IMG/VR virus record: IMGVR_UViG_3300044712_001401 | Span: 1 to 64,000 of that record | Strand: one strand, 5' to 3' | From: a virus | Length of the DNA stretch: 64,000 nt | Part shown: positions 1 through 64,000 of the stretch, one piece after another | How positions within the stretch are numbered: the stretch's first letter is position 1 | How the letters are laid out: each line of letters begins with the position of its first letter | Notes under the pieces: generated by a model | The model's input: only the letters and a program-made list of their open reading frames with translations | Told to the model about the DNA's origin: nothing | Databases searched by the model: none | Made by a program: the position numbers and the translations under genes

Positions 1-104
1 GCTTGGGGCGTGCTTGGGGCGTGCTTGGGGCGTGCTTGGGGCGTGCTTGGGGCGTGCTTGGGGCGTGCTTGGGGCGTGCTTGGGGCGTGCTTGGGGCGTG
101 CTTG
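1..104. repeat. Tandem repeat of the 11-bp unit GCTTGGGGCGT (9 full copies plus a partial one; may continue beyond the window start)
   Basis: Read directly from the sequence; perfect copies. Confidence 0.97.
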
Positions 105-162
105 CGGGCCTATAGCTTCCGGAATTATTTCTAGGATTCTTTTCAGAATTCGCGATTGTCGG

Positions 163-250
163 TTGCATCCTATGCCGACAAGGGTAGTATTACCCCATCG
201 GACGCACGGGGCGGACGAGACGTAAAGACGAAAGACGGGAGACGGGAATC
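163..250 (+). promoter_or_regulatory. Repeated early-type promoter/leader element, copy 1
   Basis: TTGCAT(163-168)-16 bp containing TATGCCGA-TAGTAT(185-190), then TCGGACGCACGGGGCGGACGAGACG and a GGGAGACGGGAA RBS before ATG 251. Confidence 0.8.
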
Positions 251-544
251 ATGAACGCGAGCATCGAAATCGAAACCGAAGCCGAAATCGCCAACAACAT
301 CACGCTCTATTTCGACATCGTCGACGGGAAGGTTGCGGCGACCGAAATCCGGGGCGATAGCGAAGGCGAATCGGCAATCGTCGCGAGCGTCGAGGACGCC
401 TACAAGCTCGCGGAGCGGATCGCGGTAAAGCACGGCTACGACGAGGCGAACTTGAGCTATCTTTTTTCCTCGTCGATCGACTTTGCGGAGGAGTACACGA
501 GCGACGCGGCGGTCCTTGCCTTTTGTGCCGAGTTGCGGGGATAG
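251..544 (+). CDS. Hypothetical acidic protein (97 aa)
   Basis: ATG directly after the repeated leader and RBS; followed by a hairpin at 556-586. Confidence 0.75.
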   Translation: MNASIEIETEAEIANNITLYFDIVDGKVAATEIRGDSEGESAIVASVEDAYKLAERIAVKHGYDEANLSYLFSSSIDFAEEYTSDAAVLAFCAELRG

Positions 545-625
545 CAAAAAGCAGGCGAGCGGCTCTCGCGGTGAGAGTCGCTCGCGTAGTTGGACACGTC
601 GCAGCAATCACGGGGAGTGGAGACT

Positions 626-1834
626 ATGTCAACGGGAACGATGGAACTAGGAGCCAGATCAACGAGCGCGGCGAGCGTGGCTCGCGGGGCGTCGCTCTTG
701 CGTCGCGAGGGGATCGCGGTGCGGCTCAAGATCGGGCGGTTTGGGTTTTCACGGGCGTTCGACGTCGAGCAGCGGGAGCGAGCGGCCGAGGAGTTTGGGG
801 CGAGTCCCGAAGTTGTCTCGGCTCGCAAGACGATCCTGGATCGACGATCCGATGCGGTCCGCGCCATTTCGGCAGTCTTGGCGGACGCGCAAAACTACTG
901 GCGATCGATGACCATCCAGTGGCCGGAGCCGGGCGTGCGAATCATGCGGCGGGAGAAAGTCTCCGAGTTTAATACGCGGATGGACCAATTTCTCGACGAG
1001 CTACAAAACGCGGTGGTTGCGGCTGACGCTGTTTACCAATCCGAGTTATTGCCGGCGGCTCGCGAGAAGCTCGGAGAGTTGTTCGACGCGAGCGACTACC
1101 CGACAACGCTTGTCGGACAGTGGGGGCTTGCGCACGAGTATATCTCGATCGAGCCGCCGGAGTATCTGAAAGACCTAGCGCCGGATATTTACGAGCAAGA
1201 GCGGGCGCGGGTCGCGGCAAAGTTCGAGGAAGCAGTTTCGCTTGCCGAGCAAGCGTTCGCGGATGAGTTCTCCAAAGTCGTCGCGGGGCTTGTGGACCGG
1301 CTTACGCCACGGGAGGTGGTAGAGTGGGAGTCGTCGATTAAAGGCGACGTCCTGGCGGTGCTCTCGCAGGCGGTGATTGGGCAGGAGTCGGGGGACGAGT
1401 ACGAGCGACACAAGCTCGCCACGGCAAAAAAGATCGAGACGTTCGGAGCGTCGCTGCGAATCGTGGACGCAAACGACAAGCGGTCAACGCGGACGTTTGA
1501 AACGGACGAGGGAGTTAGCGAGTATCTGCGCGGGATGGCGTGCGTCATCACGGGCAGGCACGTGGAGGAAAAGACGTTTCGAGACTCGGCGGTTGGAAAC
1601 CTGACGGAGTTTTTTGAACGGTTTCGGTCGTTGTCGGTAGGCTCGAATGAGCAACTCGACGCGCTCGTAACGCAGGCACAAGAGGCGCTCGCGGGGCGTT
1701 CTGCAAGCGAGATTCGGGCCGGCGGAGAGTCGCGAAACGTCGTGCGAGAGTCGCTTGCGGCAATTTCCGAGCGGCTGGAAGAACTGGCAATCAATCGTCC
1801 TCGTCGGGCGATCGCGTTGGACGACGCGGAATAG
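626..1834 (+). CDS. DUF3150-like coiled-coil protein of the Planctomycete type
   Basis: GGAG RBS before ATG 626; motifs WPEPGVR, LGELFDASDYP, PPEYL..LAP.IYEQE, FRDSAVGNLTEFFERFRSL recalled from this family; next to DUF1257 and DUF2997. Confidence 0.7.
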   Translation: MSTGTMELGARSTSAASVARGASLLRREGIAVRLKIGRFGFSRAFDVEQRERAAEEFGASPEVVSARKTILDRRSDAVRAISAVLADAQNYWRSMTIQWPEPGVRIMRREKVSEFNTRMDQFLDELQNAVVAADAVYQSELLPAAREKLGELFDASDYPTTLVGQWGLAHEYISIEPPEYLKDLAPDIYEQERARVAAKFEEAVSLAEQAFADEFSKVVAGLVDRLTPREVVEWESSIKGDVLAVLSQAVIGQESGDEYERHKLATAKKIETFGASLRIVDANDKRSTRTFETDEGVSEYLRGMACVITGRHVEEKTFRDSAVGNLTEFFERFRSLSVGSNEQLDALVTQAQEALAGRSASEIRAGGESRNVVRESLAAISERLEELAINRPRRAIALDDAE

Positions 1835-1836
1835 AC

Positions 1837-1865
1837 TTGCAATCGTTCCGGAGTTGGAATAGGAT
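1837..1865 (+). promoter_or_regulatory. Sigma70-like promoter TTGCAA-17-TAGGAT
   Basis: Intergenic, upstream of the GGAGG RBS of the 1925 gene. Confidence 0.45.
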
Positions 1866-1924
1866 TCGGAGCGGCGGTTGTTCTGCCGCTCCGTAGTTCA
1901 AAAGTCAAAACGAGGAGGCGTCAA

Positions 1925-2389
1925 GTGTCACACATCACCACATCGAAAATCGTCATCGGCGGAGATAAGCTCGACGAGTTCGCGGCGGCTTGTCGCGAGT
2001 GCGGCGTAGAGTTGGTTCGCGGCGCGTTGCAATTTCGGGCGTACGGAGGCGGGATGAACCCCTGCGTGCATAAGGTCGTTCTGCCTGGAAGAAAGGCGGC
2101 CTATGAAATCGGCCTGCGTCGGGCGCGAGTCAATGCGGACGGTTCGGTCGTCGAGGACGCGAACGGCTCGGCGTATGTCTTGGCGTTCGACGAGTGGGAC
2201 GGGGGCAAGGGGATGGTTCACGCGGTCGGGGAGGGGTGCGGGCGACTCTTGCAGGCGTTTGGGCGGGAGTCGATTCTTGCGACGGCTCGAAAAACTGGAG
2301 CAACGGTCGTCGAGACGCGGCTGCCGGACGGAACGGTGCGGATGACGGTCCGCCCGAAACCGATGGGGAAGGTCGCTCGCCAGTGGTAG
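1925..2389 (+). CDS. DUF1257 (Ycf35-like) protein
   Basis: MSHITT start, YEIGL, FDEW.GG, LLQ...G.V.E.RLPDGTVRMTV pattern; GAGGAGG RBS; adjacent to DUF2997. Confidence 0.7.
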   Translation: MSHITTSKIVIGGDKLDEFAAACRECGVELVRGALQFRAYGGGMNPCVHKVVLPGRKAAYEIGLRRARVNADGSVVEDANGSAYVLAFDEWDGGKGMVHAVGEGCGRLLQAFGRESILATARKTGATVVETRLPDGTVRMTVRPKPMGKVARQW

Positions 2390-2457
2390 CCGGTAAACGA
2401 TAGCTGCGGAGCTATCGTGGCTCCGGAGACGGTAGGAAAACTTTAAAAGGTAAAGCC

Positions 2458-2655
2458 ATGTCTGGACAAGAAATCGAAGTTACGATCGCAACGAACGGGA
2501 CGGTCAAAATTGAGGCGAAAGGGACGGTCGGCAAGGCGTGCGAGTCGCTCACGAAGCCATACGAGGATGCCATCGGGGCTCGGATGGCGGTGGCGCGAAA
2601 GCCGGAATACAACCAGACGGTCCAGGCGACGGCGCAGCGTCACGCGGGGCAGTAG
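2458..2655 (+). CDS. DUF2997 protein
   Basis: IEVTIATNGTVKIEAKGTVGKACESLTKPYEDAIG...KPEY fits the family pattern. Confidence 0.8.
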   Translation: MSGQEIEVTIATNGTVKIEAKGTVGKACESLTKPYEDAIGARMAVARKPEYNQTVQATAQRHAGQ

Positions 2656-2728
2656 CGACCAAGGCAAGGCGGCCGGCAAGTAACGCCGGCCGAGTCTCGC
2701 AAGGCTCGGACGTTTTATTGCATGCTGG

Positions 2729-2803
2729 TTGCGTCATATGCCGATTGTGGTAGTATTGAGTCGTCGGACGCACGGGGCGGACGAGACGAAACGAGACAGA
2801 CGG
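2729..2803 (+). promoter_or_regulatory. Repeated promoter/leader element, copy 2
   Basis: TTGCGT(2729)-16 bp-TAGTAT(2751), then TCGGACGCACGGGGCGGACGAGACG. Confidence 0.8.
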
Positions 2804-2844
2804 TGCGGTTATGGTGTTTTTTCAAAACAACGGAGACGAAGGCG

Positions 2845-3132
2845 ATGTGTGCGACAGTTCAAGAAACGCGAAAGCCACGGCAGACAGCTTGGGTGTTTAC
2901 GAGTTTCCAACAAGCGATGGAGACATTCCGCGAGCAATCGAGCGAAAGCCCTGGCGATGTCGGGATTGCCGTGAACGAGACTGGGTTGGTGTGGCTCGTC
3001 GGCTCGCGCGAGCAGGTCGAGGAAGTCTCCAAGATGTCGATGGAGACGGCGACGATTCAGGCAATGCAAGCGGCCGGGATGACGACGGAACTGATCGAGT
3101 GGGAGCTACGGGACTCGGGACAGGCGGACTAA
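2845..3132 (+). CDS. Hypothetical protein
   Basis: GGAG RBS and ATG 2845 downstream of promoter copy 2. Confidence 0.6.
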   Translation: MCATVQETRKPRQTAWVFTSFQQAMETFREQSSESPGDVGIAVNETGLVWLVGSREQVEEVSKMSMETATIQAMQAAGMTTELIEWELRDSGQAD

Positions 3133-3446
3133 CGATCGTCGTCCGAATCGATGGAACCGTGGAGTACGTCGACGAGCCGGAAGCCGCGCAGTATGCCGGA
3201 GGGCTCGTCGCGGGCGGGCGGACTCGCAGGGCGTCGCACGTTTGGCCGGCGGGCATTATGCGCCGGCTTGCGTTTCGTGTGCTACGCGTGGCGTTTGGCG
3301 AGCGTGGTGTAGTCGCGGGCTGGACGCGGCGGTGGCGTGGGGAGTGGGTCGTGCAAGTGATCGGCGGTGAGCGGCTCGGGCCGTTCCTGTCGCGAGACGA
3401 GGCGATCGCGGCGGAGATCGCCTATCTGAACGAGCGGATTGTCTAG
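3099..3446 (+). CDS. Conserved hypothetical protein (RASHV.P...GPF..R.EA.AAE family, usually found beside DUF1257/DUF2997)
   Basis: IVVRIDGTVEYV...RRASHVWP...LGPFLSRDEAIAAEIAYL; start uncertain. Confidence 0.65.
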   Translation: MGATGLGTGGLTIVVRIDGTVEYVDEPEAAQYAGGLVAGGRTRRASHVWPAGIMRRLAFRVLRVAFGERGVVAGWTRRWRGEWVVQVIGGERLGPFLSRDEAIAAEIAYLNERIV

Positions 3447-3459
3447 GAGGCGGAGTGAC

Positions 3460-4383
3460 GTGGACGGGAACAAAAAAAGCTATTCAGTCGCTAAAAATCC
3501 GTGTGCTGCGTGTCCGTATCGCAAAGACTGCCCATCGGGGGTATGGGACGCGTCCGAATACGACAAGCTGCCAGCGTACGATGCCGACACGGCAGAGCAG
3601 CCGGCAGGCGTTTTTTTGTGTCATGATGGCGACGCGGAGACGCGGCTCTGTCGGGGGTGGCTCGACGTGCACAAGGCAGATGAGCTGCTCGCGATTCGCT
3701 TGGCGGGGGCGTTCGGCGCAGACTTGACCAGGGTCTACGAGGCGGCGAGGGAGCCTACTGCGATTCCGTTGTTCGGCTCGGGGCGGGAAGCCTGCGAGCA
3801 CGGCAAGCGAGATATCGAGACGCCAAGCGAGGCGGCAATTGTCGCAACGGTAAAGCTCGTGCGGCGACATTCGCGGCTGCGGAAAGTCGCGGGTGGATTG
3901 ACCGGAAGTTCCGAGCTAGGTATAGATTTCAGGCAAGGAGAAATTTCGATGGGAAAGAAAACGGAGGCGACGCGACGCAAGAAAAGCGGCGGTCGTCAAG
4001 TGCGAAAAAGTCGCGGCGAGTCGCCAGTTCGGTGCAATGGCACGGTGTCTCGCAATACTGCCAAGGCGAGGCGGCTCGCGATTCAGGGGCGAGATCCTGG
4101 CGAGATCGCCAAACAGTGCGGCATCACTGTGGCAGCGTCAAAAGCGGTTCACAAAGAGGCGCAAGGTCGAGCCGGCGGAATCGGGGCCGACTGTACGACG
4201 AGCGACGCGGCGTGGCTGCTGGGCGTGACGGAGCGACGCGTTCGGGCGTTGTGTCAGCAGGGGCGCATCGAGGCGTCTTTGTTTGGCGGTTGGGCGTGGC
4301 GAATTATCACCAAATCGCTAATGGAGTTTGCGGACTCGGAGCGGGTCGTGGGGCGAAAGATTTCGACGGCCGGGGCCGAGTAA
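3460..4383 (+). CDS. DUF6283-like Cys/His domain fused in frame to a C-terminal HTH (excisionase/HTH_17-like) protein
   Basis: PCAACPYRKDCPSGVW..SEY.KL..YD...FLCH...CRGWL; C-terminal TSDAAWLLGVTERRVRALCQQGRI; internal GGAG + ATG 3949. Start approximate (near 3459-3460). Confidence 0.7.
   Translation: MDGNKKSYSVAKNPCAACPYRKDCPSGVWDASEYDKLPAYDADTAEQPAGVFLCHDGDAETRLCRGWLDVHKADELLAIRLAGAFGADLTRVYEAAREPTAIPLFGSGREACEHGKRDIETPSEAAIVATVKLVRRHSRLRKVAGGLTGSSELGIDFRQGEISMGKKTEATRRKKSGGRQVRKSRGESPVRCNGTVSRNTAKARRLAIQGRDPGEIAKQCGITVAASKAVHKEAQGRAGGIGADCTTSDAAWLLGVTERRVRALCQQGRIEASLFGGWAWRIITKSLMEFADSERVVGRKISTAGAE
3898..3926 (+). promoter_or_regulatory. Internal promoter TTGACC-17-TATAGA with the palindrome CGGAAGTTCCG overlapping the spacer
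   Basis: Followed by AAGGAG and an in-frame ATG at 3949. Confidence 0.55.
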
Positions 4384-4418
4384 TTTTTGCTGCGACAGCA
4401 ACGCGAAAGGGGCTCGGA

Positions 4419-4781
4419 GTGGCGCATCTGGTGCGGTTTCCGTTTGTGCTCGACGAGGCGCTCGTGATCGTCGAAGGCGAGTGGCGAGAGTGCCGAGTCA
4501 CGGGGGCGGTGTTGGTGCTTTACACACCACGCCAGCGTTCTCGCTATCTCGACGTGCCAGACACGCCGGAACAAGTCGAGCTAGACTCAGTCGCAAAAAT
4601 TGAAAGCGTCGAGTGGGAGCATGGGAAGCTGACCGAATCTGACGCGGGTCTTCATTATCTTAGCGAATCAGCAAGGCTGCTTCGTGAAAGCGTGGAAGCA
4701 ATCTTGTTCGCAGACGAGCGGTGGCTAGTGCGGATTGTCGACGAAAACCGGGATCGATTGGCGGTGCTCAAGTGCGGCTAG
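4419..4781 (+). CDS. Hypothetical protein
   Basis: Fills the gap in a co-oriented gene string; start uncertain. Confidence 0.55.
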   Translation: MAHLVRFPFVLDEALVIVEGEWRECRVTGAVLVLYTPRQRSRYLDVPDTPEQVELDSVAKIESVEWEHGKLTESDAGLHYLSESARLLRESVEAILFADERWLVRIVDENRDRLAVLKCG

Positions 4782-4801
4782 CGCTCTGTTATTCCGGGAC
4801 A

Positions 4802-5287
4802 ATGGCAGAGCTAGTTTCCGGAGCGAGAGACTCGAATCGGTTTGCGATGTTGGTCGCGTATTCTCGCGACGAGTATGAGCTTGCAATTGGCGACCGCAGC
4901 TCGCTCGTAATTACGGCCGATCCGAAGATGTTTGGCGTTGGTGCGCCGTCCGGGCGTGTCGTGTGGCTTGGGCATGGCGACGCGTTGGCCGAGGCGCGAG
5001 CGTATGCCGAGGCGAACGGCAGAGCCGGTTCGTCAAGCGTCTTTGTGCTGACGCCGGAAGTCTGGGACAGAATCGGAGCGGGGCTTGTCTGGTTGTTCGA
5101 CCATCGTGCTGGTCCAGGAGAACGCCGTCGGTGTTCCGTCGGGCGGCTCGCGTTTTGTGTCGCGGGCGATGTGCCTGCGATTGAACGCGCGTGCATCGGA
5201 GCGAAGCTGGGTAGTATCCTTGCCATGCACGCTGGGAATCCGTACCAACTCCGAGCGTCCGAATCGGAATCAATACGCGGGGGATAA
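4802..5287 (+). CDS. Hypothetical protein
   Basis: Co-oriented ORF abutting the next gene. Confidence 0.5.
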   Translation: MAELVSGARDSNRFAMLVAYSRDEYELAIGDRSSLVITADPKMFGVGAPSGRVVWLGHGDALAEARAYAEANGRAGSSSVFVLTPEVWDRIGAGLVWLFDHRAGPGERRRCSVGRLAFCVAGDVPAIERACIGAKLGSILAMHAGNPYQLRASESESIRGG

Positions 5288-5288
5288 C

Positions 5289-5807
5289 ATGAGCAGCGAT
5301 CACTTAGAGCCGTCAGGGACACGACCGGAGCGACACGAGCGGTGCTTCTACTGCGGCGCTCCGGTTGGGTGGCCGTTACGCGAGCCGGCCGACGCGGCGT
5401 TTGTGCCGAGGACATCGGTCTTCGTAGGAGTCGTGGCGTGTCACGAGCACCAGGATGCCGGAATCGAGTTCGCGCAAGCGTTGGTGTCAAACCTGATGTG
5501 TATCGTGTCGATTCGCCACGCCGACGGCGCGACTCTTCAAGACGCCGATGACGCGGAACTGCGAGACGATTGCCTCGCGTTGGAGGCGGAACTTGATACG
5601 CTCGACATGACGCCGGAGGAGCGTCTTTTATTTCGCGCCGTGGGATCAGGAAGCGGGCGGCTCTGGCCGGACGAGCGGCGGCGAGTCTCGGACGTACTCG
5701 ATCGGTTGTTTCCTCCGCAGTGTCTTGACGGTGAGGATATCGTCGAGGATATCGTCGAGGACGGTGGCGACGAGTACGACAGCGGCGAAAGCGACGATGC
5801 GAACTAA
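5289..5807 (+). CDS. Hypothetical protein (CxxC, acidic C-terminus)
   Basis: ATG 2 nt after the previous stop codon. Confidence 0.55.
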   Translation: MSSDHLEPSGTRPERHERCFYCGAPVGWPLREPADAAFVPRTSVFVGVVACHEHQDAGIEFAQALVSNLMCIVSIRHADGATLQDADDAELRDDCLALEAELDTLDMTPEERLLFRAVGSGSGRLWPDERRRVSDVLDRLFPPQCLDGEDIVEDIVEDGGDEYDSGESDDAN

Positions 5808-5811
5808 GGCG

Positions 5812-7546
5812 GCGAGCGAAAGGCGTGGAACATGAGCAGCGGCGAGTTGCGAGTTCGGAATTTGGGCATCCGTCGCGTGCGGGTGCGGGATATCGTCGAC
5901 AACCCGCGCAACTATCGGACGCACGGGGACGAGCAACGCGAGGGATTCGCGAAGACGGTGGCGGAAATCGGTTGGTACGGCTACCCGGACGTCTTTGAGC
6001 ACCCGGACTATCCTGGCAAGGTCATGCTGATCGACGGGGAGCTACGAACCCACCATTTGCTCGCCAAGTACGGGGCCGAGGCGGAAATCGAAGTCAACGT
6101 GACGGACTTCACGCCGGCCGAGGCGGCGAAGGCGTTGGCGACGCACGACCCGATTTCGGCGCTCGCGGGGTTCGACGGCCAGAAACACGCGGACTTGATG
6201 CGTGAATTGTCGTCCGTCGAGTCGTCGGCGGAGTTCCAGGGGTTTCTCGACTCGCTCGCGACGAGCCAGAACGAGCAATTCAAATCCGTCCTGGAAAATG
6301 TCTGCGTGGGAGGAAATACAAACCCGGACGACGTGCCAGACGAGCCATCTGTAGCGATGACCAGAGCGGGTGACTTGTGGCTGCTTGGCGAGCATCGGTT
6401 GCTCTGCGGAGACGCTGCAAATCTATCGCACGTCGAGCGACTCATGACTGGCAACAAGGCGGATATGCTTTTAACGGACCCGCCGTACGGGGTCAGCTAC
6501 GTCGGAAAAACAAAAGACGCGCTGATAGTAGAGAATGACAACCTCAGCGAAAAAGATCTCACGGCTCTCGTTGTTCGTGCGTTTGACAACGCGGCGGCAA
6601 TCTGCCGTGGCGGAGCGTACTGGTATGCAACGGTCCCGGCGGGACCGTTGCATATCCTCTTTGCCGACGATTGGAAGCGGCGCGGCGTGCTTCGGCAAAT
6701 CATGGTGTGGGTCAAAGACGCGATGGTGTTAGGGCACAGTGAGTATCACTACCAACACGAGCCGATTTTGTTCGGGTGGATTCCTGGCGAACGACACAAA
6801 AACTCCGACCGTACACGGACGACTATCTGGAAGTACGACCGCCCCAAAGCGAGCCGCGAGCATCCAACAATGAAGCCAGTCGCGTTGTGGGCGCAAGCAG
6901 TTACTGACGGATCGCGGACCGGCGAGGTTGTGTACGACCCGTTCCTCGGTTCTGGTACAACGATCATCGCGGCCGAGCAACTCGGGCGAAAGTGTTACGG
7001 GATGGAGCTAAGCCCAGTGTACTGCGATGTGATTGTCAATCGATGGGAAGCGTATACAGGCAGGTCTGCGACTTTGGTAGAGGCGACGAGCGAAAGGCGT
7101 GGGACATGAGCAGCGGCGAATTGCGAGTGCGGAATTTGGGCATCCGTCGCGTGCGGGTGCGGGATATCATCGACAACCCGCACAACTACCGGACGCACGG
7201 GGACGAGCAACGCGAGGGATTTGCGAAGACGGTGGCGGAGATCGGTTGGTACGGCTATCCGGACGTCTTCGAGCATCCGGACTATCCTGGAAAGGTCATG
7301 CTGATCGACGGGGAGCTACGAACCCACCACTTGCTCGCCAAGTACGGAGCCGAGGCGGAAATCGAAGTCAACGTGACGGACTTTACGCCGGCCGAGGCTC
7401 AGAAGGCGTTGGCGACTCACGACCCGATTTCAGCGCTCGCGGGGTTCGACGCGACCAAGCACGCGGACTTGATGCGCGAGTTGTCGTCCGTCGAATCGTC
7501 GGCCGAGTTCAAGGGGTTTCTTGACTCGCTCGCGACGAGCCAGAAC
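5812..7546 (+). repeat. Direct repeat of about 460 bp (approx. 5812-6274 and 7086-7546) covering the RBS and ParB-like domain of both MTases
   Basis: By-eye alignment; mismatches are mostly synonymous. Confidence 0.9.
5832..7109 (+). CDS. ParB-like N-terminal domain + amino-DNA methyltransferase (N6_N4_Mtase, DPPY)
   Basis: NPRNYRTH...LIDGELR (ParB-like); [35 protein letters not shown]. Confidence 0.93.
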
Positions 7547-8674
7547 GCCAAGCTCGCGGAGATGCTAAATCGAGCCGACAGAACCAAAAATGTGCGGGAC
7601 GTGCCGGCGACGGCGGCGGCCGAAGAGAGCGAGACGGTGACGCGGCGCGGCGATTTGTGGCGGCTGGGCGAGCATCGGCTGCTCTGCGGCGACTCGACGA
7701 ATGCAGAGGACGTGGCGCGGCTGATGAATGGCGAAAAGGCGGATTTGTGCTTCACGTCGCCGCCATACGGGCAACAGCGAGACTACACGAATGAAGTAAA
7801 AGAAAAGTGTCAAGACTGGGACGGCCTTATGCGTGGCGTCTTTGGCAACCTGCCGATGGCCGACGCGGGGCAGGTACTCGTCAATCTCGGACTGATTCAC
7901 CGCGAGGGCGAATGGATTCCCTATTGGGATGGATGGATTGAGTGGATGCGGACGCAGGGCTGGAGGCGTTTTGGCTGGTACGTGTGGGATCAGGGACCGG
8001 GACTTCCTGGCGACTGGGCTGGCCGCTTGGCCCCATCACATGAGTTTGTCTTTCACTTTAATAAACACGCCAAAAAGCCGGATAAGACGGTGGAATGTAA
8101 GCATGCAGGACACGTCGGCCATAACAAGGGAGGACTTCGCGACGTCGATGGCAAAGTCTTAGAGTGGTCGCACCGAAACCAACCAGTGCAAGACATGAAA
8201 ATAGCGGATTCGGTCTGTCGAGTGTCGCGTGAAAAGGCATCGTACCTGCACGGCCACCCCGCCATGTTCTCAGTTGGGTTTGCGGCTTACTTCGTTGTCG
8301 CATGGCCAGGGGCGATCTACGAACCTTTTTGCGGTTCTGGCACAACGCTAATCGCCGCCGAGCAACTCGGCCGCAAATGCTACGGCATGGAGATTAGCCC
8401 GCAGTATTGCGACGTCATCGTGCGTCGCTGGGAGTCGCTCACCGGACGACAGGCGGAACGCGTCGTGGGCGGGCCGCTCGGCGACGCAGGCTGCCGAGGC
8501 GGCTCAAATGCCGAACCGGGCAGCGCGGACGCGACGGCGGCGACGTGGGGCGGCTGGGGTGGCGGATCTCAAGCGATCGGTGACGAGGTCGGCGTCGAGA
8601 TGCGGCAGCCGACGCCGGACGAGCTTGACGCGTCCGGCGTGGTCTACGTGCGGCGTTCACGCCGAGGCGGCTAG
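7106..8674 (+). CDS. ParB-like N-terminal domain + amino-DNA methyltransferase (SPPY, probably N4-cytosine)
   Basis: ATGA overlap with the previous gene; near-identical ParB-like part; [20 protein letters not shown]. Confidence 0.93.
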
Positions 8675-9585
8675 GACTTCGGCTCAATCTCCGTGCGTCC
8701 GTCGGCGGCGTAGTGGCCGGTGGGGACTCGCGTAGCGACGTCGCGGTGGACGATGGTCGGCTTGATCCAGACGATGCGCGGAATTGTGCGGCCGGGGCCT
8801 GTCCAGCGTAGCGCGTGGTGCGGGCGTCTGTAATGCGGCATCGTCTCCAACGAGCGGCCGATGTGGATTCCGTTTTCGCCCCGCCGAGCGGCGCGGGCGA
8901 CCATGACCGCTAGTTGCTCTGGCGTTGCGTCTTCGCGCTTGTGCTCGTCGCGGGCGAGTAGGACCGGCTCGACGATGTCGGGGTCGCGTTCGACGAGCGA
9001 CACGAACAACGCGGCGCTGATTCCGGTCCTCGTAAGCCACTCCGTCGCGGGCTTTCCGGTTGGGGAATCGTCGGAGTCAACGGCTCGATCGGAGTAGGGG
9101 TCGCGCCCCATTAACGTCTGGACCGATTCGTTCCAGCCAATCACTCCGAGCACGAGCCCCCGCGCTGGGCGTCGCGGGTCGTTGTGCGTGAGATAGTAGC
9201 CGTCGATGGCAAACGCAATTAGCGGCTCCTGCTCTCCGTCTAGCATAGCTTTCGGATAGAACATGACGACGGCGGTGCTGATCGCAATCGGCGGCGACGA
9301 GTGACCGAACGAGATGCTGTCGGACTCGGGGAACCGAATTGCATAAACGGATTTTTGTTGCGGCTCTGGAAGTTTGGCGGCGCTCTCACAATCTGAGAGA
9401 AACCGGACCGCCGAGGGGGCGATCGACGGCCATAGCTTGACGTAATGGCGTCCGCTATTGACCCAATCGCGGCTCGCATTCAGCAGGAGTTTCGTTTCCG
9501 TTGCCGAGAGCCCCAAGTTGAACGTCGGGTCGCGGCGAAGGAGTCTCGCGGCGTGGCGCTCAATGTCGACGTCGAAGAACTTCAT
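8671..9585 (-). CDS. Hypothetical phage protein with C-terminal PH.RR.H...W.GPGR motif
   Basis: [27 protein letters not shown]; overlaps 9582..10058 by 4 nt. Confidence 0.75.
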
Positions 9586-10058
9586 CGCTTGGCTCCAGCT
9601 TTGCGGTGTGGAATTTTTGGGGTGGGAGTCGCGCTCGCAACGCTGAACGAGTCAACGCCATCGCGAAATCGCGTGAGCGTCTTTACAAACCAAATCCCAT
9701 GTCGGATGGCATCGTCTTCCGTCAAGAACAAGCCGATGACTTCTGTACCGTCGACGGTGAGGGAGTGGATGTTGCGCCCGTCTCGCGTGCGAGTCGTCTT
9801 GGCGACTGCGATTTGATAGCAATGGGCCGGGCGGGTCGTCGTGGCAACGGTGGGCTCCCGCATAGAGAGCGTTTTGTCGCGAGCGGCAATGTAGAGTTGC
9901 TCGACGGTCTCAAGCGGGCTGGGCTCGCGGCGACTCAAGACGGGGGCGAACGCAAATCGGCCACATCCGGTGCAGACAATTCGCGACGTGCGAGAGTTGG
10001 GTAGAAACGTCTTTTCCAACGCGTCTCCGCACTTGGGGCATCTTTTGGCGGGGTCCAT
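9582..10058 (-). CDS. Hypothetical Zn-ribbon protein
   Basis: CPKC...CTGC; GGAG RBS. Confidence 0.6.
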   Translation of the reverse strand: MDPAKRCPKCGDALEKTFLPNSRTSRIVCTGCGRFAFAPVLSRREPSPLETVEQLYIAARDKTLSMREPTVATTTRPAHCYQIAVAKTTRTRDGRNIHSLTVDGTEVIGLFLTEDDAIRHGIWFVKTLTRFRDGVDSFSVASATPTPKIPHRKAGAKR

Positions 10059-10112
10059 CGGTCGTTCTCCGGGGAGTGTTGGGCGAGGCGTACGCGTTCC
10101 GGGCAGCGTCTC

Positions 10113-10559
10113 CTAGTCTGTCGCGTCGGCGAAGCCGTCGTAGATCGTGGCAAGTGGAATCCCATAGCGGCGGCTCCAAGCCTTGAGCGTCGACGCGAGA
10201 TCTCCGGACGGTCCGGTGACAATATCGAATCCGTCGACACCGGTTCGCGTTCCGTCGACGTCGACGGCATAAATCGTCGCCATCCCGTCTTCGACCGCAA
10301 ACTCAAAGCGATCTCCGGACTTGGCGGGTTGCGGCTCCGGCTCCGTCGCGGGCTGGGCGCGGAAATCTAGCAGGGCTCGTCCTGGCGCGAGATACGCCGG
10401 CCGTCGTCGTCTCCAAGCAACGGCGATGTAGGGCAACTCGGGCCGGTGCGGCAGCGTTACTTCGAGATAGCGGCAGCCGGTTCCGGCGGCGAGTTGCGCG
10501 ACGTTCGAGACGGCGATTTGCGGCGAGTAGGCGATGATTCGCGGCGTGGAGGTGATCAC
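10113..10559 (-). CDS. Hypothetical protein
   Basis: AGGAG RBS before GTG 10559. Confidence 0.6.
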   Translation of the reverse strand: MITSTPRIIAYSPQIAVSNVAQLAAGTGCRYLEVTLPHRPELPYIAVAWRRRRPAYLAPGRALLDFRAQPATEPEPQPAKSGDRFEFAVEDGMATIYAVDVDGTRTGVDGFDIVTGPSGDLASTLKAWSRRYGIPLATIYDGFADATD

Positions 10560-10626
10560 GGAATTTCTCCTAAATGAAAGCGGCTCGGACTTCCGAGCCG
10601 CAGGTTGTTGTGGCTCTGGTGTTGGA

Positions 10627-10890
10627 CTAGATGCCGCGCCAGATACGCTTCGACGCGTACCTGAGTTGCGTTCCTTCGACGATGTAGACGATGCCGGGTT
10701 CGACATCCGGCGCTTTCGCGGCGGGCGTCTCGTCCTCGTCCTCGGCGGCGGCAAGGTCTGTCGAGTAGACGATGCCGGCGATCGCGTACTCGAACGGATA
10801 GCTCGGCTGCTCGGCGAGCCTCACTTCGGTGTCGCCACCAAACTCGTCCGCCATGTCTTGCAATTGTTCGATAAGTTCATGCAGAGTCAT
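10627..10890 (-). CDS. Conserved hypothetical protein (MT..ELIE.L...EVRLA.QPSYPFEY)
   Basis: Directly follows promoter copy 3 and its GGGAGACG RBS. Confidence 0.8.
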   Translation of the reverse strand: MTLHELIEQLQDMADEFGGDTEVRLAEQPSYPFEYAIAGIVYSTDLAAAEDEDETPAAKAPDVEPGIVYIVEGTQLRYASKRIWRGI

Positions 10891-10985
10891 CTTGCGTCTC
10901 CCGTCGTCTTGTTTTCCAGTCGCGTCCAGCCGCTCTGTGCGTCCGTTCGATGCGTCAATACTACCTAAGTCGGCATATGAGTCAA
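10891..10985 (-). promoter_or_regulatory. Repeated promoter/leader element, copy 3
   Basis: Minus strand TTGACT-CATATGCCGACTTAGG-TAGTAT, then CGGACGCAC and GACGACGGGAGACG. Confidence 0.78.
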
Positions 10986-11007
10986 CCGCAGTGTGGAAAT
11001 TCCGAGA

Positions 11008-11481
11008 TTATTTTTCCGGCTTTTCTTTTGCTGGAGTTCGCGCCGGCGGTTGCTGGAAATGCTTTTCGACGGATTGGATTATCCTGCGTAGCTCGGATGA
11101 CGCTTTCTCCGCAGTTAATGCGATCACTTCCACAACCTTAGATGGCTTTCCGATAACTGAATCGTCGGGATTCTGGAGACAGCGTTCGGATAGGACTTGA
11201 TCCGGCTCGCTCGTGTCAAGGATCTTGTTGAGTTCGGCGGCTAGGTCTTCGAGGACTCCGGACGAGTACAAAAAGCGTGGCTCGTCCGCGCGTTGGCATT
11301 CGTCGGATTCAACGTGCGCCGCGCAGCATCTCGCTAGGTTGGAAACCATGTCGGTCCATTGCACTAGGTCTTCGCGGCGAAACGCGGGGAGCGATGAGGC
11401 GTGGACTCCGCGAGCTATCGCCTTGGCGACGGAGCGGATTGAAGTTGAGTCGGCTTTGCGAGGCGCTGGACGCGGTGACAT
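11008..11481 (-). CDS. Hypothetical protein
   Basis: GAGG RBS; downstream of promoter copy 4. Confidence 0.6.
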   Translation of the reverse strand: MSPRPAPRKADSTSIRSVAKAIARGVHASSLPAFRREDLVQWTDMVSNLARCCAAHVESDECQRADEPRFLYSSGVLEDLAAELNKILDTSEPDQVLSERCLQNPDDSVIGKPSKVVEVIALTAEKASSELRRIIQSVEKHFQQPPARTPAKEKPEK

Positions 11482-11537
11482 AAAAGCCTCCGGGAAAAAT
11501 CAGGTGGTATGTTGAAAGTCGTTCTCCTGTCGAGTAG

Positions 11538-11565
11538 ATAATACCGACGACGGAATAGCTTTCAA
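11538..11565 (-). promoter_or_regulatory. Degenerate promoter element, copy 4
   Basis: Minus strand TTGAAA-GCTATTCCGTCGTCGG-TATTAT; same 16-bp spacer and TATTCCG motif, but no leader. Confidence 0.55.
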
Positions 11566-12096
11566 TCGCGATTCGTGGTTTTTTGACGCGGGGTGTGGCG
11601 TGGACAGTCGAGCGGGGTTTGACGCGTTTGGTTTTTATCGCGGCGAGGACGTTGACTCCGAGCCGTCAATTGTCGCGTCGCTCGCGGACGGGGCGACGAT
11701 TCCTCGTTCTGGCGGGTTTCGGGCCGAGTTCCGGCCGGCCGATTCGTTTCGGTGGCCAGACGACGGGGGCGGGTGGGGTCGAGCCTGGGAGCCAGACGCG
11801 GAGCGTGGCAACGTCGGCGGGCGACTCGTCGACGTCAAACAGGAAGCCGTCGTCGTGCATATTCTGGTGGCGGGGCGGACGTTGTGCGAGCAGCCGTCGC
11901 GTGACGTTCCGGCGACGTGGCCGGCGGGGCACGTGTGGGTGCGCGCGACGGAGGCGGCGATGGCTACCTGTCGCGAGTGCCTGCGGCTCGCGTCCAACGT
12001 CGTCGCGGACGTTAGACGCAACAAGAGCGGCCGGGCGTAATCCTGTTGGGATCTGGGCGGGATCAGGTACGGACGGACAAAAATCGGAGACGTGCG

Positions 12097-12669
12097 ATGG
12101 CAAGTAACGCAGCAAAAATGCATCCGGAAATCGCGAACGCGGTCGGGCCTGGGAAGCTCGTTCGAGCCTTGACGATTTCGCAGCCGTGGGCGGACAAAAT
12201 CGCAAGCGGCGATAAGTGGGTGGAAAACCGGACCTGGGAGACCCCCTATCGGGGTGTGCTGGCAATCCATGCCGGGAAAGGCTCGCGGTATCTGACGGCG
12301 TCCGAATTGCGGGGCTATACGCGAGGAGCCGTCGTGGCGTTGGCTCGGCTCGTGGCGTGCGTTCGCTTGCAGGACGGCTCAGAACGCGTCCGAGGCTCGG
12401 CGAGGCTCACGGCGAGCCCCCACGACGCTCAAGAGTTGTCGGCGGCCGGCTTGTCGTTGGGGCACGTTCTGGCGCACGAGTACACGGAGGGGCCGGTGTG
12501 CTGGGTGCTGCGCGACGTCTGGCTTCTGGCAAAGCCAGTGCCGGCGGCCGGGGCTCAAGGGGTGTGGATGTGGGATTCTTCGGCTATGCGGCCGGATGTT
12601 GCGGGCGGCGTTGAGTCTCCGCCGGGCGAGCGTGAACGCGACGAGCGACAGCGGCGGCTGCGGATGTAG
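12097..12669 (+). CDS. ASCH domain protein
   Basis: RALTISQPWA..IASGDKWVENRTW.T.YRG.LAIHAGK...G.QG.W. Confidence 0.9.
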   Translation: MASNAAKMHPEIANAVGPGKLVRALTISQPWADKIASGDKWVENRTWETPYRGVLAIHAGKGSRYLTASELRGYTRGAVVALARLVACVRLQDGSERVRGSARLTASPHDAQELSAAGLSLGHVLAHEYTEGPVCWVLRDVWLLAKPVPAAGAQGVWMWDSSAMRPDVAGGVESPPGERERDERQRRLRM

Positions 12670-12692
12670 CGCGGATGTAGCGCGGATGTAGC
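12660..12692. repeat. Three copies of the 11-bp unit GCGGATGTAGC
   Basis: Read directly; overlaps the ASCH stop codon. Confidence 0.9.
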
Positions 12693-12812
12693 GCAGCTTG
12701 CCGGTGCATGCGGGGCCGGTCGTGTTCGTAGCGATATTTCGGCTGCCGCGCGATCCGGTGTGTACGAGTCGATCGAGTGGTGCAACGCAACGAAACCTGA
12801 TATTGTCGAGAA

Positions 12813-13442
12813 ATGAGCGAAAAACGACGTCCGACAATCCGGTTGCGTGCTCAATTTGGACGCAAGCGAATTTGCGTTGAGCTTTTTCCGCTTGCCGAGT
12901 TTTTGGGCAAAGTGCCGAAAGGCGAATCGCCAAACTCTGGGACCGGAGACCGGTATCGGCTGCGAGTCAACCGGCGTTGGTTTGAAACGTCTCGACGCGT
13001 GGAAGTCTACGAAGACGACGTACGAGACAGCGAACGCGAGACGGCCGAGCCGGCCGGGGAAGACGGCGACGGCCGGGCGTTGGTGCGTGTCACTCGCTCG
13101 ACGACGTGGCAATTTTTCACGCTCTCGGAGGTGTTCGCGGTGATGCGGCGTTCGCTCGCGGACTGGCGGAAACGTGCTGGGCGTCAGGCTCGCATCGAGC
13201 CGCAGGCACGCAAGAAAACGCGAGCCTCGCCAGTTCCGGAGGCGAGTGGCAGCGATCACCCGGGATCTCAGGAGGATCACCCGGGATCTCGAATTGGTTC
13301 CGGCGACGACGTGGCGCAGCACCAAAAACGGCAAGCCGGCGCTCGGGCGCAAGCCTTACTCGCGGGCTGGAGTCGTGGCGATGATATTGCCACTCAAGAG
13401 GACGTTGAAAGCGAGGCGGGAAATGTCGCAAGCCGGGTCTAA
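12813..13442 (+). CDS. Hypothetical protein
   Basis: ORF upstream of the terminase genes; contains a short direct repeat GATCACCCGGGATCTC at approx. 13254-13290. Confidence 0.55.
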   Translation: MSEKRRPTIRLRAQFGRKRICVELFPLAEFLGKVPKGESPNSGTGDRYRLRVNRRWFETSRRVEVYEDDVRDSERETAEPAGEDGDGRALVRVTRSTTWQFFTLSEVFAVMRRSLADWRKRAGRQARIEPQARKKTRASPVPEASGSDHPGSQEDHPGSRIGSGDDVAQHQKRQAGARAQALLAGWSRGDDIATQEDVESEAGNVASRV

Positions 13443-14532
13443 TTCATGGGATGCGTGGATTGAAGATGCGTTCGGCGAGGACGCAAACGCGGACCAGCGG
13501 GAGCCCCGAACGGACGACGTTTCGCCTGTTGATCCGGGCGAAATCGTAGCCGACGAAAACCGCGAAGCGGATCGAGGGGAGGCAGGTGGTTCCCAGGATG
13601 TATCGGCGGGGCAAAGGAAACGAAGGCGACGTCCGGAGCGTGGGCGTGGTGGGCGTCCTCGCGAAGAGGACCGGGCAACGGCTACGGGCGGTCGGTATGC
13701 TCGCTATCTGGAAGCGGACCGCGAGCGAAAGCGGATCGCGAGGGCTGCTCAACGCGAGCTAAGGGAGCGAGCGGAGCGGGAGGCGTCGAGCGGAGCGGGC
13801 GAGACGACCGAGCCGATGGCGTCGCCAGTCGTGTCTGGTGGCGTGCGACTGGACGCGGGAGCGGACGTCGCACAAGATACGCGCGGGGCCGAAACCGCAA
13901 ACACCTTCCGGAGCACGGAAGACGGACCGGTCGCTCCAAGCCAACGAACGGACCAGCAACTCGACAACGTCGCGCGGTCGAATCATCCTCGCGACGACAG
14001 CAACAACGCGGCAGCCTCCGTGGTTGATGGTGGCTCGTCGTCGAGCGGTCCGACGTCCGGGGCCGGGGGCGTGTCGCGCGCGGCACCGAACGCGAGCGGA
14101 GCAGGCGTCCGGGAGCCGTCGGCGTATGACGACGAAAGCGGGTTGACTCACGCCGAGGAGTTGCGCCATGTCGAGCGGGCGGTGCGTCAGCGTTGGCCGA
14201 CGACACCGCAAGCGAGGCAGCTAATAGCGCAGAAGATTACGCTGCTCGCATTGTCGCCTGAGTCGTCGCCGGGGCTCTCGCTCAAGGCGGCTCGAATCTA
14301 CGTGCAGATGGAAGCTCAAAACCAATCGGACGAGCACAAAGTTCTTCCAGATCAGCTAATCACTTATGACGGAACCGCGCGGCCTGTCACAACTGACGGA
14401 CAACGAGTTGCTCTCATTAGAGCGTTGCTTGCGGAGCGACAGCGACGCGCCGCTCTCGGCGGACGAGATCGAGCGAATCGCGACGAGCCTGGGGCTGCCA
14501 TCGACACGAGACCGGAGCGGCCGGCTAACTGA
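13423..14532 (+). CDS. Putative terminase small subunit-like protein with a long disordered N-terminus
   Basis: Immediately upstream of and overlapping TerL; helical C-domain ERAVRQRWP...AARIYVQMEAQNQ. Confidence 0.5.
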   Translation: MSQAGSNSWDAWIEDAFGEDANADQREPRTDDVSPVDPGEIVADENREADRGEAGGSQDVSAGQRKRRRRPERGRGGRPREEDRATATGGRYARYLEADRERKRIARAAQRELRERAEREASSGAGETTEPMASPVVSGGVRLDAGADVAQDTRGAETANTFRSTEDGPVAPSQRTDQQLDNVARSNHPRDDSNNAAASVVDGGSSSSGPTSGAGGVSRAAPNASGAGVREPSAYDDESGLTHAEELRHVERAVRQRWPTTPQARQLIAQKITLLALSPESSPGLSLKAARIYVQMEAQNQSDEHKVLPDQLITYDGTARPVTTDGQRVALIRALLAERQRRAALGGRDRANRDEPGAAIDTRPERPAN

Positions 14533-16102
14533 CCGCGAGTATGCCGACAAGCTCGCCTGCGAGACGAGCCTGCACGCGTTCGTTGAGCGAGCGTGGCCGA
14601 TTGTGGAACCTGGGACACCGTTTGTCGACGGTCCGCACTTGTGGGCGTTGTGTGCTCACGCGGAGGCGTTGCGGTTTGGTCTGATCCGCAATCTGCTCGT
14701 CGCGATTCCGCCGGGCTGCATGAAGTCGCTGCTGTGGTCGGTATTTTATCCTCCGTGGATTTGGTCCACCGAGCCGTCCTCGCGGTTCATGTTCGCGAGT
14801 TACGACCAAAGCCTTTCGACTCGCGACTCCGTGCGTTGTCGTTCAATCGTCGAGTCGGATTGGTATCGATCGCTCTGGGGCGACGTCGTCGCGCTTGTCG
14901 GGGACCAAAACGAAAAGACGCGGTTCGACACTGTGGCGCGGGGCTGGAGAATCGCGACCAGCGTTGGTGGGAGAGGCACGGGCGAGCACCCGGATTATCT
15001 CATCGTCGACGACCCGCTAAACGCGAAACGGGCGACGAGCGAGACCGAGCGGAAAGCGTGCGCGGCGTGGTGGGATGGCACGATGACGACTCGCGGCGAA
15101 ATCCGAGACGTCCGGCGAGCCGTGATCGCGCAACGTCTTGCGCCGGCCGATTTGCACGGGCACATCCTGGAAGTCGACGCTGGGCTCGGTGCGTGGGAAT
15201 ACTTGATGCTCCCGATGGAATACGAGCCGGAGCGGCATTGCAGCACGTCGATTGGCTGGAGCGATTGGCGCAGCGAGCCGGGGGAGTTGCTCTGGCCGGC
15301 GGCGTATTCGCGCGAAAAAGTCGATCGGCTCAAGCGTTCGCTAGGCTCAAAACGTGCGGCGGGACAACTCCAACAACGTCCGGTGTCACTTGACGGGGAG
15401 GTCTTTCAGCGGGCGTGGTTTCAGATTGTTGATGCGGCTCCGGCGGACGCCACGCGGGTTCGCTTCTGGGATAAGGCGGGGACGGAAGGCGCTGGCAAGT
15501 TCACAGCCGGCGTGCGGATGTCGTGCAAGGCCGGTGCGTTCTATATCGAGGACGTCCAGCGGGCGCAATTGTCGTTCGGCAAACGCGAGCAATTCATTCG
15601 GCAGATAGCAACGCTAGACGCGGACACCGTTGGTTACGTGCGGACGTGGCTGGAGCAGGAGCCGGGGTCCGGCGGAAAGGATTCAGGCAAGATCTCGGTG
15701 ATCTCGCTCGCGGGGTTTGACGTGCGGCTTGACGTCGTCTCGGGACAAGGCAGCAAAGTGGTGCGAGCGCAGGGGCTGTCGTCGCAAGCGGAGGCGGGCA
15801 ACGTATTCCTTGTGCGCGGGCCGTGGAACGCGACGTTTCTGGACGAAATCGAAGCCTTTCCGGGCGGCGAGTATTCCGACCAAGTCGACGCGTCGAGCGG
15901 GGCGTTCAACAAGCTCGCGCTCGGGGCCGGCGACGGAGCCGATTACGTGGGCGACGTCGTCGCAAGCGGCGAGGACGACGACGAGCGGCGGCCGTTCGGA
16001 GACGACGAGTTAGCCGAGTTGCCGGACGAGCTACGCGAGCTAATCGGCGAAATGCGGGGACTTCGCGGAAATCGTCGCGGGCGTGGGCGTAGCGACGACT
16101 AG
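14366..16102 (+). CDS. terL: Terminase large subunit
   Basis: Walker A-like IPPGCMKS, Walker B LIVDDP, QQRP, RFWDKAG, EQEPGSGGK, nuclease motif DQVDASSGAF. Confidence 0.95.
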   Translation: MTEPRGLSQLTDNELLSLERCLRSDSDAPLSADEIERIATSLGLPSTRDRSGRLTDREYADKLACETSLHAFVERAWPIVEPGTPFVDGPHLWALCAHAEALRFGLIRNLLVAIPPGCMKSLLWSVFYPPWIWSTEPSSRFMFASYDQSLSTRDSVRCRSIVESDWYRSLWGDVVALVGDQNEKTRFDTVARGWRIATSVGGRGTGEHPDYLIVDDPLNAKRATSETERKACAAWWDGTMTTRGEIRDVRRAVIAQRLAPADLHGHILEVDAGLGAWEYLMLPMEYEPERHCSTSIGWSDWRSEPGELLWPAAYSREKVDRLKRSLGSKRAAGQLQQRPVSLDGEVFQRAWFQIVDAAPADATRVRFWDKAGTEGAGKFTAGVRMSCKAGAFYIEDVQRAQLSFGKREQFIRQIATLDADTVGYVRTWLEQEPGSGGKDSGKISVISLAGFDVRLDVVSGQGSKVVRAQGLSSQAEAGNVFLVRGPWNATFLDEIEAFPGGEYSDQVDASSGAFNKLALGAGDGADYVGDVVASGEDDDERRPFGDDELAELPDELRELIGEMRGLRGNRRGRGRSDD

Positions 16103-16192
16103 AAACCGCATCGGTTGCGAAAAAAAACGACCGCAAATCTACGTGGATAATCGCGATTTCTCGGATTCTTTCCGAGATTGTCTCGTTTGCGG

Positions 16193-16273
16193 TTGCGTCC
16201 TATGCCGACTATGGTAGTATTACCCCATCGGACGCACGTGGCGGACGAGACGGGACGAGACGGGAGACGAGAC
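16193..16273 (+). promoter_or_regulatory. Repeated promoter/leader element, copy 5
   Basis: TTGCGT(16193)-16-TAGTAT(16215)-TACCCCATCGGACGCACGTGGCGGACGAGACG. Confidence 0.82.
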
Positions 16274-16549
16274 ATGAACGCGACGCAAACGAACGCGACG
16301 ACGACAACAACGCGGTTTTTTGAGAAGGAGACGGTCATCGTCGCGGACGTTGACGCTTTTCGCTCGGCGGCTCGCGCGGCTTGCGACTCGGCGGCTATGA
16401 CTGATGCCGAGTACGACCGGCTCCTGCACGCAGTGGAGAACAAGCGAGCCTTCCGAGTTGGAGCCGTCATCGGGAATTTCTACGGCTGCACGCTCGACGG
16501 GAAACTCGCGGGGATGTGGTTTCCGGCGGCTTGGCTCCGGAAGGCGTAG
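16274..16549 (+). CDS. Hypothetical protein (MNATQTN...)
   Basis: ATG after the leader; followed by a GCGGCTCGC/GCGAGCCGC hairpin. Confidence 0.75.
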   Translation: MNATQTNATTTTTRFFEKETVIVADVDAFRSAARAACDSAAMTDAEYDRLLHAVENKRAFRVGAVIGNFYGCTLDGKLAGMWFPAAWLRKA

Positions 16550-16624
16550 AGCGGGGTTGAAGCGGCGGCTCGCTATGGTGGCGAGCCGCAAACAAGACGA
16601 GACGTAAGACGGGAGACTGGAATC

Positions 16625-17008
16625 ATGGCGAACTTCACAAGACGAATCGAGTGGTTGCAGAAGCAAATCAACGAGCAGCGGAACTGGATCGCCGAGTGCG
16701 AGGCGAGCGGGAGCTACGACGGAGAACGCGGCGACGAAATTAAGACGGCAGACGCGGACGCGCTCGCGGCCTGGGAGTTGCAGCTATTTGCGCTCTTGCC
16801 GGCGGAGGAACGCTCCGAACGGCTCGTCGTCGAGGTCGACCGGAATCGCAATACGGCGACAATCTCCGTCGTCGACGAGAGCGGGAACGGAATCGTCTTG
16901 ATGCGAAGCAGTCTCGGCGGGTGCGCTTTCTTGTCGTCCGAAGAACAAGAGCGGCGAATCCGGCTGATCGAACGACTCCGGCTCGCGGACAACGAAGGCG
17001 GGGCGTAG
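16625..17008 (+). CDS. Hypothetical protein
   Basis: GACGGGAGAC leader/RBS. Confidence 0.7.
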   Translation: MANFTRRIEWLQKQINEQRNWIAECEASGSYDGERGDEIKTADADALAAWELQLFALLPAEERSERLVVEVDRNRNTATISVVDESGNGIVLMRSSLGGCAFLSSEEQERRIRLIERLRLADNEGGA

Positions 17009-17201
17009 TCGTGGAACGCAGCAAGCTACAGCAACGCGTCTCAGCTTGGATCGAGACGCGGGCGGACGAGATAAGCAAGCTTCTGAAACGCGACCCGAGC
17101 GGCGAAGCGGCCGTGCGGTGGGTCGCAAAAACGTGTCCGCTCTTACGTCGACGAGCAACGCTCGCGACGACGGAGAGCCAATCAAGACGGGGAGCAATCC
17201 G

Positions 17202-17465
17202 ATGAGCGACAAGAGGAGCGAGGATGTCGAATCGCGACCGCTCGACGTCTCGCGGCGGTTTATGTTTCGGCGCGATGGGCGAGTGGAACAAGACGGTCGG
17301 TTCTACTCCGAGCGGGAGACGGTCGACACTCTACGGTCCATCGGAGGCGACGGCGCGAATCAACTCGCAGCCATTGCGAGGAGAGAGCTACGGAAGGGGC
17401 GGTTCTGGTGTCTGACTCGGCGGCTGCGACATTACGACGAGGACGGGAACGAGGTGAATTTATGA
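17202..17465 (+). CDS. Hypothetical protein
   Basis: GGAG RBS; ATGA overlap with the next gene. Confidence 0.55.
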   Translation: MSDKRSEDVESRPLDVSRRFMFRRDGRVEQDGRFYSERETVDTLRSIGGDGANQLAAIARRELRKGRFWCLTRRLRHYDEDGNEVNL

Positions 17466-18091
17466 GCGACGAAGACGGATTGCCGTTTGGAAAATACTAC
17501 GACGGACGGAACGAGCGAGGGACGATGCCGGAAATCGATCCGTCATCGGGGCCGACGTTTGTGCTCTCGGTGTTCGACAAACGGGTCGGGGAATATGGTT
17601 GCGGGATATGCAAGACGCGGTTGATGCGGGGGCGCGACCCGGCGGACGCGGTGAAGCGGTATCGTGCGTGGCTCGCGCTCGTCTTCGCGGACATTGTCTC
17701 CGCGATGAAAGACGAGGACCGAGTTGTGGAGGAAGTCGTAGAAGTCATGCCGGAGGAGGCGACGTTCAAGCGACGTCTGGAACGGCTCCAACAAGAGCTA
17801 GACGATGCGGAGTCGGCGGGTCGGCATTATCCGGCGGACAAACTCGCGTTGCTCGTTCAAGACGTGGACGATGCACGCCGGCTGCTGGAACAAACGGTCG
17901 CGCGTCGCCAAGTGCGGTGCGAGTCGCGACGCGACCGGATACTCCGGCCGGTGCTTTGGGAGATGGAACAAATCGACGCGGGGCGAGTCGAGGCGATCGA
18001 GATTCCTGCGACGTACGGACTTCCGGTGAGCTATGCCGGTTACTGGCGCGGATTCACGACGTACGAGCCGGCGTACAATCGGCGTGGATAG
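17462..18091 (+). CDS. Hypothetical protein
   Basis: GAGGTG RBS; coupled start. Confidence 0.65.
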   Translation: MSDEDGLPFGKYYDGRNERGTMPEIDPSSGPTFVLSVFDKRVGEYGCGICKTRLMRGRDPADAVKRYRAWLALVFADIVSAMKDEDRVVEEVVEVMPEEATFKRRLERLQQELDDAESAGRHYPADKLALLVQDVDDARRLLEQTVARRQVRCESRRDRILRPVLWEMEQIDAGRVEAIEIPATYGLPVSYAGYWRGFTTYEPAYNRRG

Positions 18092-18135
18092 CGGCGGAAC
18101 GGGCGATATCTCTACTAGACGACGGGAGACGACGG

Positions 18136-18543
18136 ATGCGAGTTCTACGCGGGGCGGTGACGCACTTGGCGATCCGTGGATACTTCACGCTGCAAGTTCC
18201 GGACTTGGCGGTCGGGCACGGCTCGGACGATTTCGAGGAACTTCCGGACGAGTGGTTCGTCAAGCTCAAGTGGAGCGGCGGCCGGCCGGCGCACGCGAGG
18301 GAATCCGGGTTGCTATTCCTGACTCGGATCGGCTACGATGCGAACCGCGAGAGGCTCCGCCAATCGCTGGAAACGTGGTTGCGTGGATATCCGGCCGGGC
18401 GCGGTCCTGGGCTGCAAACGTGGGAAGACTTCGAGCGAGTGGCCGAGATGCACTTTAAGAGTGTTGCGGCTCGTCTGGCGACGTACGAGCGAGCCTTGCG
18501 GGAAAAGCTCGGCGACGTGGAACGGTGGAAGGCGATTGTGTAA
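18136..18543 (+). CDS. Hypothetical protein
   Basis: GACGGGAGAC RBS. Confidence 0.6.
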   Translation: MRVLRGAVTHLAIRGYFTLQVPDLAVGHGSDDFEELPDEWFVKLKWSGGRPAHARESGLLFLTRIGYDANRERLRQSLETWLRGYPAGRGPGLQTWEDFERVAEMHFKSVAARLATYERALREKLGDVERWKAIV

Positions 18544-18576
18544 CACAAGGCGACAACAAAGGCAGGGGGAAACGCG

Positions 18577-18879
18577 ATGGGGATTGTCGACAAAAAGCGA
18601 TTTCGGTTGGATCAAGTTCGGGCTGGGCACGTTCCACCGCCAAAGCTGCCGACGTCGATGCAGGTTCCAAGCGACTACGCGAGCGGCGTAGCGTGGCCGT
18701 ACGACGACGAGCCGGCGCATGCTCGCGGCGGATATCCGCCGAGCGACGACGGAGGCGGGGACGGGAGCGGCGGTGGGCTCGGGTGTTTGCTCGTCCTGTT
18801 GCTCGTCGGGTTTGCGCTGATTGCGGCGGGGCTCGTCGCGGTTTCGTTCGCGTGGCTCTCGATCGCGATTGATGCGTAG
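18577..18879 (+). CDS. Small membrane protein
   Basis: C-terminal hydrophobic helix LGCLLVLLLVGFALIAAGLV. Confidence 0.6.
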   Translation: MGIVDKKRFRLDQVRAGHVPPPKLPTSMQVPSDYASGVAWPYDDEPAHARGGYPPSDDGGGDGSGGGLGCLLVLLLVGFALIAAGLVAVSFAWLSIAIDA

Positions 18880-18881
18880 AA

Positions 18882-19079
18882 ATGGCGATTGACGCGGCGG
18901 TGTACGTGTGGCGGGTTCGTACGCGGCTCCCGGAGCGATTCGGAGAGCGGTGCACGGTGCTCGCTCGCGGCCGAAAAAATTCGGTGCTCGTGCAATTCGA
19001 GCGAGACGGGTGGAAAGTCATCACGAGCCGGTGGTATGTCCGCCGGCTAACTGGGGAGACGGACGATGCGAAATCGTAG
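18882..19079 (+). CDS. Small conserved phage protein
   Basis: R.GERC.VLARG.KNSVLV.F.DG...ITSR..VR pattern. Confidence 0.7.
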   Translation: MAIDAAVYVWRVRTRLPERFGERCTVLARGRKNSVLVQFERDGWKVITSRWYVRRLTGETDDAKS

Positions 19080-19338
19080 CAAGACGAGCGAAGCCATCAA
19101 CGCGTTGGGCGAGGCGGCGAAAAGTCTTCCGGATGGGTACGAAATCGCGGTGCGGTTTACTCGCGACGAGTGCTCGTTGGCGTTATACGATCCGGACGGA
19201 GAGGAGCTAGACGTATACGCGGACGACTCCTGCCAGTTTGAGCAGGCGATTTGCGACGCGGTGCAGGATGCCAACAAGTGCGAAAGCGATGGCGACGGAG
19301 AGCCGATAGACGGAGATGACGATGGCGAGGACGAGTAG
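19066..19338 (+). CDS. Hypothetical acidic protein
   Basis: GGAG RBS, overlapping gene string. Confidence 0.55.
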   Translation: MRNRSKTSEAINALGEAAKSLPDGYEIAVRFTRDECSLALYDPDGEELDVYADDSCQFEQAICDAVQDANKCESDGDGEPIDGDDDGEDE

Positions 19339-19553
19339 CGTAAACGACGAGAACGATTGGAGAATCCACCCGGCAACGCAAGAGCTAGTTTCGGTGGCGT
19401 TCGGTGCGGCGGCTCGCGTGGCCGTGCGGTTTGGACTCTCGGCGGAACAAGCCGGCGAGCTAATGACCGCAGCGTGGCATATCGTGCAAGACAAAAAAAC
19501 GCCGTCGGCGATTGCGGTGGCGGTCTCAGATTCATCAGACGCGGAGACGAACG

Positions 19554-19949
19554 ATGGCGAGGAAACTAGGCCGGTGTGACGTGTGCGGCGAAGCGGCGAA
19601 GAACCAAATCAGTTGGCGGTGCTCGGGGCATTGTCGGTGCGACGACTGCGGCGCAAGTGTTGGGCTTTGCTATCGCGAGGGCGGGTTGTTTTGCGACCAG
19701 TGCTGGAATACGCGGGTCAAGCGGTTGATTGCCGAGTTTGAAAAGTCGAATGAGTCGACGGAGTTTGAGACTCAGTTGCGGTGTCCGTTTTGCGGCAACG
19801 TGCAGCAGGACGCGTGGGAGCTTAGCGCCGATGACGGGGTCACGGAGTGCGGGCGTTGCGATCGCAAATTCGAGTACACAAGGACGACTACGACGGTTTA
19901 CTCATCGAGTCGTCCAGGCAGCATAAACACGAAAGGCAGACGGCAATGA
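19554..19949 (+). CDS. Multi-CxxC Zn-binding protein
   Basis: Several CxxC pairs; GGAG RBS. Confidence 0.65.
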   Translation: MARKLGRCDVCGEAAKNQISWRCSGHCRCDDCGASVGLCYREGGLFCDQCWNTRVKRLIAEFEKSNESTEFETQLRCPFCGNVQQDAWELSADDGVTECGRCDRKFEYTRTTTTVYSSSRPGSINTKGRRQ

Positions 19950-20641
19950 GCACATCACAAACGCTTCGCTCGTGTCCGAGTTGCGGGCACGCTGCGCCAG
20001 TACGCGCGCCGCGAATGGTTGACGTGAACGACTACGGAGATAAGGCGGAGGTCGGTGTCGTAAAATGCACCGGATGCGGGATGCGGATGGAGACTTGCCA
20101 CGGACAAGACGAAGCGGACAAGCGGTGGAATCGTCGCGACGGCGACGGAGAAAAAGATAACGGTCTCGGGCCGTGCGGCTACGCGCGAGGCGTGACAGCG
20201 GACGAGCTACACTTGCGGGTGATCAACGCGGTCGGGCGGTGGTGTGAGCGTCGCGGCGGACGAGCGGGGCTCGACGCTCGCGACCGGTTCCTCGTCGATC
20301 ACCTGTCGCGGCCGTTGGAGCAAACGATAACTGGGGTGCTCTCGCTCTTGGCGGACGAGCTAGGCGAGCTACGCGTCGACAATATCCCCTACGATCCGAC
20401 CGATCCGGTGCGGTATCTGACGGATGACAGGGACGCACTGAATCGCAACGAGCTTGTTTTATTCGCGGGTGGGAATGGCGATTGGTACGTAGGGGTGGTC
20501 CCAGAAGGCGAGGGCTTTGGCGGTCGGTGCGTACGAATTTGCACCAGCGGCGGAGCGGCGAGTGCGGTTCCTGGGCTGGGAGTCGCAATTGCCAAGGCGT
20601 ATCTAGCGATTGCCAAAGTCACGGAAGGCGGTGGGGCGTGA
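19946..20641 (+). CDS. Lar-family (restriction alleviation)-like Zn-finger domain plus unknown domain
   Basis: LRSCPSCG...VKCTGCG...EADKRWNRR. Confidence 0.65.
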   Translation: MSTSQTLRSCPSCGHAAPVRAPRMVDVNDYGDKAEVGVVKCTGCGMRMETCHGQDEADKRWNRRDGDGEKDNGLGPCGYARGVTADELHLRVINAVGRWCERRGGRAGLDARDRFLVDHLSRPLEQTITGVLSLLADELGELRVDNIPYDPTDPVRYLTDDRDALNRNELVLFAGGNGDWYVGVVPEGEGFGGRCVRICTSGGAASAVPGLGVAIAKAYLAIAKVTEGGGA

Positions 20642-21000
20642 AAATAAAGCATGAGTGCCTCGGATGTAGGGCGACGTGGGAAACGGACCGGCTAGTTGCG
20701 GTCCCATGCGTTCGGTGCGGGAGCGGAGTTCCAGTGGACCGAAGTGTAGCTTGCGACGTCGGCGCAAGCCGTCTTGCAGCGAACGTGTTCCTCGCGGCGT
20801 TCGTGATGCTCGGGTTGTGGCGAGTGCTGGTCCCAACGTCGCTCGACGTATCGGCGACGAGCCTCCACAAAGACGCGGCGCACTTGCTGGTCGGCCTGGG
20901 GCTCGGCTATGCGATTAGGCGTCCTCGTTCGTGGGATATCGTGGTCGGAGCGGTGCTGGTCTCGCTCTGGGAGCTAGGTTTCTTTTTGGCAACTCGATAG
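20638..21000 (+). CDS. Membrane protein with N-terminal CxxC pairs
   Basis: Three hydrophobic segments. Confidence 0.55.
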   Translation: MKIKHECLGCRATWETDRLVAVPCVRCGSGVPVDRSVACDVGASRLAANVFLAAFVMLGLWRVLVPTSLDVSATSLHKDAAHLLVGLGLGYAIRRPRSWDIVVGAVLVSLWELGFFLATR

Positions 21001-21067
21001 CAGCGAATGGATACGGCGAGCCGCACGGAGGCGGCCGGTGGCGAGCGCGGACGATCGGGGGCAGACG

Positions 21068-21418
21068 ATGCGACAAGACAGCGGCGCGAGCGGCATACGC
21101 GGGCGGTGGCGGTTTAAGGCGGAGTATTTCGACGCGGGAGACTTGCCGGAGCGAAACGGAAAACCTCCGATCCGGCAATACGACGGTCGTGAGGCGGGAT
21201 TCTACGCAACTTACGCTCCGGACGGTTTTGGCTGGGCTCTATTCCCGTGCCGATTCGCGACGTTGGCAGATGCCGAGCGAGCGGCGAACGTCTTGAGAAA
21301 AAAGATCGTGGAGGCGGTGGCTACGACCCATCGCGATGTTGTGTTGATGGGTGAGTCGAGCGACGGAGGGGTGCAGGGGTTCGTTGACCAAATCGTCGCG
21401 GAGTCGTGTCACTGGTAG
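21068..21418 (+). CDS. Hypothetical protein
   Basis: Co-oriented ORF. Confidence 0.5.
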   Translation: MRQDSGASGIRGRWRFKAEYFDAGDLPERNGKPPIRQYDGREAGFYATYAPDGFGWALFPCRFATLADAERAANVLRKKIVEAVATTHRDVVLMGESSDGGVQGFVDQIVAESCHW

Positions 21419-21428
21419 GAGACGGGCG

Positions 21429-21902
21429 ATGGCAAGCCAACTGGCGATTGACGTGGGCACGCTCGCGGCGTTTGTGCTCCTGTTGTGGCTCTCGCATCCT
21501 CGTACGTTCAAGGCGTTGGGGATGGCGTTTGGTGCGGTGCTTGGCTATACGTCGCGGCCGGCGAAGGCAGACCGTGGCGACGCGAGCGAGCCAAGCGACG
21601 ACGGGGACGAAATGGAAGCGAGACTACGGTTCGTTACGCTCTACGACTTGAACCGAGACGGCTACGGTACGACAGAGCGACGGCCGGAGAACGTCTCGCG
21701 TCTGGCTCGGCGGATGGTCGGACGTCGTATGCCGCTCGGCTGCGTCTTGCGCCGGCTCGGCATGGATTGCCCGAACGCGGATTTCTGGGTGGCCGATTTT
21801 GCCATCTATGTCGCGTGGGGCGATGTCGTGATTCCACCAACGGTTCCGGGGGCGAGTGGGATTCGTCGGCATACGGCGAGACTACTTCGGTTCGAGCCGT
21901 AA
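21429..21902 (+). CDS. Hypothetical protein with N-terminal membrane helix
   Basis: AGGAG RBS. Confidence 0.55.
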   Translation: MASQLAIDVGTLAAFVLLLWLSHPRTFKALGMAFGAVLGYTSRPAKADRGDASEPSDDGDEMEARLRFVTLYDLNRDGYGTTERRPENVSRLARRMVGRRMPLGCVLRRLGMDCPNADFWVADFAIYVAWGDVVIPPTVPGASGIRRHTARLLRFEP

Positions 21903-22219
21903 CGTAACGCCACGGAGTTTTGGTATGTCTGACGTGGCGGTGCTCGCGGCGTTATTTGCGGCCGTCCTGGGGCTGCTGACGCTGACGCTGATCGGTGCGT
22001 TGGCGTTCTCTATTGCTGGCGACGAGTCGCGACGCAGGCGACGCGTTGACGCAAACGCGGCGGAGTTCAATCGCCGCGCGGCCTGTCTTCCGGATATTGA
22101 CGCCAAACAACCAAAAGTTCTAGCCGCGAAAGAACCGCAAATCTCGCGGGGAATTCGCCTGATTTCTCTGGAGACACCAGACGAATAAAAAAAAGTTTCG
22201 GATTTTTGGTGCGGCGGGG

Positions 22220-22310
22220 TTGCATCCTATGCCGACGACGGTAGGATGGGGGAGTCGGACGCACGGGGCGGACGACGAGACGAAAAGACGAGACGACGGG
22301 AGACGGGAAG
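22220..22310 (+). promoter_or_regulatory. Repeated promoter/leader element, copy 6
   Basis: TTGCAT(22220)-16-TAGGAT(22242)...TCGGACGCACGGGGCGGACGACGAGACGAAAAGACGAGACGACGGGAGACGGGAA. Confidence 0.82.
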
Positions 22311-22718
22311 ATGACGAACCTAGCGACTCACAACGGATTCTTGACGGTCACGAGCACGCGGACGGGAGAACACCGGACCTTCCGGATTTCGACGCAGGCT
22401 GCGGACGCGGAGTTTGCACCGGGCGAACGCATCGTCGGGCTGCTCACGGGAGCGGACAACGAGCGAGACTACACGAGCTTCGCCTTCCTCAAGACGGAAG
22501 CCGACGGCTCGGTGCGGCTCATCGTCTGGAAGCGACACCGGGGCGGACAGTACGACGCGCTCGCACGGATGCTCGAAGCCTTGCCGGCGCACGAAGCCGC
22601 CGGACGCGTCGCGACGAATTTTGACACCCGGTGTCGCAAGTGCAATCGCACGCTCACGACGCCGGAAAGTGTCGCGTCTGGAATCGGTCCGGTGTGCGCG
22701 GAGTCGCTCGGGGCGTAA
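22311..22718 (+). CDS. DUF6011 domain protein
   Basis: C-terminal RCRKCNRTLTTPESVASGIGPVCA; N-terminal VTSTRTGEHRTFRI...LLTG.DNE.DY. Confidence 0.85.
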   Translation: MTNLATHNGFLTVTSTRTGEHRTFRISTQAADAEFAPGERIVGLLTGADNERDYTSFAFLKTEADGSVRLIVWKRHRGGQYDALARMLEALPAHEAAGRVATNFDTRCRKCNRTLTTPESVASGIGPVCAESLGA

Positions 22719-22798
22719 CGACGTCGGACGAGTGGCGAGCCGCGCGGGGCGGCTCGCTCGCTAGGGTAGGACGAAGACTAACGACGGGAGACGGGAAG

Positions 22799-23002
22799 AT
22801 GATCGCGACTATGACGATTGGCGAGGGGTTCGCGGAGTTGCAATCGATTCGGAATGAGCGGCTGCAATACGGAGCCAACGTCAACGAGCTACGCAAGCGT
22901 TGCGACGCGGTCGGACATTGGGCTGCCCGCCAAAAGAATCGGTCGAAGCGTTTGTTCGTCTTGCTCCGCGAGGCAAGCGAGTTGAGCCGACGTCTCGGGT
23001 AG
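22799..23002 (+). CDS. Hypothetical protein
   Basis: GACGGGAGACGGGAAG leader/RBS. Confidence 0.65.
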   Translation: MIATMTIGEGFAELQSIRNERLQYGANVNELRKRCDAVGHWAARQKNRSKRLFVLLREASELSRRLG

Positions 23003-23079
23003 AGTCGCGGGAGTGGTTGGTTGTCGCGGGCCGCGCGTTGCGGCTCGCGGTTTGGCGGTTCTTTTTGTGGAGTTCCAGG

Positions 23080-23445
23080 ATGGCACGGTTACAGATCATC
23101 GTGAGCGGGAAGGGGCTGCGGCGGGAGTCGGTGCATAAGTTGGTTGAGGCAGCGTTAGTCGCGAAATATGACACGGAGAACGTGAGCGTCTCGACGACGG
23201 ACGCCACGATTCCGGGGTCTCGCGCCGAGCGGTTCGCGGCTGCAATCGGCGACGTCGGCGGGGCGAAAAACGAGATGGAGTCGTTGCGCGACGAGCTACA
23301 GGGATGGCTCGACAACCTGCCGGAGTCGTTCCAGCAAGGGAACAAGGGCGACGAGTTGCAATCGGCGATCGACGAGTTGGAAGATATCGTCTCGACGTTG
23401 GAAGACGTCGAGGGGCGCGACGTAGCTTTTCCTGGGATGTACTAA
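23080..23445 (+). CDS. Hypothetical coiled-coil protein
   Basis: LRDELQ...DNLPESFQ.G.KG..LQ.AID.LE pattern typical of small phage proteins. Confidence 0.7.
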   Translation: MARLQIIVSGKGLRRESVHKLVEAALVAKYDTENVSVSTTDATIPGSRAERFAAAIGDVGGAKNEMESLRDELQGWLDNLPESFQQGNKGDELQSAIDELEDIVSTLEDVEGRDVAFPGMY

Positions 23446-23680
23446 TGGGCAATCGCAAACGACGAGCGAAAAAGTATGGCGAGGCTCCGGCTCCGTCGGC
23501 GAACGCGTTCTACAGTTACGACCAAGAATCGGGGCTCTATCACGTCTTCGTAACGGACGGAGCCGGCCGTACGGCGGAAGTCGGTGCGCATTGCGACGAG
23601 CCAGACGCAAGCCACGCGGTTGATGCGTTGCTATGGTTTCGTAGCATTCCGCAGCCTCTTGAGCCAAAAAGGACCAAGAC

Positions 23681-24145
23681 GTGAAGGTGTACATCTTGAT
23701 GCGCGGCTATTACGAGGATGCGACGCCGGACGCTGTCGTGAGAGAGGCTCGCAAGGCAGATGCCGAACGAATCTGCTCGCTCTGCGACGATTCGTGGCTC
23801 GTCGAGCTTGAGCTTGACGAACTACCGATGGCGGTCGATCCGGGGGCGGAACATTACACCGTCGAGCTTAAACGGGACGGTGAGCCAAAAATCCACAAAT
23901 ACTGGTCGCGACTGACGCAATCCGGAGAGCTACAAAACTCTTTTGCGGCGCTGGACGTTCGAGGACGCAAACGGTGGCGGCTAACTTGGCGCGGCTACGC
24001 TCGCTCGGCCGAGGACGCGGGGCGATCGGCAGTCGAGATGCGACGAGCCATCCTCGCGGGCGAGCTTGCGCCGGACGAACGCGGGCGATTGCCGGTGTCG
24101 CTCGACGCGGTCTCGCCAGACTGGAAAGCGACCGATGGCGGCTAG
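23681..24145 (+). CDS. Hypothetical protein
   Basis: GTGA coupled start, MKVYIL. Confidence 0.6.
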   Translation: MKVYILMRGYYEDATPDAVVREARKADAERICSLCDDSWLVELELDELPMAVDPGAEHYTVELKRDGEPKIHKYWSRLTQSGELQNSFAALDVRGRKRWRLTWRGYARSAEDAGRSAVEMRRAILAGELAPDERGRLPVSLDAVSPDWKATDGG

Positions 24146-24342
24146 GCTCAAGCTCTGTTGGGTTCCGTTCTGCGACGGGCCGGCCGTCGCAACGATGCGG
24201 CTCGTCGCGCCGGACGGTACGACCGCGAGCGTGCAGGCGTGCGCCGAGCACTCGGGGAGGACGATTCAAGCAAGGTTTTCTGAACCAAGTCGAATTCCGA
24301 CCAAGGCAAGTAAACGCAAGCAACCAAGACGGAGCGAGACAG

Positions 24343-24969
24343 ATGAGAGCGAGCGATAGCATAGAGTCAGTTTTGTCTGGGGCCGAGATTCGATTTGGGC
24401 TCGCGGCTCAAAAGAAACTCGAACGCGTCTTGGGTATGAACGTACGCGGCGAGACGTGGCAAGAGATAGCCGACGACGTCGGGTGGCAACGACGGACGGT
24501 TCGTTCTGCGTTTGAGCGGATGATTGGCGATCCGAGCACGGCCGAGATTCGCGAGTCGCTCGCGTCGGCGGTGGAGTTCATCCGCGACCTAACGCTACGA
24601 CACGGCGACTCGTGGACGGCTCCGGAGCGAAACGAGGCTGCGGCGATTTGGTATCACTCCCAACGGCTGCTCGACGCGCAGCGGAACGAGCACTTCGATG
24701 GCTCGTCGGCGATGGGTGAAGTCGTCGACGAGAGCCGGTACGTCTGGCACGGAGTCAGGGCTCGCGTCTTTACGACGACGGGGACGCTCCGGTTCTATCC
24801 GTCGATGCCGTGGCGGTTTGAAATCGAGTGCTCGACGCGTGGCACAATCCGGTTCGTCGGAGTGCCGAACTATTGCACTTCCAAACGCTCGGCCGTCGCT
24901 CGGGCGATGGCTCGCTGCCGGTGGGTTGCCAACGGGACATACGACCAGCGGTACTCACGGAGCACGTAG
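24343..24969 (+). CDS. Hypothetical protein with possible HTH
   Basis: GETWQEIADDVGWQRRTVR. Confidence 0.55.
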   Translation: MRASDSIESVLSGAEIRFGLAAQKKLERVLGMNVRGETWQEIADDVGWQRRTVRSAFERMIGDPSTAEIRESLASAVEFIRDLTLRHGDSWTAPERNEAAAIWYHSQRLLDAQRNEHFDGSSAMGEVVDESRYVWHGVRARVFTTTGTLRFYPSMPWRFEIECSTRGTIRFVGVPNYCTSKRSAVARAMARCRWVANGTYDQRYSRST

Positions 24970-25199
24970 GGGACCGAACGACGAGAGCAACTGGAGACAA
25001 CTGGTGGCGAGTAACGCAAACGGCGCAGGAGTGCGGCTCGAAATTGAGCGGCGGGCGGACGGTTGGTGGATTGTCGAACGCAACGGAACCGGCCTGCCGG
25101 ATATGGGACCGTATCGGACGCGGGCGGAGGCGGACGACGACCGGGTTGGCGTGGCGAAGTTCTGCCGACGGAATCCGGCGTACGTCGGTCCATAGCCGA

Positions 25200-25304
25200 A
25201 AAAAAGAAACCCGGAAATCTTGTGCGGCGGGCTTGCGTCCTATTCCGATGATGGTACTATGAACCAGTCGGACGAACGCAACAATCAACAACGGGAAACA
25301 AGAC
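25200..25304 (+). promoter_or_regulatory. Repeated promoter element, copy 7 (subtype shared with copy 9)
   Basis: A-rich upstream tract, CCGGAAATCTTGTGCGG, TTGCGT(25233)-16-TACTAT(25255), TCGGACGAACGCAAC. Confidence 0.8.
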
Positions 25305-25538
25305 ATGGCCACGAAGCAAAAATCACCGCTCGCGAAACCGGCTCCGAAGAACGGCGACGTCGTACGGCTGCACGGGTACGAGTTCACGGTAACGAACGTC
25401 CGGCAATACTCGCAGCCGGTACACGGAGAGAGCTTCGCGGTCTGCCGGTTCGAGGGGGTTTGCACCGCGAACCGAGTCAACGACACAATCCGCCGGACGT
25501 CGTACAACGGCGGAACGTACGGGTGGCGGATCGACTAG
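25305..25538 (+). CDS. Hypothetical protein
   Basis: Directly after promoter copy 7; followed by a hairpin at 25556-25582. Confidence 0.7.
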   Translation: MATKQKSPLAKPAPKNGDVVRLHGYEFTVTNVRQYSQPVHGESFAVCRFEGVCTANRVNDTIRRTSYNGGTYGWRID

Positions 25539-25593
25539 GCGGAGACGAGAGCGGGGTTGGGCTCGCGGCTCGCGAGCCCAACGGTATCGAGAC

Positions 25594-25905
25594 ATGAGAC
25601 GGGAGACGAACGTGGCGACCTATGCGGTATTAACGCGCGACGCTCAAGGCGTCGCGTCGCTCGGGTATGTCTTGGACGACTACAACGAGGCGGAGTCGCT
25701 CCTACGCGACGAGGAGGGCTCGGCGGACGGGGAACGACGCGAGTTGTGGTCGCTCCGCGCCGGCTGGAAGCAAGCCGTTCGCGTGAGCGAGTTCGGGATT
25801 CCTTGCGACGACGGAACCGAGGAGAGCGACGTGCACTCCGCTCGTCGTCTCGCTCCGTATCTGAAAGCCAAGATTGGCGAGCTAGTGGTGGTTGTCGACG
25901 AGTAA
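25594..25905 (+). CDS. Hypothetical protein
   Basis: GACGGGAGACG RBS (true start may be the GTG near 25612). Confidence 0.6.
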   Translation: MRRETNVATYAVLTRDAQGVASLGYVLDDYNEAESLLRDEEGSADGERRELWSLRAGWKQAVRVSEFGIPCDDGTEESDVHSARRLAPYLKAKIGELVVVVDE

Positions 25906-26498
25906 CAAAGGGGGTGGTTGTGAATAATCGGAGCCGAAAATTCGAGCCCTACGTTCGACGGTACAAGCCGGGGGACAAGGCGGTGTCGTTGCGGACGGCC
26001 TGCCGGATGGCGTTTTACCATGTCATGGGGCGGAATTTTTTTGTGTTGTTGCAGCGGGGGAAACCGCGAGTCGTTCTCGACGTGGCTGGGAGCCGTCGCG
26101 AGTTAGAGCAGATGCAGGTGCAAGTGGCGATGGGGCGGATGACGTTTGCGAGTTGGGCTCGCGAGATTGGGCGACAGGCTCGCGGCGGAAAATTCAATCG
26201 AGCCAAGACAAAAGACAAGCGGTGGCAGCGGTGATCGAAATCAAACTACCGTTGGTTGACGTCGTCGACATAGCGTCGCTATCGGCGACAATCAATCAAT
26301 TCCGTCGCCAAGTGCCATCGTCTGACCGGGCGTTCCGCAATTGGTACGAGCGGTTATCGCCAGCGGAGCGGCGTTTATTCTTGTATCGGATTCACGCGGT
26401 CGCGGAGATGCTAGAGCCGCTCCGTCACGCTAGGGTTTCTGTCGTCGCTCAAGTGTCCGGGGCCAGCGAGTCGCAGGAACGAGATACATCCGGGGGGC

Positions 26499-26912
26499 GT
26501 GATGTGCGGTAAAAGTCATGAGTGGTTTTGTCCTCGTTGCTGGCGAGTGCTGGAGTGGCGCGAAGTGACGTTCCAAGAGACGCACGACGGATGCGGCGAA
26601 GGCGTCGAGAGTCGCGAGCGAATCGCGGCGAGAGCAACGCCGGAGCGTGTTTTGGCTATGATTGCGGCTCGCGGTTGGTCTTCGCACTGGACGCACCGTG
26701 GTGCGTATCTGCACTTGGAGGCGTCCGAGCTAATCGAAGCGGTGCGAGGCAAACGCGGCGACGTTGTCGACGAAGCCGGAGACGTGTTGCTCGTGTTGCT
26801 ATCGATTGTGGGAGCGGCCGGCGTGTCTTGGGGGGACGTCGAGCGCGCAGCGGCTACCAAACTCGCAAAACTAGAACGGCCGGGGCCGTATCGCGACGAG
26901 GGGACACAATGA
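26499..26912 (+). CDS. MazG-like nucleotide pyrophosphohydrolase with N-terminal Zn ribbon
   Basis: LEASELIEA...DEAGDVL (ExxE...ExxD). Confidence 0.7.
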   Translation: MMCGKSHEWFCPRCWRVLEWREVTFQETHDGCGEGVESRERIAARATPERVLAMIAARGWSSHWTHRGAYLHLEASELIEAVRGKRGDVVDEAGDVLLVLLSIVGAAGVSWGDVERAAATKLAKLERPGPYRDEGTQ

Positions 26913-27964
26913 ACACCGAGAAGTCTTGGTCGGTATTGATTGGCGATGTCCGGGTTCGTCTGCGCGACGTCCCGGACGAGTCGGTGCATTGTGTGGTGAC
27001 ATCGCCACCGTATTTCTCTCAGCGTGACTACGGGATGCCGGAGCAAATCGGGCTAGAGAAGACGTCGGCGGAATATGTCGCGCAACTCGTCGCGGTGTTC
27101 CGCGAAGTTAAGCGCGTCTTGCGTCACGACGGAACGCTCTGGCTGAATCTCGGCGACAAATACGCGAGCCAAGGTGGGGCTCGCAGCTATGGCTCGTCGG
27201 ACGGCGCGGTGCGTCGGGCAGACGCTCCGGAGCGGAGAGCCCCGACGCTGCCACGCAAGAACTTGTACGGTATCCCGTGGCGTGTCGCGTTTGCCTTGCA
27301 AGACGACGGGTGGCTGCTGCGGCAGGATATTATTTGGCACAAATCGGATGCCATGCCGGAGAGCGTGACGGATCGGTGCTCGTCGGCGCATGAGTACGTT
27401 TTTCTTCTGGCTCGCGGATTCGATTACTTTTTCGATGCGGACGCCATCGCGGAGCCTGCCAGCGGAACGAGCGGCGGAGCGTGTTTCGGCAAGCAACAAC
27501 ACGATGCGGCCGGCTCCGGAGCGCAATCTCGCAGGTACGACCGGCCGGAGTACGAGACTCGCAACAAGCGAAGCGTTTGGACCATGCCGACGTCCAAGTT
27601 TGGCGGAGCGCATTTCGCGACGTTTCCGCCGGCTCTCGTCGAGCCGTGCGTTCGTGCGGGCACGAGCGAGCGCGGGTGCTGCGCCGGATGCGGCGAGCCA
27701 ATCCGTAGCGGAGGCGTCAAACGCTGGTGCACTTGCGGGAGCGAGGACGTTGCGCCGAGCGTGGTACTCGATCCGTTTGGTGGCTCGGGGACCGTCGCGG
27801 CAGTCTGCGACCTGCTCGGCGGGCGACGGACAATCCTTTGCGAGCTAAACCCGGAATACGCGGCGATGATTCCGGAGCGAGTGCGAGACGTTCGAGATGC
27901 GGCGTTCGGGCGGACGAAGCAGCGTGCGGTTCCGCCGATGCCGGGTCAAAAAGATCTTTTCTAG
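26909..27964 (+). CDS. DNA methyltransferase (N6_N4_Mtase, TSPPY)
   Basis: SVHCVVTSPPY, GTLWLNLGD, IIWHK...MPESV.DR, HFATFP, VLDPFGGSGT. Confidence 0.95.
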   Translation: MNTEKSWSVLIGDVRVRLRDVPDESVHCVVTSPPYFSQRDYGMPEQIGLEKTSAEYVAQLVAVFREVKRVLRHDGTLWLNLGDKYASQGGARSYGSSDGAVRRADAPERRAPTLPRKNLYGIPWRVAFALQDDGWLLRQDIIWHKSDAMPESVTDRCSSAHEYVFLLARGFDYFFDADAIAEPASGTSGGACFGKQQHDAAGSGAQSRRYDRPEYETRNKRSVWTMPTSKFGGAHFATFPPALVEPCVRAGTSERGCCAGCGEPIRSGGVKRWCTCGSEDVAPSVVLDPFGGSGTVAAVCDLLGGRRTILCELNPEYAAMIPERVRDVRDAAFGRTKQRAVPPMPGQKDLF

Positions 27965-27975
27965 GAGACGAGACG

Positions 27976-28563
27976 ATGCCGGTGATTGTTGGGGTATCGA
28001 AAGATGGGGTTATTGAGTTCGCGACTGCGAGACTAACCGAGGAATCGGTGGAGCCACTAAACCAAATCGTCGACGAAGGCGGATATGTCGCGATGGTCGA
28101 TGGAAGGGTCACAGTGGGCGGGCGAGACGTCGAAAACGGTATTGTGCGGCCGGAGACGGCTAAGGCCGTTACGACGGTTTTCGATGTCGCGTTGTCGCTG
28201 CTGCTCCGCGTTGAGCAAGCCGGAATGATTGGCGACAAGTGGATGCGAGACATCGTCGCGAGACAGTCGCGGGCGGCTTGCGACGCGTGGGAGGAAGTCT
28301 ACCCGAATGAGGCGTGTATATCGCGGCGAGCCTGGGATCGAATCGCGGACGAGATCGCTACGCGGCATGAACGGCTGATGGCAGGCGTACTTTCGCGGCT
28401 CAACGCCATGCAGATTTCTCCGGCTCCGCAACTCGTCGAGTCAGCACGGCCGGGAGTGTTTTTGAGTGTCACGCGAGAAACCGCAACCGGCTTTCGCATC
28501 GGAATTGCCGGGGCGTTGATGACGGCTCGCGAAGTGGCGCAAGTCATGTCGCAGGCGGACTGA
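27976..28563 (+). CDS. Hypothetical protein
   Basis: AGGAG RBS. Confidence 0.6.
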   Translation: MPVIVGVSKDGVIEFATARLTEESVEPLNQIVDEGGYVAMVDGRVTVGGRDVENGIVRPETAKAVTTVFDVALSLLLRVEQAGMIGDKWMRDIVARQSRAACDAWEEVYPNEACISRRAWDRIADEIATRHERLMAGVLSRLNAMQISPAPQLVESARPGVFLSVTRETATGFRIGIAGALMTAREVAQVMSQAD

Positions 28564-28623
28564 ATTGGCTCGGCGGGATGCGGTTTGTTTTTTTTGGTCG
28601 AAACGCAAGACGGGGAAAGAGCG

Positions 28624-30027
28624 ATGGAAGACACGGTGAAAATCACGGAGTTGGACCTAGGCGAAATTTTCCTAGGCGAGTTGCGGAACAAGACCGCGAG
28701 AGTCGGAGTCGTCGGACTCGGAACGGTGGGGCTCCCACGGGCGGTGGCTCTGGCTCGCGCCGGATGGGACGTCGTCGGAGTCGATCGCAACGACGAGCGA
28801 CTAGCGAAGATTGCCAACGCGGCGATGTTCGGCGCTCGCCCCATCCCGGAGCCTGGGCTCCCCAATCAAATCTGCGGAGTTCCGGCCGATGACATTTTTG
28901 CGGCTGGAGAAATGGGCTTTACTGTCTACGCGTGGGACCAGTTACGAAATGAAACGGACGGCGAGCAAATCGACGTCTGGATCGTTTGCGTCTCGGCTCG
29001 CTCTCGCAAGGGAAACGACAAGCGGATGGGACCAGACTACCGACAGGTTCTGGACGCGGTGGCGCAAATCGGTGCGTTGTCGGGCGGGCGGAGTGCGCCG
29101 TTGCTGGTTGTCTTGGAGTCGCTCGTCGGTCCGGGAGCCACCCGAGCCCTGGTCGGCGAGACGCTCCAACGGATGCGACAGGAGCGTACGGTGCTTGCGG
29201 CGTACTCTCCGCCTGACTCGGGGATCGATCCGGAAAGTTTCAAGATGGTGAGTGGGACTAGCACCCTAGCGAGCCAAGCGGCTCGCGTTGTTTACGAATC
29301 GATTTTCACGCGGATATTGATCCCAGCGAAGGCGGAGGTAGTCGAAGCGTCGGCGCTCGTGCGGCATTGCCAACGAGTCACAATTCGCGCGCTTGCTAAC
29401 GAAATGTCCGATGCCCTGGCATTGATGGGAATCTCGTACGCAGACGCGTCTTTGCTCGCTCGTGATAGCGTCGGCCCGTTTGGGCATCGACACGTCTTGC
29501 CGGATGCCGGAGTCGAACCGACGGACTCCGCCGAGACGGCTCCGAGTGCGTTTGCCGATGTCGCGGATTCGTTTAGCGCAACTCCGATCATTCGGTACGC
29601 CGGCAATACGCAAGAGAGGCGATGGGAAAAGATCGTTGAACGCGTCGAGATACTCGCGGGACACTCGGGTCGCTCGCCTGGGGATGCCGAGCGCTGGCCG
29701 ATGATAATCGGGGTGTACGGGCTGCGACCGAAAGAGAGCGACGACGTCGAAGACGGTTCGGTCGGAAGCAAGATCGCGCAGGGGCTCGCGGCTCGCGGCT
29801 ATACGGTAAAGCTATTCGACGACGCGGGCGGCTCGCGTCCGACCGTCGATGATATGCGGCGGTGTTCCGTGCTCGTCTGCGTGCACGGAACGCAGGGGCT
29901 GCCGACGGAGATTCTCGCCAACGCGACGACGCAGGAGCCGTGGATTTACGACGTCAGGAACCCCCCGTCGTGCGACCGGATGCCGCGAGACTTGATCCGG
30001 CTCTGGCGAAAGTCGCTTGGCGAGTAA
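28624..30027 (+). CDS. UDP-glucose/GDP-mannose dehydrogenase-family protein, catalytic motifs degenerate
   Basis: Rossmann motif VGVVGLGTVGLP.A...A..G..VVGVD; LES...PG.T; AYSP; ALANE; but no GGxC motif and no catalytic Lys. Confidence 0.75.
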   Translation: MEDTVKITELDLGEIFLGELRNKTARVGVVGLGTVGLPRAVALARAGWDVVGVDRNDERLAKIANAAMFGARPIPEPGLPNQICGVPADDIFAAGEMGFTVYAWDQLRNETDGEQIDVWIVCVSARSRKGNDKRMGPDYRQVLDAVAQIGALSGGRSAPLLVVLESLVGPGATRALVGETLQRMRQERTVLAAYSPPDSGIDPESFKMVSGTSTLASQAARVVYESIFTRILIPAKAEVVEASALVRHCQRVTIRALANEMSDALALMGISYADASLLARDSVGPFGHRHVLPDAGVEPTDSAETAPSAFADVADSFSATPIIRYAGNTQERRWEKIVERVEILAGHSGRSPGDAERWPMIIGVYGLRPKESDDVEDGSVGSKIAQGLAARGYTVKLFDDAGGSRPTVDDMRRCSVLVCVHGTQGLPTEILANATTQEPWIYDVRNPPSCDRMPRDLIRLWRKSLGE

Positions 30028-30046
30028 CCGGAATCGGAGATACGTG

Positions 30047-30619
30047 ATGCAGCGTCAGTTGCGGCTATTGGAACGCGGCGGTGTCGGAGTCGACGGGACG
30101 AGCGCGGAATACTCTCCGTGCAAGTTGTGGCGATACTCGCTAACGCGACTGTGGCGGCCGGCCGACGGGCACGACGAGCACGCGGGGAGCGTGGCGTTCG
30201 TCGCGCTCAATCCGTCGACGGCTACGGAGTACGAGGACGACCCGACGGTCCGCCGGATGATTCGGTTCGCGAAAGAGTGGGGACACGGAGGGCTCGTCGT
30301 GCTCAACGCGTTTGCGTATCGCTCGACGGACCCGCGAGGGCTCTACAACGTAGCGGACCCGGTTGGTGTCGAGAACGATTTCGCGATTCTCCGGTGGGTC
30401 GCGAGAGTCTCGCGGCTTGTCGTCGCATGGGGACGGCATGGGACACTGCACGGGCGATCGCATTACCTGTCGAGGCTCCTAGCTGACGCAAATCCGATGT
30501 GTCTTGGCACGAACGGAGACGGCTCGCCAAAGCATCCATTATACGTCGCGGCGGACACTCCCCTGCGACGATGGACCGGACGACCTATGACGCGGGCCGA
30601 CGGATGTCGTGAACCGTAA
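30047..30619 (+). CDS. DUF1643 protein
   Basis: SPC..WRY.L.R.W, LNPSTA....DDPT.RR, N.FAYRSTDP, AWG, PKHPLY. Confidence 0.92.
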   Translation: MQRQLRLLERGGVGVDGTSAEYSPCKLWRYSLTRLWRPADGHDEHAGSVAFVALNPSTATEYEDDPTVRRMIRFAKEWGHGGLVVLNAFAYRSTDPRGLYNVADPVGVENDFAILRWVARVSRLVVAWGRHGTLHGRSHYLSRLLADANPMCLGTNGDGSPKHPLYVAADTPLRRWTGRPMTRADGCREP

Positions 30620-30635
30620 GGCTATGCGCTGTGTC

Positions 30636-30664
30636 TTGTCGGATCGTGCCGGAGCCGGTATAGT
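30636..30664 (+). promoter_or_regulatory. Sigma70-like promoter TTGTCG-17-TATAGT
   Basis: Intergenic, upstream of GGAGG RBS and the genes leading into the portal. Confidence 0.5.
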
Positions 30665-30917
30665 TCGATTCGACGGAGGGCATACTCATGAGCAACGAAA
30701 TCTGCAGCGGTTGTGGTGGCGTCAATACGGGGCCAGCGGTTGCGGCTCCGTCGCGAGCGGCTCGGCACTCGCTCTGCGTGGGATGCGCGGTCGAAGCTGC
30801 CGAGATTACGAGCGAGCAGGAGCGGGCGTCGCTGTCAAGTTTGCCTGAACTGGACCGGGTTGTCGCTCCGTGGCGACGCCGGAGCCGGGCGTTCGTGCAC
30901 TCTCGCGGGGCGTTCTA

Positions 30918-31871
30918 ATGAGCTGGGAAACGGACCCGCTGTGGCTTTGCAACCCACGGCGTCCGTGCGCGGCGTGCGGAAACAATCGGCGACGTCGTCG
31001 CGCGTGCGCGGCATGCGAAGGCGTGGGCTACGCGGCAGCCGATCTGGCGGGGCTCTGGCGCGGCTCGGCGGCGTTTCTGGTGTGCGGCGGTCCGTCGCTC
31101 GCGTCGCTTCCGGAAGGCGTGTTTCGCTTGCCGGGCGTTGCGTCGTTGGGCGTGAACAACGCGGCGGCGCACGCCGGCTGCCGGGCGTTTGTCTTCGGCG
31201 ACCCGCAGTGGAAATTCTCGCACTCGCTTTTTTTGGACCCGACCGTGCTGGTGTTTGCGCCGTTCGGAAAGCTCCGGCGTTGCGTGCGAGTGCGGCTCCC
31301 TAATGGCTCGTTTCGGCAGTCGACGACCCGATTGTCGGATTGTCCAAACGTGTACGGTCTGGCGAGGACTGGCCGATTTAACGGGGCGGAGTTTTGCTCG
31401 ACACGCTGGGCACAATGGGGACGCGGCGGTGTCGATTCTGACGCTCCGTTTAGGCGTCTTGCGACGATGCTTTTGGGGCTGCGGTTGCTGGCGTATCTTG
31501 GAGCGACGCGGATTTACTTGGCCGGCGTGGACTTTGATTCGTCCGGCGGCTACGCGTGGGGCGACCCGACAACGTGCGGCGGCTCGACGTGGACCAAAAT
31601 CGGGCGGTTGCTCGACGAGTGCCGGGGGGCTATTGAGGCAGCCGGCGTCGTAGTGCGCAACGCTACGCCGGGAAGTAAGTGCGCGGCATTTCCGGCCGTC
31701 GACTTTGCCGAGGCGTTGGCCGACGCTCGCGGATTGTGCGCCTATCCACCAGATTTGCGGGGGATGTATTCGCGGCGATTGCTACGCGAAAACCTATCGG
31801 CGCATCCGGAGCCGATCTCAATTCAACAAGCCGTCGCGGAGGCGCGCCGGCAGGCGTCCGAAAGGCGATGA
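30918..31871 (+). CDS. Maf/DUF115-CstII-fold putative glycosyltransferase (paralogue 1)
   Basis: AFLVCGGPSL, LGVNN, GATRIYLAGVDF, V.NATPGS...AFP. Confidence 0.65.
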   Translation: MSWETDPLWLCNPRRPCAACGNNRRRRRACAACEGVGYAAADLAGLWRGSAAFLVCGGPSLASLPEGVFRLPGVASLGVNNAAAHAGCRAFVFGDPQWKFSHSLFLDPTVLVFAPFGKLRRCVRVRLPNGSFRQSTTRLSDCPNVYGLARTGRFNGAEFCSTRWAQWGRGGVDSDAPFRRLATMLLGLRLLAYLGATRIYLAGVDFDSSGGYAWGDPTTCGGSTWTKIGRLLDECRGAIEAAGVVVRNATPGSKCAAFPAVDFAEALADARGLCAYPPDLRGMYSRRLLRENLSAHPEPISIQQAVAEARRQASERR

Positions 31872-31995
31872 CGCCAAGGCGGACGTATCGCGCAAGACGT
31901 CCGGCCGATACAATCACTCGCGCCGAGGCTCGACGGAAGCGACGTCTGGTGACGTCGACGAGCCTGCGGCGGTTATTGCGACGACGGGAGAGCCG

Positions 31996-32535
31996 ATGAT
32001 GGCGGAAGACTTGGAACGCGGAAACCAAAAGCCGGAGACGGAGTTTGCTGGAGTCAGAGCGGAGAACGTCGAGCCCTACGATCTTAGCGGTCGAAATATC
32101 GACGTCAGGAATTGCGGGTCGTGCGATTGTGCGCATCAGCAATTGACGGTGCGGCCGTTGGCGGCTCGACAGTCGCATGGTTTCACGCATTGCTACACGT
32201 GTCCCACGACCGGCGATCCGGTTCCCGTGGCGCTCTACAAGCACGATGGGTCGCTGGTCGAAGTCGCTCCGGCAGCGTTGCGGGCGCTAATCTCTGCGGC
32301 GGCTCGCGGGCGCTATATGGTCGCGGTGTTCGTTTCGGAAGGGGAAACGGTCCATCTGCATCGGACCACAAGTTCTTGGCCGACCGGACAGTTTGCGTTG
32401 GGGCTCAAGATGCTCGCGGACGATATCGACCGCGAAGTGGGTCCGCCGGTCACCGATACTCCGATGGAACGGGCGGAACGTCCTCGTCCGTTGGTGGATT
32501 TGTTTTCCGGCGTTCCGTCGGGCGACGTCTCGTAA
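31996..32535 (+). CDS. Hypothetical protein
   Basis: GGGAG RBS; CxxC...H motif; start uncertain. Confidence 0.55.
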   Translation: MMAEDLERGNQKPETEFAGVRAENVEPYDLSGRNIDVRNCGSCDCAHQQLTVRPLAARQSHGFTHCYTCPTTGDPVPVALYKHDGSLVEVAPAALRALISAAARGRYMVAVFVSEGETVHLHRTTSSWPTGQFALGLKMLADDIDREVGPPVTDTPMERAERPRPLVDLFSGVPSGDVS

Positions 32536-32552
32536 ATCTCGGGGGCGTCAAC

Positions 32553-32903
32553 ATGCGGCGGATATGGAAGCGGCTCCGGTTTTGGTTGGCGACACGGGCC
32601 GCACTGCAAAGGCAAGCGTCAAAAGCTCTCGACGACGTTCACGAGCTGACAAATATCCTGCGTCGCGAACAAGGAGAGCACCGCGAGACGCGCGAGACGC
32701 TCGCGGAAACGCAGTCCGAGTTGGCCGAAGCGGCTGCGGAGGAATCGCGGCTGCGTGGGACGCTTGAAGTTTGCAAGGCGCAACTGGAGATGTATGCTCT
32801 CTGGGAAGCTCGCGAGCGAGAGCGGCTCGAAGCGGAGGCTGCAATTCTGGCAGCGCGTAGAACGCTCGCGATCGGTTCGTCTCGCGGAGCGGGCGACGAG
32901 TAG
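32553..32903 (+). CDS. Hypothetical coiled-coil protein
   Basis: Upstream of the portal gene. Confidence 0.55.
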   Translation: MRRIWKRLRFWLATRAALQRQASKALDDVHELTNILRREQGEHRETRETLAETQSELAEAAAEESRLRGTLEVCKAQLEMYALWEARERERLEAEAAILAARRTLAIGSSRGAGDE

Positions 32904-32945
32904 GCACGGTTCGGACACGACGGTCAGCACCGGGGGACTCAAGCG

Positions 32946-35153
32946 ATGTCGGATTTTTTAGCGGACGCGCGACGCTCCGCGCGTTCGCGGGTGGAGATGG
33001 CTCGGCGGTCGTTTGGGCAGTCGCTGCGCAAGGCAACGAGCGGTGGCGCAGTTGTCGGCGACGCGTCCGAGCTTGGGCTCATGTCGTCGCTCGGAACGTC
33101 TGACGGATTCTCGTTTGGCGACAAAGGAGCGAGTCAAGCTCGACTCGCTCTGGCCGAGTTTCGGTCGTGGGTCTATGTCTGCGTAAACGCGATCGCGGGG
33201 CGTCTGTCGTCGCAACCGATGGTCGCCTGCCTTGTGTCGGACGACCAAAAGTCAAAGACGGGCAAGCGTAACTCGCGGCTTGACGTCACGCGGAAAAGAA
33301 AAGTTCCGGAATCGATTCGCGCGAAACTCCCAACCGCTTTCAGCATGGAGATTCTCACGAGCGGCGATATCGTCCGGACGTTAGAGCAACCCAACCCGGT
33401 GCAATCGCGCTCGCAGTTCTTGTACTTTTCGGCGGCGTCGCTGCTTTTGTGCGGAGAGTGTTATTGGGTCGCTGGGCTCGCAACTCCAGACGAAAGCGAC
33501 CAGACGAGCGACGATGGGCCGCGCGTGGAATATTGGGCGATTCCGCGAACGTGGATCAAGCCATTGCATGAGGGGCGGTTATTTTCGGGCTACGAGTTGC
33601 GGACGAGCCCCAACGCCGAACCGATTTTGTTATCGTCTTCGCAGGTCGCTCGGACGTACTTTCCTGATCCGTCGGACATCCGCGCGTGTCGTTCTCCGCT
33701 CCAAGCCGTCGCAACGTCGGTGCGTGTTGACGACCGGCTCCAAGCGAGCCAAGAGCAAGCGTTCGACCGTGGGCTCGATCCGAACCTAATCGTCACGGTG
33801 GGGCGGCTACGCGACGAGGACGGCAAGTTAGGTGATCGTCGTCCTCGTCTGACGGGGAGCCAGCGGCGACAATTGATTCGGGCCGTGCAGGAGGTCTGGG
33901 ACTCGACGGTCAACGAGGGCTACCCTGCCATCGTCGACGGTTTCATTGAGTCGGTACACAAGCTATCCAACACGCCATCCGAAATGGATTGGACCGAGTC
34001 GGGCGACGTAATCAAGCGGCGTATCTTTCAAGCGTTTCGCGTGAACCCCATCATCGTCGGGGAGATTGTCGGAGCGAATCGCGCCCAAGTCGTCGAGGCG
34101 GAGAAGCATTTTTGCGCGAACGCTGTCAACCCCATCGCGTCGGCTCTCTCGGACTCTGCGGATCGGCTCTCGCGTTCGTTTTTCGAGGGCGGCTCGTCGA
34201 CGCGTCTAACCGTATACGTCGAGCAGGCCGAGCCCACGGACCCGGATCTCGATACGCGGCGATGGGGCGACGCGCGTAAGCTGGGCGACGTAACGCGAGA
34301 CGAGTATAGAGCCGAGCTATTGGGACTGCCACCACTTGAGGACGACAACGCCACGCGCAACACCCTACTATCGACCGTCGGCGGAATTACGGGCACGGTC
34401 CAGGTTGTCACGGCGGTCGGGCAAGGCATGGTGCGCCCCGAACAAGCCCAAGCGATGTTGGAGCTATTTCTCGAAATTCCTCCGGACGTCGCGGGCCGAA
34501 TTGCCGGCGTTGGGCAGGCTCCGATCCCGGCTCTGACGCCACCGAATCCGCCGGGCGGACCAGTGCCATCGCCAGCACCGCCAAAGCCGGCCGATCCGGT
34601 GGACGACAACGAGGAGCCACCGCTTGCCGAGGACGCTCCGCCGCAGCCGGACGAGTCGCAGGAGGCGTCGTATGTGGCTCGCTATGACGTCGTACCGCTC
34701 GCGCCGACCCAATCCATGCAAGACGAAGCGGCCGTCGGTCTGGGCTTGCTAGGCGAACGCACGGTGCAAGTTTCGTCGGGGCTGCTGTCGGTGGCTCGTC
34801 GTATTGCCGGCGGAGAGCGATTGCGGGCGATCGAGTGGCGATGGCTTCGCAGCTATCTCGCACGGTGCGGAAACGCTGGGCGCAACGAGCCGGGATGGAA
34901 TCGCGACGAGGCATCTTGGCCGTCGTTGCCGGCGTTGCTCTGGACGTGTTGCGGCGGTGACGCGGCGTTCGTGCGGTCCTCGTACGTGTGCGCGTGTCTC
35001 GATACGGCCGACCGTCGCGAGGCAAAGCGGGAAAAGTTTGCCGGGGCGACGACGACGATTACGCGAGCCGACGTCAAGGCGCTCAATGCCTCGCAGCTCA
35101 ACGCGTTGATTGGAGGGGCTGCCGACCAAATCGGTGGCACGTTTCAAGGCTAG
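32946..35153 (+). CDS. Portal protein (HK97/lambda-like) with Pro-rich linker and extra C-terminal domain
   Basis: WVYVCVNAIA, L.QPNP.QS...F, L.GECYW, SPLQA, I..AF.V.P...G, TRDEYR..LLGLPP. Confidence 0.88.
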   Translation: MSDFLADARRSARSRVEMARRSFGQSLRKATSGGAVVGDASELGLMSSLGTSDGFSFGDKGASQARLALAEFRSWVYVCVNAIAGRLSSQPMVACLVSDDQKSKTGKRNSRLDVTRKRKVPESIRAKLPTAFSMEILTSGDIVRTLEQPNPVQSRSQFLYFSAASLLLCGECYWVAGLATPDESDQTSDDGPRVEYWAIPRTWIKPLHEGRLFSGYELRTSPNAEPILLSSSQVARTYFPDPSDIRACRSPLQAVATSVRVDDRLQASQEQAFDRGLDPNLIVTVGRLRDEDGKLGDRRPRLTGSQRRQLIRAVQEVWDSTVNEGYPAIVDGFIESVHKLSNTPSEMDWTESGDVIKRRIFQAFRVNPIIVGEIVGANRAQVVEAEKHFCANAVNPIASALSDSADRLSRSFFEGGSSTRLTVYVEQAEPTDPDLDTRRWGDARKLGDVTRDEYRAELLGLPPLEDDNATRNTLLSTVGGITGTVQVVTAVGQGMVRPEQAQAMLELFLEIPPDVAGRIAGVGQAPIPALTPPNPPGGPVPSPAPPKPADPVDDNEEPPLAEDAPPQPDESQEASYVARYDVVPLAPTQSMQDEAAVGLGLLGERTVQVSSGLLSVARRIAGGERLRAIEWRWLRSYLARCGNAGRNEPGWNRDEASWPSLPALLWTCCGGDAAFVRSSYVCACLDTADRREAKREKFAGATTTITRADVKALNASQLNALIGGAADQIGGTFQG

Positions 35154-38100
35154 CGTCGAGCAGTTTGTCGCGAGATTCATTGCGGCGAACCCGACATTGA
35201 CGAAGGGGAGCGGAGCAACTCAAGCGTCTCGGCTCGTAAAGATGTTCGACGCGAAATCGGCTCTGGCCGATCTGTCGCGGCGGTGCATTAATCCGCTCGC
35301 GTCAGCGTTCGCGACTGGGGCAATCGTCGAGCGTCGGCTACACCGCGCCGTTTGCGTTGATCACAAATCCGGCGTCAAGACGACGGCCGAGGATATCGCG
35401 AGACGGCTACAAATCGACTTGCCACCGGGGATTTCGATTGGGCAAATGCCGGCGTGGCTCCGCGCTCGCGCGGCCGAGATTATCCACCGGACGTTCCAGG
35501 AGCCCTATTGGCAGCGCATACCCGAGACGACTCGCGACGATATCGAAGTGACGCTCCGCAACTCGATCGACGAGGGGCTCTCCGTCCGGGAAGTCTCGCG
35601 TCAAATCATGGAGCGACACGGGGACCAATACGACCGATGGCGATCCGTCAACGTCGCTCGCACCGAGATGACGAACGCGCTCAACGCCGGGCACGTCGAG
35701 GGGATTCGCCAGACGGCGCAAGAAACCGGCCTGCGAATTGGCAAGGAGTGGGTGAGCGTGCTCGGCACCACGACTCGCGAGACGCACGCGGACGCGGACG
35801 GGCAGCAGACACCGGACGCGGAGGGAAATTTTACATTGGCCGGCTACGAAGTTCCGTGGCCGGGGCACTGGTCGCTGCCAGCGTCCGAGCGTTGCCATTG
35901 TTTCCCGGCGGGTACTCTGGTGCGTTCTATCGGCTCAACGCAAGCCGTGATGCGGGCATGGTATGAAGGCGTTGTCTATGAAATTACGACGGTTGGCGGG
36001 CGGAGACTTTCCGTCACCGAGAACCACCCCGTACTTACCGCGAGTGGATGGGTCGCGGCTGGAAAGCTCAAGATAGGCGACCAGTTGTTCGCCACAACGA
36101 GACAAGTCGAGTCGTCCGTGGCGAATGAACAAATACAAGACGAACCAACCAGAATTGAGCAAATGTTCGAGGCGGCGCGAGAGCGATCCGTTTTTGGTTC
36201 CGGGGCGTCCGGCTACAAACTCCGCCGGTGCAGTCGTCGAGACTTCTACGGCGATGGGGAATTCTCGCAGGGCTATGTCGAGATTGTATTGATCGACAGC
36301 GACCTGCGTGCGGATCGTGAATCCGCAGCCGACAAGGTACGACGAGACCAAGACTTCTCGCGAGTAAACATTTACCTGCCGGAGTTGCTTCGTCATGGCG
36401 CGGCGGCGTCTTCGTTCAATCGGCTCAGTGGACAAGCGGCGAGCGTTCCAAGCGGCAGAAAGGACGTCGTTAGCCAAAGCGGATCGGTCGTCGTCGTCGA
36501 GCCCCGACCAGCGGCTACGTTGCCCATCGGAGTACGAGCGGATTTTGCGGCCGTTGGCTCGCAATCTTTCGGCGAGCCACGGACGACTCACCCCGTACCG
36601 TTCGGCGACGCGCTTAAGGTTCTCGCCTGCGTCGTAGTCGCGGATCATGTCGCTCAAATCGTCGCGGTCAAGTCGGCGTGTCACGTGTACGATCTCCAAA
36701 CTGAAAGCGGCCTGATTGAGGCGGGCACTGGCAATGGTGGTGTAATCGTATCAAATTGTCAATGTAGCGTTATATCGTCCGTCGTCATGGACGAAATCTC
36801 CGACGAGCCAAAGCCGGAACCGACACCGGAACCGGAGCCGACGCCACCGCCGGCAGTCGAGCCACCGCCGGCGCAAGAACCGCAGCCAATCCCGGCGTGG
36901 GAGCCTGGGACGATTCCGACGTCGGACCAACTCGGTGCGATGAGCTACGAGGAACTGCGGCGAGTGCCTGTCGAACACGTCGTTAACTTGCATCCCGAAT
37001 TGAACGACGTACATCAGCGGGTATTGAAAGCGGCGGACAAGTTCGACCGGCTTGGCGGCGCACCGCCGAAGGCGAAGCTCGACAAAGCGGCCGAGGATTA
37101 CAACAAGGCACACAAGAAGGTTTACGAGCTTGAAGCGAAATGGATGCAAGCCAACGAGCGAGGCGACAAGGAAAAGGCGAAGGCGTTGATGGAAAAAATC
37201 GACGCGGCTGCGGCGAAGTTTGAGGCGGCGAAGACCAAGTACGCGGGGATGCTCGACAAGCGATTTAAGGCGAACGAGTTCAAGACACCGGAAGAGGCTC
37301 GGCGGTCTTTCCTGGCATCCGTGGGCGTTCCGAAAGGCGAGCGATTGAAAATCTACGGAGTTAAGGCTCCGATGCATCCGCCAGAATACCGCGTCAACTT
37401 GGAGGATGGCGGGTCCGTCGTCGTCCAGTTTCAGGATCAAAATATGCTGCGGACCAGCACCGGAGATTGGGACCGCAATTCGCACGTTGGCCGACGAATT
37501 GAGGAGGCGAAAAACTTTGTCGAACCACTGATTGCGAAGCGTGGTGTCTTTGCGGAAAGCGAGCGAATTGCCAACGAAGTGGCGAACGTGCGGTTTCATC
37601 TTGGGGAGGAAGGCGTTCGCGCGCATGCGAAAGCTAAAGGGCACGACGTCACGAAATCAGATGCTCCAAACTATCGCGGTGTTTTTATCTCGCCGTCGGA
37701 CGACGTGGGGACTGTGGTGCATGAGCTAGGCCACGTCATCGAAGGGGCTCGCGGCGACGGCATGACCAAACGTGCCGAGGAGTTTCGGCAATATCGCACG
37801 GCGAAGACGCCAGACGTCCCGATGCGAAAGTACAGTCCGTTCTATTCCGAGTGGGAAATTGGCAACGAAGATCGATTTCATGGGGTCTTCGATAGCGACG
37901 CCAAGCCGGGGAAGGTATATGATGAAAAAGACAACGTTGCGAGGCGTGCTGCGTACACCGGCAAAGGCTATGGAATGTATGGCACGGAGCTAACGTCGAT
38001 GGGGCTCGAAGCGATGTATCGCGACCCGTATCGGCTCGCGAAAAACGACCCGGAGTTGTTCAAGTTCGTGATTGGGGTGTTGCGTGGAATCGTCGAGTAG
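35110..38100 (+). CDS. MuF/SPP1 gp7-type head morphogenesis protein with an intein and a C-terminal HExxH domain
   Basis: VARTE...A.NAG, KEW....TRETH..ADGQ, ERCH|intein|CQC; Pro-rich linker; VVHELGHVIE. Start codon uncertain. Confidence 0.88.
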   Translation: MEGLPTKSVARFKASVEQFVARFIAANPTLTKGSGATQASRLVKMFDAKSALADLSRRCINPLASAFATGAIVERRLHRAVCVDHKSGVKTTAEDIARRLQIDLPPGISIGQMPAWLRARAAEIIHRTFQEPYWQRIPETTRDDIEVTLRNSIDEGLSVREVSRQIMERHGDQYDRWRSVNVARTEMTNALNAGHVEGIRQTAQETGLRIGKEWVSVLGTTTRETHADADGQQTPDAEGNFTLAGYEVPWPGHWSLPASERCHCFPAGTLVRSIGSTQAVMRAWYEGVVYEITTVGGRRLSVTENHPVLTASGWVAAGKLKIGDQLFATTRQVESSVANEQIQDEPTRIEQMFEAARERSVFGSGASGYKLRRCSRRDFYGDGEFSQGYVEIVLIDSDLRADRESAADKVRRDQDFSRVNIYLPELLRHGAAASSFNRLSGQAASVPSGRKDVVSQSGSVVVVEPRPAATLPIGVRADFAAVGSQSFGEPRTTHPVPFGDALKVLACVVVADHVAQIVAVKSACHVYDLQTESGLIEAGTGNGGVIVSNCQCSVISSVVMDEISDEPKPEPTPEPEPTPPPAVEPPPAQEPQPIPAWEPGTIPTSDQLGAMSYEELRRVPVEHVVNLHPELNDVHQRVLKAADKFDRLGGAPPKAKLDKAAEDYNKAHKKVYELEAKWMQANERGDKEKAKALMEKIDAAAAKFEAAKTKYAGMLDKRFKANEFKTPEEARRSFLASVGVPKGERLKIYGVKAPMHPPEYRVNLEDGGSVVVQFQDQNMLRTSTGDWDRNSHVGRRIEEAKNFVEPLIAKRGVFAESERIANEVANVRFHLGEEGVRAHAKAKGHDVTKSDAPNYRGVFISPSDDVGTVVHELGHVIEGARGDGMTKRAEEFRQYRTAKTPDVPMRKYSPFYSEWEIGNEDRFHGVFDSDAKPGKVYDEKDNVARRAAYTGKGYGMYGTELTSMGLEAMYRDPYRLAKNDPELFKFVIGVLRGIVE
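35899..36756 (+). mobile_element. Intein (286 aa) inserted in the Cys motif of MuF
   Basis: Block A CFPAGTLV, block B LSVTENHPVLT..GW..AG.L..GD, block F VYDLQT, block G VIVSN followed by Cys(+1). Confidence 0.92.
35935..36684 (-). CDS. HTH + Vsr/DUF559-like PD-(D/E)XK nuclease encoded antisense inside the intein
   Basis: GGAG (36697-36694) 9 nt before GTG 36684; YDAGENLKRVAERYGVSRPWLAERLRANG (HTH); E..V...L...G....QVAVDQYNLDIAL...IAVEV...R...L...GWFVL. Confidence 0.72.
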   Translation of the reverse strand: MTRRLDRDDLSDMIRDYDAGENLKRVAERYGVSRPWLAERLRANGRKIRSYSDGQRSRWSGLDDDDRSALANDVLSAAWNARRLSTEPIERRRRRAMTKQLRQVNVYSREVLVSSYLVGCGFTIRTQVAVDQYNLDIALREFPIAVEVSTTAPAEFVAGRPGTKNGSLSRRLEHLLNSGWFVLYLFIRHGRLDLSRCGEQLVAYLELSSRDPSTRGKYGVVLGDGKSPPANRRNFIDNAFIPCPHHGLR

Positions 38101-38404
38101 AATTGAACCAAAGCTCACAAAGCGGATTCCGGGCGGACGTCTGGTTGCGACGCTTGATAAGTCGCTCAAGTTCGTGGTCGCGTTTGAGCCGAGCGACGAA
38201 ACGCGATTCGACGACCAAATTGAAGCCATTATTCGAGTCTCGCAGCGGATGCTCAACTCCATCGCGGACATTGCCGCGCGGTCGTTCCGGTTTGGGCCAA
38301 GCGACGGAAATAAGTTTGATGGGATCTTGCACGCGGCGGCGTCGGCGGGCGAGTGGACAATTGAGCGGCCGGAGCCAATCGACGTGGGGGAGGTTGTGTG
38401 GTAG
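38072..38404 (+). CDS. Small hypothetical protein directly after MuF
   Basis: Overlaps the MuF stop codon; start uncertain. Confidence 0.5.
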   Translation: MGCCVESSSRIEPKLTKRIPGGRLVATLDKSLKFVVAFEPSDETRFDDQIEAIIRVSQRMLNSIADIAARSFRFGPSDGNKFDGILHAAASAGEWTIERPEPIDVGEVVW

Positions 38405-38651
38405 TCGAAATTGAAAAACGCGAGGATGGCGAGCTAGTCGTAGCGATGGCGGGCGGGGCCGGTGGCGGTATGGGGGCTGCGTCTTGCGTGCGCGTACGTC
38501 CTGACGAGTGGTGGCGTGGGTGGAAATACTCGCGGCTGGAGCGGCTTGCGGGGCGTGGCAAAGTGGATCTGCAAACTAAAGACCAACGACGCGCGGCGGA
38601 CGGCGTATCGATTGGCGGCGAACGTCCGGAATAGCCGAGGAGCATAAGCAC

Positions 38652-39098
38652 GTGGCGAGAGTATCGGGAGACTTTCTGGGGCTTGTTGGCGAAATGGCGG
38701 TGCGCCGAATTGCAATGGTCTACGGCAAGCGAGCCCAACGCAACGGAGGGCGGCTGGAGTTGTCGCCAGACGAGCACCGATTGTCGCTGGTGTGTCGTAC
38801 GCTCCATCATCGGTTCCTGTCTCGTAAGTACGAGGCGAGCGAGCGCGAAGTCGACGAGATGCTCGCGTTGGCAGAACTGCTGGTTGTGGCGCACAAGCAA
38901 AACACCCACGGCGTAGCGCCGGGGCCGATTGCTGGTCGCGACGAGCCGAGCCGCTCGTTTGATATCGACCGGGCGGCGCTGATTCTCAAGACTGAAACCG
39001 AGTTGCCAGCGACGGCATACGCCGAGATTGTCGCGGCGATCCAGGGCGGCGCAATCGACGGTGGAAATCCGGACGCGATGATCGGCGGCGAGCAATGA
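38652..39098 (+). CDS. Hypothetical protein
   Basis: GAGGAG RBS. Confidence 0.6.
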   Translation: MARVSGDFLGLVGEMAVRRIAMVYGKRAQRNGGRLELSPDEHRLSLVCRTLHHRFLSRKYEASEREVDEMLALAELLVVAHKQNTHGVAPGPIAGRDEPSRSFDIDRAALILKTETELPATAYAEIVAAIQGGAIDGGNPDAMIGGEQ

Positions 39099-39367
39099 GC
39101 GGCGACGGCTCGAAGTCGTCGGGGCGTTCGTCGGCGGCGATTAACGCAGACGGCGACTCCGCGCGAGCGCTCGCGTTACTGTTGCGCGCAACGAAGAAAT
39201 TCCAGGACCGATTTCACGAATCGGTTCGTGCACGCGATACGACGTGGCATCGTCTGGCCGTAAAAGTCGATCGCGGTCGAATCGTCTCGATTCAATTGAT
39301 TCTCGACGAGTCGGTGGATGTACCCAAGCCAGACGCGGACGAACGCGAGGCGGAACCAAATAGCTGA
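39095..39367 (+). CDS. Hypothetical protein
   Basis: ATGA coupled start. Confidence 0.55.
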   Translation: MSGDGSKSSGRSSAAINADGDSARALALLLRATKKFQDRFHESVRARDTTWHRLAVKVDRGRIVSIQLILDESVDVPKPDADEREAEPNS

Positions 39368-39384
39368 CGCGACTTGTGGAATTG

Positions 39385-39413
39385 TTGACCTGCGACCACC
39401 GAGTTTGTATTGT
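39385..39413 (+). promoter_or_regulatory. Sigma70-like promoter TTGACC-17-TATTGT
   Basis: Intergenic, ahead of the head-tail gene block. Confidence 0.55.
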
Positions 39414-39478
39414 GTCGCTAGTGGGCAGGTGACGTCGCTATCTAAAAGCGGCGAAGCGAGGCGACAGGCCGGGGAGCG

Positions 39479-39517
39479 GGCCGGCGTCCGTGGCGAATCG
39501 GACGCCGGCCTTTTTTT
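39479..39517 (+). terminator. Intrinsic terminator
   Basis: 12-bp perfect stem GGCCGGCGTCCG/CGGACGCCGGCC followed by T7. Confidence 0.88.
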
Positions 39518-39702
39518 GTTGGCGTGGTGTAGCAAGGTCTTGACGCAGCCACCGATAGGGTACTAGGCTACGCCGGACGTTCCAGGCGAACCGATGACGA
39601 ATCACGAGCCGGGGCGGAGTCTCTAGGCGCAGCGTCGAACCCACCCTTTCGACGTTTGCATCTTGGCTCCGTCTCGGCTCGTTCTTTTTGCGGGTAGAAG
39701 CG

Positions 39703-40623
39703 ATGTCGAAAAACTGCTCGTTTTATCTGGGACCGGCGGTAAACCTTTCGGCTCGAAAAGTGCGGGTCGTTTGCACGAACTATCAACCGCCCGATCTCAT
39801 TACGCAGCAGACGCTCGCGGGAAACGCGACGACGTTCTCCATCGAACTTGAGGACGATAAGAAATACGAGATTCGCTTGATCGACGTGCGCGGCGGCGTG
39901 GACGGTCTCCCGTCGTACCTGCGAGTCGATACGTCTTCCGATTTGATTCCGTTTCAGTCCGGCGAAATCGTGCTCGTATCGGCGGAGGACACTTCCTCCT
40001 CGTCGCTATCGTCGCTGTCGTCGGTATCGTCGTCATCGTCTCGCGGATCGTCGCTCTCGTCCAAGTCGAGTAGCAGCCGGTCCTCGTCGTCTCGCTCCAG
40101 CTCGTCGAGCCAGAGCAGCCTTAGCAGCTTGAGCAGCCTATCGTCGTCGTCGTCTCGCGGCTCGTCGCTGTCGTCGCTCTCGTCCAAGTCGAGTAGCAGC
40201 CGGTCCTCGTCGTCGAAGTCGTCTAGTGGCAGCTCGTCATCGTCGTCGATTACGCAATCGCTCTCGGCATCGTCTCGCTCGTCCAAGTCGAGCAGTAGCC
40301 GGTCGTCTGGTGGCTCGTCGCAGAGCAGCTTGACGTCGTCGCTCTCGTCGCTGTCGAGTTTAACCAGCAGCCGCTCGTCGTCGTCGTCGATGAAGTCGAT
40401 GACCGAATCCAGCCTCTCGTCGCTCTCGTCCGTCTCGTCGAGCCGGTCCAGTTTGTCGTCCGTCTCGTCGAGCCTATCGAGCCAAAGCAGCAGCCGCTCG
40501 TCGTCGTCCAAGTCGTCGAGTAGCAGCGTGTCGTCGTTGTCGTCGTCCTCGTCCAGCAATTCCAGCAGCAACTCCTCTTCGACGTCGAGCCAATCGGTCT
40601 CGTCGTCGTCGACGGAACCCTAA
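39703..40623 (+). CDS. Small beta-rich domain + approx. 200-aa poly-Ser tail (putative virion protein)
   Basis: Ser tract from approx. 39994 to the C-terminus; located in the head module. Confidence 0.7.
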   Translation: MSKNCSFYLGPAVNLSARKVRVVCTNYQPPDLITQQTLAGNATTFSIELEDDKKYEIRLIDVRGGVDGLPSYLRVDTSSDLIPFQSGEIVLVSAEDTSSSSLSSLSSVSSSSSRGSSLSSKSSSSRSSSSRSSSSSQSSLSSLSSLSSSSSRGSSLSSLSSKSSSSRSSSSKSSSGSSSSSSITQSLSASSRSSKSSSSRSSGGSSQSSLTSSLSSLSSLTSSRSSSSSMKSMTESSLSSLSSVSSSRSSLSSVSSSLSSQSSSRSSSSKSSSSSVSSLSSSSSSNSSSNSSSTSSQSVSSSSTEP

Positions 40624-40641
40624 TTTTAGGAGCATCCCGAG

Positions 40642-41022
40642 ATGGCTCGGAACCGTTTGTCCGGAATCAACGTGGCGCAAGTGGTGCGTTACGTTTTGCA
40701 GGCTCCCGTCGATTCTTTCGATGCGCTGTTTAACGCGGTCGAAGCGTCCATGCAGCGGCTCGGAGTTCCGTCGAATCGACGAGCACTTCGCGACGTCGGG
40801 CACGCGAGCGTCACGATCAACTTGCGTTCGGTGATCGCGTGGGCGGAGGCACTGCCGACGCCGACCGAGGACAACCCGATTGCGACGGAGACCGTCGACG
40901 CGCTGGTGCAAATTCACGCGGCATGCTCGACTCGCTATCGGGCATCCGGATACACGGCGAAGAAGCCGTCGGCCGAGGACGTGGCAGCCGTAAACGATTT
41001 GGGCGAACGCCAAGGCGAGTAG
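40642..41022 (+). CDS. Hypothetical protein
   Basis: AGGAG RBS. Confidence 0.65.
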   Translation: MARNRLSGINVAQVVRYVLQAPVDSFDALFNAVEASMQRLGVPSNRRALRDVGHASVTINLRSVIAWAEALPTPTEDNPIATETVDALVQIHAACSTRYRASGYTAKKPSAEDVAAVNDLGERQGE

Positions 41023-41090
41023 ATGCCGGGCGAGCGTCGGTTCGGCTCCAAAAGTTGGGACGTCTGATTCGGGTCTGGAGGATTAACGCG

Positions 41091-43859
41091 ATGTCGATTC
41101 ACGAACGGTTGGTGGAGTCGCTCAAGGCGCGAGCCGTGGCGCGCGCGGGCAAGTCGGCGAACGCGTTCGGCTATGGAATCGGTTTGGCCGAAGCGTACGT
41201 CGCTCGCGCGTTTGATGAGCTTGGCTTTGGCGAGACAATCGCAGGAGCCAAGCGAGCGGACATTCTCGCGGCATCGTCCGGCAAGTTGGTGTACTGCCAA
41301 CCGGAACTGGAGATTTTCCGCAAGACGACGCGGTCCTCTCAATTTGCGGAGCTACTTCCGGACGGAATCAAAGCCCCAGACAACACGCTCTTGGTCTTTC
41401 AGAACGTGGTGACGACGCCACGCATCGATCGCGACAAAGACGTCTTGGAAACGTCTGGCGGAATGCTTGACCCGAAGGCTCCGCTGTTGTGGCAGCACCT
41501 ATACAATCTGCCGCTCGGTCCGGTGCTCGCGACGATTGAGCACACCCCCAAGGCGCTCAAGGTCGCGTGCGCAATTGTCGACGTCAACGATCTCACATCG
41601 GACGCGGCGAAATTTGTGGAGGCGGGGGTGCTCCGTATCTCGCACGGATTCCGGGCGTTGGAGTGGGACCAGCGCAAGGCGGAGCCGGGGGACGCGATGG
41701 GCGAACCGGGCTATCACATCACCAAGTTTGAGATAATGGAAGTCTCGCTGGTTTCCGTTCCGTCGAACGTCGATGCCGTGATCGAGATGTACGCCAAGGG
41801 CTCGCTCTCGTCCGACGTCGCGAAGGCGTGGGCTCGCAAGTCGTACGATGCTCGCCATCGCTCGTGGCGCGGCGTGACGCTCGACGACGCGAGCCAGACG
41901 GCGGTGGCTCCGTCCGGAGTCAAGCGAGTCGTGATTGACGACGCGACGCCGGCGAACGAGACGGAAGAACCGGCAATCGACTCCGGCGATGTTGATTCGA
42001 TTTGGGGCAAGTCAATTCCGGGCGGCGCGAAGGCGTTCGACGTCCAACGGCAAAACTTGGAGGCGTCGCGATTGGAGTACGAGTGGGTGTCGCGTTATCT
42101 CGGCACCGAAATCAAGAACGTCACGAGCCGGGACGAGCGAGCGTCGGGGGTGTGGGTCGGTACGTTCTTGTATGGCGTAGAGGAGGCGTTGGTTGGGCTC
42201 GACGCCAAGCAGGATGACTTGCGAAATCTGACGGACGACGGCAAGGAGATGCCACCCGAGTTTGCGCACGTCGAGCTAAACTCGAAAACGAGCCGCTCGT
42301 TCGTCGTCGAGGGGCTGCGTTTTTTTAAGACGGCTCGCGGACATCTGGTCGTCAAGACGTATCGGACGTGGCACGGCGTTGGTGTCTGCGCCTATGCGGC
42401 GGATCAGCAACTCGCAACCGACGTCATCGATTCAGCGTGGGCTCTCGGGCATCAGAAAAATCTGCTGCGCTACGAGGCTTTTTCTCTGTCGGGTGAGTTC
42501 TTGCCGGCGACGTCCGAGAAGTTTGACGGCTTGTTTTTGACGCCGGAAAACGAGGCGTCAGTGAAGCGAATCGTCCGCTTGCTCAACGAGAAGGGTGGCG
42601 ATCTGCCGAATCGCGGAATGATCCTGGCCGGACCGCCGGGGACTGGCAAGACGCTTTCCTCGCGAATCGTGCGCAACGAGGCGAACGCGACCTTCGTTTG
42701 GATTGCGGCGCGGGACTTTTCGCGATTTGGTGCGTACGGAACCTTCGGGATGGCGTTTGATTTGGCAAAGGCTCTCGGGCCGTGCGTCTTATGTTTCGAG
42801 GACATCGATTCGTGGATCGACGGATACTCGGTCGACCTGCTCAAGACGGAACTGGACGGAGTCGGGCGTAGTCGTGGCATCGTTACGATGCTATCGACGA
42901 ATCATCACCAGCGGTTGCCAAAGGCTCTCGTCGATCGGCCGGGGCGGTTCCATGACGTCTTGGTGTTTGATTTGCCGGACGACGCGACGCGCGCGAAAAT
43001 GATTGAACGGTGGCTGCCGGAACTTCCGGACGAGTCGCGGGCGCGAGTCGTGGAGCAAACCAAGGGCTACGCCGGCGCTCATGTTTTCGAGTTGTGCTAC
43101 TTTGCTCGCGTGCTCGGCGACGACGAGAAGATGGCGGTGGATGCGGCGGTCGATGTCGCGTTGAAAAAGATCTCGCAAGCCCGCGAATTGGTGGGAGCCA
43201 AGTCGGGCGAATCGCTGCAAGTCAAGGCGGCGCGTCCCGTGGCATACAAGCGGCTCGCGTTCGGAGTCAAGTCGGCGGAGACTCCGAGCGGCGTGGCCGA
43301 GGCGGCTCCGCCGCTACCGACTGCGGACGAGACGGTGCTAGACGGCTCCGCACGCGTCCCTGACGCGTCGAGCGGTGATCCGGGCGACGACACGGCAGAG
43401 CCAACCGAAAGCGGCGAGGCGGGCGACGGTGCGTCCGAGACAGGCGAACCGCTTGTCGGCACGTCGGGCGACCTGGAGACTCCGAAACAATCCGGCGCGA
43501 ACGTGAGAAAGGCCGGACGCGTCTTGAGCGAAAAGAACTTGACCGCGCTCAAGGAGTGCCAACAAGACATGGAGCACGTCATCGACAACGAGGAGCTAAG
43601 CCGTTCGGGGCTCGCGTTGATGGAGCGGTGCGTGGACAGAATCAAAACGGTGATTTCGACGGCTCAACCGGAAGTTGGGCCGGTCGTGGACCCGGCGTTG
43701 GCCGGGCAGGCGAGTGCGGCGGAGTCGCTCTCGGCAAAGAGTGCGTTTTCGTTGGCGCTGACGTTGTCATCGAAGCAAGAGCGTCGGCGATGGCGAGCCG
43801 CTCTCGATTCGGTGGTGGCTCGGGACGAAGACGATGACGTTATGGCGGATTTGATGTAA
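41091..43859 (+). CDS. HK97-type prohead protease with inserted AAA+ ATPase
   Basis: DRDKD, LLWQH, ISHGF, EVSLVSVPSN (Peptidase S78-like); GPPGTGKT, CFEDID, STNH, DRPGRF; C-terminal KAGRVLS; directly upstream of the major capsid gene; GGAGGA RBS. Confidence 0.88.
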   Translation: MSIHERLVESLKARAVARAGKSANAFGYGIGLAEAYVARAFDELGFGETIAGAKRADILAASSGKLVYCQPELEIFRKTTRSSQFAELLPDGIKAPDNTLLVFQNVVTTPRIDRDKDVLETSGGMLDPKAPLLWQHLYNLPLGPVLATIEHTPKALKVACAIVDVNDLTSDAAKFVEAGVLRISHGFRALEWDQRKAEPGDAMGEPGYHITKFEIMEVSLVSVPSNVDAVIEMYAKGSLSSDVAKAWARKSYDARHRSWRGVTLDDASQTAVAPSGVKRVVIDDATPANETEEPAIDSGDVDSIWGKSIPGGAKAFDVQRQNLEASRLEYEWVSRYLGTEIKNVTSRDERASGVWVGTFLYGVEEALVGLDAKQDDLRNLTDDGKEMPPEFAHVELNSKTSRSFVVEGLRFFKTARGHLVVKTYRTWHGVGVCAYAADQQLATDVIDSAWALGHQKNLLRYEAFSLSGEFLPATSEKFDGLFLTPENEASVKRIVRLLNEKGGDLPNRGMILAGPPGTGKTLSSRIVRNEANATFVWIAARDFSRFGAYGTFGMAFDLAKALGPCVLCFEDIDSWIDGYSVDLLKTELDGVGRSRGIVTMLSTNHHQRLPKALVDRPGRFHDVLVFDLPDDATRAKMIERWLPELPDESRARVVEQTKGYAGAHVFELCYFARVLGDDEKMAVDAAVDVALKKISQARELVGAKSGESLQVKAARPVAYKRLAFGVKSAETPSGVAEAAPPLPTADETVLDGSARVPDASSGDPGDDTAEPTESGEAGDGASETGEPLVGTSGDLETPKQSGANVRKAGRVLSEKNLTALKECQQDMEHVIDNEELSRSGLALMERCVDRIKTVISTAQPEVGPVVDPALAGQASAAESLSAKSAFSLALTLSSKQERRRWRAALDSVVARDEDDDVMADLM

Positions 43860-43918
43860 GGCGTTTTCTCGCGGCGTCCTGGGGCGTCTCGGGTTTCTTT
43901 TTTATCGGGGAGCCAGTT

Positions 43919-45520
43919 ATGAAGATTACCGCCGGCCTGAAAACTTGGGCCGTCTCGAAGGGGCTCGCGGAAAACGCGAGCGAGTTGCAAATCAAGCGGT
44001 GCGTGGCGGACGCGTTAGCGGACGGCTCGCTCACGCATGATGATTATTTGGCGTTGACGTCGGACGCACCGAACGCCGGCGCGAAGGCGTTGCTGGAGCG
44101 AATCGCGTCCTCGTTGGAGAGCGGCGTCAAGCCGGCGGCTGCGGAGGCCGGCGCGATCAAGGGCAGCGTCGGAGGAGCCACGCCGGAACCGAAGCGGGCG
44201 AAGCCGAGCGCGTTTGAGCGGGCGTTCTCGACGGCCGATGGCGACGACGAGCCGGAGCGGGTCGTCATCGAAGTCGTGGGCGTGCACGAGCGCTACGACA
44301 ACACCCGCAAGTCGGCTCGCTTTCCCGAGCGGACGATGAAGGGGGCGAAGCACTCGCGCGCCGGGCAACTGGTGACCGAAGGCGGCGACCGTGGCGTGCG
44401 CACGATCGAGGAGCCGTCGGAGTTGGATCTTGCGCTCTGCGGGGCGTACGTCAAATTCTCGATTGCGTCGCAACTGGGCGGCGTGAATCGGGTTCCTCGC
44501 CCGCTCCGTATGACGGAGCACGATTCGCAGCTCATGCAGTACGCGTTGGCGAAGGCCAAGTGGGGCGGCGTGCTCCACGGGGAGGGGACGGACGTCGAGG
44601 GAGCCATCGGCGTGAAGGGGGCTTTGCTCACGCCGAGCCAGCAAAAGGCGCTGATCGACGACGCCACGAGCGGCGGTCTCGAAATCGCGCCGATCGCGTT
44701 CGACGACGCGGTCATCATGACTCCGCTTTTGTTCTCCGAGTTCTACCAGCGGGTGAACACGGTCCCCATCACTCGCGGCCGGCGCATCGAGGGCGCGTCG
44801 ATGGGCAACGTCACGATCTCGGGGACGGGCGGCGACGATACGAACATCCCGCTGTTCAACACCGCGAGTTTCATCGCGGCGTTCGACACGACGATCTTTC
44901 CGGTCAACGGAGCGGTCGAGATTGGGCTGGATTTCATTTCCGATTCGCCAATCGACGTGGCGAATACGGTGGTGCGTCAATACGGAAACGTGTTGCTCGC
45001 GTGGCTCGACGAGCAGGTATGCATCGGCGACGGAACGACGGAGCCGGAAGGCGTGCTGAACGCGTCGGGGACGACGTCGGTGAACGCGGAGAACGGCGCG
45101 GGCGGTCCTCCGACTGTCGGCGATTACGAGAACCTGTTGTTCGGCGTGGCAAAGGCGTTCAAGGCGGGGACGAGCCCCGACCGGATCACGTTCGGCGCGA
45201 ACGAAACGACGTACCAGCGGGCACGCGGGATCGCGGTTTCGACGACGGATCAACGCCGGGTGTTCGGGATGACGCACGAGGATTACGTGCTGTTGAACCG
45301 CACGTTCGGCATCGGCGAGTTCTTTACGAATCGCCAATCCGTCTTTGTGAACTGGGCTCGCTATCGGATGTATCGTCGGCTCGGCCTGACGATCAAGGTG
45401 ACGACCGAAGGCTCGACGCTCACGCGTAAGAACCTGATGTTGCTCACCGCGCGTGCTCGCTACGGCGGACAACTGGAAGACGGTGGCGCGGCGGCCGTTT
45501 GCGCTGACGGGCAATCGTAG
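43919..45520 (+). CDS. Major capsid protein (HK97 fold) with N-terminal scaffold-like region
   Basis: SGGLEIAP, LDEQV.IGDGT.EP.GVLN, ARARYGG; position after the protease; strongly biased codon usage. Confidence 0.88.
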   Translation: MKITAGLKTWAVSKGLAENASELQIKRCVADALADGSLTHDDYLALTSDAPNAGAKALLERIASSLESGVKPAAAEAGAIKGSVGGATPEPKRAKPSAFERAFSTADGDDEPERVVIEVVGVHERYDNTRKSARFPERTMKGAKHSRAGQLVTEGGDRGVRTIEEPSELDLALCGAYVKFSIASQLGGVNRVPRPLRMTEHDSQLMQYALAKAKWGGVLHGEGTDVEGAIGVKGALLTPSQQKALIDDATSGGLEIAPIAFDDAVIMTPLLFSEFYQRVNTVPITRGRRIEGASMGNVTISGTGGDDTNIPLFNTASFIAAFDTTIFPVNGAVEIGLDFISDSPIDVANTVVRQYGNVLLAWLDEQVCIGDGTTEPEGVLNASGTTSVNAENGAGGPPTVGDYENLLFGVAKAFKAGTSPDRITFGANETTYQRARGIAVSTTDQRRVFGMTHEDYVLLNRTFGIGEFFTNRQSVFVNWARYRMYRRLGLTIKVTTEGSTLTRKNLMLLTARARYGGQLEDGGAAAVCADGQS

Positions 45521-45661
45521 TCGAAGCGGTCGCGGGCGTTGCTCGCGGCGACAAACTAGGCGAGGCGCGACCGTAGGTGTTGCGTCTCGCGTTCGAGTCT
45601 GGCACGATGCCGGGGCGAAAGCGCCGGGTTGCAGTTTTTCCGTCGGCTGCCTCACGGCGTT

Positions 45662-45694
45662 CCGCTCGGCATCATGCCGGGCGGTTTTCTTTTC
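45662..45694 (+). terminator. Intrinsic terminator after the capsid gene
   Basis: CCGCTCGGCA-TCA-TGCCGGGCGG followed by TTTTCTTTT. Confidence 0.75.
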
Positions 45695-45724
45695 ATGGCG
45701 ACGGAGCAAGACGGAGAATCTTAC

Positions 45725-46327
45725 GTGGCAAACGAACCACAAAACACGTCGGCCGAGCAAGACCGGGCCGTGCGGGCTCGCAGTGGCGGGCCGGCGTTCG
45801 TCGTCGAGTTTGGCGACGACAACTGCCGGACGATTACGATTAACACGCTCAAGCTCCGAGTACGTGGGCGGTTCTCGTCATCGGTGCTCCACAAGCGGCC
45901 GATGGGCGGGCGAGATATGGGGCAAGCCATGAATCGGATGCCGGACATCCCTGGCATGCGATTGAGCTTTGACCCGCGAACCAAGACGTGTCGATTGTAC
46001 GACCCGTTGGAGGCGGACAAGACGTTACTCGATCGCGTCAATTCAGCGGCGGAGGGCGTTCCGGCGATCATCAAGTCGGGCGGACGGTTTACGTTTGTGC
46101 CGGCGTCCGAGCATGACTTCTCAGACCCCGACCGGCTCAAGACGCTGCTCGTCGAGTTGCTAAACAAGGTCGAGTCCGGTTCGTGCGTTGTGGTCGAAGG
46201 CGAGCTACCAACGCGGGACCAACTGACCAAAATTCCGGGACGTCGCCTGCACGATCCGTGGAATTCGTCGGCGACGAAGCCACGCTACTCGGACGAGGCG
46301 GAGGAAGCTCTCCACGCGGCGGAGTAG
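45725..46327 (+). CDS. Hypothetical protein
   Basis: GGAG RBS before GTG 45725. Confidence 0.65.
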   Translation: MANEPQNTSAEQDRAVRARSGGPAFVVEFGDDNCRTITINTLKLRVRGRFSSSVLHKRPMGGRDMGQAMNRMPDIPGMRLSFDPRTKTCRLYDPLEADKTLLDRVNSAAEGVPAIIKSGGRFTFVPASEHDFSDPDRLKTLLVELLNKVESGSCVVVEGELPTRDQLTKIPGRRLHDPWNSSATKPRYSDEAEEALHAAE

Positions 46328-46363
46328 GAATCGCTCGCGACTCGCGAGAGAAAGACAGGACGC

Positions 46364-46519
46364 ATGAGCGCGAAGACGATGGAGCCGCAGAAGAACGCGG
46401 CGGGACCGTGCCGAGTTTGCGGCGGACGTAAGACGGTCGATGGTCCCGGTGGAAAAAAAGTCCCGTGCGTCGCGTGTCGCGGCACGGGACGTAATGGTGT
46501 CTCGACTCAAAACAAGTAG
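46364..46519 (+). CDS. 51-aa DnaJ-type Zn-finger microprotein (not in the ORF track)
   Basis: AGGA RBS; MSAKTMEPQKNAAGPCRVCGGRKTVDGPGGKKVPCVACRGTGRNGVSTQNK. Confidence 0.7.
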   Translation: MSAKTMEPQKNAAGPCRVCGGRKTVDGPGGKKVPCVACRGTGRNGVSTQNK

Positions 46520-46528
46520 CTTTAGGAG

Positions 46529-47095
46529 ATGACGATGACTCCTGCACAACTGGCGACGCTCAAGGCGGATATTCTCGCCAATCCCAACGTCAACACGATT
46601 CCGCGCAATCCCGATGGGTTCGTCTCGATTGCGGCTTGGTACAACCAAACGGCGGCTCCCGATTTCGTCGTCTGGCGAACCGACGTTCCGGTGGAAGACA
46701 TTCAGAACGCCATCGTCTATGCCAATATGACTCCGGCTCAGGCGATTCCGGCGGGGCCAACGAACGACATCCTCGCGTGGCAGTCACGGGCGCTCGCGGC
46801 GCAGGGAAAGCAGTTCAACCTGCAAAATCTGCTGCTCGGGCGAACAACGGTGAACGCGTCGCGAACCAATATTCGCGCGGCGTTCCAGGACTGTCTCACG
46901 GGATTGCCGACGAAGGCGGACGGGACGACGCAGGCGGCCGGCTGGGCGGCGGTGCAAACGGCAATGCAACGTTTGGCAACGAACGGCGAAAAGCTCTACG
47001 CGACCGGAGACGGAGCCGGCGGGGCTCCCGATACGATGACCTTCGAGGGGGCGGTGCAAGGTCAAGACGTCGAAGCGGCGTTGGCGTTGCCCTAG
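46529..47095 (+). CDS. Putative virion protein
   Basis: MTPAQLATLKADI; AGGAG RBS; structural module. Confidence 0.65.
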   Translation: MTMTPAQLATLKADILANPNVNTIPRNPDGFVSIAAWYNQTAAPDFVVWRTDVPVEDIQNAIVYANMTPAQAIPAGPTNDILAWQSRALAAQGKQFNLQNLLLGRTTVNASRTNIRAAFQDCLTGLPTKADGTTQAAGWAAVQTAMQRLATNGEKLYATGDGAGGAPDTMTFEGAVQGQDVEAALALP

Positions 47096-47155
47096 TCGTC
47101 GGAGCCACGAGCGGACGGGCGTAGAGTTGGCGTCTCAAGCAACGAGGGAAAGATC

Positions 47156-47962
47156 GTGGGTAGCATCTCCATCAATGGATTCGGAAACGCGGCGTTGCTC
47201 CGCTCTCCGTCGCTCGACGACGTGACGATTGAGCTGTTCGGAGTTTGTCGTCGATGTCGGCTCTATCACAAAATCAGAGCGAACCCGATGTCGTTCGGGT
47301 CGCTCGCGTTCGATTGGCAGCACAAGCACCGATTGTGCGAATTGGAGACTCCCGGCTCCGTCGAGTTCATTTCGCCACGGCGAACGATGCCAAGGAATTT
47401 CGACGATCGGATTTACAATCGGCTCGGGTATGGTCCGCAATGGCTCGACTGGCGGCCGAATGCGGACGTGAAGTTGGCGTACGCGGCAGACGCGGCGATG
47501 ACGATGGACCTTTCAGCTCTCAACTCGTCGTCGACGTTTACGCTCGGCCGAGAGTCGACGGCGGTCGACAATACGGCCAATCTCTATCTCGACTTCCGGA
47601 TCACCGGAACCTACATAGCGGGCACTACGCCGACGACTCCTGCCGAGACTCGTTTGTATTTGATTATACCAACCGATGACACCCCTGCGTGGCCAGACGT
47701 GTTCGACGGGACGGATAGCAATGAAACCGTCACGAATTCAAACATACTTGATACGCTCCCGATGTTGTGGTCTGGAACCGTTGGTACGACATCCAATCAG
47801 ACGTATCCAATTATCTCAGCGATGACGGTCGCGCAAGTGCTCGGTTTTTGCCCATCGCGGTGGGGACTGTTCTTTACTCACTTTCACACCGCCGCTCTCA
47901 AGACCGATGCGGGAAATACTAACTCGATCTACCGTCAAGGTCTTTACGCCACGGTGATTTAG
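47156..47962 (+). CDS. Putative virion protein (beta-rich C-terminal domain)
   Basis: Thr-rich; structural module. Confidence 0.6.
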   Translation: MGSISINGFGNAALLRSPSLDDVTIELFGVCRRCRLYHKIRANPMSFGSLAFDWQHKHRLCELETPGSVEFISPRRTMPRNFDDRIYNRLGYGPQWLDWRPNADVKLAYAADAAMTMDLSALNSSSTFTLGRESTAVDNTANLYLDFRITGTYIAGTTPTTPAETRLYLIIPTDDTPAWPDVFDGTDSNETVTNSNILDTLPMLWSGTVGTTSNQTYPIISAMTVAQVLGFCPSRWGLFFTHFHTAALKTDAGNTNSIYRQGLYATVI

Positions 47963-49926
47963 TGCTCACGCAAGGCGTACCCTACAATCTTGGCGGACCG
48001 ATCGAGCCGCAGCACCCGTTGCATCGGGGGCTCGTCTCGCATTTCATTTGTTTGCCTGGATTGATGGGCGGAGCGAGGCTGCAAAATAGAATAGCTCCGC
48101 ACCGCTATGCTCGTTTCGTGACCAATACGACGCGACCTTCGTGGTGGTCGTCGTTTGGACGAACGGCCGGCGCTGGCTCGATCAAGTTTCAGCATAGCTC
48201 GACGAACGGCGGCTATCTCGACCAGGACTATACGGGAATCTCCGCGTATCCGTTATCGCTCGCGGCGTGGGTGTACTGCGGAGGCATCACCGATACGTTC
48301 TACCGTGCGATCCTGACGGTCGGCTCCGACGGGTCGAATCGTGGCTGGTGTAATATCGTCGTTCGCGGGACCACATCGACTTCGATGCGGTTTGGGATGA
48401 CGACAGACAACAACGACGTAGGTGGTGGATCGGCGGCCGATACAAGCACGACAAATTACTCATCCGCATGGCATCACGTAGTGGGGGTCTGGGAGTCAGC
48501 AACATCGAGAAAACTGTACGTCGACGGGCTGCTGCTTGCGACCTATACGTCGTCAGTCACGCTTGCCGCTGGAATCGCGACCGGTTCAACGTGGCTCGGC
48601 GCGCAGAACCTTCGCGGGTCTGTCTCTGGCAATACATCGCTGACCGGCTACGCAGACGATTGGAGAGTTTGGAATCGCGGCTTGTCGTCGTCGGAGGTTT
48701 GGACGCTTTACAATCTCACTCGCGTAGGTAGCCCCATGCGCTACGTGCGAGGATGTCGGATTAGTTCGATTTTGCTCGACGGAGACACGGCGGTTTCGAG
48801 CCAATCATCTTCGCTTAGCTCGCTCTCGTCTTCGCGTTCGTCGTCTTCGCGTTCGTCGCTTAGCTCGCTCTCATCGTTGTCGAGCCTGTCGAGTTCGTCG
48901 CGTTCGTCCTCGTCGATTAGCTCGCTCTCATCGTTGTCGAGCCTGTCGAGTTCGTCGCGTTCGTCCTCGTCGATTAGCTCGCTCTCGTCGTTGTCGTCGT
49001 CGAGCGTGTCGAGCCTTAGTAGCTTGTCGAGCCTGTCGACGTCTTCGCGTTCGTCGTCGTCTCGCTCGTCGTCGTCGATATCGAGCGTGTCGAGTCTCTC
49101 GACGTTGTCGAGTCAATCGAGTTCGTCGCTGTCGAGCCTGTCAAGCCAATCGAGTTCGTCGCGGTCGTCGAGTTCGTCGCTCTCGTCGCTGTCGTCGCTG
49201 TCGAGTTCGTCTCGCTCGTCGTCGAGCGTGTCGAGCCCAAGCAGTTTATCAACGCAGTCATCGCAGTCGACGTCGAGCCTGTCGAGCTTGTCGAGTGCGT
49301 CGAGCGCGTCGGTGATATCGCTATCGACTCCGTCAAGTCAGTCCAGTTTTTCGAGTTCGTCGCGGTCGAGTTCGTCTCGGTCGAGTTCGTCTCGTTCGTC
49401 GTCGTCTCGTTCGTCGTCGTCTTCGCTTAGCTCGCTTTCGTCGTTCTCGTCCTCGTCGCGGTCCTCGTCGTCGCTGTCGAGCGCGTCGAGCGTGTCGAGC
49501 CTGTCTAGCCAATCGTCGTCGCTCTCGTCCGTCTCGTCGCTTAGCTCGCTCTCGTCGTCGAGCGTGTCGAGCATTTCAAGTGCATCGAGTTCGTCTCGCT
49601 CGTCGCTGTCGAGTTTATCAAGCCTGTCGAGTTCGTCGCGGTCGTCGTCGTCGCTTAGCTCATTGTCGAGCCAATCAAGCTCGTCGGTTTCTTCGTCGAG
49701 CGCGTCGAGCGTGTCGAGCCTGTCTACCCAATCGGTTAACTCGTCGTCGTTCTCATCGTCGCTCTCGTCCGTCTCGTCGTCGTCTGTCTCGTCGTCGAGC
49801 ACGTCCGACGCGTTCGGTGGGCATCCGTGGCCTGGATACGCGACGGCTGCGGGGCGGACCGGAGAAAATGACGGGGGCGGATACGCGACGGTGTCGGGCG
49901 GCTATAGCGGCGTTGTTGTTCGCTAG
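47962..49926 (+). CDS. LamG/concanavalin-A-like lectin domain + approx. 330-aa poly-Ser tract
   Basis: SLAAWV, WHHVVGVW, LYVDG, G..DDWRVWNRGLS..EV..LY; Ser tract approx. 48796-49806. Confidence 0.82.
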   Translation: MLTQGVPYNLGGPIEPQHPLHRGLVSHFICLPGLMGGARLQNRIAPHRYARFVTNTTRPSWWSSFGRTAGAGSIKFQHSSTNGGYLDQDYTGISAYPLSLAAWVYCGGITDTFYRAILTVGSDGSNRGWCNIVVRGTTSTSMRFGMTTDNNDVGGGSAADTSTTNYSSAWHHVVGVWESATSRKLYVDGLLLATYTSSVTLAAGIATGSTWLGAQNLRGSVSGNTSLTGYADDWRVWNRGLSSSEVWTLYNLTRVGSPMRYVRGCRISSILLDGDTAVSSQSSSLSSLSSSRSSSSRSSLSSLSSLSSLSSSSRSSSSISSLSSLSSLSSSSRSSSSISSLSSLSSSSVSSLSSLSSLSTSSRSSSSRSSSSISSVSSLSTLSSQSSSSLSSLSSQSSSSRSSSSSLSSLSSLSSSSRSSSSVSSPSSLSTQSSQSTSSLSSLSSASSASVISLSTPSSQSSFSSSSRSSSSRSSSSRSSSSRSSSSSLSSLSSFSSSSRSSSSLSSASSVSSLSSQSSSLSSVSSLSSLSSSSVSSISSASSSSRSSLSSLSSLSSSSRSSSSLSSLSSQSSSSVSSSSASSVSSLSTQSVNSSSFSSSLSSVSSSSVSSSSTSDAFGGHPWPGYATAAGRTGENDGGGYATVSGGYSGVVVR

Positions 49927-49936
49927 GAGGTGTGTT

Positions 49937-50284
49937 GTGAGTGTCAATCTTGTCGCGCAACGACGACGGACCTTGATTCGGGAGTTCACGTTTTACGACA
50001 CGGGCGACGAGCTACTAACGATCGACGCGGGGGATGTGATCGAGGTCCGCATCGGGCGCAACGGCTCTCCCGCGTTGATTGAAATCTCGTCGGCGGGGCC
50101 GACCGCAAACGGGAGCACGTGCCAGCAAAATAACCCGTGCGTGGTTGTCTTTCACGAGGACGACGTTTCCGAATTGCACGCGGGCAACTACGATCTTGAA
50201 ATCGTGCTCGTCGACGCAAGCCGTGGCGGCGTGGAACTTGAGATTGAACGCGGCGTGTTTTCGGTCTTGGAGGCGGTGCAATGA
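49937..50284 (+). CDS. Hypothetical virion-associated protein
   Basis: AGGAGG RBS; G.YDLEI...G.F.V pattern. Confidence 0.6.
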   Translation: MSVNLVAQRRRTLIREFTFYDTGDELLTIDAGDVIEVRIGRNGSPALIEISSAGPTANGSTCQQNNPCVVVFHEDDVSELHAGNYDLEIVLVDASRGGVELEIERGVFSVLEAVQ

Positions 50285-51111
50285 GCGTATTGATTTCCGA
50301 GGCTGACGTGCGGGTGTCGCTAGGAATCGCCGCGATCATCACGGACGAGGAGCGGCAGGTGCTCTCGACGGTTGTTGTCGAAGCGACCAAGGCAATCGCC
50401 GATTTTCTCGGATACGATCCGGTGCAGCGTTCGGTCACCGAGTTCTACCCGCGAGGCAATTTGGCAAGCTCGCGGCGTGGCTCGGAAGAGTTCGACTCCA
50501 ACGGAACGCGAGCCTACATCCGCAGCACTAGTGGGCGTCGTCAGACGCTCCAGCTTGCGCGGCTCCCGGTGCGATCCGTGGCGTCAGTTCGCGTCGATCT
50601 CACCGGGCGATTCGGGCAGGCGTCCGGGGCGTTTCCAGGTAGCACCGAGTTGGTTTCAGGCGTCGATTACTGGGCGGAGTTCGAGGAAGCGAACCTATGC
50701 CAATCTGGCATGCTGATTTCAACGGGGCTTTGGCCGACGGAGCCGGGCAGCGTGCGGGTCACCTACGTCGCGGGGTACTCGTCGCAGGAATTGGCGGGTC
50801 GGGCGTATACGACTGAAACCGTCGGCGGAGACGTCACGGAGTACACCAACGCCGGCGTAAACGCGTCGGCGATCGTACGAGCCGCGAAGCTCACGGCCTC
50901 CAAGTTTTTCCAAACCGAGATGTCGAACCGGAAGTCGTCGGCGACGGGGTGGCGAGCGGCCGGCTCGCTCACCGGCGAGAAGCTCGGAGACTACGCTTAC
51001 ACGAAAGACGCGATGGCGTCTCGCTCGCTCACCGGGATGGCGATTAGCCTTCCAGGGGAGGCGGCCGAGTTGCTGGAGCCCTACGTGCACTACGGCTTAG
51101 CTCGGACGTAG
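50281..51111 (+). CDS. Head-tail connector (adaptor) protein
   Basis: L.RLPV.SV.SV, V.VTY.AGY, EKLGDYAY, LLEPY. Confidence 0.75.
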   Translation: MSVLISEADVRVSLGIAAIITDEERQVLSTVVVEATKAIADFLGYDPVQRSVTEFYPRGNLASSRRGSEEFDSNGTRAYIRSTSGRRQTLQLARLPVRSVASVRVDLTGRFGQASGAFPGSTELVSGVDYWAEFEEANLCQSGMLISTGLWPTEPGSVRVTYVAGYSSQELAGRAYTTETVGGDVTEYTNAGVNASAIVRAAKLTASKFFQTEMSNRKSSATGWRAAGSLTGEKLGDYAYTKDAMASRSLTGMAISLPGEAAELLEPYVHYGLART

Positions 51112-51123
51112 GAGGCTCTCGTC

Positions 51124-51321
51124 GTGGCCGGACAGTCAAACGGAGGCGTAACCGTATTCCTGCGAGTGGTGGTGCGGAATCGTGCGGCCGTTGCGGCGTT
51201 GATGTCGGTTGTCGACGAGCTACGCGAGATGGCGGAGGATCTGCCGTGGACGTCGGCCGGCGAAATGGCCGATCGTCTTGAGGCGTCTTTAGAGGAGCTA
51301 GACGTTGTCTCTACTCGATAA
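51124..51321 (+). CDS. Hypothetical protein
   Basis: AGGAGG RBS. Confidence 0.55.
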   Translation: MAGQSNGGVTVFLRVVVRNRAAVAALMSVVDELREMAEDLPWTSAGEMADRLEASLEELDVVSTR

Positions 51322-51679
51322 CCTGCCGCACCAAGTTACGATTTCGCGGATGTCGTACGCGAGCGATTCGTATGGAAGAATTGAGTCGCTCCGACCGTTG
51401 GCGTCGGGCGTCAGCGCGTGGGTGCAAAACGCGACGCAAAGCGACATCGTCGAGTCGCAAAAACGCAAGCAAATCGTAACGCATCGGATCGCCTTTTCCG
51501 GTGTCCCATCCGTGCGGATGCGTCCCGGCGATTACGTCACGGTCACTAGCGGGCCGTCGTTCGTCGGCAGCCAATTCAAGTTTCTCAGCGCGACCGACCG
51601 TTCGGCAGGGCTTGGCGTGCTATGGATTGGGCTATTCGAGGAAAACACGCAAGACGACCCGCCGGAGGACGATTCGTGA
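51305..51679 (+). CDS. Head-closure (stopper) protein
   Basis: LPH.VTI.R...D.YG, VTHRI; synteny. Confidence 0.65.
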   Translation: MSLLDNLPHQVTISRMSYASDSYGRIESLRPLASGVSAWVQNATQSDIVESQKRKQIVTHRIAFSGVPSVRMRPGDYVTVTSGPSFVGSQFKFLSATDRSAGLGVLWIGLFEENTQDDPPEDDS

Positions 51680-52014
51680 AAATTCAAGTTGCAAACGTCG
51701 ACGATTTTTTAGGCGAGCTACACTGCGAGAGCACGCGGGTGAAAAATGGCGTTGTTCGCTTTCAGGTCTATCGAACGCCGGAGCAAGACGAGCGGGTGTC
51801 GTTCGACGTCGCGGTCCTGGCAACGGCTATTTTGACGGACGACGACAAGCGGCCGGTCGCGATTCTGGAATACATCGAAGCGTGCGGTCGCGACTCGCGA
51901 AAAGAAGTCGACGCTGGGAGCCGCCGCGCGGCGGAGATTGAATTACGGATTCGCGAGGCGTGCGGAAGTTTGAACCTGTCGGTTCGTCCCGGCAAGTTTG
52001 AGCTGTTTTATTAG
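51676..52014 (+). CDS. Hypothetical protein
   Basis: GGAGG RBS, GTGA overlap. Confidence 0.6.
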   Translation: MKIQVANVDDFLGELHCESTRVKNGVVRFQVYRTPEQDERVSFDVAVLATAILTDDDKRPVAILEYIEACGRDSRKEVDAGSRRAAEIELRIREACGSLNLSVRPGKFELFY

Positions 52015-52029
52015 AGCGAGGGCGCAAAC

Positions 52030-52500
52030 GTGGTATCAGCGGAACGCATGCGAGCCGGCCGAGCCGCGAGAATCGAGCGATACAATACGCGTCTCCGTTG
52101 GTTTGGCGACCAACTGGAAGCCGGTGTCAGAATGAGCGTTGAGGCTCGGCTGCGACTTGCGGCGCAATTGTTGCGCGACAAGGTGGTTGTCAATCTCTCG
52201 GTTCCCGTGGTCAAAGAGCGGCGGCGCGGCGCGGGCGGTCGCTTCGCTCGCGTGCGCGTGACGCAGCGCTCGCGACCGGGAGAGTTTCCGCGAGCCGACA
52301 CGACGCGACTGATGAAAGACATCTATTATGAGATGCAGGGTCGCGAAATGGCGATCGTGGGGACGACGCTTGATTACGGGTTGATTCTTGAGACGCGGAT
52401 GGACCGGGCGTTCTTGCGGCGTACGCTCCTGGAAATGCAAACCGACCTGACGAGGATTTTGACGGCTGGGCTCGGCGGCGCGGACCTGCGTATTACTTAG
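52030..52500 (+). CDS. HK97 gp10-like tail completion protein
   Basis: S.PGE.P..DT.RL, VGT.LDYG..LE..M.R.FLR. Confidence 0.75.
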   Translation: MVSAERMRAGRAARIERYNTRLRWFGDQLEAGVRMSVEARLRLAAQLLRDKVVVNLSVPVVKERRRGAGGRFARVRVTQRSRPGEFPRADTTRLMKDIYYEMQGREMAIVGTTLDYGLILETRMDRAFLRRTLLEMQTDLTRILTAGLGGADLRIT

Positions 52501-52517
52501 CTAGCGAGGAGAACGCG

Positions 52518-53027
52518 ATGACGACACCGGCTGGGCGCGGAGCGTGGACGTTGACGAAGGCGATTCGTGCGAAGTGGACCGCTTCGTCTCCGTCGCTCGA
52601 CAACGCTTTTCGCGCGTATTGGACGATGCCGACAGAAACCCGAGTTCCTGTCTTATCGCTTGGGGAGGCGCGACCGTCGACGCCGGGGCCGTACGCAGTC
52701 TTCGCGACCGAGTTTGTGCGGCACGTCGCGGCGATGACCGGAGTCGAGCGAGACACCGAAAACCAGTTGCAAGAATACTGGGTCCGAATCCGGATTCACG
52801 CCAAGCAAACCGCGAGCGTTTCGGCTCTCGGAGTTGCGGCTGCTCTCGCGACGTTGGTGGCTTCGGAGTTTGACTCTCGCTCGCGTCGTCTCGACTTAAC
52901 GCCGGATGCCTTGGTGTCTCAACGTCGGATGGGCGACGTCGTGGTCGAACAAGACGATGTCGCGGAGATCGAGCTATCATGGCTCGTCGTCGTCGATTGC
53001 GTCTATGAAGGGCCAGTGGTATCCTAG
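52518..53027 (+). CDS. Putative tail terminator
   Basis: PYAVF motif, size and synteny. Confidence 0.55.
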   Translation: MTTPAGRGAWTLTKAIRAKWTASSPSLDNAFRAYWTMPTETRVPVLSLGEARPSTPGPYAVFATEFVRHVAAMTGVERDTENQLQEYWVRIRIHAKQTASVSALGVAAALATLVASEFDSRSRRLDLTPDALVSQRRMGDVVVEQDDVAEIELSWLVVVDCVYEGPVVS

Positions 53028-53076
53028 CGGCGAATTCTTGCGCGACGACGGTTGACAAATTAGCAACTCGGGGGAC

Positions 53077-53748
53077 GTGGCGATGGGCGAGCGAACTGGC
53101 GAGGCGCAAATCAAGATCACGGTCGGCGGGAATATCTACAACACTTCCGGCCTGAACGTGTCGACGTCGATCATTGGCGCGGCAATTACGAAGCTCACGC
53201 TCGAATCGGGCATTGAGGCCGACGAGTTTAACCGGGCGTGGCAAAGCATCGACCGCACGCTCGCATCGGGCGCAAGTGAGACGCTCGATTTGTACGACTT
53301 CGCGACGCTCGACATCGGAGGCGGCGCGGGGAACGACGTGCTCGGGCAGGCGTTGACGATGGAAGAAATCGTCTGTCTGGTGATCGTGCAAGAAGAGGGT
53401 CCGGGGCGACTTGAAATCAACGAGACTCCGCCGGCCAACGTGATCGCGTGGCTTGGCTCGCATACCGTGGCGAACGGCGGGGCACTCAAGGCGGGTGGCG
53501 TCCGGCTCTGGTTGGAGTCGGACGCTGACGCGTTGGACATCACCGATGCGTCCTCTCACAAGGTGACGTTTAAGGCGAACGGCGGAGCGGTCACGTACTC
53601 AATTTACATTCTCGGACGTCACGACGATAACGAGTCGTCATCGTCAAGCCTGTCATCGTCCTCGTCGTCGTCCTCGTCTCGCTCGTCGTCTTCGCGGTCG
53701 AGTTCGTCAAGCGTATCGTCGCTGTCGTCCTCGTCCTCGTCTCCGTAG
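53077..53748 (+). CDS. Putative virion protein with short C-terminal poly-Ser tail
   Basis: Ser tract approx. 53635-53742; located just before the tail tube gene. Confidence 0.7.
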   Translation: MAMGERTGEAQIKITVGGNIYNTSGLNVSTSIIGAAITKLTLESGIEADEFNRAWQSIDRTLASGASETLDLYDFATLDIGGGAGNDVLGQALTMEEIVCLVIVQEEGPGRLEINETPPANVIAWLGSHTVANGGALKAGGVRLWLESDADALDITDASSHKVTFKANGGAVTYSIYILGRHDDNESSSSSLSSSSSSSSSRSSSSRSSSSSVSSLSSSSSSP

Positions 53749-53822
53749 TCGTTTCGGTTGGGGTTTGTCGAGGCGGAACGGCAACCCGCAAATAGTTCCA
53801 CAACTCGCGGGAGTATTGTTCT

Positions 53823-54257
53823 ATGACCACACCTGCCGACGGCTCGACTGCTCGCTCTGGCGAGCTTGGCAAGGCCGTAATCGAAGACACGTTGGTGGCT
53901 CGCATCACGAAGTGGAGCCTGGAGGATTCCGTTGGAGAGTCGGCTTGGGGCGACTCGGACAGCGAAGGCTACACGAACCGGAAGGCAGCGCGAAAGGATT
54001 GCACCGGCTCGCTGGAGGGCAAGTTCGACGAGGACTCTCCGGTCTATGACTTGTTCGCCACGGGCGACATCGTCGAGTTGGTATTGTGGGAGACGGCCAC
54101 CGATTACTGGGCGTTTCCGCGAGCGCTGATGAAGAACTTCAAAATCACCTACGACCAAGACACCAAGGAGGTCGTCGGGTGGACCGCCGATTTTGGCGCG
54201 GACGGCAAGTTCTATCGGCCGGGAGCGGTCGGGGCTCCGGCGCACACCCTGCCGTAG
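53823..54257 (+). CDS. Tail tube protein
   Basis: ITKWSL...G..DCTGSLEGKFD...WTADF..DG; followed by a terminator and the chaperone gene. Confidence 0.72.
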   Translation: MTTPADGSTARSGELGKAVIEDTLVARITKWSLEDSVGESAWGDSDSEGYTNRKAARKDCTGSLEGKFDEDSPVYDLFATGDIVELVLWETATDYWAFPRALMKNFKITYDQDTKEVVGWTADFGADGKFYRPGAVGAPAHTLP

Positions 54258-54304
54258 TCGCACTTGCGGCGATAATCGGTGGGCAACTAGGTACGGCAAT
54301 TCCG

Positions 54305-54338
54305 AGCCGTTCGGCGAAGTGCCGGACGGCTTTTTTTT
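54305..54338 (+). terminator. Intrinsic terminator
   Basis: AGCCGTTCGGC-GAAGT-GCCGGACGGCT followed by a T run. Confidence 0.85.
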
Positions 54339-54357
54339 ATTTTGACAGACGGAGACG

Positions 54358-55077
54358 GTGTTTATGTCGGCGGATCGGATGGAAGCGGTGGTGCGGCGCG
54401 AGCGCGTCGTCGATATGCCGGACGGAAAGAAAATGGTGATTACGGGGCTCGGGCTACAAGACTTTGTCGCGGCTCGGGACGAGGCGTTGCGGCTCTACCG
54501 TCGCGCGCACGTGCAGGCGGTTGAAGACATCGCAGACTTGATTGCGGATGAGGACGAGCGACAACGACGCCGGATGAAGGCGTTTGACGAAGCGCAATCG
54601 ATGACGGTGGATTCGTTGCCTACTCGCGTCGTTTCAATTCCGGTGCGAGACCGCGCCGGGCGTCCCGTTCGTGCGGTCGGCAAGCCGGGCGAGTATATGA
54701 CGGTGCAACGCGAAACGGAGTACACCATCTGGTGGATGAGCGAGACGCCGTCGGGGCGTCTATTTATGACGTGGCGTTCGTTGCGCGGAGCACCGGGGCA
54801 GGAATCCATTACGCTGGACGAGGCGGATACGATTTTCCGGGACGCGGCAGCACAACTGCAATCGATCGCGAACGAGGTCGGAGAGTTGTCGAGTACGTCG
54901 CTATTGGCCGACGATGCAACGGTGGAGACGCTGGGAAACTCAACAGGCCGGACGTCGTCGAACCCCACGGGCGGCCGGCCGGAAGTGGCGACAGCAGCGG
55001 CGGGGCTATCGAGGCGACAGCGTCGCAACTTGGCGAGGCTGGAACGCCGGCGAAGTCGGCGAGACGGCCGGGCGTGA
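54358..55077 (+). CDS. Tail assembly chaperone (gpG-like)
   Basis: Between tube and tape measure genes; slippery site near the 3' end. Confidence 0.7.
   Translation: MFMSADRMEAVVRRERVVDMPDGKKMVITGLGLQDFVAARDEALRLYRRAHVQAVEDIADLIADEDERQRRRMKAFDEAQSMTVDSLPTRVVSIPVRDRAGRPVRAVGKPGEYMTVQRETEYTIWWMSETPSGRLFMTWRSLRGAPGQESITLDEADTIFRDAAAQLQSIANEVGELSSTSLLADDATVETLGNSTGRTSSNPTGGRPEVATAAAGLSRRQRRNLARLERRRSRRDGRA
54933..54939 (+). other. Programmed -1 frameshift site G GGA AAC giving the gpGT-like product that ends at 55451
   Basis: X XXY YYZ heptamer in the correct register; the -1 frame is open to 55451 and contains YPG.T.D.VGRMTIDQI. Confidence 0.78.
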
Positions 55078-55481
55078 ATTGGGCGGTCGTCGCGAGAAAG
55101 ATTTGTGAAGCCTACCCTGGGGTAACGACGGACGCGGTCGGACGGATGACGATTGACCAAATTCTGGTTATGGTTTTGCCTATCAAGCAACTCCAAGCTA
55201 CGCATGGGGTGGTCGAAATTTCGACGGCCGAGGCTGCGGCGTTGGGGCTTGTGCGGCGCGACAGTAACGGCGAGTCACTCGTTCAACGCATCCGGGCATC
55301 CGAAGAACACCGTAGGAAAGTGGCAGCGGCGAGGGCCGAGCGGAAAGAAGAGCGGCGGCGACGTCGCGAGAAACGGCGAGCGGAAATCGAGCGGCAGACG
55401 AAGGCCGATCGTGCTCAACGGCGCAAAGAGCGGCGGCGACGTCGCAGGTAGAGCGGACGACGGGCGGTTTTTGGGGGGCTT

Positions 55482-57494
55482 ATGGCTGCATCTGTAAAAC
55501 TCGCCGAGGCGTTCGTTGCGCTCACAATGAATCTCGGCGGATTGCGAGAAGGGCTCTCATCCGCCAAGTCGGAGATCTCCGCCGGCGTTGCTGGATTTCA
55601 ATCGCTGCTGGGTGGGCTTGGCTTGGCGGGCGGACTGGGTGGGTTCTATCTGGGAGCCGAGGCGGCTGCCGATTCTGCGCTGCGCGGAATTGACGCGCAA
55701 GCGAGGCTCGCGGCCGCGCTCAAGGCTACTGGAGGAGCGGCCGGATTTTCGGCGGAGGAGTTGGCTTCGTGGGCGGGTGAATTGCAAGACGCAACCAACA
55801 TCGAAGATGAAACCATCATGGAATCGATGGCGCTCTTGTCGACGTTCAAGAGCGTGCAAAACGACGTGTTCAAACGTGGAACGCAAGCGGCTCTCGACTT
55901 AGCAAAGACGGGGTTCGGCTCGGCGGAGTCGCAAGCTGTCGCGCTGGGAAAGGCGTTAGAGAATCCAACAAAGGGCATTACGGCGCTCGGGCGGTCCGGC
56001 GTTACGTTTACGGATGCCGAGAAGGCAAAGATCAAGGAGCTACAAAAGAGCGGCAATCTCTACGAGGCGCAGCTTGTCATCTTGAACGCTGTCGAGGGGC
56101 AGGTCAAAGGCGTCGCGGAAGCCATGCGAAACACGCCGGCGGGGCAATACGAGGCGGCGAAAATCGCGCTCGGAGATTTGCAAGAGGAGCTAGGCGGAGC
56201 CGTCTTGCCTAGTCTTACGCGATTCAAGCAGCAGGTCGTCTCGGCGGCCGGCGTGGGGCTCGTCTTCGCGAAGGGGCTCCTGGCGGTCAATGACGCGTTA
56301 GGCGGGATGCCTGGAACACTCGCGGCCGTTTCGTCTGGCGTCATGGCGGTCGCGGCGGCGCTCAAGGCGGCGCGGCTCGCGGGTCTCACGTTCGGCGCTG
56401 CCATGCGGACCGCATTGATTGGGACCGGCGTTGGTATTTTGCTGGTGGCGTTGGGCTCGATAGCCTCGCTGATTTGGTCGGCGATTGAGGCGGCGATCGA
56501 GTTCGCAAAAACGCAGGGCGAGTGGGAGGGAATTGTCGCGCAGTTTTCGGTTGCGTGGGAAAACGTGGTCGCTTCGTTCGACGCGATTTGGCAATCGCTG
56601 GTTTCAATTGCGACGTCGGCGCTTGCGGCAATCGGCATCGACATTGAGACAACGACAGAGGACGGCTTGTCGTCGTTTGGCTCGTTCGTGCTCTCGGCGA
56701 TTCAATGGTTTGCGGACTTGGCGGTGAACGCGTCCGAGTGGCTGCGAGTCATTGCCGAGAACGCCGGGACCGTTTGGGAAATGGTGAAAAACGGTCTCTG
56801 GGTCGCGTTGCTCTTCATGGGCGATTTGCTGATGAACTGGCCGGGTGTTTGGTCTTACATGAGCGGGCGAGTGTTACGGTTCTTCTGGGACATGCTGATG
56901 TCGTTGATCGACTTCCTGGCGAAAGCCCTGGAAGTAATGGCGAACGCGGTCGGGGAGTTTGTGGGGTGGCTCTGGGACGCAATCAAAGCGGCTATCACCG
57001 GAGACGCAATCCCAGATTTTTTCGCGTCGCTCTCGTCGAGATTGATGCAAGAAGCAGCCGACGTTGGGACCGCGTTTCAAGACGGCTGGAACAAGGCGGG
57101 GATGTCGCTTACGTGGCAGCCATCGGCGGCGTTTACGAACGCGATTAAAGAGCAGGAGCGACTCGCCGATAAGTTACTAGACGCAAAGGCGCAGCTAGAA
57201 GCCGGCCGTGGCGGGCGTCTTGCGGACCTTCTCAAAGGTGACAAGAAAATCGGCAATGGAAACGCGGACCGAAAAGTTGAAATCAGCGCGGCCGAGCTAA
57301 AAGTTCCCAGCGGGTTCATCCAGTTTGACGCGCTCGGAAAAAGTTTCCAAGACGCGATGATTGAGAAGAACGACCCAGCCAAGCAAACGGCGAAAAATAC
57401 CGACCTGATGCGACAAGCGGCGGAGCGTCAAGAGCAACTCTTGAAAGACATCAAGGCGAACACGGAAGACGAAGATCAGGTTGCGGACGACTAG
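55482..57494 (+). CDS. Tape measure protein (670 aa)
   Basis: LAEAFVAL start, Ala/Gly-rich helices, LGKALENP.KGITAL.R.GV.F, periodic Trp/Phe repeats. Confidence 0.9.
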   Translation: MAASVKLAEAFVALTMNLGGLREGLSSAKSEISAGVAGFQSLLGGLGLAGGLGGFYLGAEAAADSALRGIDAQARLAAALKATGGAAGFSAEELASWAGELQDATNIEDETIMESMALLSTFKSVQNDVFKRGTQAALDLAKTGFGSAESQAVALGKALENPTKGITALGRSGVTFTDAEKAKIKELQKSGNLYEAQLVILNAVEGQVKGVAEAMRNTPAGQYEAAKIALGDLQEELGGAVLPSLTRFKQQVVSAAGVGLVFAKGLLAVNDALGGMPGTLAAVSSGVMAVAAALKAARLAGLTFGAAMRTALIGTGVGILLVALGSIASLIWSAIEAAIEFAKTQGEWEGIVAQFSVAWENVVASFDAIWQSLVSIATSALAAIGIDIETTTEDGLSSFGSFVLSAIQWFADLAVNASEWLRVIAENAGTVWEMVKNGLWVALLFMGDLLMNWPGVWSYMSGRVLRFFWDMLMSLIDFLAKALEVMANAVGEFVGWLWDAIKAAITGDAIPDFFASLSSRLMQEAADVGTAFQDGWNKAGMSLTWQPSAAFTNAIKEQERLADKLLDAKAQLEAGRGGRLADLLKGDKKIGNGNADRKVEISAAELKVPSGFIQFDALGKSFQDAMIEKNDPAKQTAKNTDLMRQAAERQEQLLKDIKANTEDEDQVADD

Positions 57495-57514
57495 ACCGCT
57501 CCGGGAGGTTAGTT

Positions 57515-58441
57515 ATGGGCTCTGATATTGACGACGCGCGCCTAGCTACCGATGGCGGGATTCCGTACAAGCTCATGGAGGGCTATCCGCGAATCTCCGC
57601 AAGCGACGACGGCTGCTCAGCGGAGGAGCAATACTTGATTCGCTCGCGAGACGTCGCGGCGTTCTTTGCGGAATCGATGCCTCCGCCGATTGTGTTTCTT
57701 GATTTCATTACGCAGCCGGCGCGGCGGCGTATGCCGGGAACCGGATTCTTGGTGACAAAGGAGGTTTCGTTCGAGCCATTCGACAAAACGAAACCGGGCG
57801 ATCCGTTTCGCGTTGATCCGTCGGCGGCGTCCGGAACCTATTCAGATTTGTACGTCGCGAATATCAAGTACGAGACAGGGCAGGAGAGCGACGAGACAGA
57901 GCACGACGAGAACAAGCCGGAGACGTTTCTGGAGCATGACGTCAACGTGGGCGGCGAGTTCCTTAGTATTCCGCCAGCAAAGACGAAGATTGTCGAAGAC
58001 GACCTAGGGACTCCGCAATCGTACGGCGCAGCGGTGGACAATCCGGATCGCAATTCTCCGGTGCAAAAAATCGTCGCGACGATGGAGCATAACTTGCGGT
58101 GGAAGTTCGTGCTCGTGCCTCCGTGGGAAGAAATTCTGCGACAGTTAGGCCACGTGAACCGCGCACGTCATGCGGTTTTTTTTGACTCGCCCGCCGAGTG
58201 CGTTTTGTTCATGGGAGTGAGTGGGAAGCGGCAGTACCTTTGGAACGGCGCAAGCGTCGTCGTACAACCGTGGAGTCTCGACTACAAGTTTTCCGCGAAA
58301 GAGATTACCGAGGGCGCGAACACCTGGGGTTGGAATCACGTGTACTCTCCCGACAAGGGAAAGTTTGTGCGGCTATTTCGCGCGGGCGGGCTGCCGTTGT
58401 ACGAGTCTGCCGATTTCACGCTTCTATTTAAGAAGGGGTAG
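57515..58441 (+). CDS. Tail tip/distal tail protein
   Basis: Directly after the tape measure gene; GGAGG RBS; GWNH...LY...DF..L motif. Confidence 0.6.
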   Translation: MGSDIDDARLATDGGIPYKLMEGYPRISASDDGCSAEEQYLIRSRDVAAFFAESMPPPIVFLDFITQPARRRMPGTGFLVTKEVSFEPFDKTKPGDPFRVDPSAASGTYSDLYVANIKYETGQESDETEHDENKPETFLEHDVNVGGEFLSIPPAKTKIVEDDLGTPQSYGAAVDNPDRNSPVQKIVATMEHNLRWKFVLVPPWEEILRQLGHVNRARHAVFFDSPAECVLFMGVSGKRQYLWNGASVVVQPWSLDYKFSAKEITEGANTWGWNHVYSPDKGKFVRLFRAGGLPLYESADFTLLFKKG

Positions 58442-58444
58442 AAC

Positions 58445-60118
58445 GTGCCACGCGAGCCGATGAGAGAGCACTCCGGGACCGGCGCTTACAAGGTCTCCGG
58501 AAAATGGCTTACGCAGCATGCGCGGCTGCACAATGCCGATTTGTTGGGGAACGGCGTTGGATGGGACCGCCGCACGAAGGGACACATCGGCGCGCAAAAC
58601 TCCGACGAGCCACTTCGTATTGGGCCGGCGACGATTGTTGAAGTTGTATCTGGCGAGGCGTTCACGTATCGCGCGCGGTTTCGTTGGTGGTCGGGGACGT
58701 CTGGAATTTGGCAAGAAATGCAGGAAGACCTGCTGCTTGATTCGTCGGCATACTGGGAGGGCATCGTCTCAGACGAATCGGTTGAAGTCGGCATCTCGGG
58801 TGTGTGCTCGTTGCTCTCGGACGCGAGCAACTCTCCGGTGGCCGGGCCGGCGTTTGGTGCGATTCCAACGTTTTACGCAGGCGATGTGGTGATTGCTTAT
58901 TGGGACTCCGTGCGGCAGCGGCTCATTCCGATTATTTCTCCGCCGGAGCCAGAAGCGCAAGCCGAGTTCGTTTCGCTCACGCAGCAAGCGATTGCGTATC
59001 GAGCCGACCGCCCCGATTCAAACTATGTCGAGGCGTATATTGAAGTCTTGTTGCCGGCCGGTTCCTGGACGCGTCGCGCAAAGATTTGTTGGCCGGTTCC
59101 TCGTTACGACCGGGGGCGGTGGTACGATAGCCGGTCAGGCTTTTTGACGTTCTACGCACCGAACGCGTTGGGCTCAACTACGAGCGTTCGGATGCGTTTT
59201 GTGTCGTCCGTTTCGTCTTACGAAATTGACGTTCTTGAAGCTCGTCTGCGGTTCTACCCAATTGCGAGATTGTCAGTTGGAGCTACGGGGACCGGCTCGA
59301 CTGTCTCGGGGCGTTCTGGCGGAACCGTAAAGACGGGTTTTGCTGTCATCGGTGGAACGCCGGGGCGATTTGCCGATTCGCCCTATTTTTCGACTGCCGG
59401 CGGACCGGTCGATATCAGCTATTCGGACGCGTGCGACGGCTGGGTTATCGGTCTGGAATACTCGGCGATAATTGGCAACATCGAGCAATCATCGTCTGCC
59501 TCGTCGTCGTCTAGTTCGTCGTCGAGCAGCAGCAGCTCGTCTAGTTCGTCTAGCTCGTCGTCGAGCAGTAGCAGCTCGTCGAAGTCGTCATCCTCGTCAA
59601 GCGAGTCGTCAGAGCACACCTACTGCTACTGCGTGGTTGTCTCGGACGTAATTTGCAACTTGGACGGAACGGTCGCGGCCGTATGTTATACGACGCTGAC
59701 GCTGCCGATGGTCAATGGTAGCTGCGCGACTGTGTGCGGCACTCAATACTGCGTCCCGTGCGGCGAACGGTCCTCCGCATCGTCGATGTCGTCGGTGTCG
59801 TCGCAGTCGTCTCGCTCGTCGTCGTCGCACTCGTCTTCGTCGAAGTCGTCTTCGTCTTCGTCGTCTTCGTCGCACTCGTCTTCGAGCAAGTCGAGCGTGT
59901 CAAGTTTGTCGAGCGTGTCGAGCAACTCGGCGACGTCGATCAGCGCGTTGCTATTTTGCGAGGGCGGCTGCTTGTGGGTGGCGACGCAAGTAGAGCCGTA
60001 CGTTTGGGACACTCCGCCGGTCGATACGTGCGAGGCGGGCTGCGAGTGTCCACCCCCGTCGCGTCCAACTCCGACGGGACCAGAAGACCAACTCTATGAT
60101 TTTTGCGTGCCGAGCTAG
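58445..60118 (+). CDS. Tail tip/fibre-like protein with two poly-Ser tracts flanking Cys-rich modules
   Basis: Ser tracts approx. 59489-59612 and 59770-59943; clustered Cys residues. Confidence 0.65.
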   Translation: MPREPMREHSGTGAYKVSGKWLTQHARLHNADLLGNGVGWDRRTKGHIGAQNSDEPLRIGPATIVEVVSGEAFTYRARFRWWSGTSGIWQEMQEDLLLDSSAYWEGIVSDESVEVGISGVCSLLSDASNSPVAGPAFGAIPTFYAGDVVIAYWDSVRQRLIPIISPPEPEAQAEFVSLTQQAIAYRADRPDSNYVEAYIEVLLPAGSWTRRAKICWPVPRYDRGRWYDSRSGFLTFYAPNALGSTTSVRMRFVSSVSSYEIDVLEARLRFYPIARLSVGATGTGSTVSGRSGGTVKTGFAVIGGTPGRFADSPYFSTAGGPVDISYSDACDGWVIGLEYSAIIGNIEQSSSASSSSSSSSSSSSSSSSSSSSSSSSSSSKSSSSSSESSEHTYCYCVVVSDVICNLDGTVAAVCYTTLTLPMVNGSCATVCGTQYCVPCGERSSASSMSSVSSQSSRSSSSHSSSSKSSSSSSSSSHSSSSKSSVSSLSSVSSNSATSISALLFCEGGCLWVATQVEPYVWDTPPVDTCEAGCECPPPSRPTPTGPEDQLYDFCVPS

Positions 60119-60130
60119 ACGGAGCGAGCG

Positions 60131-61624
60131 ATGAGGCGGAGACGACGAAGCGGTGGCGGAGTGTCGTCGGCAATCGCGAGATATCGCGAGGCGATGGGGC
60201 GATGGAAAGCGGCCGGCAGTCCGCTTCGGACACCACAACGGATTGAGTACATCCACAAAAAAATTTGTCGGCCGTGCACTCATTACAAACCATTGCTCGG
60301 CGATTTTGGGGTCTGTCGGCTTTGCATGTGCAGCCTGAACTTAGGCAATCGCATGAACAAGCTAGCGTGGGCAACCGAAGAGTGTCCGGACGACCCGCCA
60401 AGGTGGCTTGCGGAGATTCCGGTTCCGGCGTCGTCCTCTCCGGTGAGCGGCGTTGCTCTCGGGGGCGACGTCCAACTAGACCAGACGGAGATAGACGGCA
60501 TGACGGACCAACCGACGGTGGCGGAGACAGGCGATCGAGAAGAGAATACCGGGCGACGAGCCAGAATCGAACGGCGCGCCGCGCGGCGAGCCGCAAGGCG
60601 AGCGGCGCGAGAAGCAGAACGGCAATCGGCGGATGCAGGGGCTTTAGATCACGTCGTAGCGGACGCGTCCGCCGGGGCGTTGGCAGAATCCGTCGAGCGA
60701 CGCCGGCGACGTCGCGAGCGACGAGCGGCTCCGCCGGCTATATCGCTTCCGGCAAACGCCGACCCGCTGGAGTTATTTGGCAAAAATAGCGAGCCAATCG
60801 GCCACGCGTTGCGCAACTTGTGGGCTCCTGCGCCGGCGTTTCTGGTGTGCGGAGGACCGTCGCTCCGCTCGCTCGACGTCTCTCTGCTCGGGCAGCGTGG
60901 CGTTGTCTCGCTAGGCGTGAACAACGTCGCGGGGTTCGCGCCCGTGCGCGCTTTCGTGTGCTCGGACCCGCCGGAAAAGTTTCATCACGGGATCTGGCTG
61001 GACCCAGCGATTCTCAAGTTTGTGCCACGACCAAAACTCCCGAAACGGATTCGCGCCAAACGCGAGGATGGCTCGTTCGCGTTTACGTCAATGAGAGTCG
61101 CGGACTGCCCATCAACTTTTGCCTTTACGCGAGATTCCGAGTGGGAGCCGGAAAACTTCTTGCGACGTCCGGCGGCGACGTGGGGCGTTGGCAAGGGCGC
61201 GGCGGAAAAGACCGGACGTCCGAAGCAATTTTGTACGATGCTGCTCGGGCTGCGGCTACTCTGTTATCTCGGCGCGCGTCGCGTGTACTTGCTAGGCGTT
61301 GATTTTGCGATGGGACCAACGGACGAGAGCGGAGCCGGGAACGGATACGCGTTTAACGAGCGGCGAGACGTCGACGCGGCGGCGAGCAACAACGCCAAAT
61401 ACAAAGACGTTGCAAAGCTCGTCGCGGAGCTGCGGCCGACGTTCGAGGCGGCCGGCGTCGAAGTGTTTAATTGCAACGCGTCTTCGGCACTGACGGCGTT
61501 TCCGTTCGTGTCGTTCGAGGACGCGATTGCCGACGCTCGCCACCATATTCCGCCAGAGCCGTTTGACTTGCTCGGGTGGTACGACAAAGACGACGAGCGA
61601 GAGCGAAAAGCCGACGCGGATTAA
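60131..61624 (+). CDS. Cys-rich N-terminal domain + Maf/DUF115-CstII-fold putative glycosyltransferase (paralogue 2)
   Basis: CRPC...CRLCMC...NKLAWATEECP; AFLVCGGPSL, LGVNN, VYLLGVDF, VFNCN.SS.L.AFP. Confidence 0.7.
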   Translation: MRRRRRSGGGVSSAIARYREAMGRWKAAGSPLRTPQRIEYIHKKICRPCTHYKPLLGDFGVCRLCMCSLNLGNRMNKLAWATEECPDDPPRWLAEIPVPASSSPVSGVALGGDVQLDQTEIDGMTDQPTVAETGDREENTGRRARIERRAARRAARRAAREAERQSADAGALDHVVADASAGALAESVERRRRRRERRAAPPAISLPANADPLELFGKNSEPIGHALRNLWAPAPAFLVCGGPSLRSLDVSLLGQRGVVSLGVNNVAGFAPVRAFVCSDPPEKFHHGIWLDPAILKFVPRPKLPKRIRAKREDGSFAFTSMRVADCPSTFAFTRDSEWEPENFLRRPAATWGVGKGAAEKTGRPKQFCTMLLGLRLLCYLGARRVYLLGVDFAMGPTDESGAGNGYAFNERRDVDAAASNNAKYKDVAKLVAELRPTFEAAGVEVFNCNASSALTAFPFVSFEDAIADARHHIPPEPFDLLGWYDKDDERERKADAD

Positions 61625-61750
61625 GGCAAACCGCAAATAAAATCCGCAAGTGCGGTCGATTTTACGAAAAAAGAACCTGCGGTTTTCATGCAGGAAACCG
61701 CAGGATTTCGTGAATCGACCATTTTTTTTGGTGGATTGCGTGCAGTGGGC

Positions 61751-61839
61751 TTGCATCCTATGCCGACTGTGGTAGTATTACCCCATCGGACGCACGGGGC
61801 GGACGAGACGAAAAGACGAGACGACGGGAGACGGGAAAC
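61751..61839 (+). promoter_or_regulatory. Repeated promoter/leader element, copy 8
   Basis: TTGCAT(61751)-16-TAGTAT(61773)-TACCCCATCGGACGCACGGGGCGGACGAGACG. Confidence 0.85.
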
Positions 61840-62679
61840 ATGAACGCCAACGAAATGACCTTCGGGATCGAAATCGAAACGCACGCCGGAGCCCAAGCCA
61901 TCGCGGCGGGGTTGGTCGTCGGAGGCTACGGAGTTGGAACCCAAGTCCCCTACCTTCCGGCCGGCTGGAAAGCGAGCCGAGACGGGTCAATCAACGCACC
62001 GGCCGGGCGAGTTTCGGCCGAAATCGTCTCGCCCATCCTGAAAGGCGAAGAGGGCTTGCGGCAAGTGGTCGAAGTCGTGCGAGCCTTGAATGCTCACGGA
62101 CACCAAGTCAATGCGTCGTGCGGCGTTCACGTTCACGTGGGGTTCGACCCCCGGCTGCCGGCCGAAAAGCTCGCTCGGCTTATGTCGGCCGTATCGCACC
62201 TGGAACGAGCCTTGTACGCCATCACGGGCACGAAGTCGCGAGAACGTGGTCACTATTGCGGCGGAATCCGCAAGTATGGCAATGTCAACGAAGCCAAGCG
62301 GAACATGGACCGGAGCCGGTATCACCTGCTCAACATCACCAACTTGGCTTCCGGCCGTCGGCCGACCGTGGAGTTCCGCGTGTTCTCCGGCTCGCTCAAC
62401 GAAGTCAAAATCGCGGGCTGGGTTCAAGTGGCTCTCGGCATCGTCGAGCGAGCCTTGAGCACGACCCGCGCCCCGAAGTGGGAGCCGAACGCTCGCAAGC
62501 TGTACGCCGGAACGGCGACCAGCGAGTGCCTTCGCCTGTTGCAATATCTCGGGTGGTATTTCGCCCCGGAAACGACCAAGCACTGGGGTTGGCTTGGTAA
62601 CGTCGTCGCGTTGAAAGACGTCCGCAAGATGTTCCGCCGGCTCGCCAAGAAGTACGACGCGGAACCGGCCGTCGCCTAG
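61840..62679 (+). CDS. Putative amidoligase (Amidoligase_2, COOH-NH2 ligase family)
   Basis: TFGIEIE, W....DGSI, EIVSP.L, VN.SCGVHVHVG, RY..LN, TVEFR.F.GSL. Confidence 0.92.
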   Translation: MNANEMTFGIEIETHAGAQAIAAGLVVGGYGVGTQVPYLPAGWKASRDGSINAPAGRVSAEIVSPILKGEEGLRQVVEVVRALNAHGHQVNASCGVHVHVGFDPRLPAEKLARLMSAVSHLERALYAITGTKSRERGHYCGGIRKYGNVNEAKRNMDRSRYHLLNITNLASGRRPTVEFRVFSGSLNEVKIAGWVQVALGIVERALSTTRAPKWEPNARKLYAGTATSECLRLLQYLGWYFAPETTKHWGWLGNVVALKDVRKMFRRLAKKYDAEPAVA

Positions 62680-62690
62680 TCGGACGCGAG

Positions 62691-62718
62691 CGGGGGGCGG
62701 CTCGCGGAGCCGCCCCCG
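62691..62718. terminator. GC-rich hairpin after the amidoligase gene
   Basis: GGGGGCGGCTC-GCG-GAGCCGCCCCC; no strong U tract. Confidence 0.5.
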
Positions 62719-62730
62719 TTCGGGGCTCGC

Positions 62731-62832
62731 AAAAAGAAAACCGGAAATCTTGTGCGGTGGGCTTGCATCCTATTCCGATGGTGGTAGTATTACCCCATCG
62801 GACGAACGCAACGCAAACGGGAGACGGGAATC
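62731..62832 (+). promoter_or_regulatory. Repeated promoter element, copy 9
   Basis: AAAAAGAAAACCGGAAATCTTGTGCGG, TTGCAT(62763)-16-TAGTAT(62785), TCGGACGAACGCAAC. Confidence 0.83.
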
Positions 62833-63129
62833 ATGAACGCCAACGAAACGAACGAAGTGCGAAACGAAGACAAGCCGGTGCTCGTTGGAATCCTGCGTAA
62901 CGCGAGCCGTCTTGGCTCGACGCTCGCAGACCTAGCGGCGGACACTGGTTTTACGGCTGCACGAATCGCGGCCGTTGCCAAGCGATACGAGGGGCGACGC
63001 TTTCGCGGCGGAGTCATCACCTATGTCGCGCCGCAGTCCGGCTCGTTCAAGTCCGCCTGCCCTGGAATCAAGAACCCGCGAACGGGCATCTCCGGCCGAG
63101 TTCCGGCCGAAGTTTTCGTGACGCGTTAG
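62833..63129 (+). CDS. Hypothetical protein (MNANETN...), possible HTH
   Basis: After leader and RBS; STLADLAADTGFTAARI. Confidence 0.7.
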   Translation: MNANETNEVRNEDKPVLVGILRNASRLGSTLADLAADTGFTAARIAAVAKRYEGRRFRGGVITYVAPQSGSFKSACPGIKNPRTGISGRVPAEVFVTR

Positions 63130-63184
63130 ACGAGACAAAACGGAACGAGACTAAACGAACAACTAGACGACGGGAGAGATTACG

Positions 63185-63874
63185 ATGTGCGGAGTTTTTG
63201 GTTTTGTGGCGAACGGGGATCGCGGGCCGAGTCTCAAGATGCTGCGTCTTTTGGCAAAAGAAACACAATCGCGAGGGCGTCACGCGTTCGGCTTGGCGTA
63301 CGTCAACCACGACGACGAAACGGTGCGGACGTGGAAGGCTCCGGGCGACGCCGACCAGCACTTGGCGCAGCTCGACGAAGTCGCAAATGCCCGCATCGTC
63401 ATCGGGCATTGCCGGTGGGCAACGCACGGATCGCCAGACGATAACGGCAACAACCACCCGCATGAAATCCGTAAGAGCGGCGGGTGGCTTGTCCACAATG
63501 GGGTCGTGCGCAATTATCGCGAAATCGTCAAGGCGTGCGGCGCTCGCATGCGGACGGAGTGCGACTCGGAAAGCCTTGCCATCCTGCTCGGCAAGCTCAA
63601 CGGAAGTGTCTCCCGTCGGCTCGCGAAAATGGCAGAGCTATCGTCGGGGGTCTTGGCGGTGCTGTCGATCATGCCGGGCGACGACGGCAGGCTGCGTCTC
63701 GGGGCAGTCCGTCGCGGTAATCCGTTGCACTATGCGGTGTCGCGTCACGGATACTATTTCGCGAGCTTGCCAAATGGGCTCGGCTACGCTCGCGAGTTTC
63801 CGGATTTGACGTCGTGGGAGTTCAACGGCGCAAAGCGACAAGCTGCGGCCGTCGTCGCGACGCTCCAAGCGTAA
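63185..63874 (+). CDS. Class II glutamine amidotransferase (Ntn hydrolase)
   Basis: MCG, RG..A.G, GHCRWATHG, N.HP, HNGV, DSE. Confidence 0.92.
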   Translation: MCGVFGFVANGDRGPSLKMLRLLAKETQSRGRHAFGLAYVNHDDETVRTWKAPGDADQHLAQLDEVANARIVIGHCRWATHGSPDDNGNNHPHEIRKSGGWLVHNGVVRNYREIVKACGARMRTECDSESLAILLGKLNGSVSRRLAKMAELSSGVLAVLSIMPGDDGRLRLGAVRRGNPLHYAVSRHGYYFASLPNGLGYAREFPDLTSWEFNGAKRQAAAVVATLQA

Positions 63875-64000
63875 CGCGATTACGTGACGCACGGCGAGGC
63901 GTTCGCTACGATGTGCGAGCCTATCGACGGCTCGCGCGTGGCGAGAGTTTTAGACGGACCGGAAAAGCTCAGACGGAGAGAGACGATGGAACATAGACGA

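What the first reader, a model, noticed from the sequence alone, without database searches (positions are those of the whole stretch)
35899..36762. Intein whose candidate homing endonuclease is encoded on the opposite strand
Seen: MuF is interrupted by a 286-aa intein (ERCH|CFPAGT...TENH...VYDLQT...VIVSN|CQC). Its central region on the + strand has no recognisable LAGLIDADG or HNH domain and reads like a shadow translation. The minus strand has an open frame lying wholly inside the intein (GTG 36684 to TGA 35935, 249 aa, codons in exact antiparallel register). It encodes an HTH, a basic helical linker and a Vsr/DUF559-like nuclease pattern (E..V...L...G...QVAVDQYNLDIAL...IAVEV...R...L...GWFVL). 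Established: intein homing endonucleases are normally in frame between splicing blocks B and F, and Vsr-like (EDxHD) nucleases are a known homing endonuclease class. Inference: this is a dual-coding selfish element in which the splicing domain keeps the host protein intact while the mobility nuclease is expressed separately from an antisense gene. Caveats: antisense in-register ORFs are common in GC-rich DNA, and the usual DG..H after EV is absent, so the nuclease may be variant or decayed.
Basis: partly seen in the sequence, partly recalled or inferred. Interest (0 to 1): 0.95.

Follow-up and report, generated by a model that had tools for sequence, protein, structure and literature searches.

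The report
Intein with antisense homing-endonuclease gene
A self-splicing protein insert (intein) in this phage's head-assembly gene carries, on the opposite DNA strand and codon against codon, a real gene for a DNA-binding Vsr-like nuclease that probably spreads the intein. The layout is genuine and widespread, but a 2025 preprint already described it and this scan has met it many times.

Summary
The MuF-like gene (35110-38100, +) holds a 286-aa class 1 intein (35899-36756). A minus-strand frame (GTG 36684 to TGA 35935, 249 aa) lies inside it in exact codon register.

The antisense frame is a real gene family, not a GC-rich shadow:
- Relatives at 25-35% identity lie antisense inside MuF inteins in 109 phage records and all 27 viral contigs checked, always open and in register, down to 37% GC.
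- In six independent close pairs, the central region has 123 changes silent only in the antisense frame against 28 silent only in the sense frame. Exteins give 57 against 356.
- A profile of the family hits the I-Bth0305I homing-endonuclease catalytic domain (3r3p). An AlphaFold model (pLDDT 80) matches Vsr, 3r3p and DUF559 at Z 9-10.
- The start codon and a Shine-Dalgarno-like GGAG lie opposite intein block F.

Expression, cleavage and splicing remain untested, and the window's copy lacks the usual catalytic His.

It is not new. Gosselin, Arsenault and Gogarten (bioRxiv 10.1101/2025.01.02.630785) reported anti-sense VSR-like endonucleases in actinophage inteins, and in that survey minor capsid proteins carry only non-canonical-HEN inteins. 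This scan holds 135 earlier notes of the same layout on other DNA. I class it as a new member of a known kind.

The parts
35110..38100 (+). MuF-like head-morphogenesis gene (996 aa precursor), the intein's host gene
   Evidence: Pfam Phage_Mu_F aa 144-238, E 1e-9; PHROG head-morphogenesis families
35899..36756 (+). Class 1 intein, 286 aa, inserted before the first Cys of the MuF C-x-C motif (ERCH|C...N|CQC)
   Evidence: Boundaries. Intein_splicing and PT-HINT hits lie below Pfam's cut-off. Aa 26-94 match solved inteins (PI-MtuI, DnaB, BIL) at E 2.6e-5 to 1e-3.
36016..36027 (+). Intein block B (T40-E-N-H43)
   Evidence: Sequence. The column is conserved in all relatives. Its shadow gives the invariant antisense Y223 and V225.
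36682..36699 (+). Intein block F (H262-V-Y-D-L-Q)
   Evidence: Sequence; GHVYDL/GHVYNL in relatives
36742..36759 (+). Intein block G (VIVSN) and the +1 Cys of the C-extein
   Evidence: Sequence
35935..36684 (-). Antisense homing-endonuclease gene: GTG 36684-36682 to TGA 35937-35935, 249 aa (the frame is also open from TTG 36699)
   Evidence: The GTG aligns with the ATG of relatives. A profile built without the window scores the window's antisense translation 86 bits and its sense translation 35 bits.
36694..36697 (-). Shine-Dalgarno-like GGAG, 9 nt before the GTG, lying opposite the block F Asp-Leu codons and the first base of the next (Gln) codon
   Evidence: Sequence. Relatives carry GAGGT or AAGGT at the same place.
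36556..36666 (-). Helix-turn-helix DNA-binding domain (antisense aa 12-48)
   Evidence: Pfam HTH_23 E 0.0034 in the window; HTH_7 in 10 of 23 relatives. AF2 pLDDT about 91-96. VIA Z 5-6 to HTH domains.
36379..36534 (-). Helical linker or second DNA-contact region (antisense aa 56-107) holding the family's SEAEKLKW...AAH.A.RG consensus stretch
   Evidence: Alignment A3 and AF2 helices. No fold match.
36019..36372 (-). Vsr/DUF559-like nuclease domain (antisense aa 110-227). Candidate active-site residues: E115 (36355-36357), D141 (36277-36279), E152 (36244-36246), R176 (36172-36174).
   Evidence: Profile hits 3r3p E 9.4e-5 and 3hrl E 1.8e-4. VIA Z 10.1 (1cw0), 9.6 (3r3p), 9.0 (3hrl). Conserved columns: E115 and D141 are invariant; E152 and R176 are invariant or nearly invariant, because the E column is alignment-register dependent and R176 is at 90% or more in A3.
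36058..36180 (.). Two-strand overlap of homology-supported domains: intein aa 54-94 (N-terminal splicing domain) against nuclease aa 174-214
   Evidence: Ranges of the PDB matches on each strand. Substitutions here are 41 silent only in the antisense frame against 15 silent only in the sense frame.

Best explanation
This is a composite selfish element. On the + strand, a class 1 intein sits in the most conserved motif of the MuF head-assembly protein, just before the first Cys of C-x-C. It is translated straight through and splices itself out, so MuF stays functional. On the - strand, the same DNA encodes a separate 249-aa protein in the same codon register. That protein has an N-terminal helix-turn-helix, a helical linker and a Vsr/DUF559-type nuclease domain related to the EDxHD homing endonuclease I-Bth0305I.

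The sense frame stays open because the nuclease gene never uses TTA, CTA or TCA. The antisense frame stays open because the sense frame never uses them either. The nuclease's GTG start is the complement of the block F His codon. Its ribosome-binding GGAG lies opposite the block F Asp-Leu codons and the first base of the following Gln codon.

The inferred mechanism is as follows. The nuclease is made from an antisense transcript during mixed infection and cuts intein-less MuF alleles at or near the DNA of the C-x-C motif. Repair then copies the intein together with the nuclease gene into the cut allele.

Shown here: the anatomy, the fold, family-wide purifying selection on the antisense frame, and presence/absence polymorphism in relatives. 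Inferred: expression, cleavage, target site and splicing.
For: (1) Anatomy and register.

(2) The antisense protein has relatives at 25-33% identity over 85-98% of its length in 109 phage records. All nine loci fetched lie opposite a MuF or head-morphogenesis CDS. All 27 viral-contig loci are open for 222-255 aa and in register at GC 0.37-0.67. Chance openness is 1e-3 to 2e-7 in the AT-rich loci.

(3) Substitutions in six independent close pairs, counted as silent only in the antisense frame against silent only in the sense frame:
- antisense aa 13-144: 123 against 28 (p 2e-15)
- antisense aa 145-204: 52 against 17
- block B side: 19 against 30
- extein control: 57 against 356
The first pairwise look gave the same picture.

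(4) Across 23 distant members, antisense codon position 1 is more conserved than position 3 over aa 13-144, and the order reverses over aa 205-252.

(5) Fold: AF2 with 23 sequences gives pLDDT 79.8. The profile hits 3r3p and 3hrl. Foldseek's top hits are 3r3p and 1vsr. VIA gives Z 9-10.

(6) A free-standing relative exists in Acinetobacter phages (hhalign probability 99.9, E 2.7e-31).

(7) The start codon and SD-like motif are conserved opposite block F.

(8) Mobility in relatives: 505 Guernseyvirinae-type records match the LSPA1 MuF gene, but only 70 hold the intein. The intein is less diverged than its exteins.
Against: There is no evidence of transcription or translation of the antisense gene, and no convincing sigma-70 promoter upstream of it in the window.

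The window's copy lacks the His found within ten residues after the conserved Glu in 115 of 145 family representatives. It carries a longer, low-confidence loop there instead (aa 160-169, pLDDT < 50).

The I-Bth0305I Asp222 equivalent is not conserved.

No close relative of the window's own element was found, so selection and mobility in this lineage could not be measured.

In this GC-rich window, an intact frame alone has about a 0.1 chance probability.
Confidence: 0.8

Rival explanations
1. The family is real, but the window's own nuclease is inactive or decaying. On this reading the intein is now only inherited vertically and the antisense frame is open by GC-rich inertia.
For: The usual His is missing and the post-Glu loop is 8 residues longer with low confidence. 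The chance of an open frame at this GC content is about 0.1. No promoter was found. No relatives were available to test selection in this lineage.
Against: Every family-invariant residue is kept (G25, R54, A83, E115, Y138, N139, D141, Y223), and E152, R176 and G184 are kept as well. The start codon and SD-like motif are intact. A profile built without the window still scores it 86 bits. The His-less Salmonella and Aaphi23-type clades are under the same antisense purifying selection, and the Salmonella clade is sporadically distributed.
Confidence: 0.15
2. The antisense protein is expressed but does not drive homing. It might, for example, act as a DNA-binding regulator or as a nuclease used against competing phages or the host.
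For: The active site departs from EDxHD. HTH domains are generic. No cleavage data exist.
Against: The family is found almost only inside MuF inteins or, when free-standing, abutting the MuF C-x-C codons as a presence/absence insertion with a replaced target segment. That pattern is what homing predicts. The closest solved relative is a proven homing endonuclease.
Confidence: 0.04
3. The antisense ORF is only the mirror image of a conserved sense-strand domain, with no gene on the minus strand.
For: Codon-registered antisense frames are commonly open in GC-rich DNA. Some sense motifs, such as DFHGD and VEIV, look conserved.
Against: Those sense motifs are the complements of VAVEV and YNLD, with the sense third positions frozen. 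Changes silent only in the antisense frame outnumber those silent only in the sense frame by 123 to 28, against 57 to 356 in exteins. The frame is open at 37-45% GC. The antisense translation folds confidently into a known nuclease fold, and a free-standing homologue exists.
Confidence: 0.01

Closest known systems
Inteins with anti-sense VSR-like homing endonucleases in actinobacteriophages (Gosselin, Arsenault and Gogarten, bioRxiv 10.1101/2025.01.02.630785, version of Oct 2025)
   Same: Both are full, contiguous inteins with the nuclease ORF on the opposite strand. Both have a Vsr-like fold with a remote match to 3R3P. In the preprint's survey, minor capsid proteins are among the host proteins of non-canonical-HEN inteins and carry only such inteins. 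The window's protein matches, by tblastn, the antisense strand of MuF-like or minor-capsid genes of actinophages (Gordonia phages Fosterous, Vivi2 and Angelicage, and Rhodococcus phage REQ3).
   Different: The preprint surveys PhagesDB only and rests on structure prediction and phylogeny. It reports no substitution-pattern test and no start or SD analysis, and it states that the second ORFs typically lie outside the splicing domain. Here the element is in an uncultivated ~60% GC virus. The family also occurs in phages of Salmonella, Escherichia, Pseudomonas, Vibrio, Klebsiella, Haemophilus/Aggregatibacter and others. The ORF runs through block B and starts in block F.
I-Bth0305I and the EDxHD homing endonucleases (Taylor et al. 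2011, PMC3239194)
   Same: Both have an N-terminal DNA-binding region followed by a C-terminal Vsr-like nuclease. E170, D196 and the acidic residue after it correspond to E115, D141 and E152.
   Different: I-Bth0305I is encoded in a group I intron on the sense strand. In the window its His213 has no counterpart, and its Asp222 equivalent is not conserved in this family.
'Fractured genes': split inteins with a free-standing Vsr-like or GIY-YIG endonuclease gene between the halves (Dassa et al. 2009, PMC2677866)
   Same: A free-standing type of Vsr-like endonuclease gene sits at the endonuclease insertion point of an intein in a phage gene.
   Different: In fractured genes the endonuclease lies on the same strand and breaks the host gene into two genes joined by trans-splicing. 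Here the nuclease gene is inverted, the host frame reads through it, and the intein stays contiguous.
Inteins with anti-sense LAGLIDADG endonucleases (Gorbalenya 1998 and Gogarten et al. 2002, as cited in the preprint)
   Same: The endonuclease ORF lies on the strand opposite a full intein.
   Different: The nuclease belongs to a different family and the host genes differ (Synechocystis dnaX, Chloroflexus SpoVR-like). I know these only through the preprint's citations; I did not read the originals.
Free-standing homing-endonuclease genes next to their target, as in T4-type phages (PMC2988022; from my own knowledge)
   Same: The Acinetobacter phage relative is an ~890-bp presence/absence gene abutting the MuF C-x-C codons. 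The adjacent target segment is replaced in the allele that carries it.
   Different: That form needs no intein, because the MuF gene ends just after the motif. In the window MuF continues for about 450 more residues.

Membership tests
Class 1 intein (HINT fold) | Cys/Ser at position 1 and block A | tested here: met
   C1-F-P-A-G-T at 35899
Class 1 intein (HINT fold) | Block B TxxH | tested here: met
   T40-E-N-H43. The column is conserved in relatives.
Class 1 intein (HINT fold) | Blocks F and G ending in Asn, followed by Cys/Ser/Thr +1 | tested here: met
   HVYDLQ ... VIVSN|C. The penultimate residue is Ser, not His.
Class 1 intein (HINT fold) | Sequence homology to HINT domains | tested here: inconclusive
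   Pfam Intein_splicing scores 30.4 bits against a cut-off of 35.8, and PT-HINT 25.5 against 27.7. Solved inteins match aa 26-94 at E 2.6e-5 to 1e-3.
Class 1 intein (HINT fold) | Protein splicing activity | not testable with these tools
   Inferred from intact blocks and from MuF being a head-assembly gene
Anti-sense VSR-like HEN inteins (Gosselin et al. preprint) | Contiguous intein with a complete ORF on the opposite strand inside it | tested here: met
Anti-sense VSR-like HEN inteins (Gosselin et al. preprint) | The antisense product has a Vsr-like nuclease fold with a remote match to 3R3P | tested here: met
Anti-sense VSR-like HEN inteins (Gosselin et al. preprint) | Homology to antisense ORFs in actinophage MuF/minor-capsid genes | tested here: met
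   tblastn to Gordonia phages (E 3e-15), REQ3 and Mycobacterium phage Sejanus. The Fosterous and Sejanus hits were checked to lie opposite the head-morphogenesis/MuF-like (Fosterous) or capsid-maturation-protease (Sejanus) CDS. I did not check which of these phages the preprint lists as VSR-like.
EDxHD homing endonucleases (I-Bth0305I type) | Vsr-like catalytic fold | tested here: met
   VIA Z 9.6, rmsd 3.4, with 93 of 97 residues of 3r3p aligned
EDxHD homing endonucleases (I-Bth0305I type) | Glu and Mg-binding Asp (E170, D196) | tested here: met
   E115 and D141, invariant in A3 and in 150-152 of 152 representatives
EDxHD homing endonucleases (I-Bth0305I type) | General-base His (H213) | tested here: not met
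   The window has no His in the ten residues after E152. The His is present in 115 of 145 representatives.
EDxHD homing endonucleases (I-Bth0305I type) | Second Asp (D222) | tested here: inconclusive
   By hand reading of the alignment, the equivalent position precedes the conserved R176 and is not acidic in the window. The alignment there is loose.
EDxHD homing endonucleases (I-Bth0305I type) | Site-specific double-strand cleavage next to the insertion site | not testable with these tools
   No assay was possible.
Pfam DUF559 (PF04480) / MTES_1575 (PF18741) | Match above the curated cut-off | tested here: not met
   The window scores MTES_1575 at E 0.21, 12.1 bits against a 38.2 cut-off. Among 23 relatives, 8 hit MTES_1575 (best E 5e-6) and 1 hits DUF559.
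Fractured gene / split intein (Dassa et al.) | Host gene broken into two separately translated genes | tested here: not met
   The sense frame is continuous from 35110 to 38100

The most novel reading that the evidence does not exclude
The intein and the inverted nuclease gene are not simply nested; they are interlocked codon by codon. The last third of the nuclease fold is encoded opposite the N-terminal splicing domain (about 40 codons with homology-supported folds on both strands, running on through block B). The nuclease's start codon and ribosome-binding site are the complements of the block F His and Asp-Leu codons. The same nuclease family also lives free-standing, already in antisense orientation, at the 3' end of short MuF genes. 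This would mean the orientation predates capture by the intein, and that the family targets the MuF C-x-C codons with or without an intein.
Probability: 0.5. Interest if true: 0.55.

Novelty: new member of a known kind. Interest (0 to 1): 0.35.

Why it matters
The finding shows that a homing endonuclease can be carried by an intein without being part of the intein protein. About 750 bases code on both strands, and standard annotation misses the second gene in well over a hundred phage genomes.

For intein biology it supports the 'splicing first, endonuclease captured later' view. It offers a contiguous counterpart to the fractured-gene and split-intein route.

In practice, inteins filed as endonuclease-less or decaying should be re-examined on the opposite strand. 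The family may also be a source of compact HTH-plus-Vsr nucleases with long targets. The credit for the architecture belongs to the 2025 preprint. This window adds one more, non-actinophage-like example. The substitution test used here gives direct evidence of selection on the antisense frame.

Tried and rejected
- Word-indexed protein search with the window's antisense protein found nothing at E <= 1e-3. This is explained by low identity and by gene callers skipping antisense ORFs.
- The search for related loci with the window's protein in viral contigs and genome contigs gave no confirmed relative.
- AF2 on the single sequence was uninformative beyond the HTH (pLDDT 41.7).
I rebuilt it from related-loci loci.
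- RNA evidence: no RNA holder was listed for window:35110-38100.
The Val/Met alternation at the column opposite the block B His codon (V118, M32) suggests most of them are themselves intein-embedded antisense ORFs.
- Promoter scan: the only sigma-70-like site on the minus strand (36671..36644) lies inside the ORF. A perfect TTGACA at 36762-36757, opposite the +1/+2 extein codons, has no good -10 element and is not conserved in relatives. I make no promoter claim.
- Literature searches for antisense or opposite-strand endonucleases in inteins and for MuF inteins found nothing. The EDxHD search found the preprint.
Full report
**What is there**

The window is part of an 89-kb IMG/VR virus record. 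The + ORF 35110..38100 (996 aa) follows the portal gene. It carries a Pfam Phage_Mu_F domain at aa 144-238 and matches PHROG head-morphogenesis families.

At aa 264 the MuF sequence is interrupted by CFPAGT... and resumes after ...VIVSN|CQC. The insert is 286 aa, nt 35899-36756. It has the marks of a class 1 intein:
- Cys1
- block B T40-E-N-H43
- block F HVYDLQ
- terminal Asn followed by Cys

The Pfam intein models match both ends just under their cut-offs, with a long unmatched middle. Aa 26-94 match solved inteins (PI-MtuI mini-intein, DnaB intein, a BIL domain) at E 2.6e-5 to 1e-3. No LAGLIDADG or HNH model matches the sense frame at E <= 1.

On the minus strand a frame is open from 36699 to the TGA at 35937-35935. 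It gives 249 aa from the GTG at 36684, and its codon boundaries coincide with the sense codons.

**Is the antisense frame more than chance?**

In this window alone, hardly. The three sense codons that read as stops backwards (TTA, CTA, TCA) make up only 0.9% of the extein codons. A 254-codon open antisense frame therefore has a probability of about 0.1. The case rests on relatives.

tblastn of the antisense protein against 50,697 phage records finds 109 records at 25-33% identity over 85-98% of its length, with E values down to 2e-21. Their hosts include Salmonella, Escherichia, Pseudomonas, Gordonia, Vibrio, Idiomarinaceae, Haemophilus/Aggregatibacter, Rhodococcus, Mycobacterium and Pantoea. 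Klebsiella, Edwardsiella and Acinetobacter phages appear with a second query.

In every locus I fetched, the match lies opposite an annotated MuF, head-morphogenesis or minor-capsid CDS. Phage Snoke's annotators had marked the intein but not the antisense gene.

In 27 further viral-contig loci the antisense frame is open for 222-255 aa and always in codon register with the MuF frame, at GC contents from 0.37 to 0.67. At each locus's own extein codon usage, the chance of that is 1e-3 to 2e-7 in the AT-rich members.

**Which strand is under selection?**

In this register, sense codon position 3 faces antisense position 1 and vice versa, so the two frames make opposite predictions.

Across 23 distant members, antisense position 1 is more conserved than antisense position 3 over antisense aa 13-144. 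The order reverses over aa 205-252, which lie opposite intein aa 63-16.

In six independent close pairs I counted codons that differ at a single base:

| Region | Silent only in antisense frame | Silent only in sense frame |
|---|---|---|
| Antisense aa 13-144 | 123 | 28 |
| Antisense aa 145-204 | 52 | 17 |
| Antisense aa 205-252 | 19 | 30 |
| Flanking exteins, same pairs | 57 | 356 |

The first row departs from 1:1 at p 2e-15 and the second at p 3e-5. Against the exteins, the first row has an odds ratio of 27 (p 1.5e-51). The block B side also differs from the exteins (p 5e-5), as expected if both strands are constrained there.

A profile built from the other 22 members scores the window's central 169 codons at 86 bits in the antisense frame and 35 bits in the sense frame.

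Conserved-looking sense motifs such as DFHGD and VEIV are the complements of VAVEV and YNLD. Their third positions are frozen, which only antisense selection explains.

**What the antisense protein is**

Alignment A3 (23 members) has a clean protein-like pattern. G25, R54, A83, E115, Y138, N139, D141 and Y223 are invariant, and R39, G50, R72, Q132, R176 and G184 are nearly invariant.

With this alignment AlphaFold gives pLDDT 79.8. The model shows:
- a three-helix HTH at aa 12-48
- helices at aa 56-107
- an alpha-beta-beta-beta-alpha-beta-alpha-beta nuclease core at aa 113-227

The A3 profile hits the catalytic domain of the homing endonuclease I-Bth0305I (3r3p, E 9.4e-5) and a DUF559 protein (3hrl, E 1.8e-4). 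Foldseek ranks 3r3p and Vsr first. VIA-align gives Z 10.1 (Vsr-DNA, 1cw0), 9.6 (3r3p, 93 of 97 residues aligned), 9.4 (1vsr) and 9.0 (3hrl, rmsd 2.0). All other rows score Z 6.8 or less, apart from two mitoribosomal protein chains at Z 10.2 and 9.0 whose relation I did not examine.

Reading the alignment against Taylor et al. 2011:
- E115 corresponds to E170.
- D141 corresponds to the Mg-binding D196.
- E152 corresponds to the extra acidic residue of the EDxHD enzymes.
- The general-base His is present in 115 of 145 family representatives but missing in the window, in the Salmonella clade and in the Aaphi23-type clade.
- The last Asp is not conserved.

The protein is therefore a divergent relative of the EDxHD/Vsr/DUF559 nucleases rather than a strict EDxHD member. 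The His-less Salmonella clade is nevertheless under antisense purifying selection and is sporadically distributed, so lack of the His does not by itself mean decay.

An exhaustive profile search of 1.84 billion representative proteins finds 17,261 relatives at E <= 1e-3 and 1,534 at E <= 1e-30. The Val/Met alternation at the column opposite the block B His codon (GTG/ATG against CAC/CAT) suggests that the best 150 are mostly intein-embedded ORFs called on short contigs.

**How the two genes fit together**

Antisense residue n lies opposite intein residue 268 - n.

The GTG start (ATG in most relatives) is the complement of the block F His codon in GHVYDL. The window's GGAG, 9 nt upstream, lies opposite the block F Asp-Leu codons plus the first base of the next codon. 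Relatives carry GAGGT or AAGGT opposite Asp-Leu, about 8 nt before the start.

At the other end, the ORF does not stop at the edge of the endonuclease insertion point. The part of the nuclease that aligns with solved Vsr-like domains reaches aa 215, and the part of the intein that aligns with solved inteins spans aa 26-94. About 40 codons (intein 54-94) therefore have homology-supported folds on both strands.

In that stretch, changes silent only in the antisense frame still dominate (41 against 15). From block B towards the intein's N-terminus, the sense frame dominates (23 against 12). The invariant antisense Y223 and the conserved V225 are the shadows of the block B Pro-Val and His codons.

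I found no convincing promoter for the antisense gene, and no RNA run was listed.

**Evidence on mobility and target, from relatives**

Of 505 phage records matching the LSPA1-type MuF gene, only 70 hold the intein. The rest match in two pieces whose span is shorter by the intein's length. Some of the closest exteins are intein-less.

Within the Salmonella group the intein is much less diverged than its exteins, with 15 changed codons of 148 against 49 of 150. Both observations fit recent horizontal spread.

A free-standing member of the family exists in three Acinetobacter Obolenskvirus phages:
- It is an annotated 297-aa CDS that aligns with the A3 profile at probability 99.9, E 2.7e-31, over 217 columns.
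- It has no long frame on the opposite strand.
- It is convergent with, and overlaps by 7 nt, a short MuF gene that ends 14 residues after its C-x-C motif.
- Eighty of 83 related phages lack it.
- Against phage AbP2 the flanks are 100% and 91% identical. The nuclease gene plus the last ~60 MuF codons are replaced, changing INCRCR to PMCKCR.

[quoted passage not shown] It points to the DNA of the MuF C-x-C motif as the family's target, with or without an intein.

**Comparison with what is known**

Dassa et al. 2009 described Vsr-like endonuclease genes between the halves of split inteins, on the same strand. Taylor et al. 2011 characterised I-Bth0305I.

The preprint of Gosselin, Arsenault and Gogarten reports, among about 800 actinophage inteins, 63 with non-canonical endonucleases. 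These include VSR-like endonucleases on the anti-sense strand with an HHpred match to 3R3P. It states that minor capsid proteins, which are among the host proteins of non-canonical-HEN inteins, carry only such inteins. It credits Gorbalenya 1998 and Gogarten 2002 with anti-sense LAGLIDADG cases. That is the same architecture and, by my tblastn hits to the antisense strand of MuF-like genes in Gordonia phages and REQ3, very likely the same family.

The preprint gives no silent-site test and no start or SD analysis. It covers actinophages only, and it says the second ORFs typically lie outside the splicing domain. This scan's own notes already hold 135 findings of the layout in at least 108 genomes, several of which cite the same preprint. 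I had reached the preprint independently.

**Verdict**

This is a new member of a known, recently described kind.

I put 0.8 on a real, selected antisense homing-endonuclease gene that is, or recently was, functional. I put about 0.15 on this particular copy being inactive. Expression, cleavage, target and splicing are inferred and need the experiments listed under the decisive next steps.

Noticed in passing
L051:455-2055 (Acinetobacter phage vB_AbaM_IME285, MH853786.1); L055 (phage AbP2): A free-standing member of the same HTH+Vsr-like family lies convergent with, and overlaps by 7 nt, the 3' end of a short MuF gene. It is an ~890-bp presence/absence insertion (3 of 83 related phages carry it). 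The last ~60 MuF codons, including the NCRC motif, are replaced in carriers.
   Followed up: yes
Salmonella phages S120 (MH370373.1), vB_SenS_TUMS_E19 (NC_073178.1) and 5sent1 (MT653144.1): hits H166-H168: These MuF genes match the LSPA1 exteins but span 2.1-2.2 kb in three pieces, so they carry a different ~1.0-1.1 kb insert near the same place. It may be another intein or endonuclease type.
   Followed up: no
window 37650-38100 (+), MuF aa ~850-996: The C-terminal extension of the MuF protein contains an HELGH (HExxH) motif. It matches only PHROGs of unknown or minor-head function (phrog_33618, phrog_19443). It may be a MuF-fused metallopeptidase-like cargo domain. It is preceded by a Pro/Glu-rich linker at aa ~555-600.
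   Followed up: no
L003/L005:2514-3188 (+) (Salmonella phage PK1, Escherichia phage Snoke): A second open frame of 225 aa lies on the nuclease strand in another frame. In PK1 it is partly annotated as a hypothetical protein. It is probably spurious and was not examined.
   Followed up: no
window 36757-36762 (-): A perfect TTGACA lies opposite the +1/+2 extein codons (TGT CAA), in a locally AT-rich junction. It has no good -10 element at 16-18 nt, and the motif is not conserved in relatives.
   Followed up: partly
P0001-P0150: Many of the strongest family representatives are 280-440 aa and carry one to four extra N-terminal HTH repeats. One 836-aa protein (P0058) consists of about 16 HTH-like stretches.
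   Followed up: no
window 35110-35153: The MuF ORF as listed from TTG 35110 overlaps the end of the upstream 735-aa ORF (32946..35153, presumably the portal gene) by 44 nt. The true MuF start was not determined.
   Followed up: no

What the first reader, a model, noticed from the sequence alone, without database searches (positions are those of the whole stretch)
36684..36762. Expression signals for the antisense gene are written into intein block F and the first C-extein codons
Seen: the D-L-Q codons of block F (GAT CTC CAA) read GGAG on the minus strand, 9 nt before GTG 36684. The first two C-extein codons (TGT CAA, 36757-36762) read as a perfect TTGACA, and 17 bp further on is CACCAT, which keeps the -11A and -7T of a -10 box. 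The stretch is locally AT-rich in a GC-rich genome. Inference: a hybrid promoter spanning the splice junction would form only after insertion at this site.
Basis: partly seen in the sequence, partly recalled or inferred. Interest (0 to 1): 0.72.

Follow-up and report, generated by a model that had tools for sequence, protein, structure and literature searches.

The report
Antisense nuclease gene's start signals in intein
In an uncultured soil phage, a self-splicing protein insert (intein) in a head-assembly gene carries its DNA-cutting "homing" enzyme on the opposite strand, and the conserved end of the intein also serves as that gene's ribosome-binding site, start codon and probably promoter.

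Summary
All four motifs are at the stated coordinates.

The setting is real. A MuF-like head gene (35110-38100, +) carries a 286-aa intein (35899-36756). The intein's interior encodes, codon-for-codon on the minus strand, a 249-aa HTH + Vsr/EDxHD-like homing endonuclease (36684-35935). This architecture was already reported for actinophage minor-capsid inteins in a 2025 preprint, which does not discuss expression signals.

**Translation signals: strongly supported.** In about 100 divergent homologues the start ATG is the complement of the block-F His codon. GGAG lies 8-9 nt upstream. The block-F Leu codon is CTC in 69 of 76 loci.

**Promoter: partly supported.** Across the family, the last intein codons are AT-enriched by synonymous choice and form sigma-70-like promoters. 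The first C-extein codons show no such bias.

In this window, TTGACA-17-CACCAT is the best full-promoter match. Its extein -35 is within chance (p about 0.2), and TGT-CAA varies among relatives. A rival extended -10 (TGATACGAT, 36753-36745) lies wholly inside the intein.

No RNA data exist. The element is a new member of a known kind, and the overprinted control signals have not been described before.

The parts
35110..38100 (+). Host gene: MuF-like head-morphogenesis protein precursor (996 aa) with a C-terminal HELGH domain
   Evidence: Pfam PF04233, residues 144-238. PHROG head-morphogenesis families.
35899..36756 (+). Intein, 286 aa. Starts Cys1 (CFPAGT), has block B (TENHP) and block F (HVYDLQ), and ends VIVSN before Cys+1.
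   Evidence: Translation. AF2 model with HINT fold, VIA Z 13, 107 aa aligned at 1.4 A to the Mtu RecA mini-intein. Intein-less alleles L092 and L093, plus a metagenome contig lacking exactly 858 nt.
35935..36684 (-). Antisense homing-endonuclease gene: 249 aa plus stop, with an N-terminal HTH and a Vsr/EDxHD-like PD-(D/E)xK nuclease. Its codons are in exact register with the intein codons.
   Evidence: Purifying selection acts on this frame. 44 of 52 homologues hit Pfam PF18741. AF2 pLDDT 91. Top Foldseek hit is 3r3p, I-Bth0305I.
36682..36684 (-). GTG start codon, the complement of the block-F His codon CAC
   Evidence: Aligns with the ATG (complement of CAT) of homologues: 51 of 54 and 41 of 45 loci. 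The N-terminus MTRRL is shared.
36694..36697 (-). Shine-Dalgarno GGAG, the complement of the block-F Leu codon CTC plus the first base of Gln CAA. It lies 9 nt before GTG.
   Evidence: Leu is CTC in 36 of 41 loci (expected 8.9, z=11) and in 33 of 35 independent loci.
36757..36762 (-).
   Evidence: Sequence. PWM rank 6 on the minus strand. The codon choice is within chance, p=0.22, and is not conserved.
36734..36739 (-). Candidate -10 CACCAT of P1, in block-G Gly-Gly-Asn codons GGT GGT AAT. Predicted transcription start near 36727.
   Evidence: Better than 96-99% of synonymous recodings. It is a weak hexamer at 0.9 bit.
36745..36753 (-). Rival candidate P2: extended -10 TGATACGAT, wholly inside intein block G. 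Predicted transcription start near 36738.
   Evidence: Only 7 TGnTAnnnT sites occur on the minus strand of the window. Synonymous null p=0.037. It lies within 3 nt of the position where 16 homologues have TGnTATAAT-like boxes.
36734..36790 (.). AT-rich patch (GC 0.42) spanning block G and the first C-extein codons
   Evidence: Lowest 0.3% of 57-nt windows. Only the intein side is AT-enriched by codon choice: p=0.0004-0.0016 against 0.2 for the extein side.

Best explanation
Bases 36684-36762 are the 5' control region of a homing-endonuclease gene. That gene is encoded on the minus strand, codon-for-codon opposite the interior of a MuF-gene intein.

**Shown by comparison**
- The intein's block F (sense H-V-Y-D-L-Q) is also the endonuclease's ribosome-binding site and start codon.
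- The Leu codon CTC plus the following C give GGAG.
- The His codon gives GTG here and ATG in relatives.

**Inferred**
- Host sigma-70-type RNA polymerase starts transcription in the AT-rich block-G patch 40-55 nt upstream. This gives a short leader with no special structure.
- Across the family the promoter is carried by the intein itself: either a -10 alone (TGnTATAAT type) or a -35 plus -10 within the last about 35 intein bases.
- In this window two candidates overlap. P1 is the extein-borne TTGACA with a weak CACCAT. P2 is the internal extended -10 TGATACGAT. Which one fires is open.
- The 249-aa product (HTH + Vsr/EDxHD-like nuclease) would cut intein-less MuF alleles at the ...H|CQC site in mixed infections and so drive homing of the intein.
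For: **The antisense gene is real**
- In 14 clusters of close relatives, variable sites by sense codon position are 187/49/118 in the overlap. In the exteins they are 365/279/867 and 120/97/190. The wobble position of the antisense frame therefore varies most.
- The opposite in-register frame is open in 80 of 80 and 70 of 70 loci at GC 37-71%.
- Chance openness of the antisense frame is 10^-1.6 here and 10^-8 to 10^-16 in low-GC loci.
- 44 of 52 homologues hit Pfam PF18741 and 16 hit DUF559.
- The PDB profile search finds 3hrl and 3r3p.
- AF2 gives pLDDT 91.2 and pTM 0.75. The best Foldseek match is I-Bth0305I, followed by Vsr.

**Start and Shine-Dalgarno**
- The start lies 60 nt inside the splice junction in most loci.
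- Leu CTC occurs in 36 of 41 loci (z=11) and His CAT in 51 of 54 (z=8.2).
- This replicated in metagenome loci: CTC in 33 of 35 and ATG in 41 of 45.

**Promoter**
- In 32 of 54 loci the real sequence beats the synonymous null at p<0.05. Fisher combined p is 1.5e-31, with perfect TTGACA-17/18-TATAAT in L049, L042 and L055.
- The last 12 intein codons are AT-enriched by codon choice: mean z -1.95, p=3e-12.
- The phage's own repeated promoters are TTGCAT-16-TAGTAT, so a sigma-70-type polymerase is in play.
Against: - There is no transcript or protein evidence.
- No close relative (above 43% identity) of this window's endonuclease was found, so window-specific promoter bases cannot be tested by conservation.
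- Both promoter candidates are imperfect. P1 has a 3-of-6 -10 box. P2 has a 4-of-6 -10 box and no -35.
- The loci are phylogenetically related, so the combined p-values overstate independence.
- The choice of the first ATG as start makes the His-CAT count partly circular.
- The window's protein itself does not reach Pfam thresholds for the nuclease family. It also lacks the GGxWH motif found after the AVE[IV] motif in many relatives. Its whole subclade lacks that motif too.
Confidence: 0.75

Rival explanations
1. P1. The -35 TTGACA is made by the first two C-extein codons and the -10 CACCAT lies in block G. Transcription starts near 36727. The promoter is complete only when the intein sits at this site.
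For: - It is the best full-promoter PWM score in the region and 6th among all minus-strand positions of the window. That is above the phage's own repeated promoters on the same scale.
- p=0.038 against synonymous recodings.
- The -10 term alone gives p=0.013-0.04.
- The closest relative, L012, also has an extein TTGACA followed by 18 nt and TATTTT (p=0.014).
- 11 of 13 Cys-Gln relatives keep TTG (Gln codon CAA).
Against: - The -10 box has only 3 of 6 matches and lacks the -12 T.
- TGT CAA is expected about 20% of the time from codon usage.
- Relatives vary: 6 have TGT CAA, 5 TGC CAA and 2 TGC CAG.
- Extein codons show no family-wide bias.
- The intein-less allele L092 already reads TTGGCA.
Confidence: 0.35
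2. P2, an extended -10 promoter (TGATACGAT, 36753-36745) lying wholly inside intein block G. It needs no -35, transcription starts near 36738, and the mobile element carries its complete promoter.
For: - It lies within 3 nt of the position where 16 of 54 homologues have TGnTATAAT or TACAAT-type boxes. These include subclade relatives L100 and L106.
- Only 7 TGnTAnnnT sites occur on the whole minus strand, and the synonymous null gives p=0.037.
- The family-wide AT bias is confined to the intein side.
Against: - The hexamer TACGAT has 4 of 6 matches, with C and G at its centre.
- There is no -35.
- The additive PWM score is lower than for P1.
- The position is shifted by one codon relative to type-A homologues.
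Confidence: 0.35
3. There is no dedicated promoter in this stretch. The endonuclease is made from a longer antisense RNA started further upstream on the minus strand, or it is silent in this phage.
For: A promoter-like site, TTGAGC-17-AATAAT, with its -10 at 38233 on the minus strand scores 10.7. No RNA data exist to exclude this.
Against: - The ORF is intact and all family-invariant residues are kept.
- The block-G codons are strongly AT-biased in this window: p=0.0004-0.0016.
- The Shine-Dalgarno sequence and start codon are preserved.
- Nearly all genes of the window are on the plus strand.
Confidence: 0.12
4. The motifs are by-products of sense-strand constraints such as intein residues, codon bias or the homing-site sequence. 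They have no role in antisense expression.
For: - Blocks F and G are conserved amino-acid motifs.
- Part of the antisense 'homology' simply mirrors sense conservation. tblastn matches run past the antisense stop in 21 loci.
Against: - The synonymous choices themselves are biased: CTC z=11, and intein-side AT enrichment p=3e-12, while the neighbouring extein codons show none.
- No sense-strand reason for CTC is known in hosts ranging from 37 to 71% GC.
Confidence: 0.04

Closest known systems
Anti-sense VSR-like homing endonucleases inside full inteins of actinobacteriophage minor capsid (MuF) proteins (Gosselin, Arsenault and Gogarten, bioRxiv 10.1101/2025.01.02.630785)
   Same: - The host protein type and intein site are the same.
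- The endonuclease type and its antisense orientation are the same.
- Gordonia phage homologues (Fosterous, Vivi2, Kewpiedoll, Malisha) and Rhodococcus phage REQ3 were hit directly by tblastn.
   Different: - The preprint does not mention a promoter, ribosome-binding site or start codon.
[quoted passage not shown] Here the ORF starts in block F, stops 36 nt short of the intein's first codon (so it overlaps 12 of the 13 block-A codons) and covers all of block B.
- The family is far wider than actinophages. It includes Salmonella Jerseyvirus, Escherichia, Pseudomonas, Vibrio and Aggregatibacter phages, 432 IMG/VR contigs and 175 metagenome contigs.
I-Bth0305I and the EDxHD (Vsr-like) homing-endonuclease family (Dassa et al. 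2009, PMC2677866; Taylor et al. 2011, PMC3239194)
   Same: - The nuclease fold is Vsr-like PD-(D/E)xK, and 3r3p is the best structural and profile match.
- The endonucleases are phage-borne and associated with inteins or introns.
   Different: - Those enzymes are free-standing between split-intein halves or lie in group I introns, on the sense strand, with their own untranslated leader and hairpin or late-promoter elements.
- Here the gene is overprinted antisense on a contiguous intein, and its signals are built from intein codons.
Anti-sense LAGLIDADG ORFs in inteins (Gorbalenya 1998; Gogarten et al. 2002; as cited in the 2025 preprint)
   Same: The homing endonuclease is encoded on the strand opposite a functional intein.
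   Different: The nuclease family is different. I could not read those papers, so their treatment of expression signals was not checked.

Membership tests
Class 1 intein (HINT domain) | Cys/Ser at position 1, a block B T-x-x-H, and a C-terminal Asn followed by Cys/Ser/Thr | tested here: met
   Cys1 (CFPAGT), TENHP, and VIVSN followed by Cys.
Class 1 intein (HINT domain) | Penultimate His in block G | tested here: not met
   The residue is Ser (VSN). The family shows S, H, K, R, T or A at this position. From general knowledge, non-His penultimate residues occur in active inteins.
Class 1 intein (HINT domain) | HINT fold | tested here: met
   The AF2 model aligns to Mtu RecA, the PI-PkoII intein and the hedgehog autoprocessing domain at Z 13, with 107-110 aa at 1.4-1.7 A.
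Class 1 intein (HINT domain) | Intein-less alleles exist with an intact extein at the same site | tested here: met
   L092 (ERCN|CQC) and L093 (ECIN|CQC). A contig in run X7 lacks exactly 858 nt.
Class 1 intein (HINT domain) | Protein splicing activity | not testable with these tools
   Inferred from intact blocks and from the need for the MuF C-terminal region.
Vsr-like / EDxHD homing endonuclease (PF18741, DUF559, I-Bth0305I) | Sequence match to the family models | tested here: inconclusive
   The window's protein hits only HTH_23 weakly. 44 of 52 aligned homologues hit PF18741 and 16 hit DUF559. The profile search against PDB gives 3hrl at 1.6e-5 and 3r3p at 8.5e-4.
Vsr-like / EDxHD homing endonuclease (PF18741, DUF559, I-Bth0305I) | Vsr-type PD-(D/E)xK fold | tested here: met
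   Foldseek top hits are 3r3p (prob 0.99, TM 0.57-0.60 on the target) and 1vsr (prob 0.84), although the E-values are only 0.009-0.2.
Vsr-like / EDxHD homing endonuclease (PF18741, DUF559, I-Bth0305I) | Catalytic acidic residues retained | tested here: inconclusive
   Family-invariant Y133, N134, D136 and R171 and near-invariant E110 and E147 are present. The GGxWH motif after the AVE[IV] motif is absent in this subclade. The mapping onto the EDxHD motif was not done.
Vsr-like / EDxHD homing endonuclease (PF18741, DUF559, I-Bth0305I) | Site-specific cleavage of the intein-less allele | not testable with these tools
   None.
Bacterial translation-initiation region | Shine-Dalgarno 5-10 nt before an ATG/GTG/TTG, conserved in homologues | tested here: met
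   GGAG, 9 nt, then GTG. Homologues have GGAG(G) 8-9 nt before ATG.
Sigma-70-type promoter | -35 TTGACA-like and -10 TATAAT-like hexamers 16-18 nt apart, or TGn plus a -10 | tested here: inconclusive
   P1 has 6 of 6 and 3 of 6 matches. P2 has TGn plus 4 of 6. The family-level enrichment is strong. No transcription start data exist.

The most novel reading that the evidence does not exclude
In this widespread intein family the two C-terminal splicing blocks carry three layers of information at once: splicing residues, the promoter (block G) and the ribosome-binding site plus start codon (block F) of an antisense homing-endonuclease gene. The nuclease core is also encoded opposite intein sequence that follows the HINT N-terminal core and that AF2 predicts to be folded. 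Intein and endonuclease would then be one inseparable, co-adapted mobile unit, not a free-standing gene that happened to land in an intein. The block-F His would be fixed because its codon is the endonuclease's start.
Probability: 0.55. Interest if true: 0.65.

Novelty: new member of a known kind. Interest (0 to 1): 0.55.

Why it matters
- It explains how an endonuclease hidden on the wrong strand of a late structural operon can be expressed. The intein brings the promoter, ribosome-binding site and start codon inside its own conserved splicing blocks.
- That ties the mobility function to the splicing function base by base. It predicts which synonymous changes would silence homing without touching splicing.
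- The family is large and reaches well-studied cultured phages (Salmonella Jerseyvirus, Pseudomonas, Gordonia), where this can be tested directly.
- It is a clean natural case of long antisense dual coding (about 750 nt) with regulatory overprinting.
- Gene callers miss it. The word-indexed protein search of 5.8 billion predicted proteins returned no hit for this protein.

Tried and rejected
- **Protein homology search:** the search with the antisense protein found nothing. Nested antisense ORFs are not called by gene finders, so this is not evidence of absence. tblastn found 110 phage records.
- **Close relatives:** single-protein scans of viral and metagenome contigs found none.
- **RNA runs:** no RNA holder is listed for this DNA, so expression could not be tested.
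- **Reads laid on the window:** metagenome contigs cover only parts of it. They gave one intein-less joint but no view of its first extein codons.
- **Leader structure:** the fold of the putative leader is no more stable than shuffled sequence (z=+0.94), so no hairpin sequestering the ribosome-binding site is proposed.
- **Built-in promoter scan:** it lists only TTGACC-16-CATGAT inside the ORF, at chance level. I rejected this as the gene's promoter because transcription would start downstream of the conserved start.
- **TTG 36699:** the ORF-list start was rejected because it lies within the Shine-Dalgarno sequence.
- **Extein-side -35 boxes:** I tested whether they are selected in type-A homologues. 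They are not (Fisher p=0.42).
- **Block F against PDB:** a phmmer search, meant to ask whether the His is general to inteins, gave nothing usable.
- **Literature:** searches on 'opposite strand', 'antisense strand' and 'MuF' gave nothing relevant. Gorbalenya 1998 is not in the library.
Full report
**1. What is at the coordinates**

The plus-strand ORF 35110-38100 (996 aa) is a MuF-like head-morphogenesis protein: Pfam PF04233 at residues 144-238, plus PHROG head-morphogenesis families.

It is interrupted by a 286-aa intein at 35899-36756. The intein has Cys1 (CFPAGT), block B (TENHP), block F (HVYDLQ) and a VIVSN end followed by Cys+1 of a CQC motif.

- Sense codons CAC GTG TAC GAT CTC CAA (36682-36699) read, on the minus strand, GGAG (36697-36694), then 9 nt, then GTG (36684).
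- TGT CAA (36757-36762) reads TTGACA.
- After 17 nt comes CACCAT (36739-36734).
- The patch 36734-36790 has GC 0.42 against 0.61 for the window. That is in the lowest 0.3% of 57-nt windows.

**2. The antisense gene is real**

The minus-strand ORF 36684-35935 (249 aa) lies inside the intein, with its codons in exact register with the intein codons.

*Distribution.*
- A search of called proteins found nothing. That is expected, because gene finders do not call nested antisense ORFs.
- tblastn found homologues in 110 phage records. In all ten records inspected, the homologue lies antisense inside a MuF-like gene. These cover Gordonia, Rhodococcus, Salmonella Jerseyvirus, Escherichia, Pseudomonas, Vibrio, Idiomarinaceae and Aggregatibacter phages.
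- An alignment-based scan found 432 IMG/VR contigs and 175 metagenome contigs.
- In 80 of 80 and 70 of 70 fetched loci (GC 37-71%), the in-register opposite frame has no stop.
- The chance that the antisense frame stays open is 10^-1.6 here and 10^-8 to 10^-16 in low-GC loci.

*Selection.* In 14 clusters of close relatives, variable sites by sense codon position are 365/279/867 and 120/97/190 in the exteins. In the overlap they are 187/49/118. There the wobble position of the antisense frame varies most, so that frame is under purifying selection.

*Family and fold.*
- 44 of 52 homologues hit Pfam PF18741 (MTES_1575 restriction-endonuclease-like). 16 hit DUF559, and many hit HTH families.
- A profile search of PDB finds 3hrl and 3r3p.
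- AF2 gives pLDDT 91.2 and pTM 0.75.
- The best Foldseek matches are I-Bth0305I (3r3p), then Vsr.

*The sense product.*
- Its model is a HINT fold: Z 13, 107 aa at 1.4 A to the Mtu RecA mini-intein.
- It has a 95-residue low-confidence linker at residues 139-233.
- Sense residue i lies opposite antisense residue 263-i. So the HTH region faces the disordered linker.
- The nuclease core faces sense residues 63-161. That includes a segment (80-135) that AF2 also predicts as folded. Whether it really is folded is uncertain, because conservation in one frame is mirrored in the other.

**3. Prior knowledge**

A 2025 preprint (bioRxiv 10.1101/2025.01.02.630785) reports anti-sense VSR-like endonucleases inside full inteins of actinophage minor capsid proteins. 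It cites earlier anti-sense LAGLIDADG cases.
- It does not mention a promoter, ribosome-binding site or start codon.

Dassa et al. 2009 described control elements (hairpins and late-promoter boxes) brought in by free-standing Vsr-like endonuclease genes in split inteins.

**4. Translation signals**

In most homologues the antisense start lies exactly 60 nt inside the C-terminal splice junction. It is 72 nt here because of a 4-aa longer F-G loop. The start is the complement of the block-F His codon.

| Codon choice | IMG/VR and phage loci | Expected from codon usage | z |
|---|---|---|---|
| Sense His codon is CAT (gives ATG) | 51 of 54 | 24.5 | 8.2 |
| Block-F Leu codon is CTC (gives GAG) | 36 of 41 | 8.9 | 11 |

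- The window has CAC, which gives GTG.
- The following Gln codon supplies the extra G, so GGAG or GGAGG sits 8-9 nt before the start.
- An independent metagenome set repeats the result: CTC in 33 of 35 loci and ATG in 41 of 45.
- The N-terminus MTRRL is shared with relatives.
- One caveat: picking the first ATG as the start makes the His count partly circular.

This part of the finding is strongly supported.

**5. The promoter**

*Family level.* I scored sigma-70-type promoters on the antisense strand from 60 nt of C-extein to the leader. Each locus was compared with 500 synonymous recodings of the sense frame.
- 32 of 54 loci reach p<0.05 and 14 reach p<0.01. Fisher combined p is 1.5e-31. The loci are related, so this is an upper bound on significance.
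- The -10 boxes cluster at three places: junction+10, junction+25 and junction+29.
- At junction+10 they are mostly of the TGnTATAAT type, built from block-G codons.
- At +25 and +29, the -35 lies at junction+2 to +11, so the whole promoter is inside the intein.
- Examples are TTGACA-17/18-TATAAT in L049, L042 and L055.
- The last 12 intein codons are AT-enriched by codon choice: mean z -1.95, 90% of loci below zero, p=3e-12.
- The first 12 extein codons are not: mean z -0.01, p=0.98.
- Extein-side -35 hexamers in type-A loci are no better than recodings (Fisher p=0.42).

*This window.*
- The phage's own nine repeated promoters read TTGCAT-16-TAGTAT, so a sigma-70-type polymerase applies.
- P1 (TTGACA-17-CACCAT) scores 9.9 bits. 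It is 6th among all minus-strand positions. Two of the sites above it are the known minus-strand promoter repeats.
- P1 gives p=0.038 overall.
- Its -10 term gives p=0.013-0.04.
- Its extein -35 gives p=0.22.
- In this phage TGT is 31% of Cys codons and CAA is 65% of Gln codons.
- Among 13 Cys-Gln relatives that keep the ORF, TGT CAA occurs in 6, TGC CAA in 5 and TGC CAG in 2.
- The intein-less alleles read TGC CAA and TGC CAG.
- P2 (TGATACGAT, 36753-36745) is an extended -10, one of only 7 TGnTAnnnT sites on the minus strand. It gives p=0.037. It lies within one codon of the type-A position.
- The last 8 intein codons (GGT GGT GTA ATC GTA TCA AAT and neighbours) are far more AT-rich than recodings, p=0.0004-0.0016. 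The first 11 extein codons are not, p about 0.2.

So a promoter in this patch is likely. The selected part lies on the intein side, and the choice between P1 and P2 is open.

**6. Further evidence and its limits**

- An intein-less allele exists in a soil metagenome contig. It joins 35888 to 36755 with 8 other letters, a net absence of exactly 858 nt.
- Two IMG/VR relatives, L092 and L093, also lack the intein.
- No RNA run holds this DNA.
- The leader has no unusual structure.
- No relative closer than 43% identity was found.

**7. Verdict**

The translation signals are overprinted on block F, and this holds across the family. The promoter belongs to the block-G patch.
- The idea that the extein codons are a selected half of a hybrid promoter is not supported by comparison. 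It remains possible for this phage.
- The element is a new member of a recently described kind.
- To my search, the overprinting of control signals on splicing blocks has not been described.

Noticed in passing
window 163, 2729, 10985(-), 11565(-), 16193, 22220, 25233, 61751, 62763: Nine copies of a promoter-like unit, TTGC(A/G)T, 16 nt containing TATGCCGA, then TAGTAT, followed by a conserved CGGACGCAC leader. I verified the sequences and used them only as this phage's promoter standard.
   Followed up: partly
window 35888-36755 (metagenome run X7): A soil metagenome contig joins 35888 to 36755 with 8 other letters. A close relative therefore lacks exactly the 858-nt intein (reading ...ERIH|CQC). 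This is a presence/absence polymorphism consistent with a mobile intein.
   Followed up: partly
window 36644-36671 (minus strand): A second promoter-like site, TTGACC-16-CATGAT, lies just inside the endonuclease ORF. It ranks 11th on the minus strand. It would start transcription downstream of the conserved start, so it is probably chance.
   Followed up: no
window 38233 (minus strand): A promoter-like site, TTGAGC-17-AATAAT, scores 10.7. It lies just past the 3' end of the MuF gene (which ends at 38100), antisense to it and 1.5 kb upstream of the endonuclease gene. It could give a long antisense RNA.
   Followed up: no
window 35899-36300 (+) / 35935-36390 (-): The nuclease core of the antisense protein (the YNLD and AVEV strands) is encoded opposite sense motifs DF[HY]GD and VEIV. 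These lie in a part of the intein that AF2 also predicts as folded (pLDDT 88-96). The two motif pairs are mirror images, so which frame drives their conservation is unresolved.
   Followed up: partly
L022-L024, L034, L051-L057, L062, L074, L083, L089, L091: tblastn matches to the antisense protein run 4-14 residues past its stop codon. That tail 'homology' is only the mirror image of intein block B (TPNHP reads as G.Y.VIRG.G).
   Followed up: yes
L002, L006, L007, L008, L009 and other loci: Some family members have two tandem HTH modules before the nuclease. Rhodococcus phage REQ3 (an Ala1 intein) has none and its ORF is shorter, at 181 aa. The DNA-binding part is therefore modular.
   Followed up: no
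window 37900-38100 (+): The MuF C-terminal region carries a zincin-like HELGH motif after a Pro/Glu linker and a coiled coil. Relative L092 has the same tail fused to a portal-like N-terminus in one 1289-aa stop-to-stop open frame.
   Followed up: no
L003 (Salmonella phage PK1) 2459-3268: One GenBank record already annotates the antisense ORF as a hypothetical protein (XRA40086). Escherichia phage Snoke annotates the intein but not the antisense gene.
   Followed up: no

What the first reader, a model, noticed from the sequence alone, without database searches (positions are those of the whole stretch)
39703..61624. Candidate virion O-glycosylation system: four poly-Ser proteins plus two Maf/CstII-fold transferases
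Seen: Ser tracts with a shared SSLSSLSSSSRSSSS style occur in four morphogenesis-region genes (39703, 47962 with a LamG domain, 53077, 58445). Two paralogous G-GPSL/GVNN/LxGVDF proteins (30918 and 60131) bracket the structural block, and the second directly follows a poly-Ser tail protein. Established: Maf proteins O-glycosylate flagellin Ser/Thr with nonulosonic acids, serine-rich repeat adhesins are glycosylated by linked transferases, and some mycobacteriophages glycosylate virion serines. Inference: the phage may build a mucin-like glycan coat on head and tail, for shielding or adhesion. Plain flexible linkers or phosphorylation targets are alternative explanations.
Basis: inference. Interest (0 to 1): 0.8.

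Follow-up and report, generated by a model that had tools for sequence, protein, structure and literature searches.

The report
Phage poly-serine proteins with sugar-transferase cassette
An uncultured 89-kb phage puts long runs of serine on four particle-module proteins and encodes two flagellin-glycosylase-like enzymes plus further sugar enzymes; these enzymes sit beside serine-run proteins in many other phages and in planctomycete bacteria, so the runs are probably sugar attachment sites, though no sugar has been measured.

Summary
Four genes of the morphogenesis block, and no others in the 89-kb record, carry long poly-Ser tracts (19-49% Ser). Two paralogues (42% identical) flank the block.

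New here:
- Each paralogue belongs to its own conserved clade, one beside the portal gene and one after the tail genes.
- A GT8-like, GT2-like, DxD-protein and methyltransferase cassette lies just past the window, and a nucleotide-sugar dehydrogenase-like gene lies before paralogue 1.
- Poly-Ser ORFs occur in 29 of 54 transferase-anchored phage loci (GC 34-67%), against 1 of 125 control loci.
- 29 of 30 homologues of one target protein keep a poly-Ser tail.
- In Planctomycetaceae MAG contigs the enzyme, fused to a cassette enzyme, sits next to RHS giants with N-terminal poly-Ser.

The best reading is O-glycosylation of poly-Ser tracts (about 0.6). The donor is unknown, as no nonulosonate genes were found. 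Nothing has been measured. Earlier notes of this scan describe similar systems on at least eight other genomes. I found no paper describing it.

The parts
28585..30027 (+). Divergent nucleotide-sugar dehydrogenase-like gene (480 aa), two genes upstream of paralogue 1. It is a possible source of an activated uronic-acid sugar.
   Evidence: PF03721 N-terminal domain E 1.7e-14. TIGR03026 NDP-sugar dehydrogenase E 1.8e-23 over profile positions 2-354 of 413, below the family cut-off. Best PDB sequences are UDP-ManNAcA dehydrogenase 4R16 (E 8e-9), Cap5O and NDP-GalNAcA dehydrogenase. A homologue lies next to the transferase in MAG contig L137.
30918..31871 (+). Paralogue 1: a Maf/GT42-like transferase with an N-terminal 2xCxxC zinc-ribbon-like module. 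It belongs to the portal-adjacent clade.
39703..40623 (+). Poly-Ser protein 1: a domain of about 100 aa followed by about 210 aa of poly-Ser running to the C-terminus. It lies between the MuF-like gene and the protease-AAA gene.
   Evidence: 49% Ser. A poly-Ser ORF occupies the same slot between MuF and the protease in L012, L014, L017 and L022 and follows MuF in L016. The N-domain homologue in L018 is cut by the contig end.
47962..49926 (+). Poly-Ser protein 2: an N-terminal LamG/concanavalin-like domain, about 335 aa of poly-Ser, and a short Gly-rich C-terminal end. It lies directly upstream of the 49937 gene and the head-tail adaptor.
   Evidence: PF13385 E 3.9e-15. 41% Ser. A poly-Ser ORF lies directly before the g49937 homologue in L012 and L022, upstream of it in L017, and upstream of the adaptor in L016.
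53077..53748 (+). Poly-Ser protein 3: a jelly-roll domain (residues 1-185) plus a C-terminal poly-Ser tail. It lies in the neck/tail module upstream of the tape-measure gene.
58445..60118 (+). Poly-Ser protein 4: a tail-module protein with two poly-Ser stalks (residues 349-388 and 443-497) separating Cys-rich modules. It lies directly upstream of paralogue 2.
   Evidence: In 13 of 25 non-duplicate tail-type loci, a poly-Ser protein lies between the 57515-like gene and the transferase.
60131..61624 (+). Paralogue 2: a Maf/GT42-like transferase (catalytic part residues 221-490) with a 220-aa N-terminal extension made of a Cys-rich zinc-ribbon-like part and an Arg/Ala-rich part. It is the tail-adjacent type.
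   Evidence: 42% identical to paralogue 1. phrog_4603 'alpha-2,3-sialyltransferase' E 2.7e-7. In other phages it is followed by the same GT cassette.

Best explanation
The phage encodes a protein O-glycosylation system whose acceptors are the poly-Ser tracts of four morphogenesis-module proteins.

Proposed enzymes and roles:
- Two paralogous enzymes of a large, unannotated family with the modified GT-A fold of Maf flagellin glycosyltransferases and GT42 sialyltransferases put a sugar on tract serines in the infected cell's cytoplasm, before or during assembly.
- The portal-adjacent paralogue may serve the head-module proteins and the tail-adjacent one the tail-module proteins.
- The cassette just downstream (genome 64358-69472: a DxD protein, a GT8-like and a GT2-like transferase, and SAM methyltransferases) would extend and methylate the glycan.
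- The nucleotide-sugar dehydrogenase-like gene may supply an acidic sugar. The remaining donors would come from the host.

The expected result is a hydrophilic glycan brush on terminal tails (39703, 53077) and on stalks between domains (47962, 58445). It could shield the particle or stiffen and protect the stalks.

Shown here: the tracts, the fold and motif resemblance, the conserved synteny, the co-occurrence and the gene fusions.
Inferred: that the serines are the acceptors, which enzyme acts first, the split of labour between the paralogues, the donor, and the location of the four proteins in the virion.
For: Fold and motif:
- The family profile hits only GT42 sialyltransferases among PDB sequences, aligning the GGPS loop and the GxDF...Y motif that includes CstII Tyr162.
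- Invariant Asp123 and Asp221 lie roughly where Maf's essential acidic residues would fall by linear offset of the VIA ranges. This is an inference. The residue numbers come from bioRxiv 10.1101/2020.06.03.131540.

Glycan context:
- GT8/glycogenin-like profile hits at E 1e-4 and GT2-like hits at E 4e-4.
- Methyltransferase domains and the NDP-sugar dehydrogenase-like gene.
- These cassette genes follow the transferase in 14-29 of the 54 phage loci, depending on the gene.
- The transferase domain is fused to the DxD protein in L135 and L136 and to methyltransferases in other members.

Link to poly-Ser:
- 29 of 54 transferase-anchored loci, with GC 0.34-0.67, hold poly-Ser ORFs, all on the transferase strand. 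That is 43 ORFs in 0.87 Mb.
- Controls: 1 of 45 DnaB-anchored loci and 0 of 80 TerL-anchored loci. Fisher p is about 6e-9 and 8e-15, not corrected for relatedness.
- 29 of 30 homologues of the 53077 protein keep a poly-Ser tail.
- Poly-Ser slots are conserved in the rearranged head modules of L012, L014, L016, L017 and L022.
- In Planctomycetaceae MAG contigs, one of which carries cas3, the fused enzyme lies beside RHS proteins of 1,000 to 2,400 aa whose N-terminal region is poly-Ser, in both tandem and divergent orientation.

Precedent:
- Maf enzymes O-glycosylate Ser/Thr and can use host CMP-Kdo.
- Mycobacteriophages glycosylate the C-termini of capsid and tail-tube subunits (Freeman et al. 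2023, as cited in PMC12619734 and PMC12363180).
Against: - No glycan has been observed, and no donor pathway for nonulosonic acids is in the 85%-complete record (no NeuB, no CMP-sugar synthetase).
- The CstII catalytic His188 has no aligned counterpart.
- The co-occurrence counts are inflated by shared ancestry. Most positive loci belong to a few related phage lineages.
- 12 of 25 tail-type loci have no poly-Ser protein immediately upstream of the transferase.
- Eight loci with no recognised neighbours, seven of them in the third clade, show none within 10 kb. One complete record among them has a poly-Ser ORF about 20 kb away.
- The only homologue of 53077 without a tail comes from a 48%-complete record, so the missing enzyme there is weak evidence.
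- The GT cassette could act on another target.
Confidence: 0.6

Rival explanations
1. The poly-Ser tracts are unmodified flexible spacers or entropic bristles. The transferases and GT cassette act on something else, such as the host envelope (receptor masking or superinfection exclusion), a host polysaccharide, or phage DNA.
For: In 58445 and 47962 the tracts sit between folded modules, as linkers do. Phage GT clusters are also known to modify DNA or host serotype (review text in PMC12619734). 12 of 25 tail-type loci lack a poly-Ser protein directly upstream of the enzyme.
Against: This does not explain why poly-Ser ORFs, which are very rare in control phage DNA (1 in 1.36 Mb), cluster on the same strand near this enzyme family across GC 0.34-0.67. 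It also does not explain why the same enzymes sit beside poly-Ser RHS proteins in bacterial contigs. Terminal tails such as those of 39703 and 53077 link nothing. The closest characterised enzymes by fold are protein Ser/Thr O-glycosyltransferases.
Confidence: 0.2
2. The paralogues are MptE/thiamine-pyrophosphokinase-like phosphotransferases. They would phosphorylate, or add phospho-linked groups to, the serine tracts and so make a polyanionic coat rather than a simple glycan.
Against: Maf aligns over more residues with a higher Z. The sequence profile finds only GT42 sialyltransferases, through the donor-site motif, and does not find MptE. The fused and neighbouring genes are glycosyltransferases, methyltransferases and a nucleotide-sugar dehydrogenase-like gene.
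Confidence: 0.12
3. The tracts are neutral products of repeat slippage or base composition and have no function.
For: TRF finds degenerate tandem repeats inside the tracts. TCG is the commonest Ser codon in this GC-rich genome.
Against: Runs mix TCN and AGY codons. The tracts occur in only four ORFs of the 89-kb record. They are kept at the same gene positions in homologues that are 33-50% identical, from genomes of 34-67% GC.
Confidence: 0.03

Closest known systems
Maf (motility-associated factor) flagellin O-glycosyltransferases, e.g. Magnetospirillum magneticum Maf (PDB 5MU5; central domain in Pfam PF01973)
   Different: There is no significant sequence match: PF01973 scores E 0.24, far below its cut-off. 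The phage proteins lack Maf's flanking domains and instead have an N-terminal zinc-ribbon-like module. The presumed acceptors are homopolymeric Ser tracts of phage and RHS proteins, not flagellin. No nonulosonate pathway is present in the record.
GT42 sialyltransferases CstII / Cst-I of Campylobacter jejuni (PDB 1RO7, 1RO8, 2P2V) and the Pasteurella multocida enzyme 9C08
   Different: CstII Tyr156 and the catalytic His188 have no conserved counterpart in the alignment. CstII acts on lipo-oligosaccharide, not on protein. Identity is 13-15%.
Mycobacteriophage virion glycosylation (Che8, Corndog, Myrna; Freeman et al. 2023, Cell Host Microbe, known here only through citing papers)
   Same: Phage-encoded glycosyltransferases modify C-terminal parts of virion subunits. 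The proposed role is shielding of the particle.
   Different: As far as the citing papers say, those phages use other glycosyltransferase families. I could not read the primary paper, so I cannot say whether homopolymeric Ser tracts or Maf-like enzymes occur there. The hosts there are actinobacteria, while the relatives here point to Planctomycetota and other phyla.
Serine-rich repeat adhesins of Gram-positive bacteria with their linked glycosyltransferases (from general knowledge)
   Same: Very long Ser-rich regions are O-glycosylated in the cytoplasm by transferases encoded nearby, giving a stalk that presents a binding domain.
   Different: Those systems use GT4-type GtfA/B enzymes and a dedicated SecA2/Y2 export route. 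I did not look for any of these here. The repeats there are dipeptide-like (SASx), whereas here they are near-homopolymeric Ser.
MptE-type 6-hydroxymethyl-7,8-dihydropterin pyrophosphokinase (PDB 8SD5)
   Different: Fewer residues align, the family profile finds no sequence match in the PDB search, and no folate or pterin genes appear in the context.

Membership tests
Maf flagellin glycosyltransferases (PF01973 central domain) | Significant match to the Pfam PF01973 model | tested here: not met
   E 0.24 and 11.6 bits against a cut-off of 34.6, with only profile positions 148-168 matched, for both paralogues. Third-clade relatives reach E 1.5e-5 but stay below the cut-off.
Maf flagellin glycosyltransferases (PF01973 central domain) | Modified GT-A fold of the central domain | tested here: met
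Maf flagellin glycosyltransferases (PF01973 central domain) | Two essential acidic residues (positions 324 and 415 of M. magneticum Maf) and a conserved Ser | tested here: inconclusive
   Asp123 and Asp221 are invariant and Ser76 is nearly invariant in the family alignment. They lie near the expected positions by linear offset of the aligned ranges. No residue-level superposition was available.
Maf flagellin glycosyltransferases (PF01973 central domain) | Linked flagellin acceptor and nonulosonic-acid (Pse/Leg/Neu) biosynthesis genes | tested here: not met
   No NeuB (PF03102) or CMP-sugar synthetase (PF02348) is in the 89-kb record, which is 85% complete. The neighbours are phage structural genes, not flagellin.
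CAZy GT42 sialyltransferases (CstII-like) | Donor-binding motifs: the N-terminal GxGPS loop and GxDF followed by a phosphate-binding Tyr | tested here: met
   The profile-to-sequence alignment with CstII (E 0.004) aligns CGGPS with GNGPS and GVDF...YAW with GIDF...YAF. Gly74, Pro75 and Asp221 are invariant and Tyr228 is nearly invariant.
CAZy GT42 sialyltransferases (CstII-like) | Catalytic base His188 and second phosphate-binding Tyr156 | tested here: not met
   His188 falls in an insertion relative to the family profile, and the position of Tyr156 is variable (Asp in paralogue 1, Ala in paralogue 2). The alignment in this stretch has low confidence.
MptE-like pyrophosphokinases | Shared core fold | tested here: met
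MptE-like pyrophosphokinases | Kinase-specific substrate and ATP motifs, and a pterin or folate gene context | tested here: inconclusive
   I had no motif definition to test. The profile search of PDB sequences did not recover 8SD5 at E up to 10. The context is glycosyltransferases and methyltransferases, not folate genes.
Phage virion glycosylation systems (mycobacteriophage type) | Phage-encoded glycosyltransferases together with virion subunits that carry a C-terminal acceptor extension | tested here: met
   GT8-like, GT2-like and Maf-like genes are present. C-terminal poly-Ser extensions are on 39703 and 53077.
Phage virion glycosylation systems (mycobacteriophage type) | Glycans demonstrated on virion proteins | not testable with these tools
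   This needs mass spectrometry or glycostaining of particles or of co-expressed proteins.

The most novel reading that the evidence does not exclude
A portable 'poly-serine glycosylation cassette' exists. It would consist of a previously unannotated family of protein O-glycosyltransferases, about 700 clusters at 50% identity and distantly related to Maf and GT42, that recognises homopolymeric Ser tracts. Together with GT8-like, GT2-like, DxD and methyltransferase partners it would build a methylated, possibly acidic glycan brush. The same cassette would serve phage head and tail proteins, through an old duplication into a portal-side and a tail-side enzyme, and the N-terminal stalks of RHS toxins in Planctomycetota.
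Probability: 0.45. Interest if true: 0.8.

Novelty: new variant of a known kind. Interest (0 to 1): 0.68.

Why it matters
If the tracts are glycosylated, many uncultured phages from several host phyla carry a mucin-like sugar coat on defined particle proteins. The enzymes responsible have no annotation today.

- It would extend virion glycosylation beyond mycobacteriophages.
- It would give a simple sequence signature, a poly-Ser tract plus this enzyme, for predicting glycosylated phage proteins in metagenomes.
- It would link phage particle decoration to the modification of bacterial RHS toxins.
- A transferase that accepts plain poly-Ser would be a useful tool for glyco-engineering.
- It bears on how phage particles resist proteases, stick to surfaces or escape recognition.

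Tried and rejected
- The search for related loci with the broad alignments A2 (57515-like) and A3 (14 jelly-roll domains) failed for lack of a conserved stretch. A narrower alignment, A4, worked.
- The portal as a single query found nothing in IMG/VR.
- The primary paper on mycobacteriophage glycosylation (PMC10527164) is not held, and the held text of a 2026 preprint is only 1,865 characters and held neither search term.
- I rejected a phage-encoded nonulosonate donor pathway, because NeuB and CMP-sugar synthetase searches were empty while the control genomes matched.
- The A5 family (64358-65335) has no PDB sequence match. The Atlas gave only weak glycosyltransferase leads. I call it a DxD protein and a probable GT only by context.
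- phrogs gave nothing for ten small neighbouring ORFs.
- Literature searches for polyserine, phage and glycosyltransferase returned no paper describing this pairing.
Full report
**What the window is.** The window is the first 64 kb of an 89,065-bp IMG/VR virus record (linear, CheckV 85% complete). GC is about 61% and nearly all genes are on the + strand. The region of the finding is a morphogenesis block:

| Gene (window coordinates) | Assignment |
|---|---|
| 32946-35153 | Portal (PF04860, E 1e-27) |
| 35110-38100 | MuF-like head protein with an intein |
| 40839-43859 | Prohead protease fused to an AAA ATPase |
| 43919-45520 | HK97-type major capsid protein |
| 50281-51111 | Head-tail adaptor |
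| 55482-57494 | Tape-measure-like protein |

The large terminase lies far upstream, at 14366-16102.

**The observation.** Four ORFs are extremely rich in serine:
- 39688/39703-40623 is 49% Ser.
- 47962-49926 is 41% Ser and has an N-terminal Laminin_G_3 domain (E 3.9e-15).
- 53077-53748 has a C-terminal Ser tail.
- 58445-60118 has two tracts, one a run of 27 Ser.

Their neighbours have 2-14% Ser. Over the whole 89-kb record, only these four ORFs contain a 30-residue window with at least 60% Ser.

The tracts are coding and are selected at the protein level:
- They lie in frame with folded domains.
- The runs mix TCN and AGY codons.
- Only degenerate repeats with periods that are multiples of three are present.
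- The apparent overlap at the end of 47962-49926 disappears once the next gene is started at GTG 49937, behind an AGGAGG. This start fits where homology to its relatives begins.

The two paralogues are real: 42% identity over 274 residues (E 4e-49). Both have an N-terminal CxxC-rich module. Conservation among homologues and the confident model of residues 20-60 favour the ATG at 30918 as the start of paralogue 1.

**What the paralogues are.** Library searches barely recognise them:
- PF01973 MptE-like scores E 0.24 for both.
- phrog_4603, annotated as alpha-2,3-sialyltransferase, scores E 2.7e-7 for paralogue 2.
- NCBIfam finds nothing.

|---|---|---|
| Maf glycosyltransferase 5MU5 | 12.7 | 195 (rmsd 4.0) |
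| MptE HPPK 8SD5 | 10.3 | 158 |
| CstII 1RO8 | 10.1 | 179 |
| SteA | 9.8 | 158 |
| Cst-I | 9.6 | 187 |
| Mammalian GT29 enzymes | 8-9 | 190-210 |

Three further lines favour a transferase:
- A profile of A1 searched against all PDB sequences finds only GT42 sialyltransferases (CstII E 0.004, Pasteurella enzyme E 0.013). It aligns the GGPS loop and the LGxxxIYLxGxDF...YAF motif, which contains CstII Tyr162. CstII Tyr156 and His188 are not matched.
- Family members are fused to SAM methyltransferases and, in MAG contigs, to the DxD protein of the neighbouring cassette.
- The neighbours are sugar enzymes (next section).

The family is large. It has 702 clusters at 50% identity with E at or below 1e-30, and 4,374 with E at or below 1e-3, in 1.84 billion representatives.

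**Sugar genes around them.**
- Two genes upstream of paralogue 1, 28585-30027 resembles nucleotide-sugar dehydrogenases: TIGR03026 at E 1.8e-23 (below its cut-off), and PDB UDP-ManNAcA dehydrogenase at E 8e-9.
Genome 65292-66203 gives glycogenin/GT8 profile hits around a DxD motif.
- 67303-68190 gives GT2-type hits such as chondroitin synthase, TarP and TarS.
- 66080-67411 and 68007-68846 are SAM methyltransferases.
- 64358-65335 is a conserved viral family with an invariant D-x-D, no PDB match, and only weak glycosyltransferase leads.
- Homologues of these cassette genes follow the transferase in 14-29 of the 54 related phage loci, depending on the gene; the 68270-69472 gene has homologues in only 7.
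- No NeuB or CMP-sugar synthetase is in the record. Any CMP-ulosonic donor would have to come from the host. Published Maf enzymes can use host CMP-Kdo.

**Co-occurrence.** I anchored on the transferase family in IMG/VR and obtained 54 loci, each with up to 10 kb on either side.
- 29 of the 54 loci contain 43 poly-Ser ORFs, all on the transferase strand, in genomes of 34-67% GC.
- Several loci scored negative hold a transferase domain identical to that of a locus scored positive, or come from the same contig, so the count is a lower bound.
- Controls anchored on this phage's DnaB helicase (45 loci, 611 kb) and terminase (80 loci, 752 kb) gave one borderline ORF and none, respectively.
- Fisher tests give p of about 6e-9 and 8e-15. 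These overstate significance because many loci are related.

Evidence that depends less on shared ancestry:
- **Conserved tail on one target.** The jelly-roll protein 53077 has 30 homologues at 40-51% identity, and 29 of them carry a poly-Ser tail of 30-238 residues. The one without a tail lies in a 35-kb record that lacks both the transferase and the DxD protein. That record is only 48% complete and has a poly-Thr ORF instead.
- **Conserved slots in rearranged head modules.** In relatives where the adaptor genes lie upstream of the transferase and portal, a poly-Ser protein still lies between MuF and the protease (L012, L014, L017, L022). Another lies upstream of the g49937/adaptor pair (L012, L016, L017, L022). 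The N-domains of these proteins are no longer alike by BLAST.
- **Bacterial contigs.** In MAG contigs binned as Planctomycetaceae, one of which also carries cas3, a fusion of the transferase with the DxD protein lies next to RHS-repeat proteins of 1,000 to 2,400 residues. Their N-terminal 100-300 residues are poly-Ser. The arrangement is tandem in one contig and divergent in two, and GT2-methyltransferase genes lie alongside.

Limits on the link:
- Only 13 of 25 tail-type loci have a poly-Ser protein directly before the enzyme.
- Eight loci with no recognised neighbours, seven of them in a third clade, have none within 10 kb. One complete 55-kb phage among them has a poly-Ser ORF about 20 kb away.

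**Two paralogues, two contexts.** In a maximum-likelihood tree of 63 catalytic domains, paralogue 1 falls in a well-supported clade of 14 (100/99). Members of that clade with known context lie just upstream of portal. Paralogue 2 groups with L013 and L019, which have the tail-plus-cassette context. A further clade of 28 holds the remaining tail-side enzymes. The MAG copies, including the planctomycete ones, fall in a third clade of 17 together with several phage loci. At least two other phage contigs carry both types. The duplication is therefore old. A split of labour between head-side and tail-side acceptors is a reasonable but untested inference.

**What the four proteins are.** Their roles are known only from gene position.
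- 39703 and 53077 carry terminal Ser tails.
- 47962 presents a LamG domain on a stalk of about 335 Ser-rich residues.
- 58445 has Cys-rich modules separated by Ser stalks.

**Comparison with what is known.**
- The system works most like Maf-type O-glycosylation of flagellin, in which a cytoplasmic enzyme modifies Ser/Thr of a structural protein.
- It also resembles serine-rich-repeat adhesin glycosylation, in which long Ser stalks are modified by linked transferases. This comparison rests on general knowledge.
- It parallels mycobacteriophage virion glycosylation, which I know only through citing papers.
- It fails the sequence threshold for PF01973, lacks CstII's catalytic His, and has no nonulosonate pathway. 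I therefore treat it as a new family within the Maf/GT42/MptE fold group, not as a member of Maf or GT42.
- Literature searches found no paper describing poly-Ser phage proteins paired with such enzymes.
- Earlier notes of this scan describe similar pairings on at least eight other genomes. They are unverified AI notes and I did not count them as evidence. They do mean that this window is another instance of a recurring system and not a first sighting.

**Verdict.** The most likely mechanism is O-glycosylation of the poly-Ser tracts by the two Maf/GT42-like enzymes, extended by the downstream cassette (confidence about 0.6). The main rivals are unmodified linkers with the enzymes acting on another target (0.2) and phosphotransfer chemistry (0.12). 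The donor sugar, the acceptor residues, the order of enzymes and the position of the proteins in the particle are all inferred.

Noticed in passing
window 61840-62679 and 63185-63874: An Amidoligase_2 gene (PF12224, E 2e-26) and a class-II glutamine amidotransferase gene (PF13522, E 4e-13) lie directly after paralogue 2 and before the GT cassette. From memory, this pair has been predicted to make or attach small peptide or amide modifications in phages. It has no homologues in the related loci.
   Followed up: partly
window 40839-43859: A single 1,006-aa ORF combines a prohead serine protease (PF04586) with a classical AAA ATPase domain (PF00004, E 3e-14). Homologues of the fusion lie before the capsid gene in L012, L014, L017 and L022.
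   Followed up: partly
window 35110-38100: The MuF-like head-morphogenesis protein has intein/HINT domain hits (PF14890, PF07591). Earlier notes of this scan report an antisense homing-endonuclease gene here. I did not test that.
   Followed up: no
window 5832-7109, 6992-8674 and 26522-27964: There are three separate N6/N4 DNA methylase genes (PF01555) in one phage, plus a Lar-like restriction-alleviation domain at 19847-20641. This suggests heavy investment in anti-restriction.
   Followed up: no
window 14366-16102 versus 32946: The large terminase (Terminase_6C, E 2.7e-5) lies about 17 kb upstream of the portal. Methylase, DUF1643, sugar dehydrogenase-like and transferase genes lie in between, which is an unusual split of the packaging and head module.
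   Followed up: no
L135:408-7733, L136:3101-9670 (minus strand), L139:2-3073 (minus strand): RHS/YD-repeat giant proteins in Planctomycetaceae MAG contigs have a poly-Ser N-terminal region, in L136 and L139 followed by a short Cys-containing segment (GCGCSLCC in L136, a single Cys in L139). They lie next to the transferase-DxD fusion. The L136 protein ends in a DUF6765 domain.
   Followed up: partly
G001 (record of L087) 20138-20743: The one relative whose jelly-roll protein lacks a poly-Ser tail, and whose record lacks the transferase, has a 202-aa ORF with a long poly-Thr run about 4 kb downstream. This may be a different acceptor chemistry.
   Followed up: no
window 58445-60118, residues 389-442 and 498-557: Two short Cys-rich modules, with 8 and 6 Cys, sit on the poly-Ser stalks of the protein upstream of paralogue 2. 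They have no Pfam or PHROG match and may be the distal binding parts of a tail fibre.
   Followed up: no
genome 78516-79676 (L003:17517-18677) and window 30017-30619: A DUF5131 protein (E 8e-52) and a DUF1643 protein (E 4e-39) are present. Both are widespread phage-associated families of unknown function.
   Followed up: no
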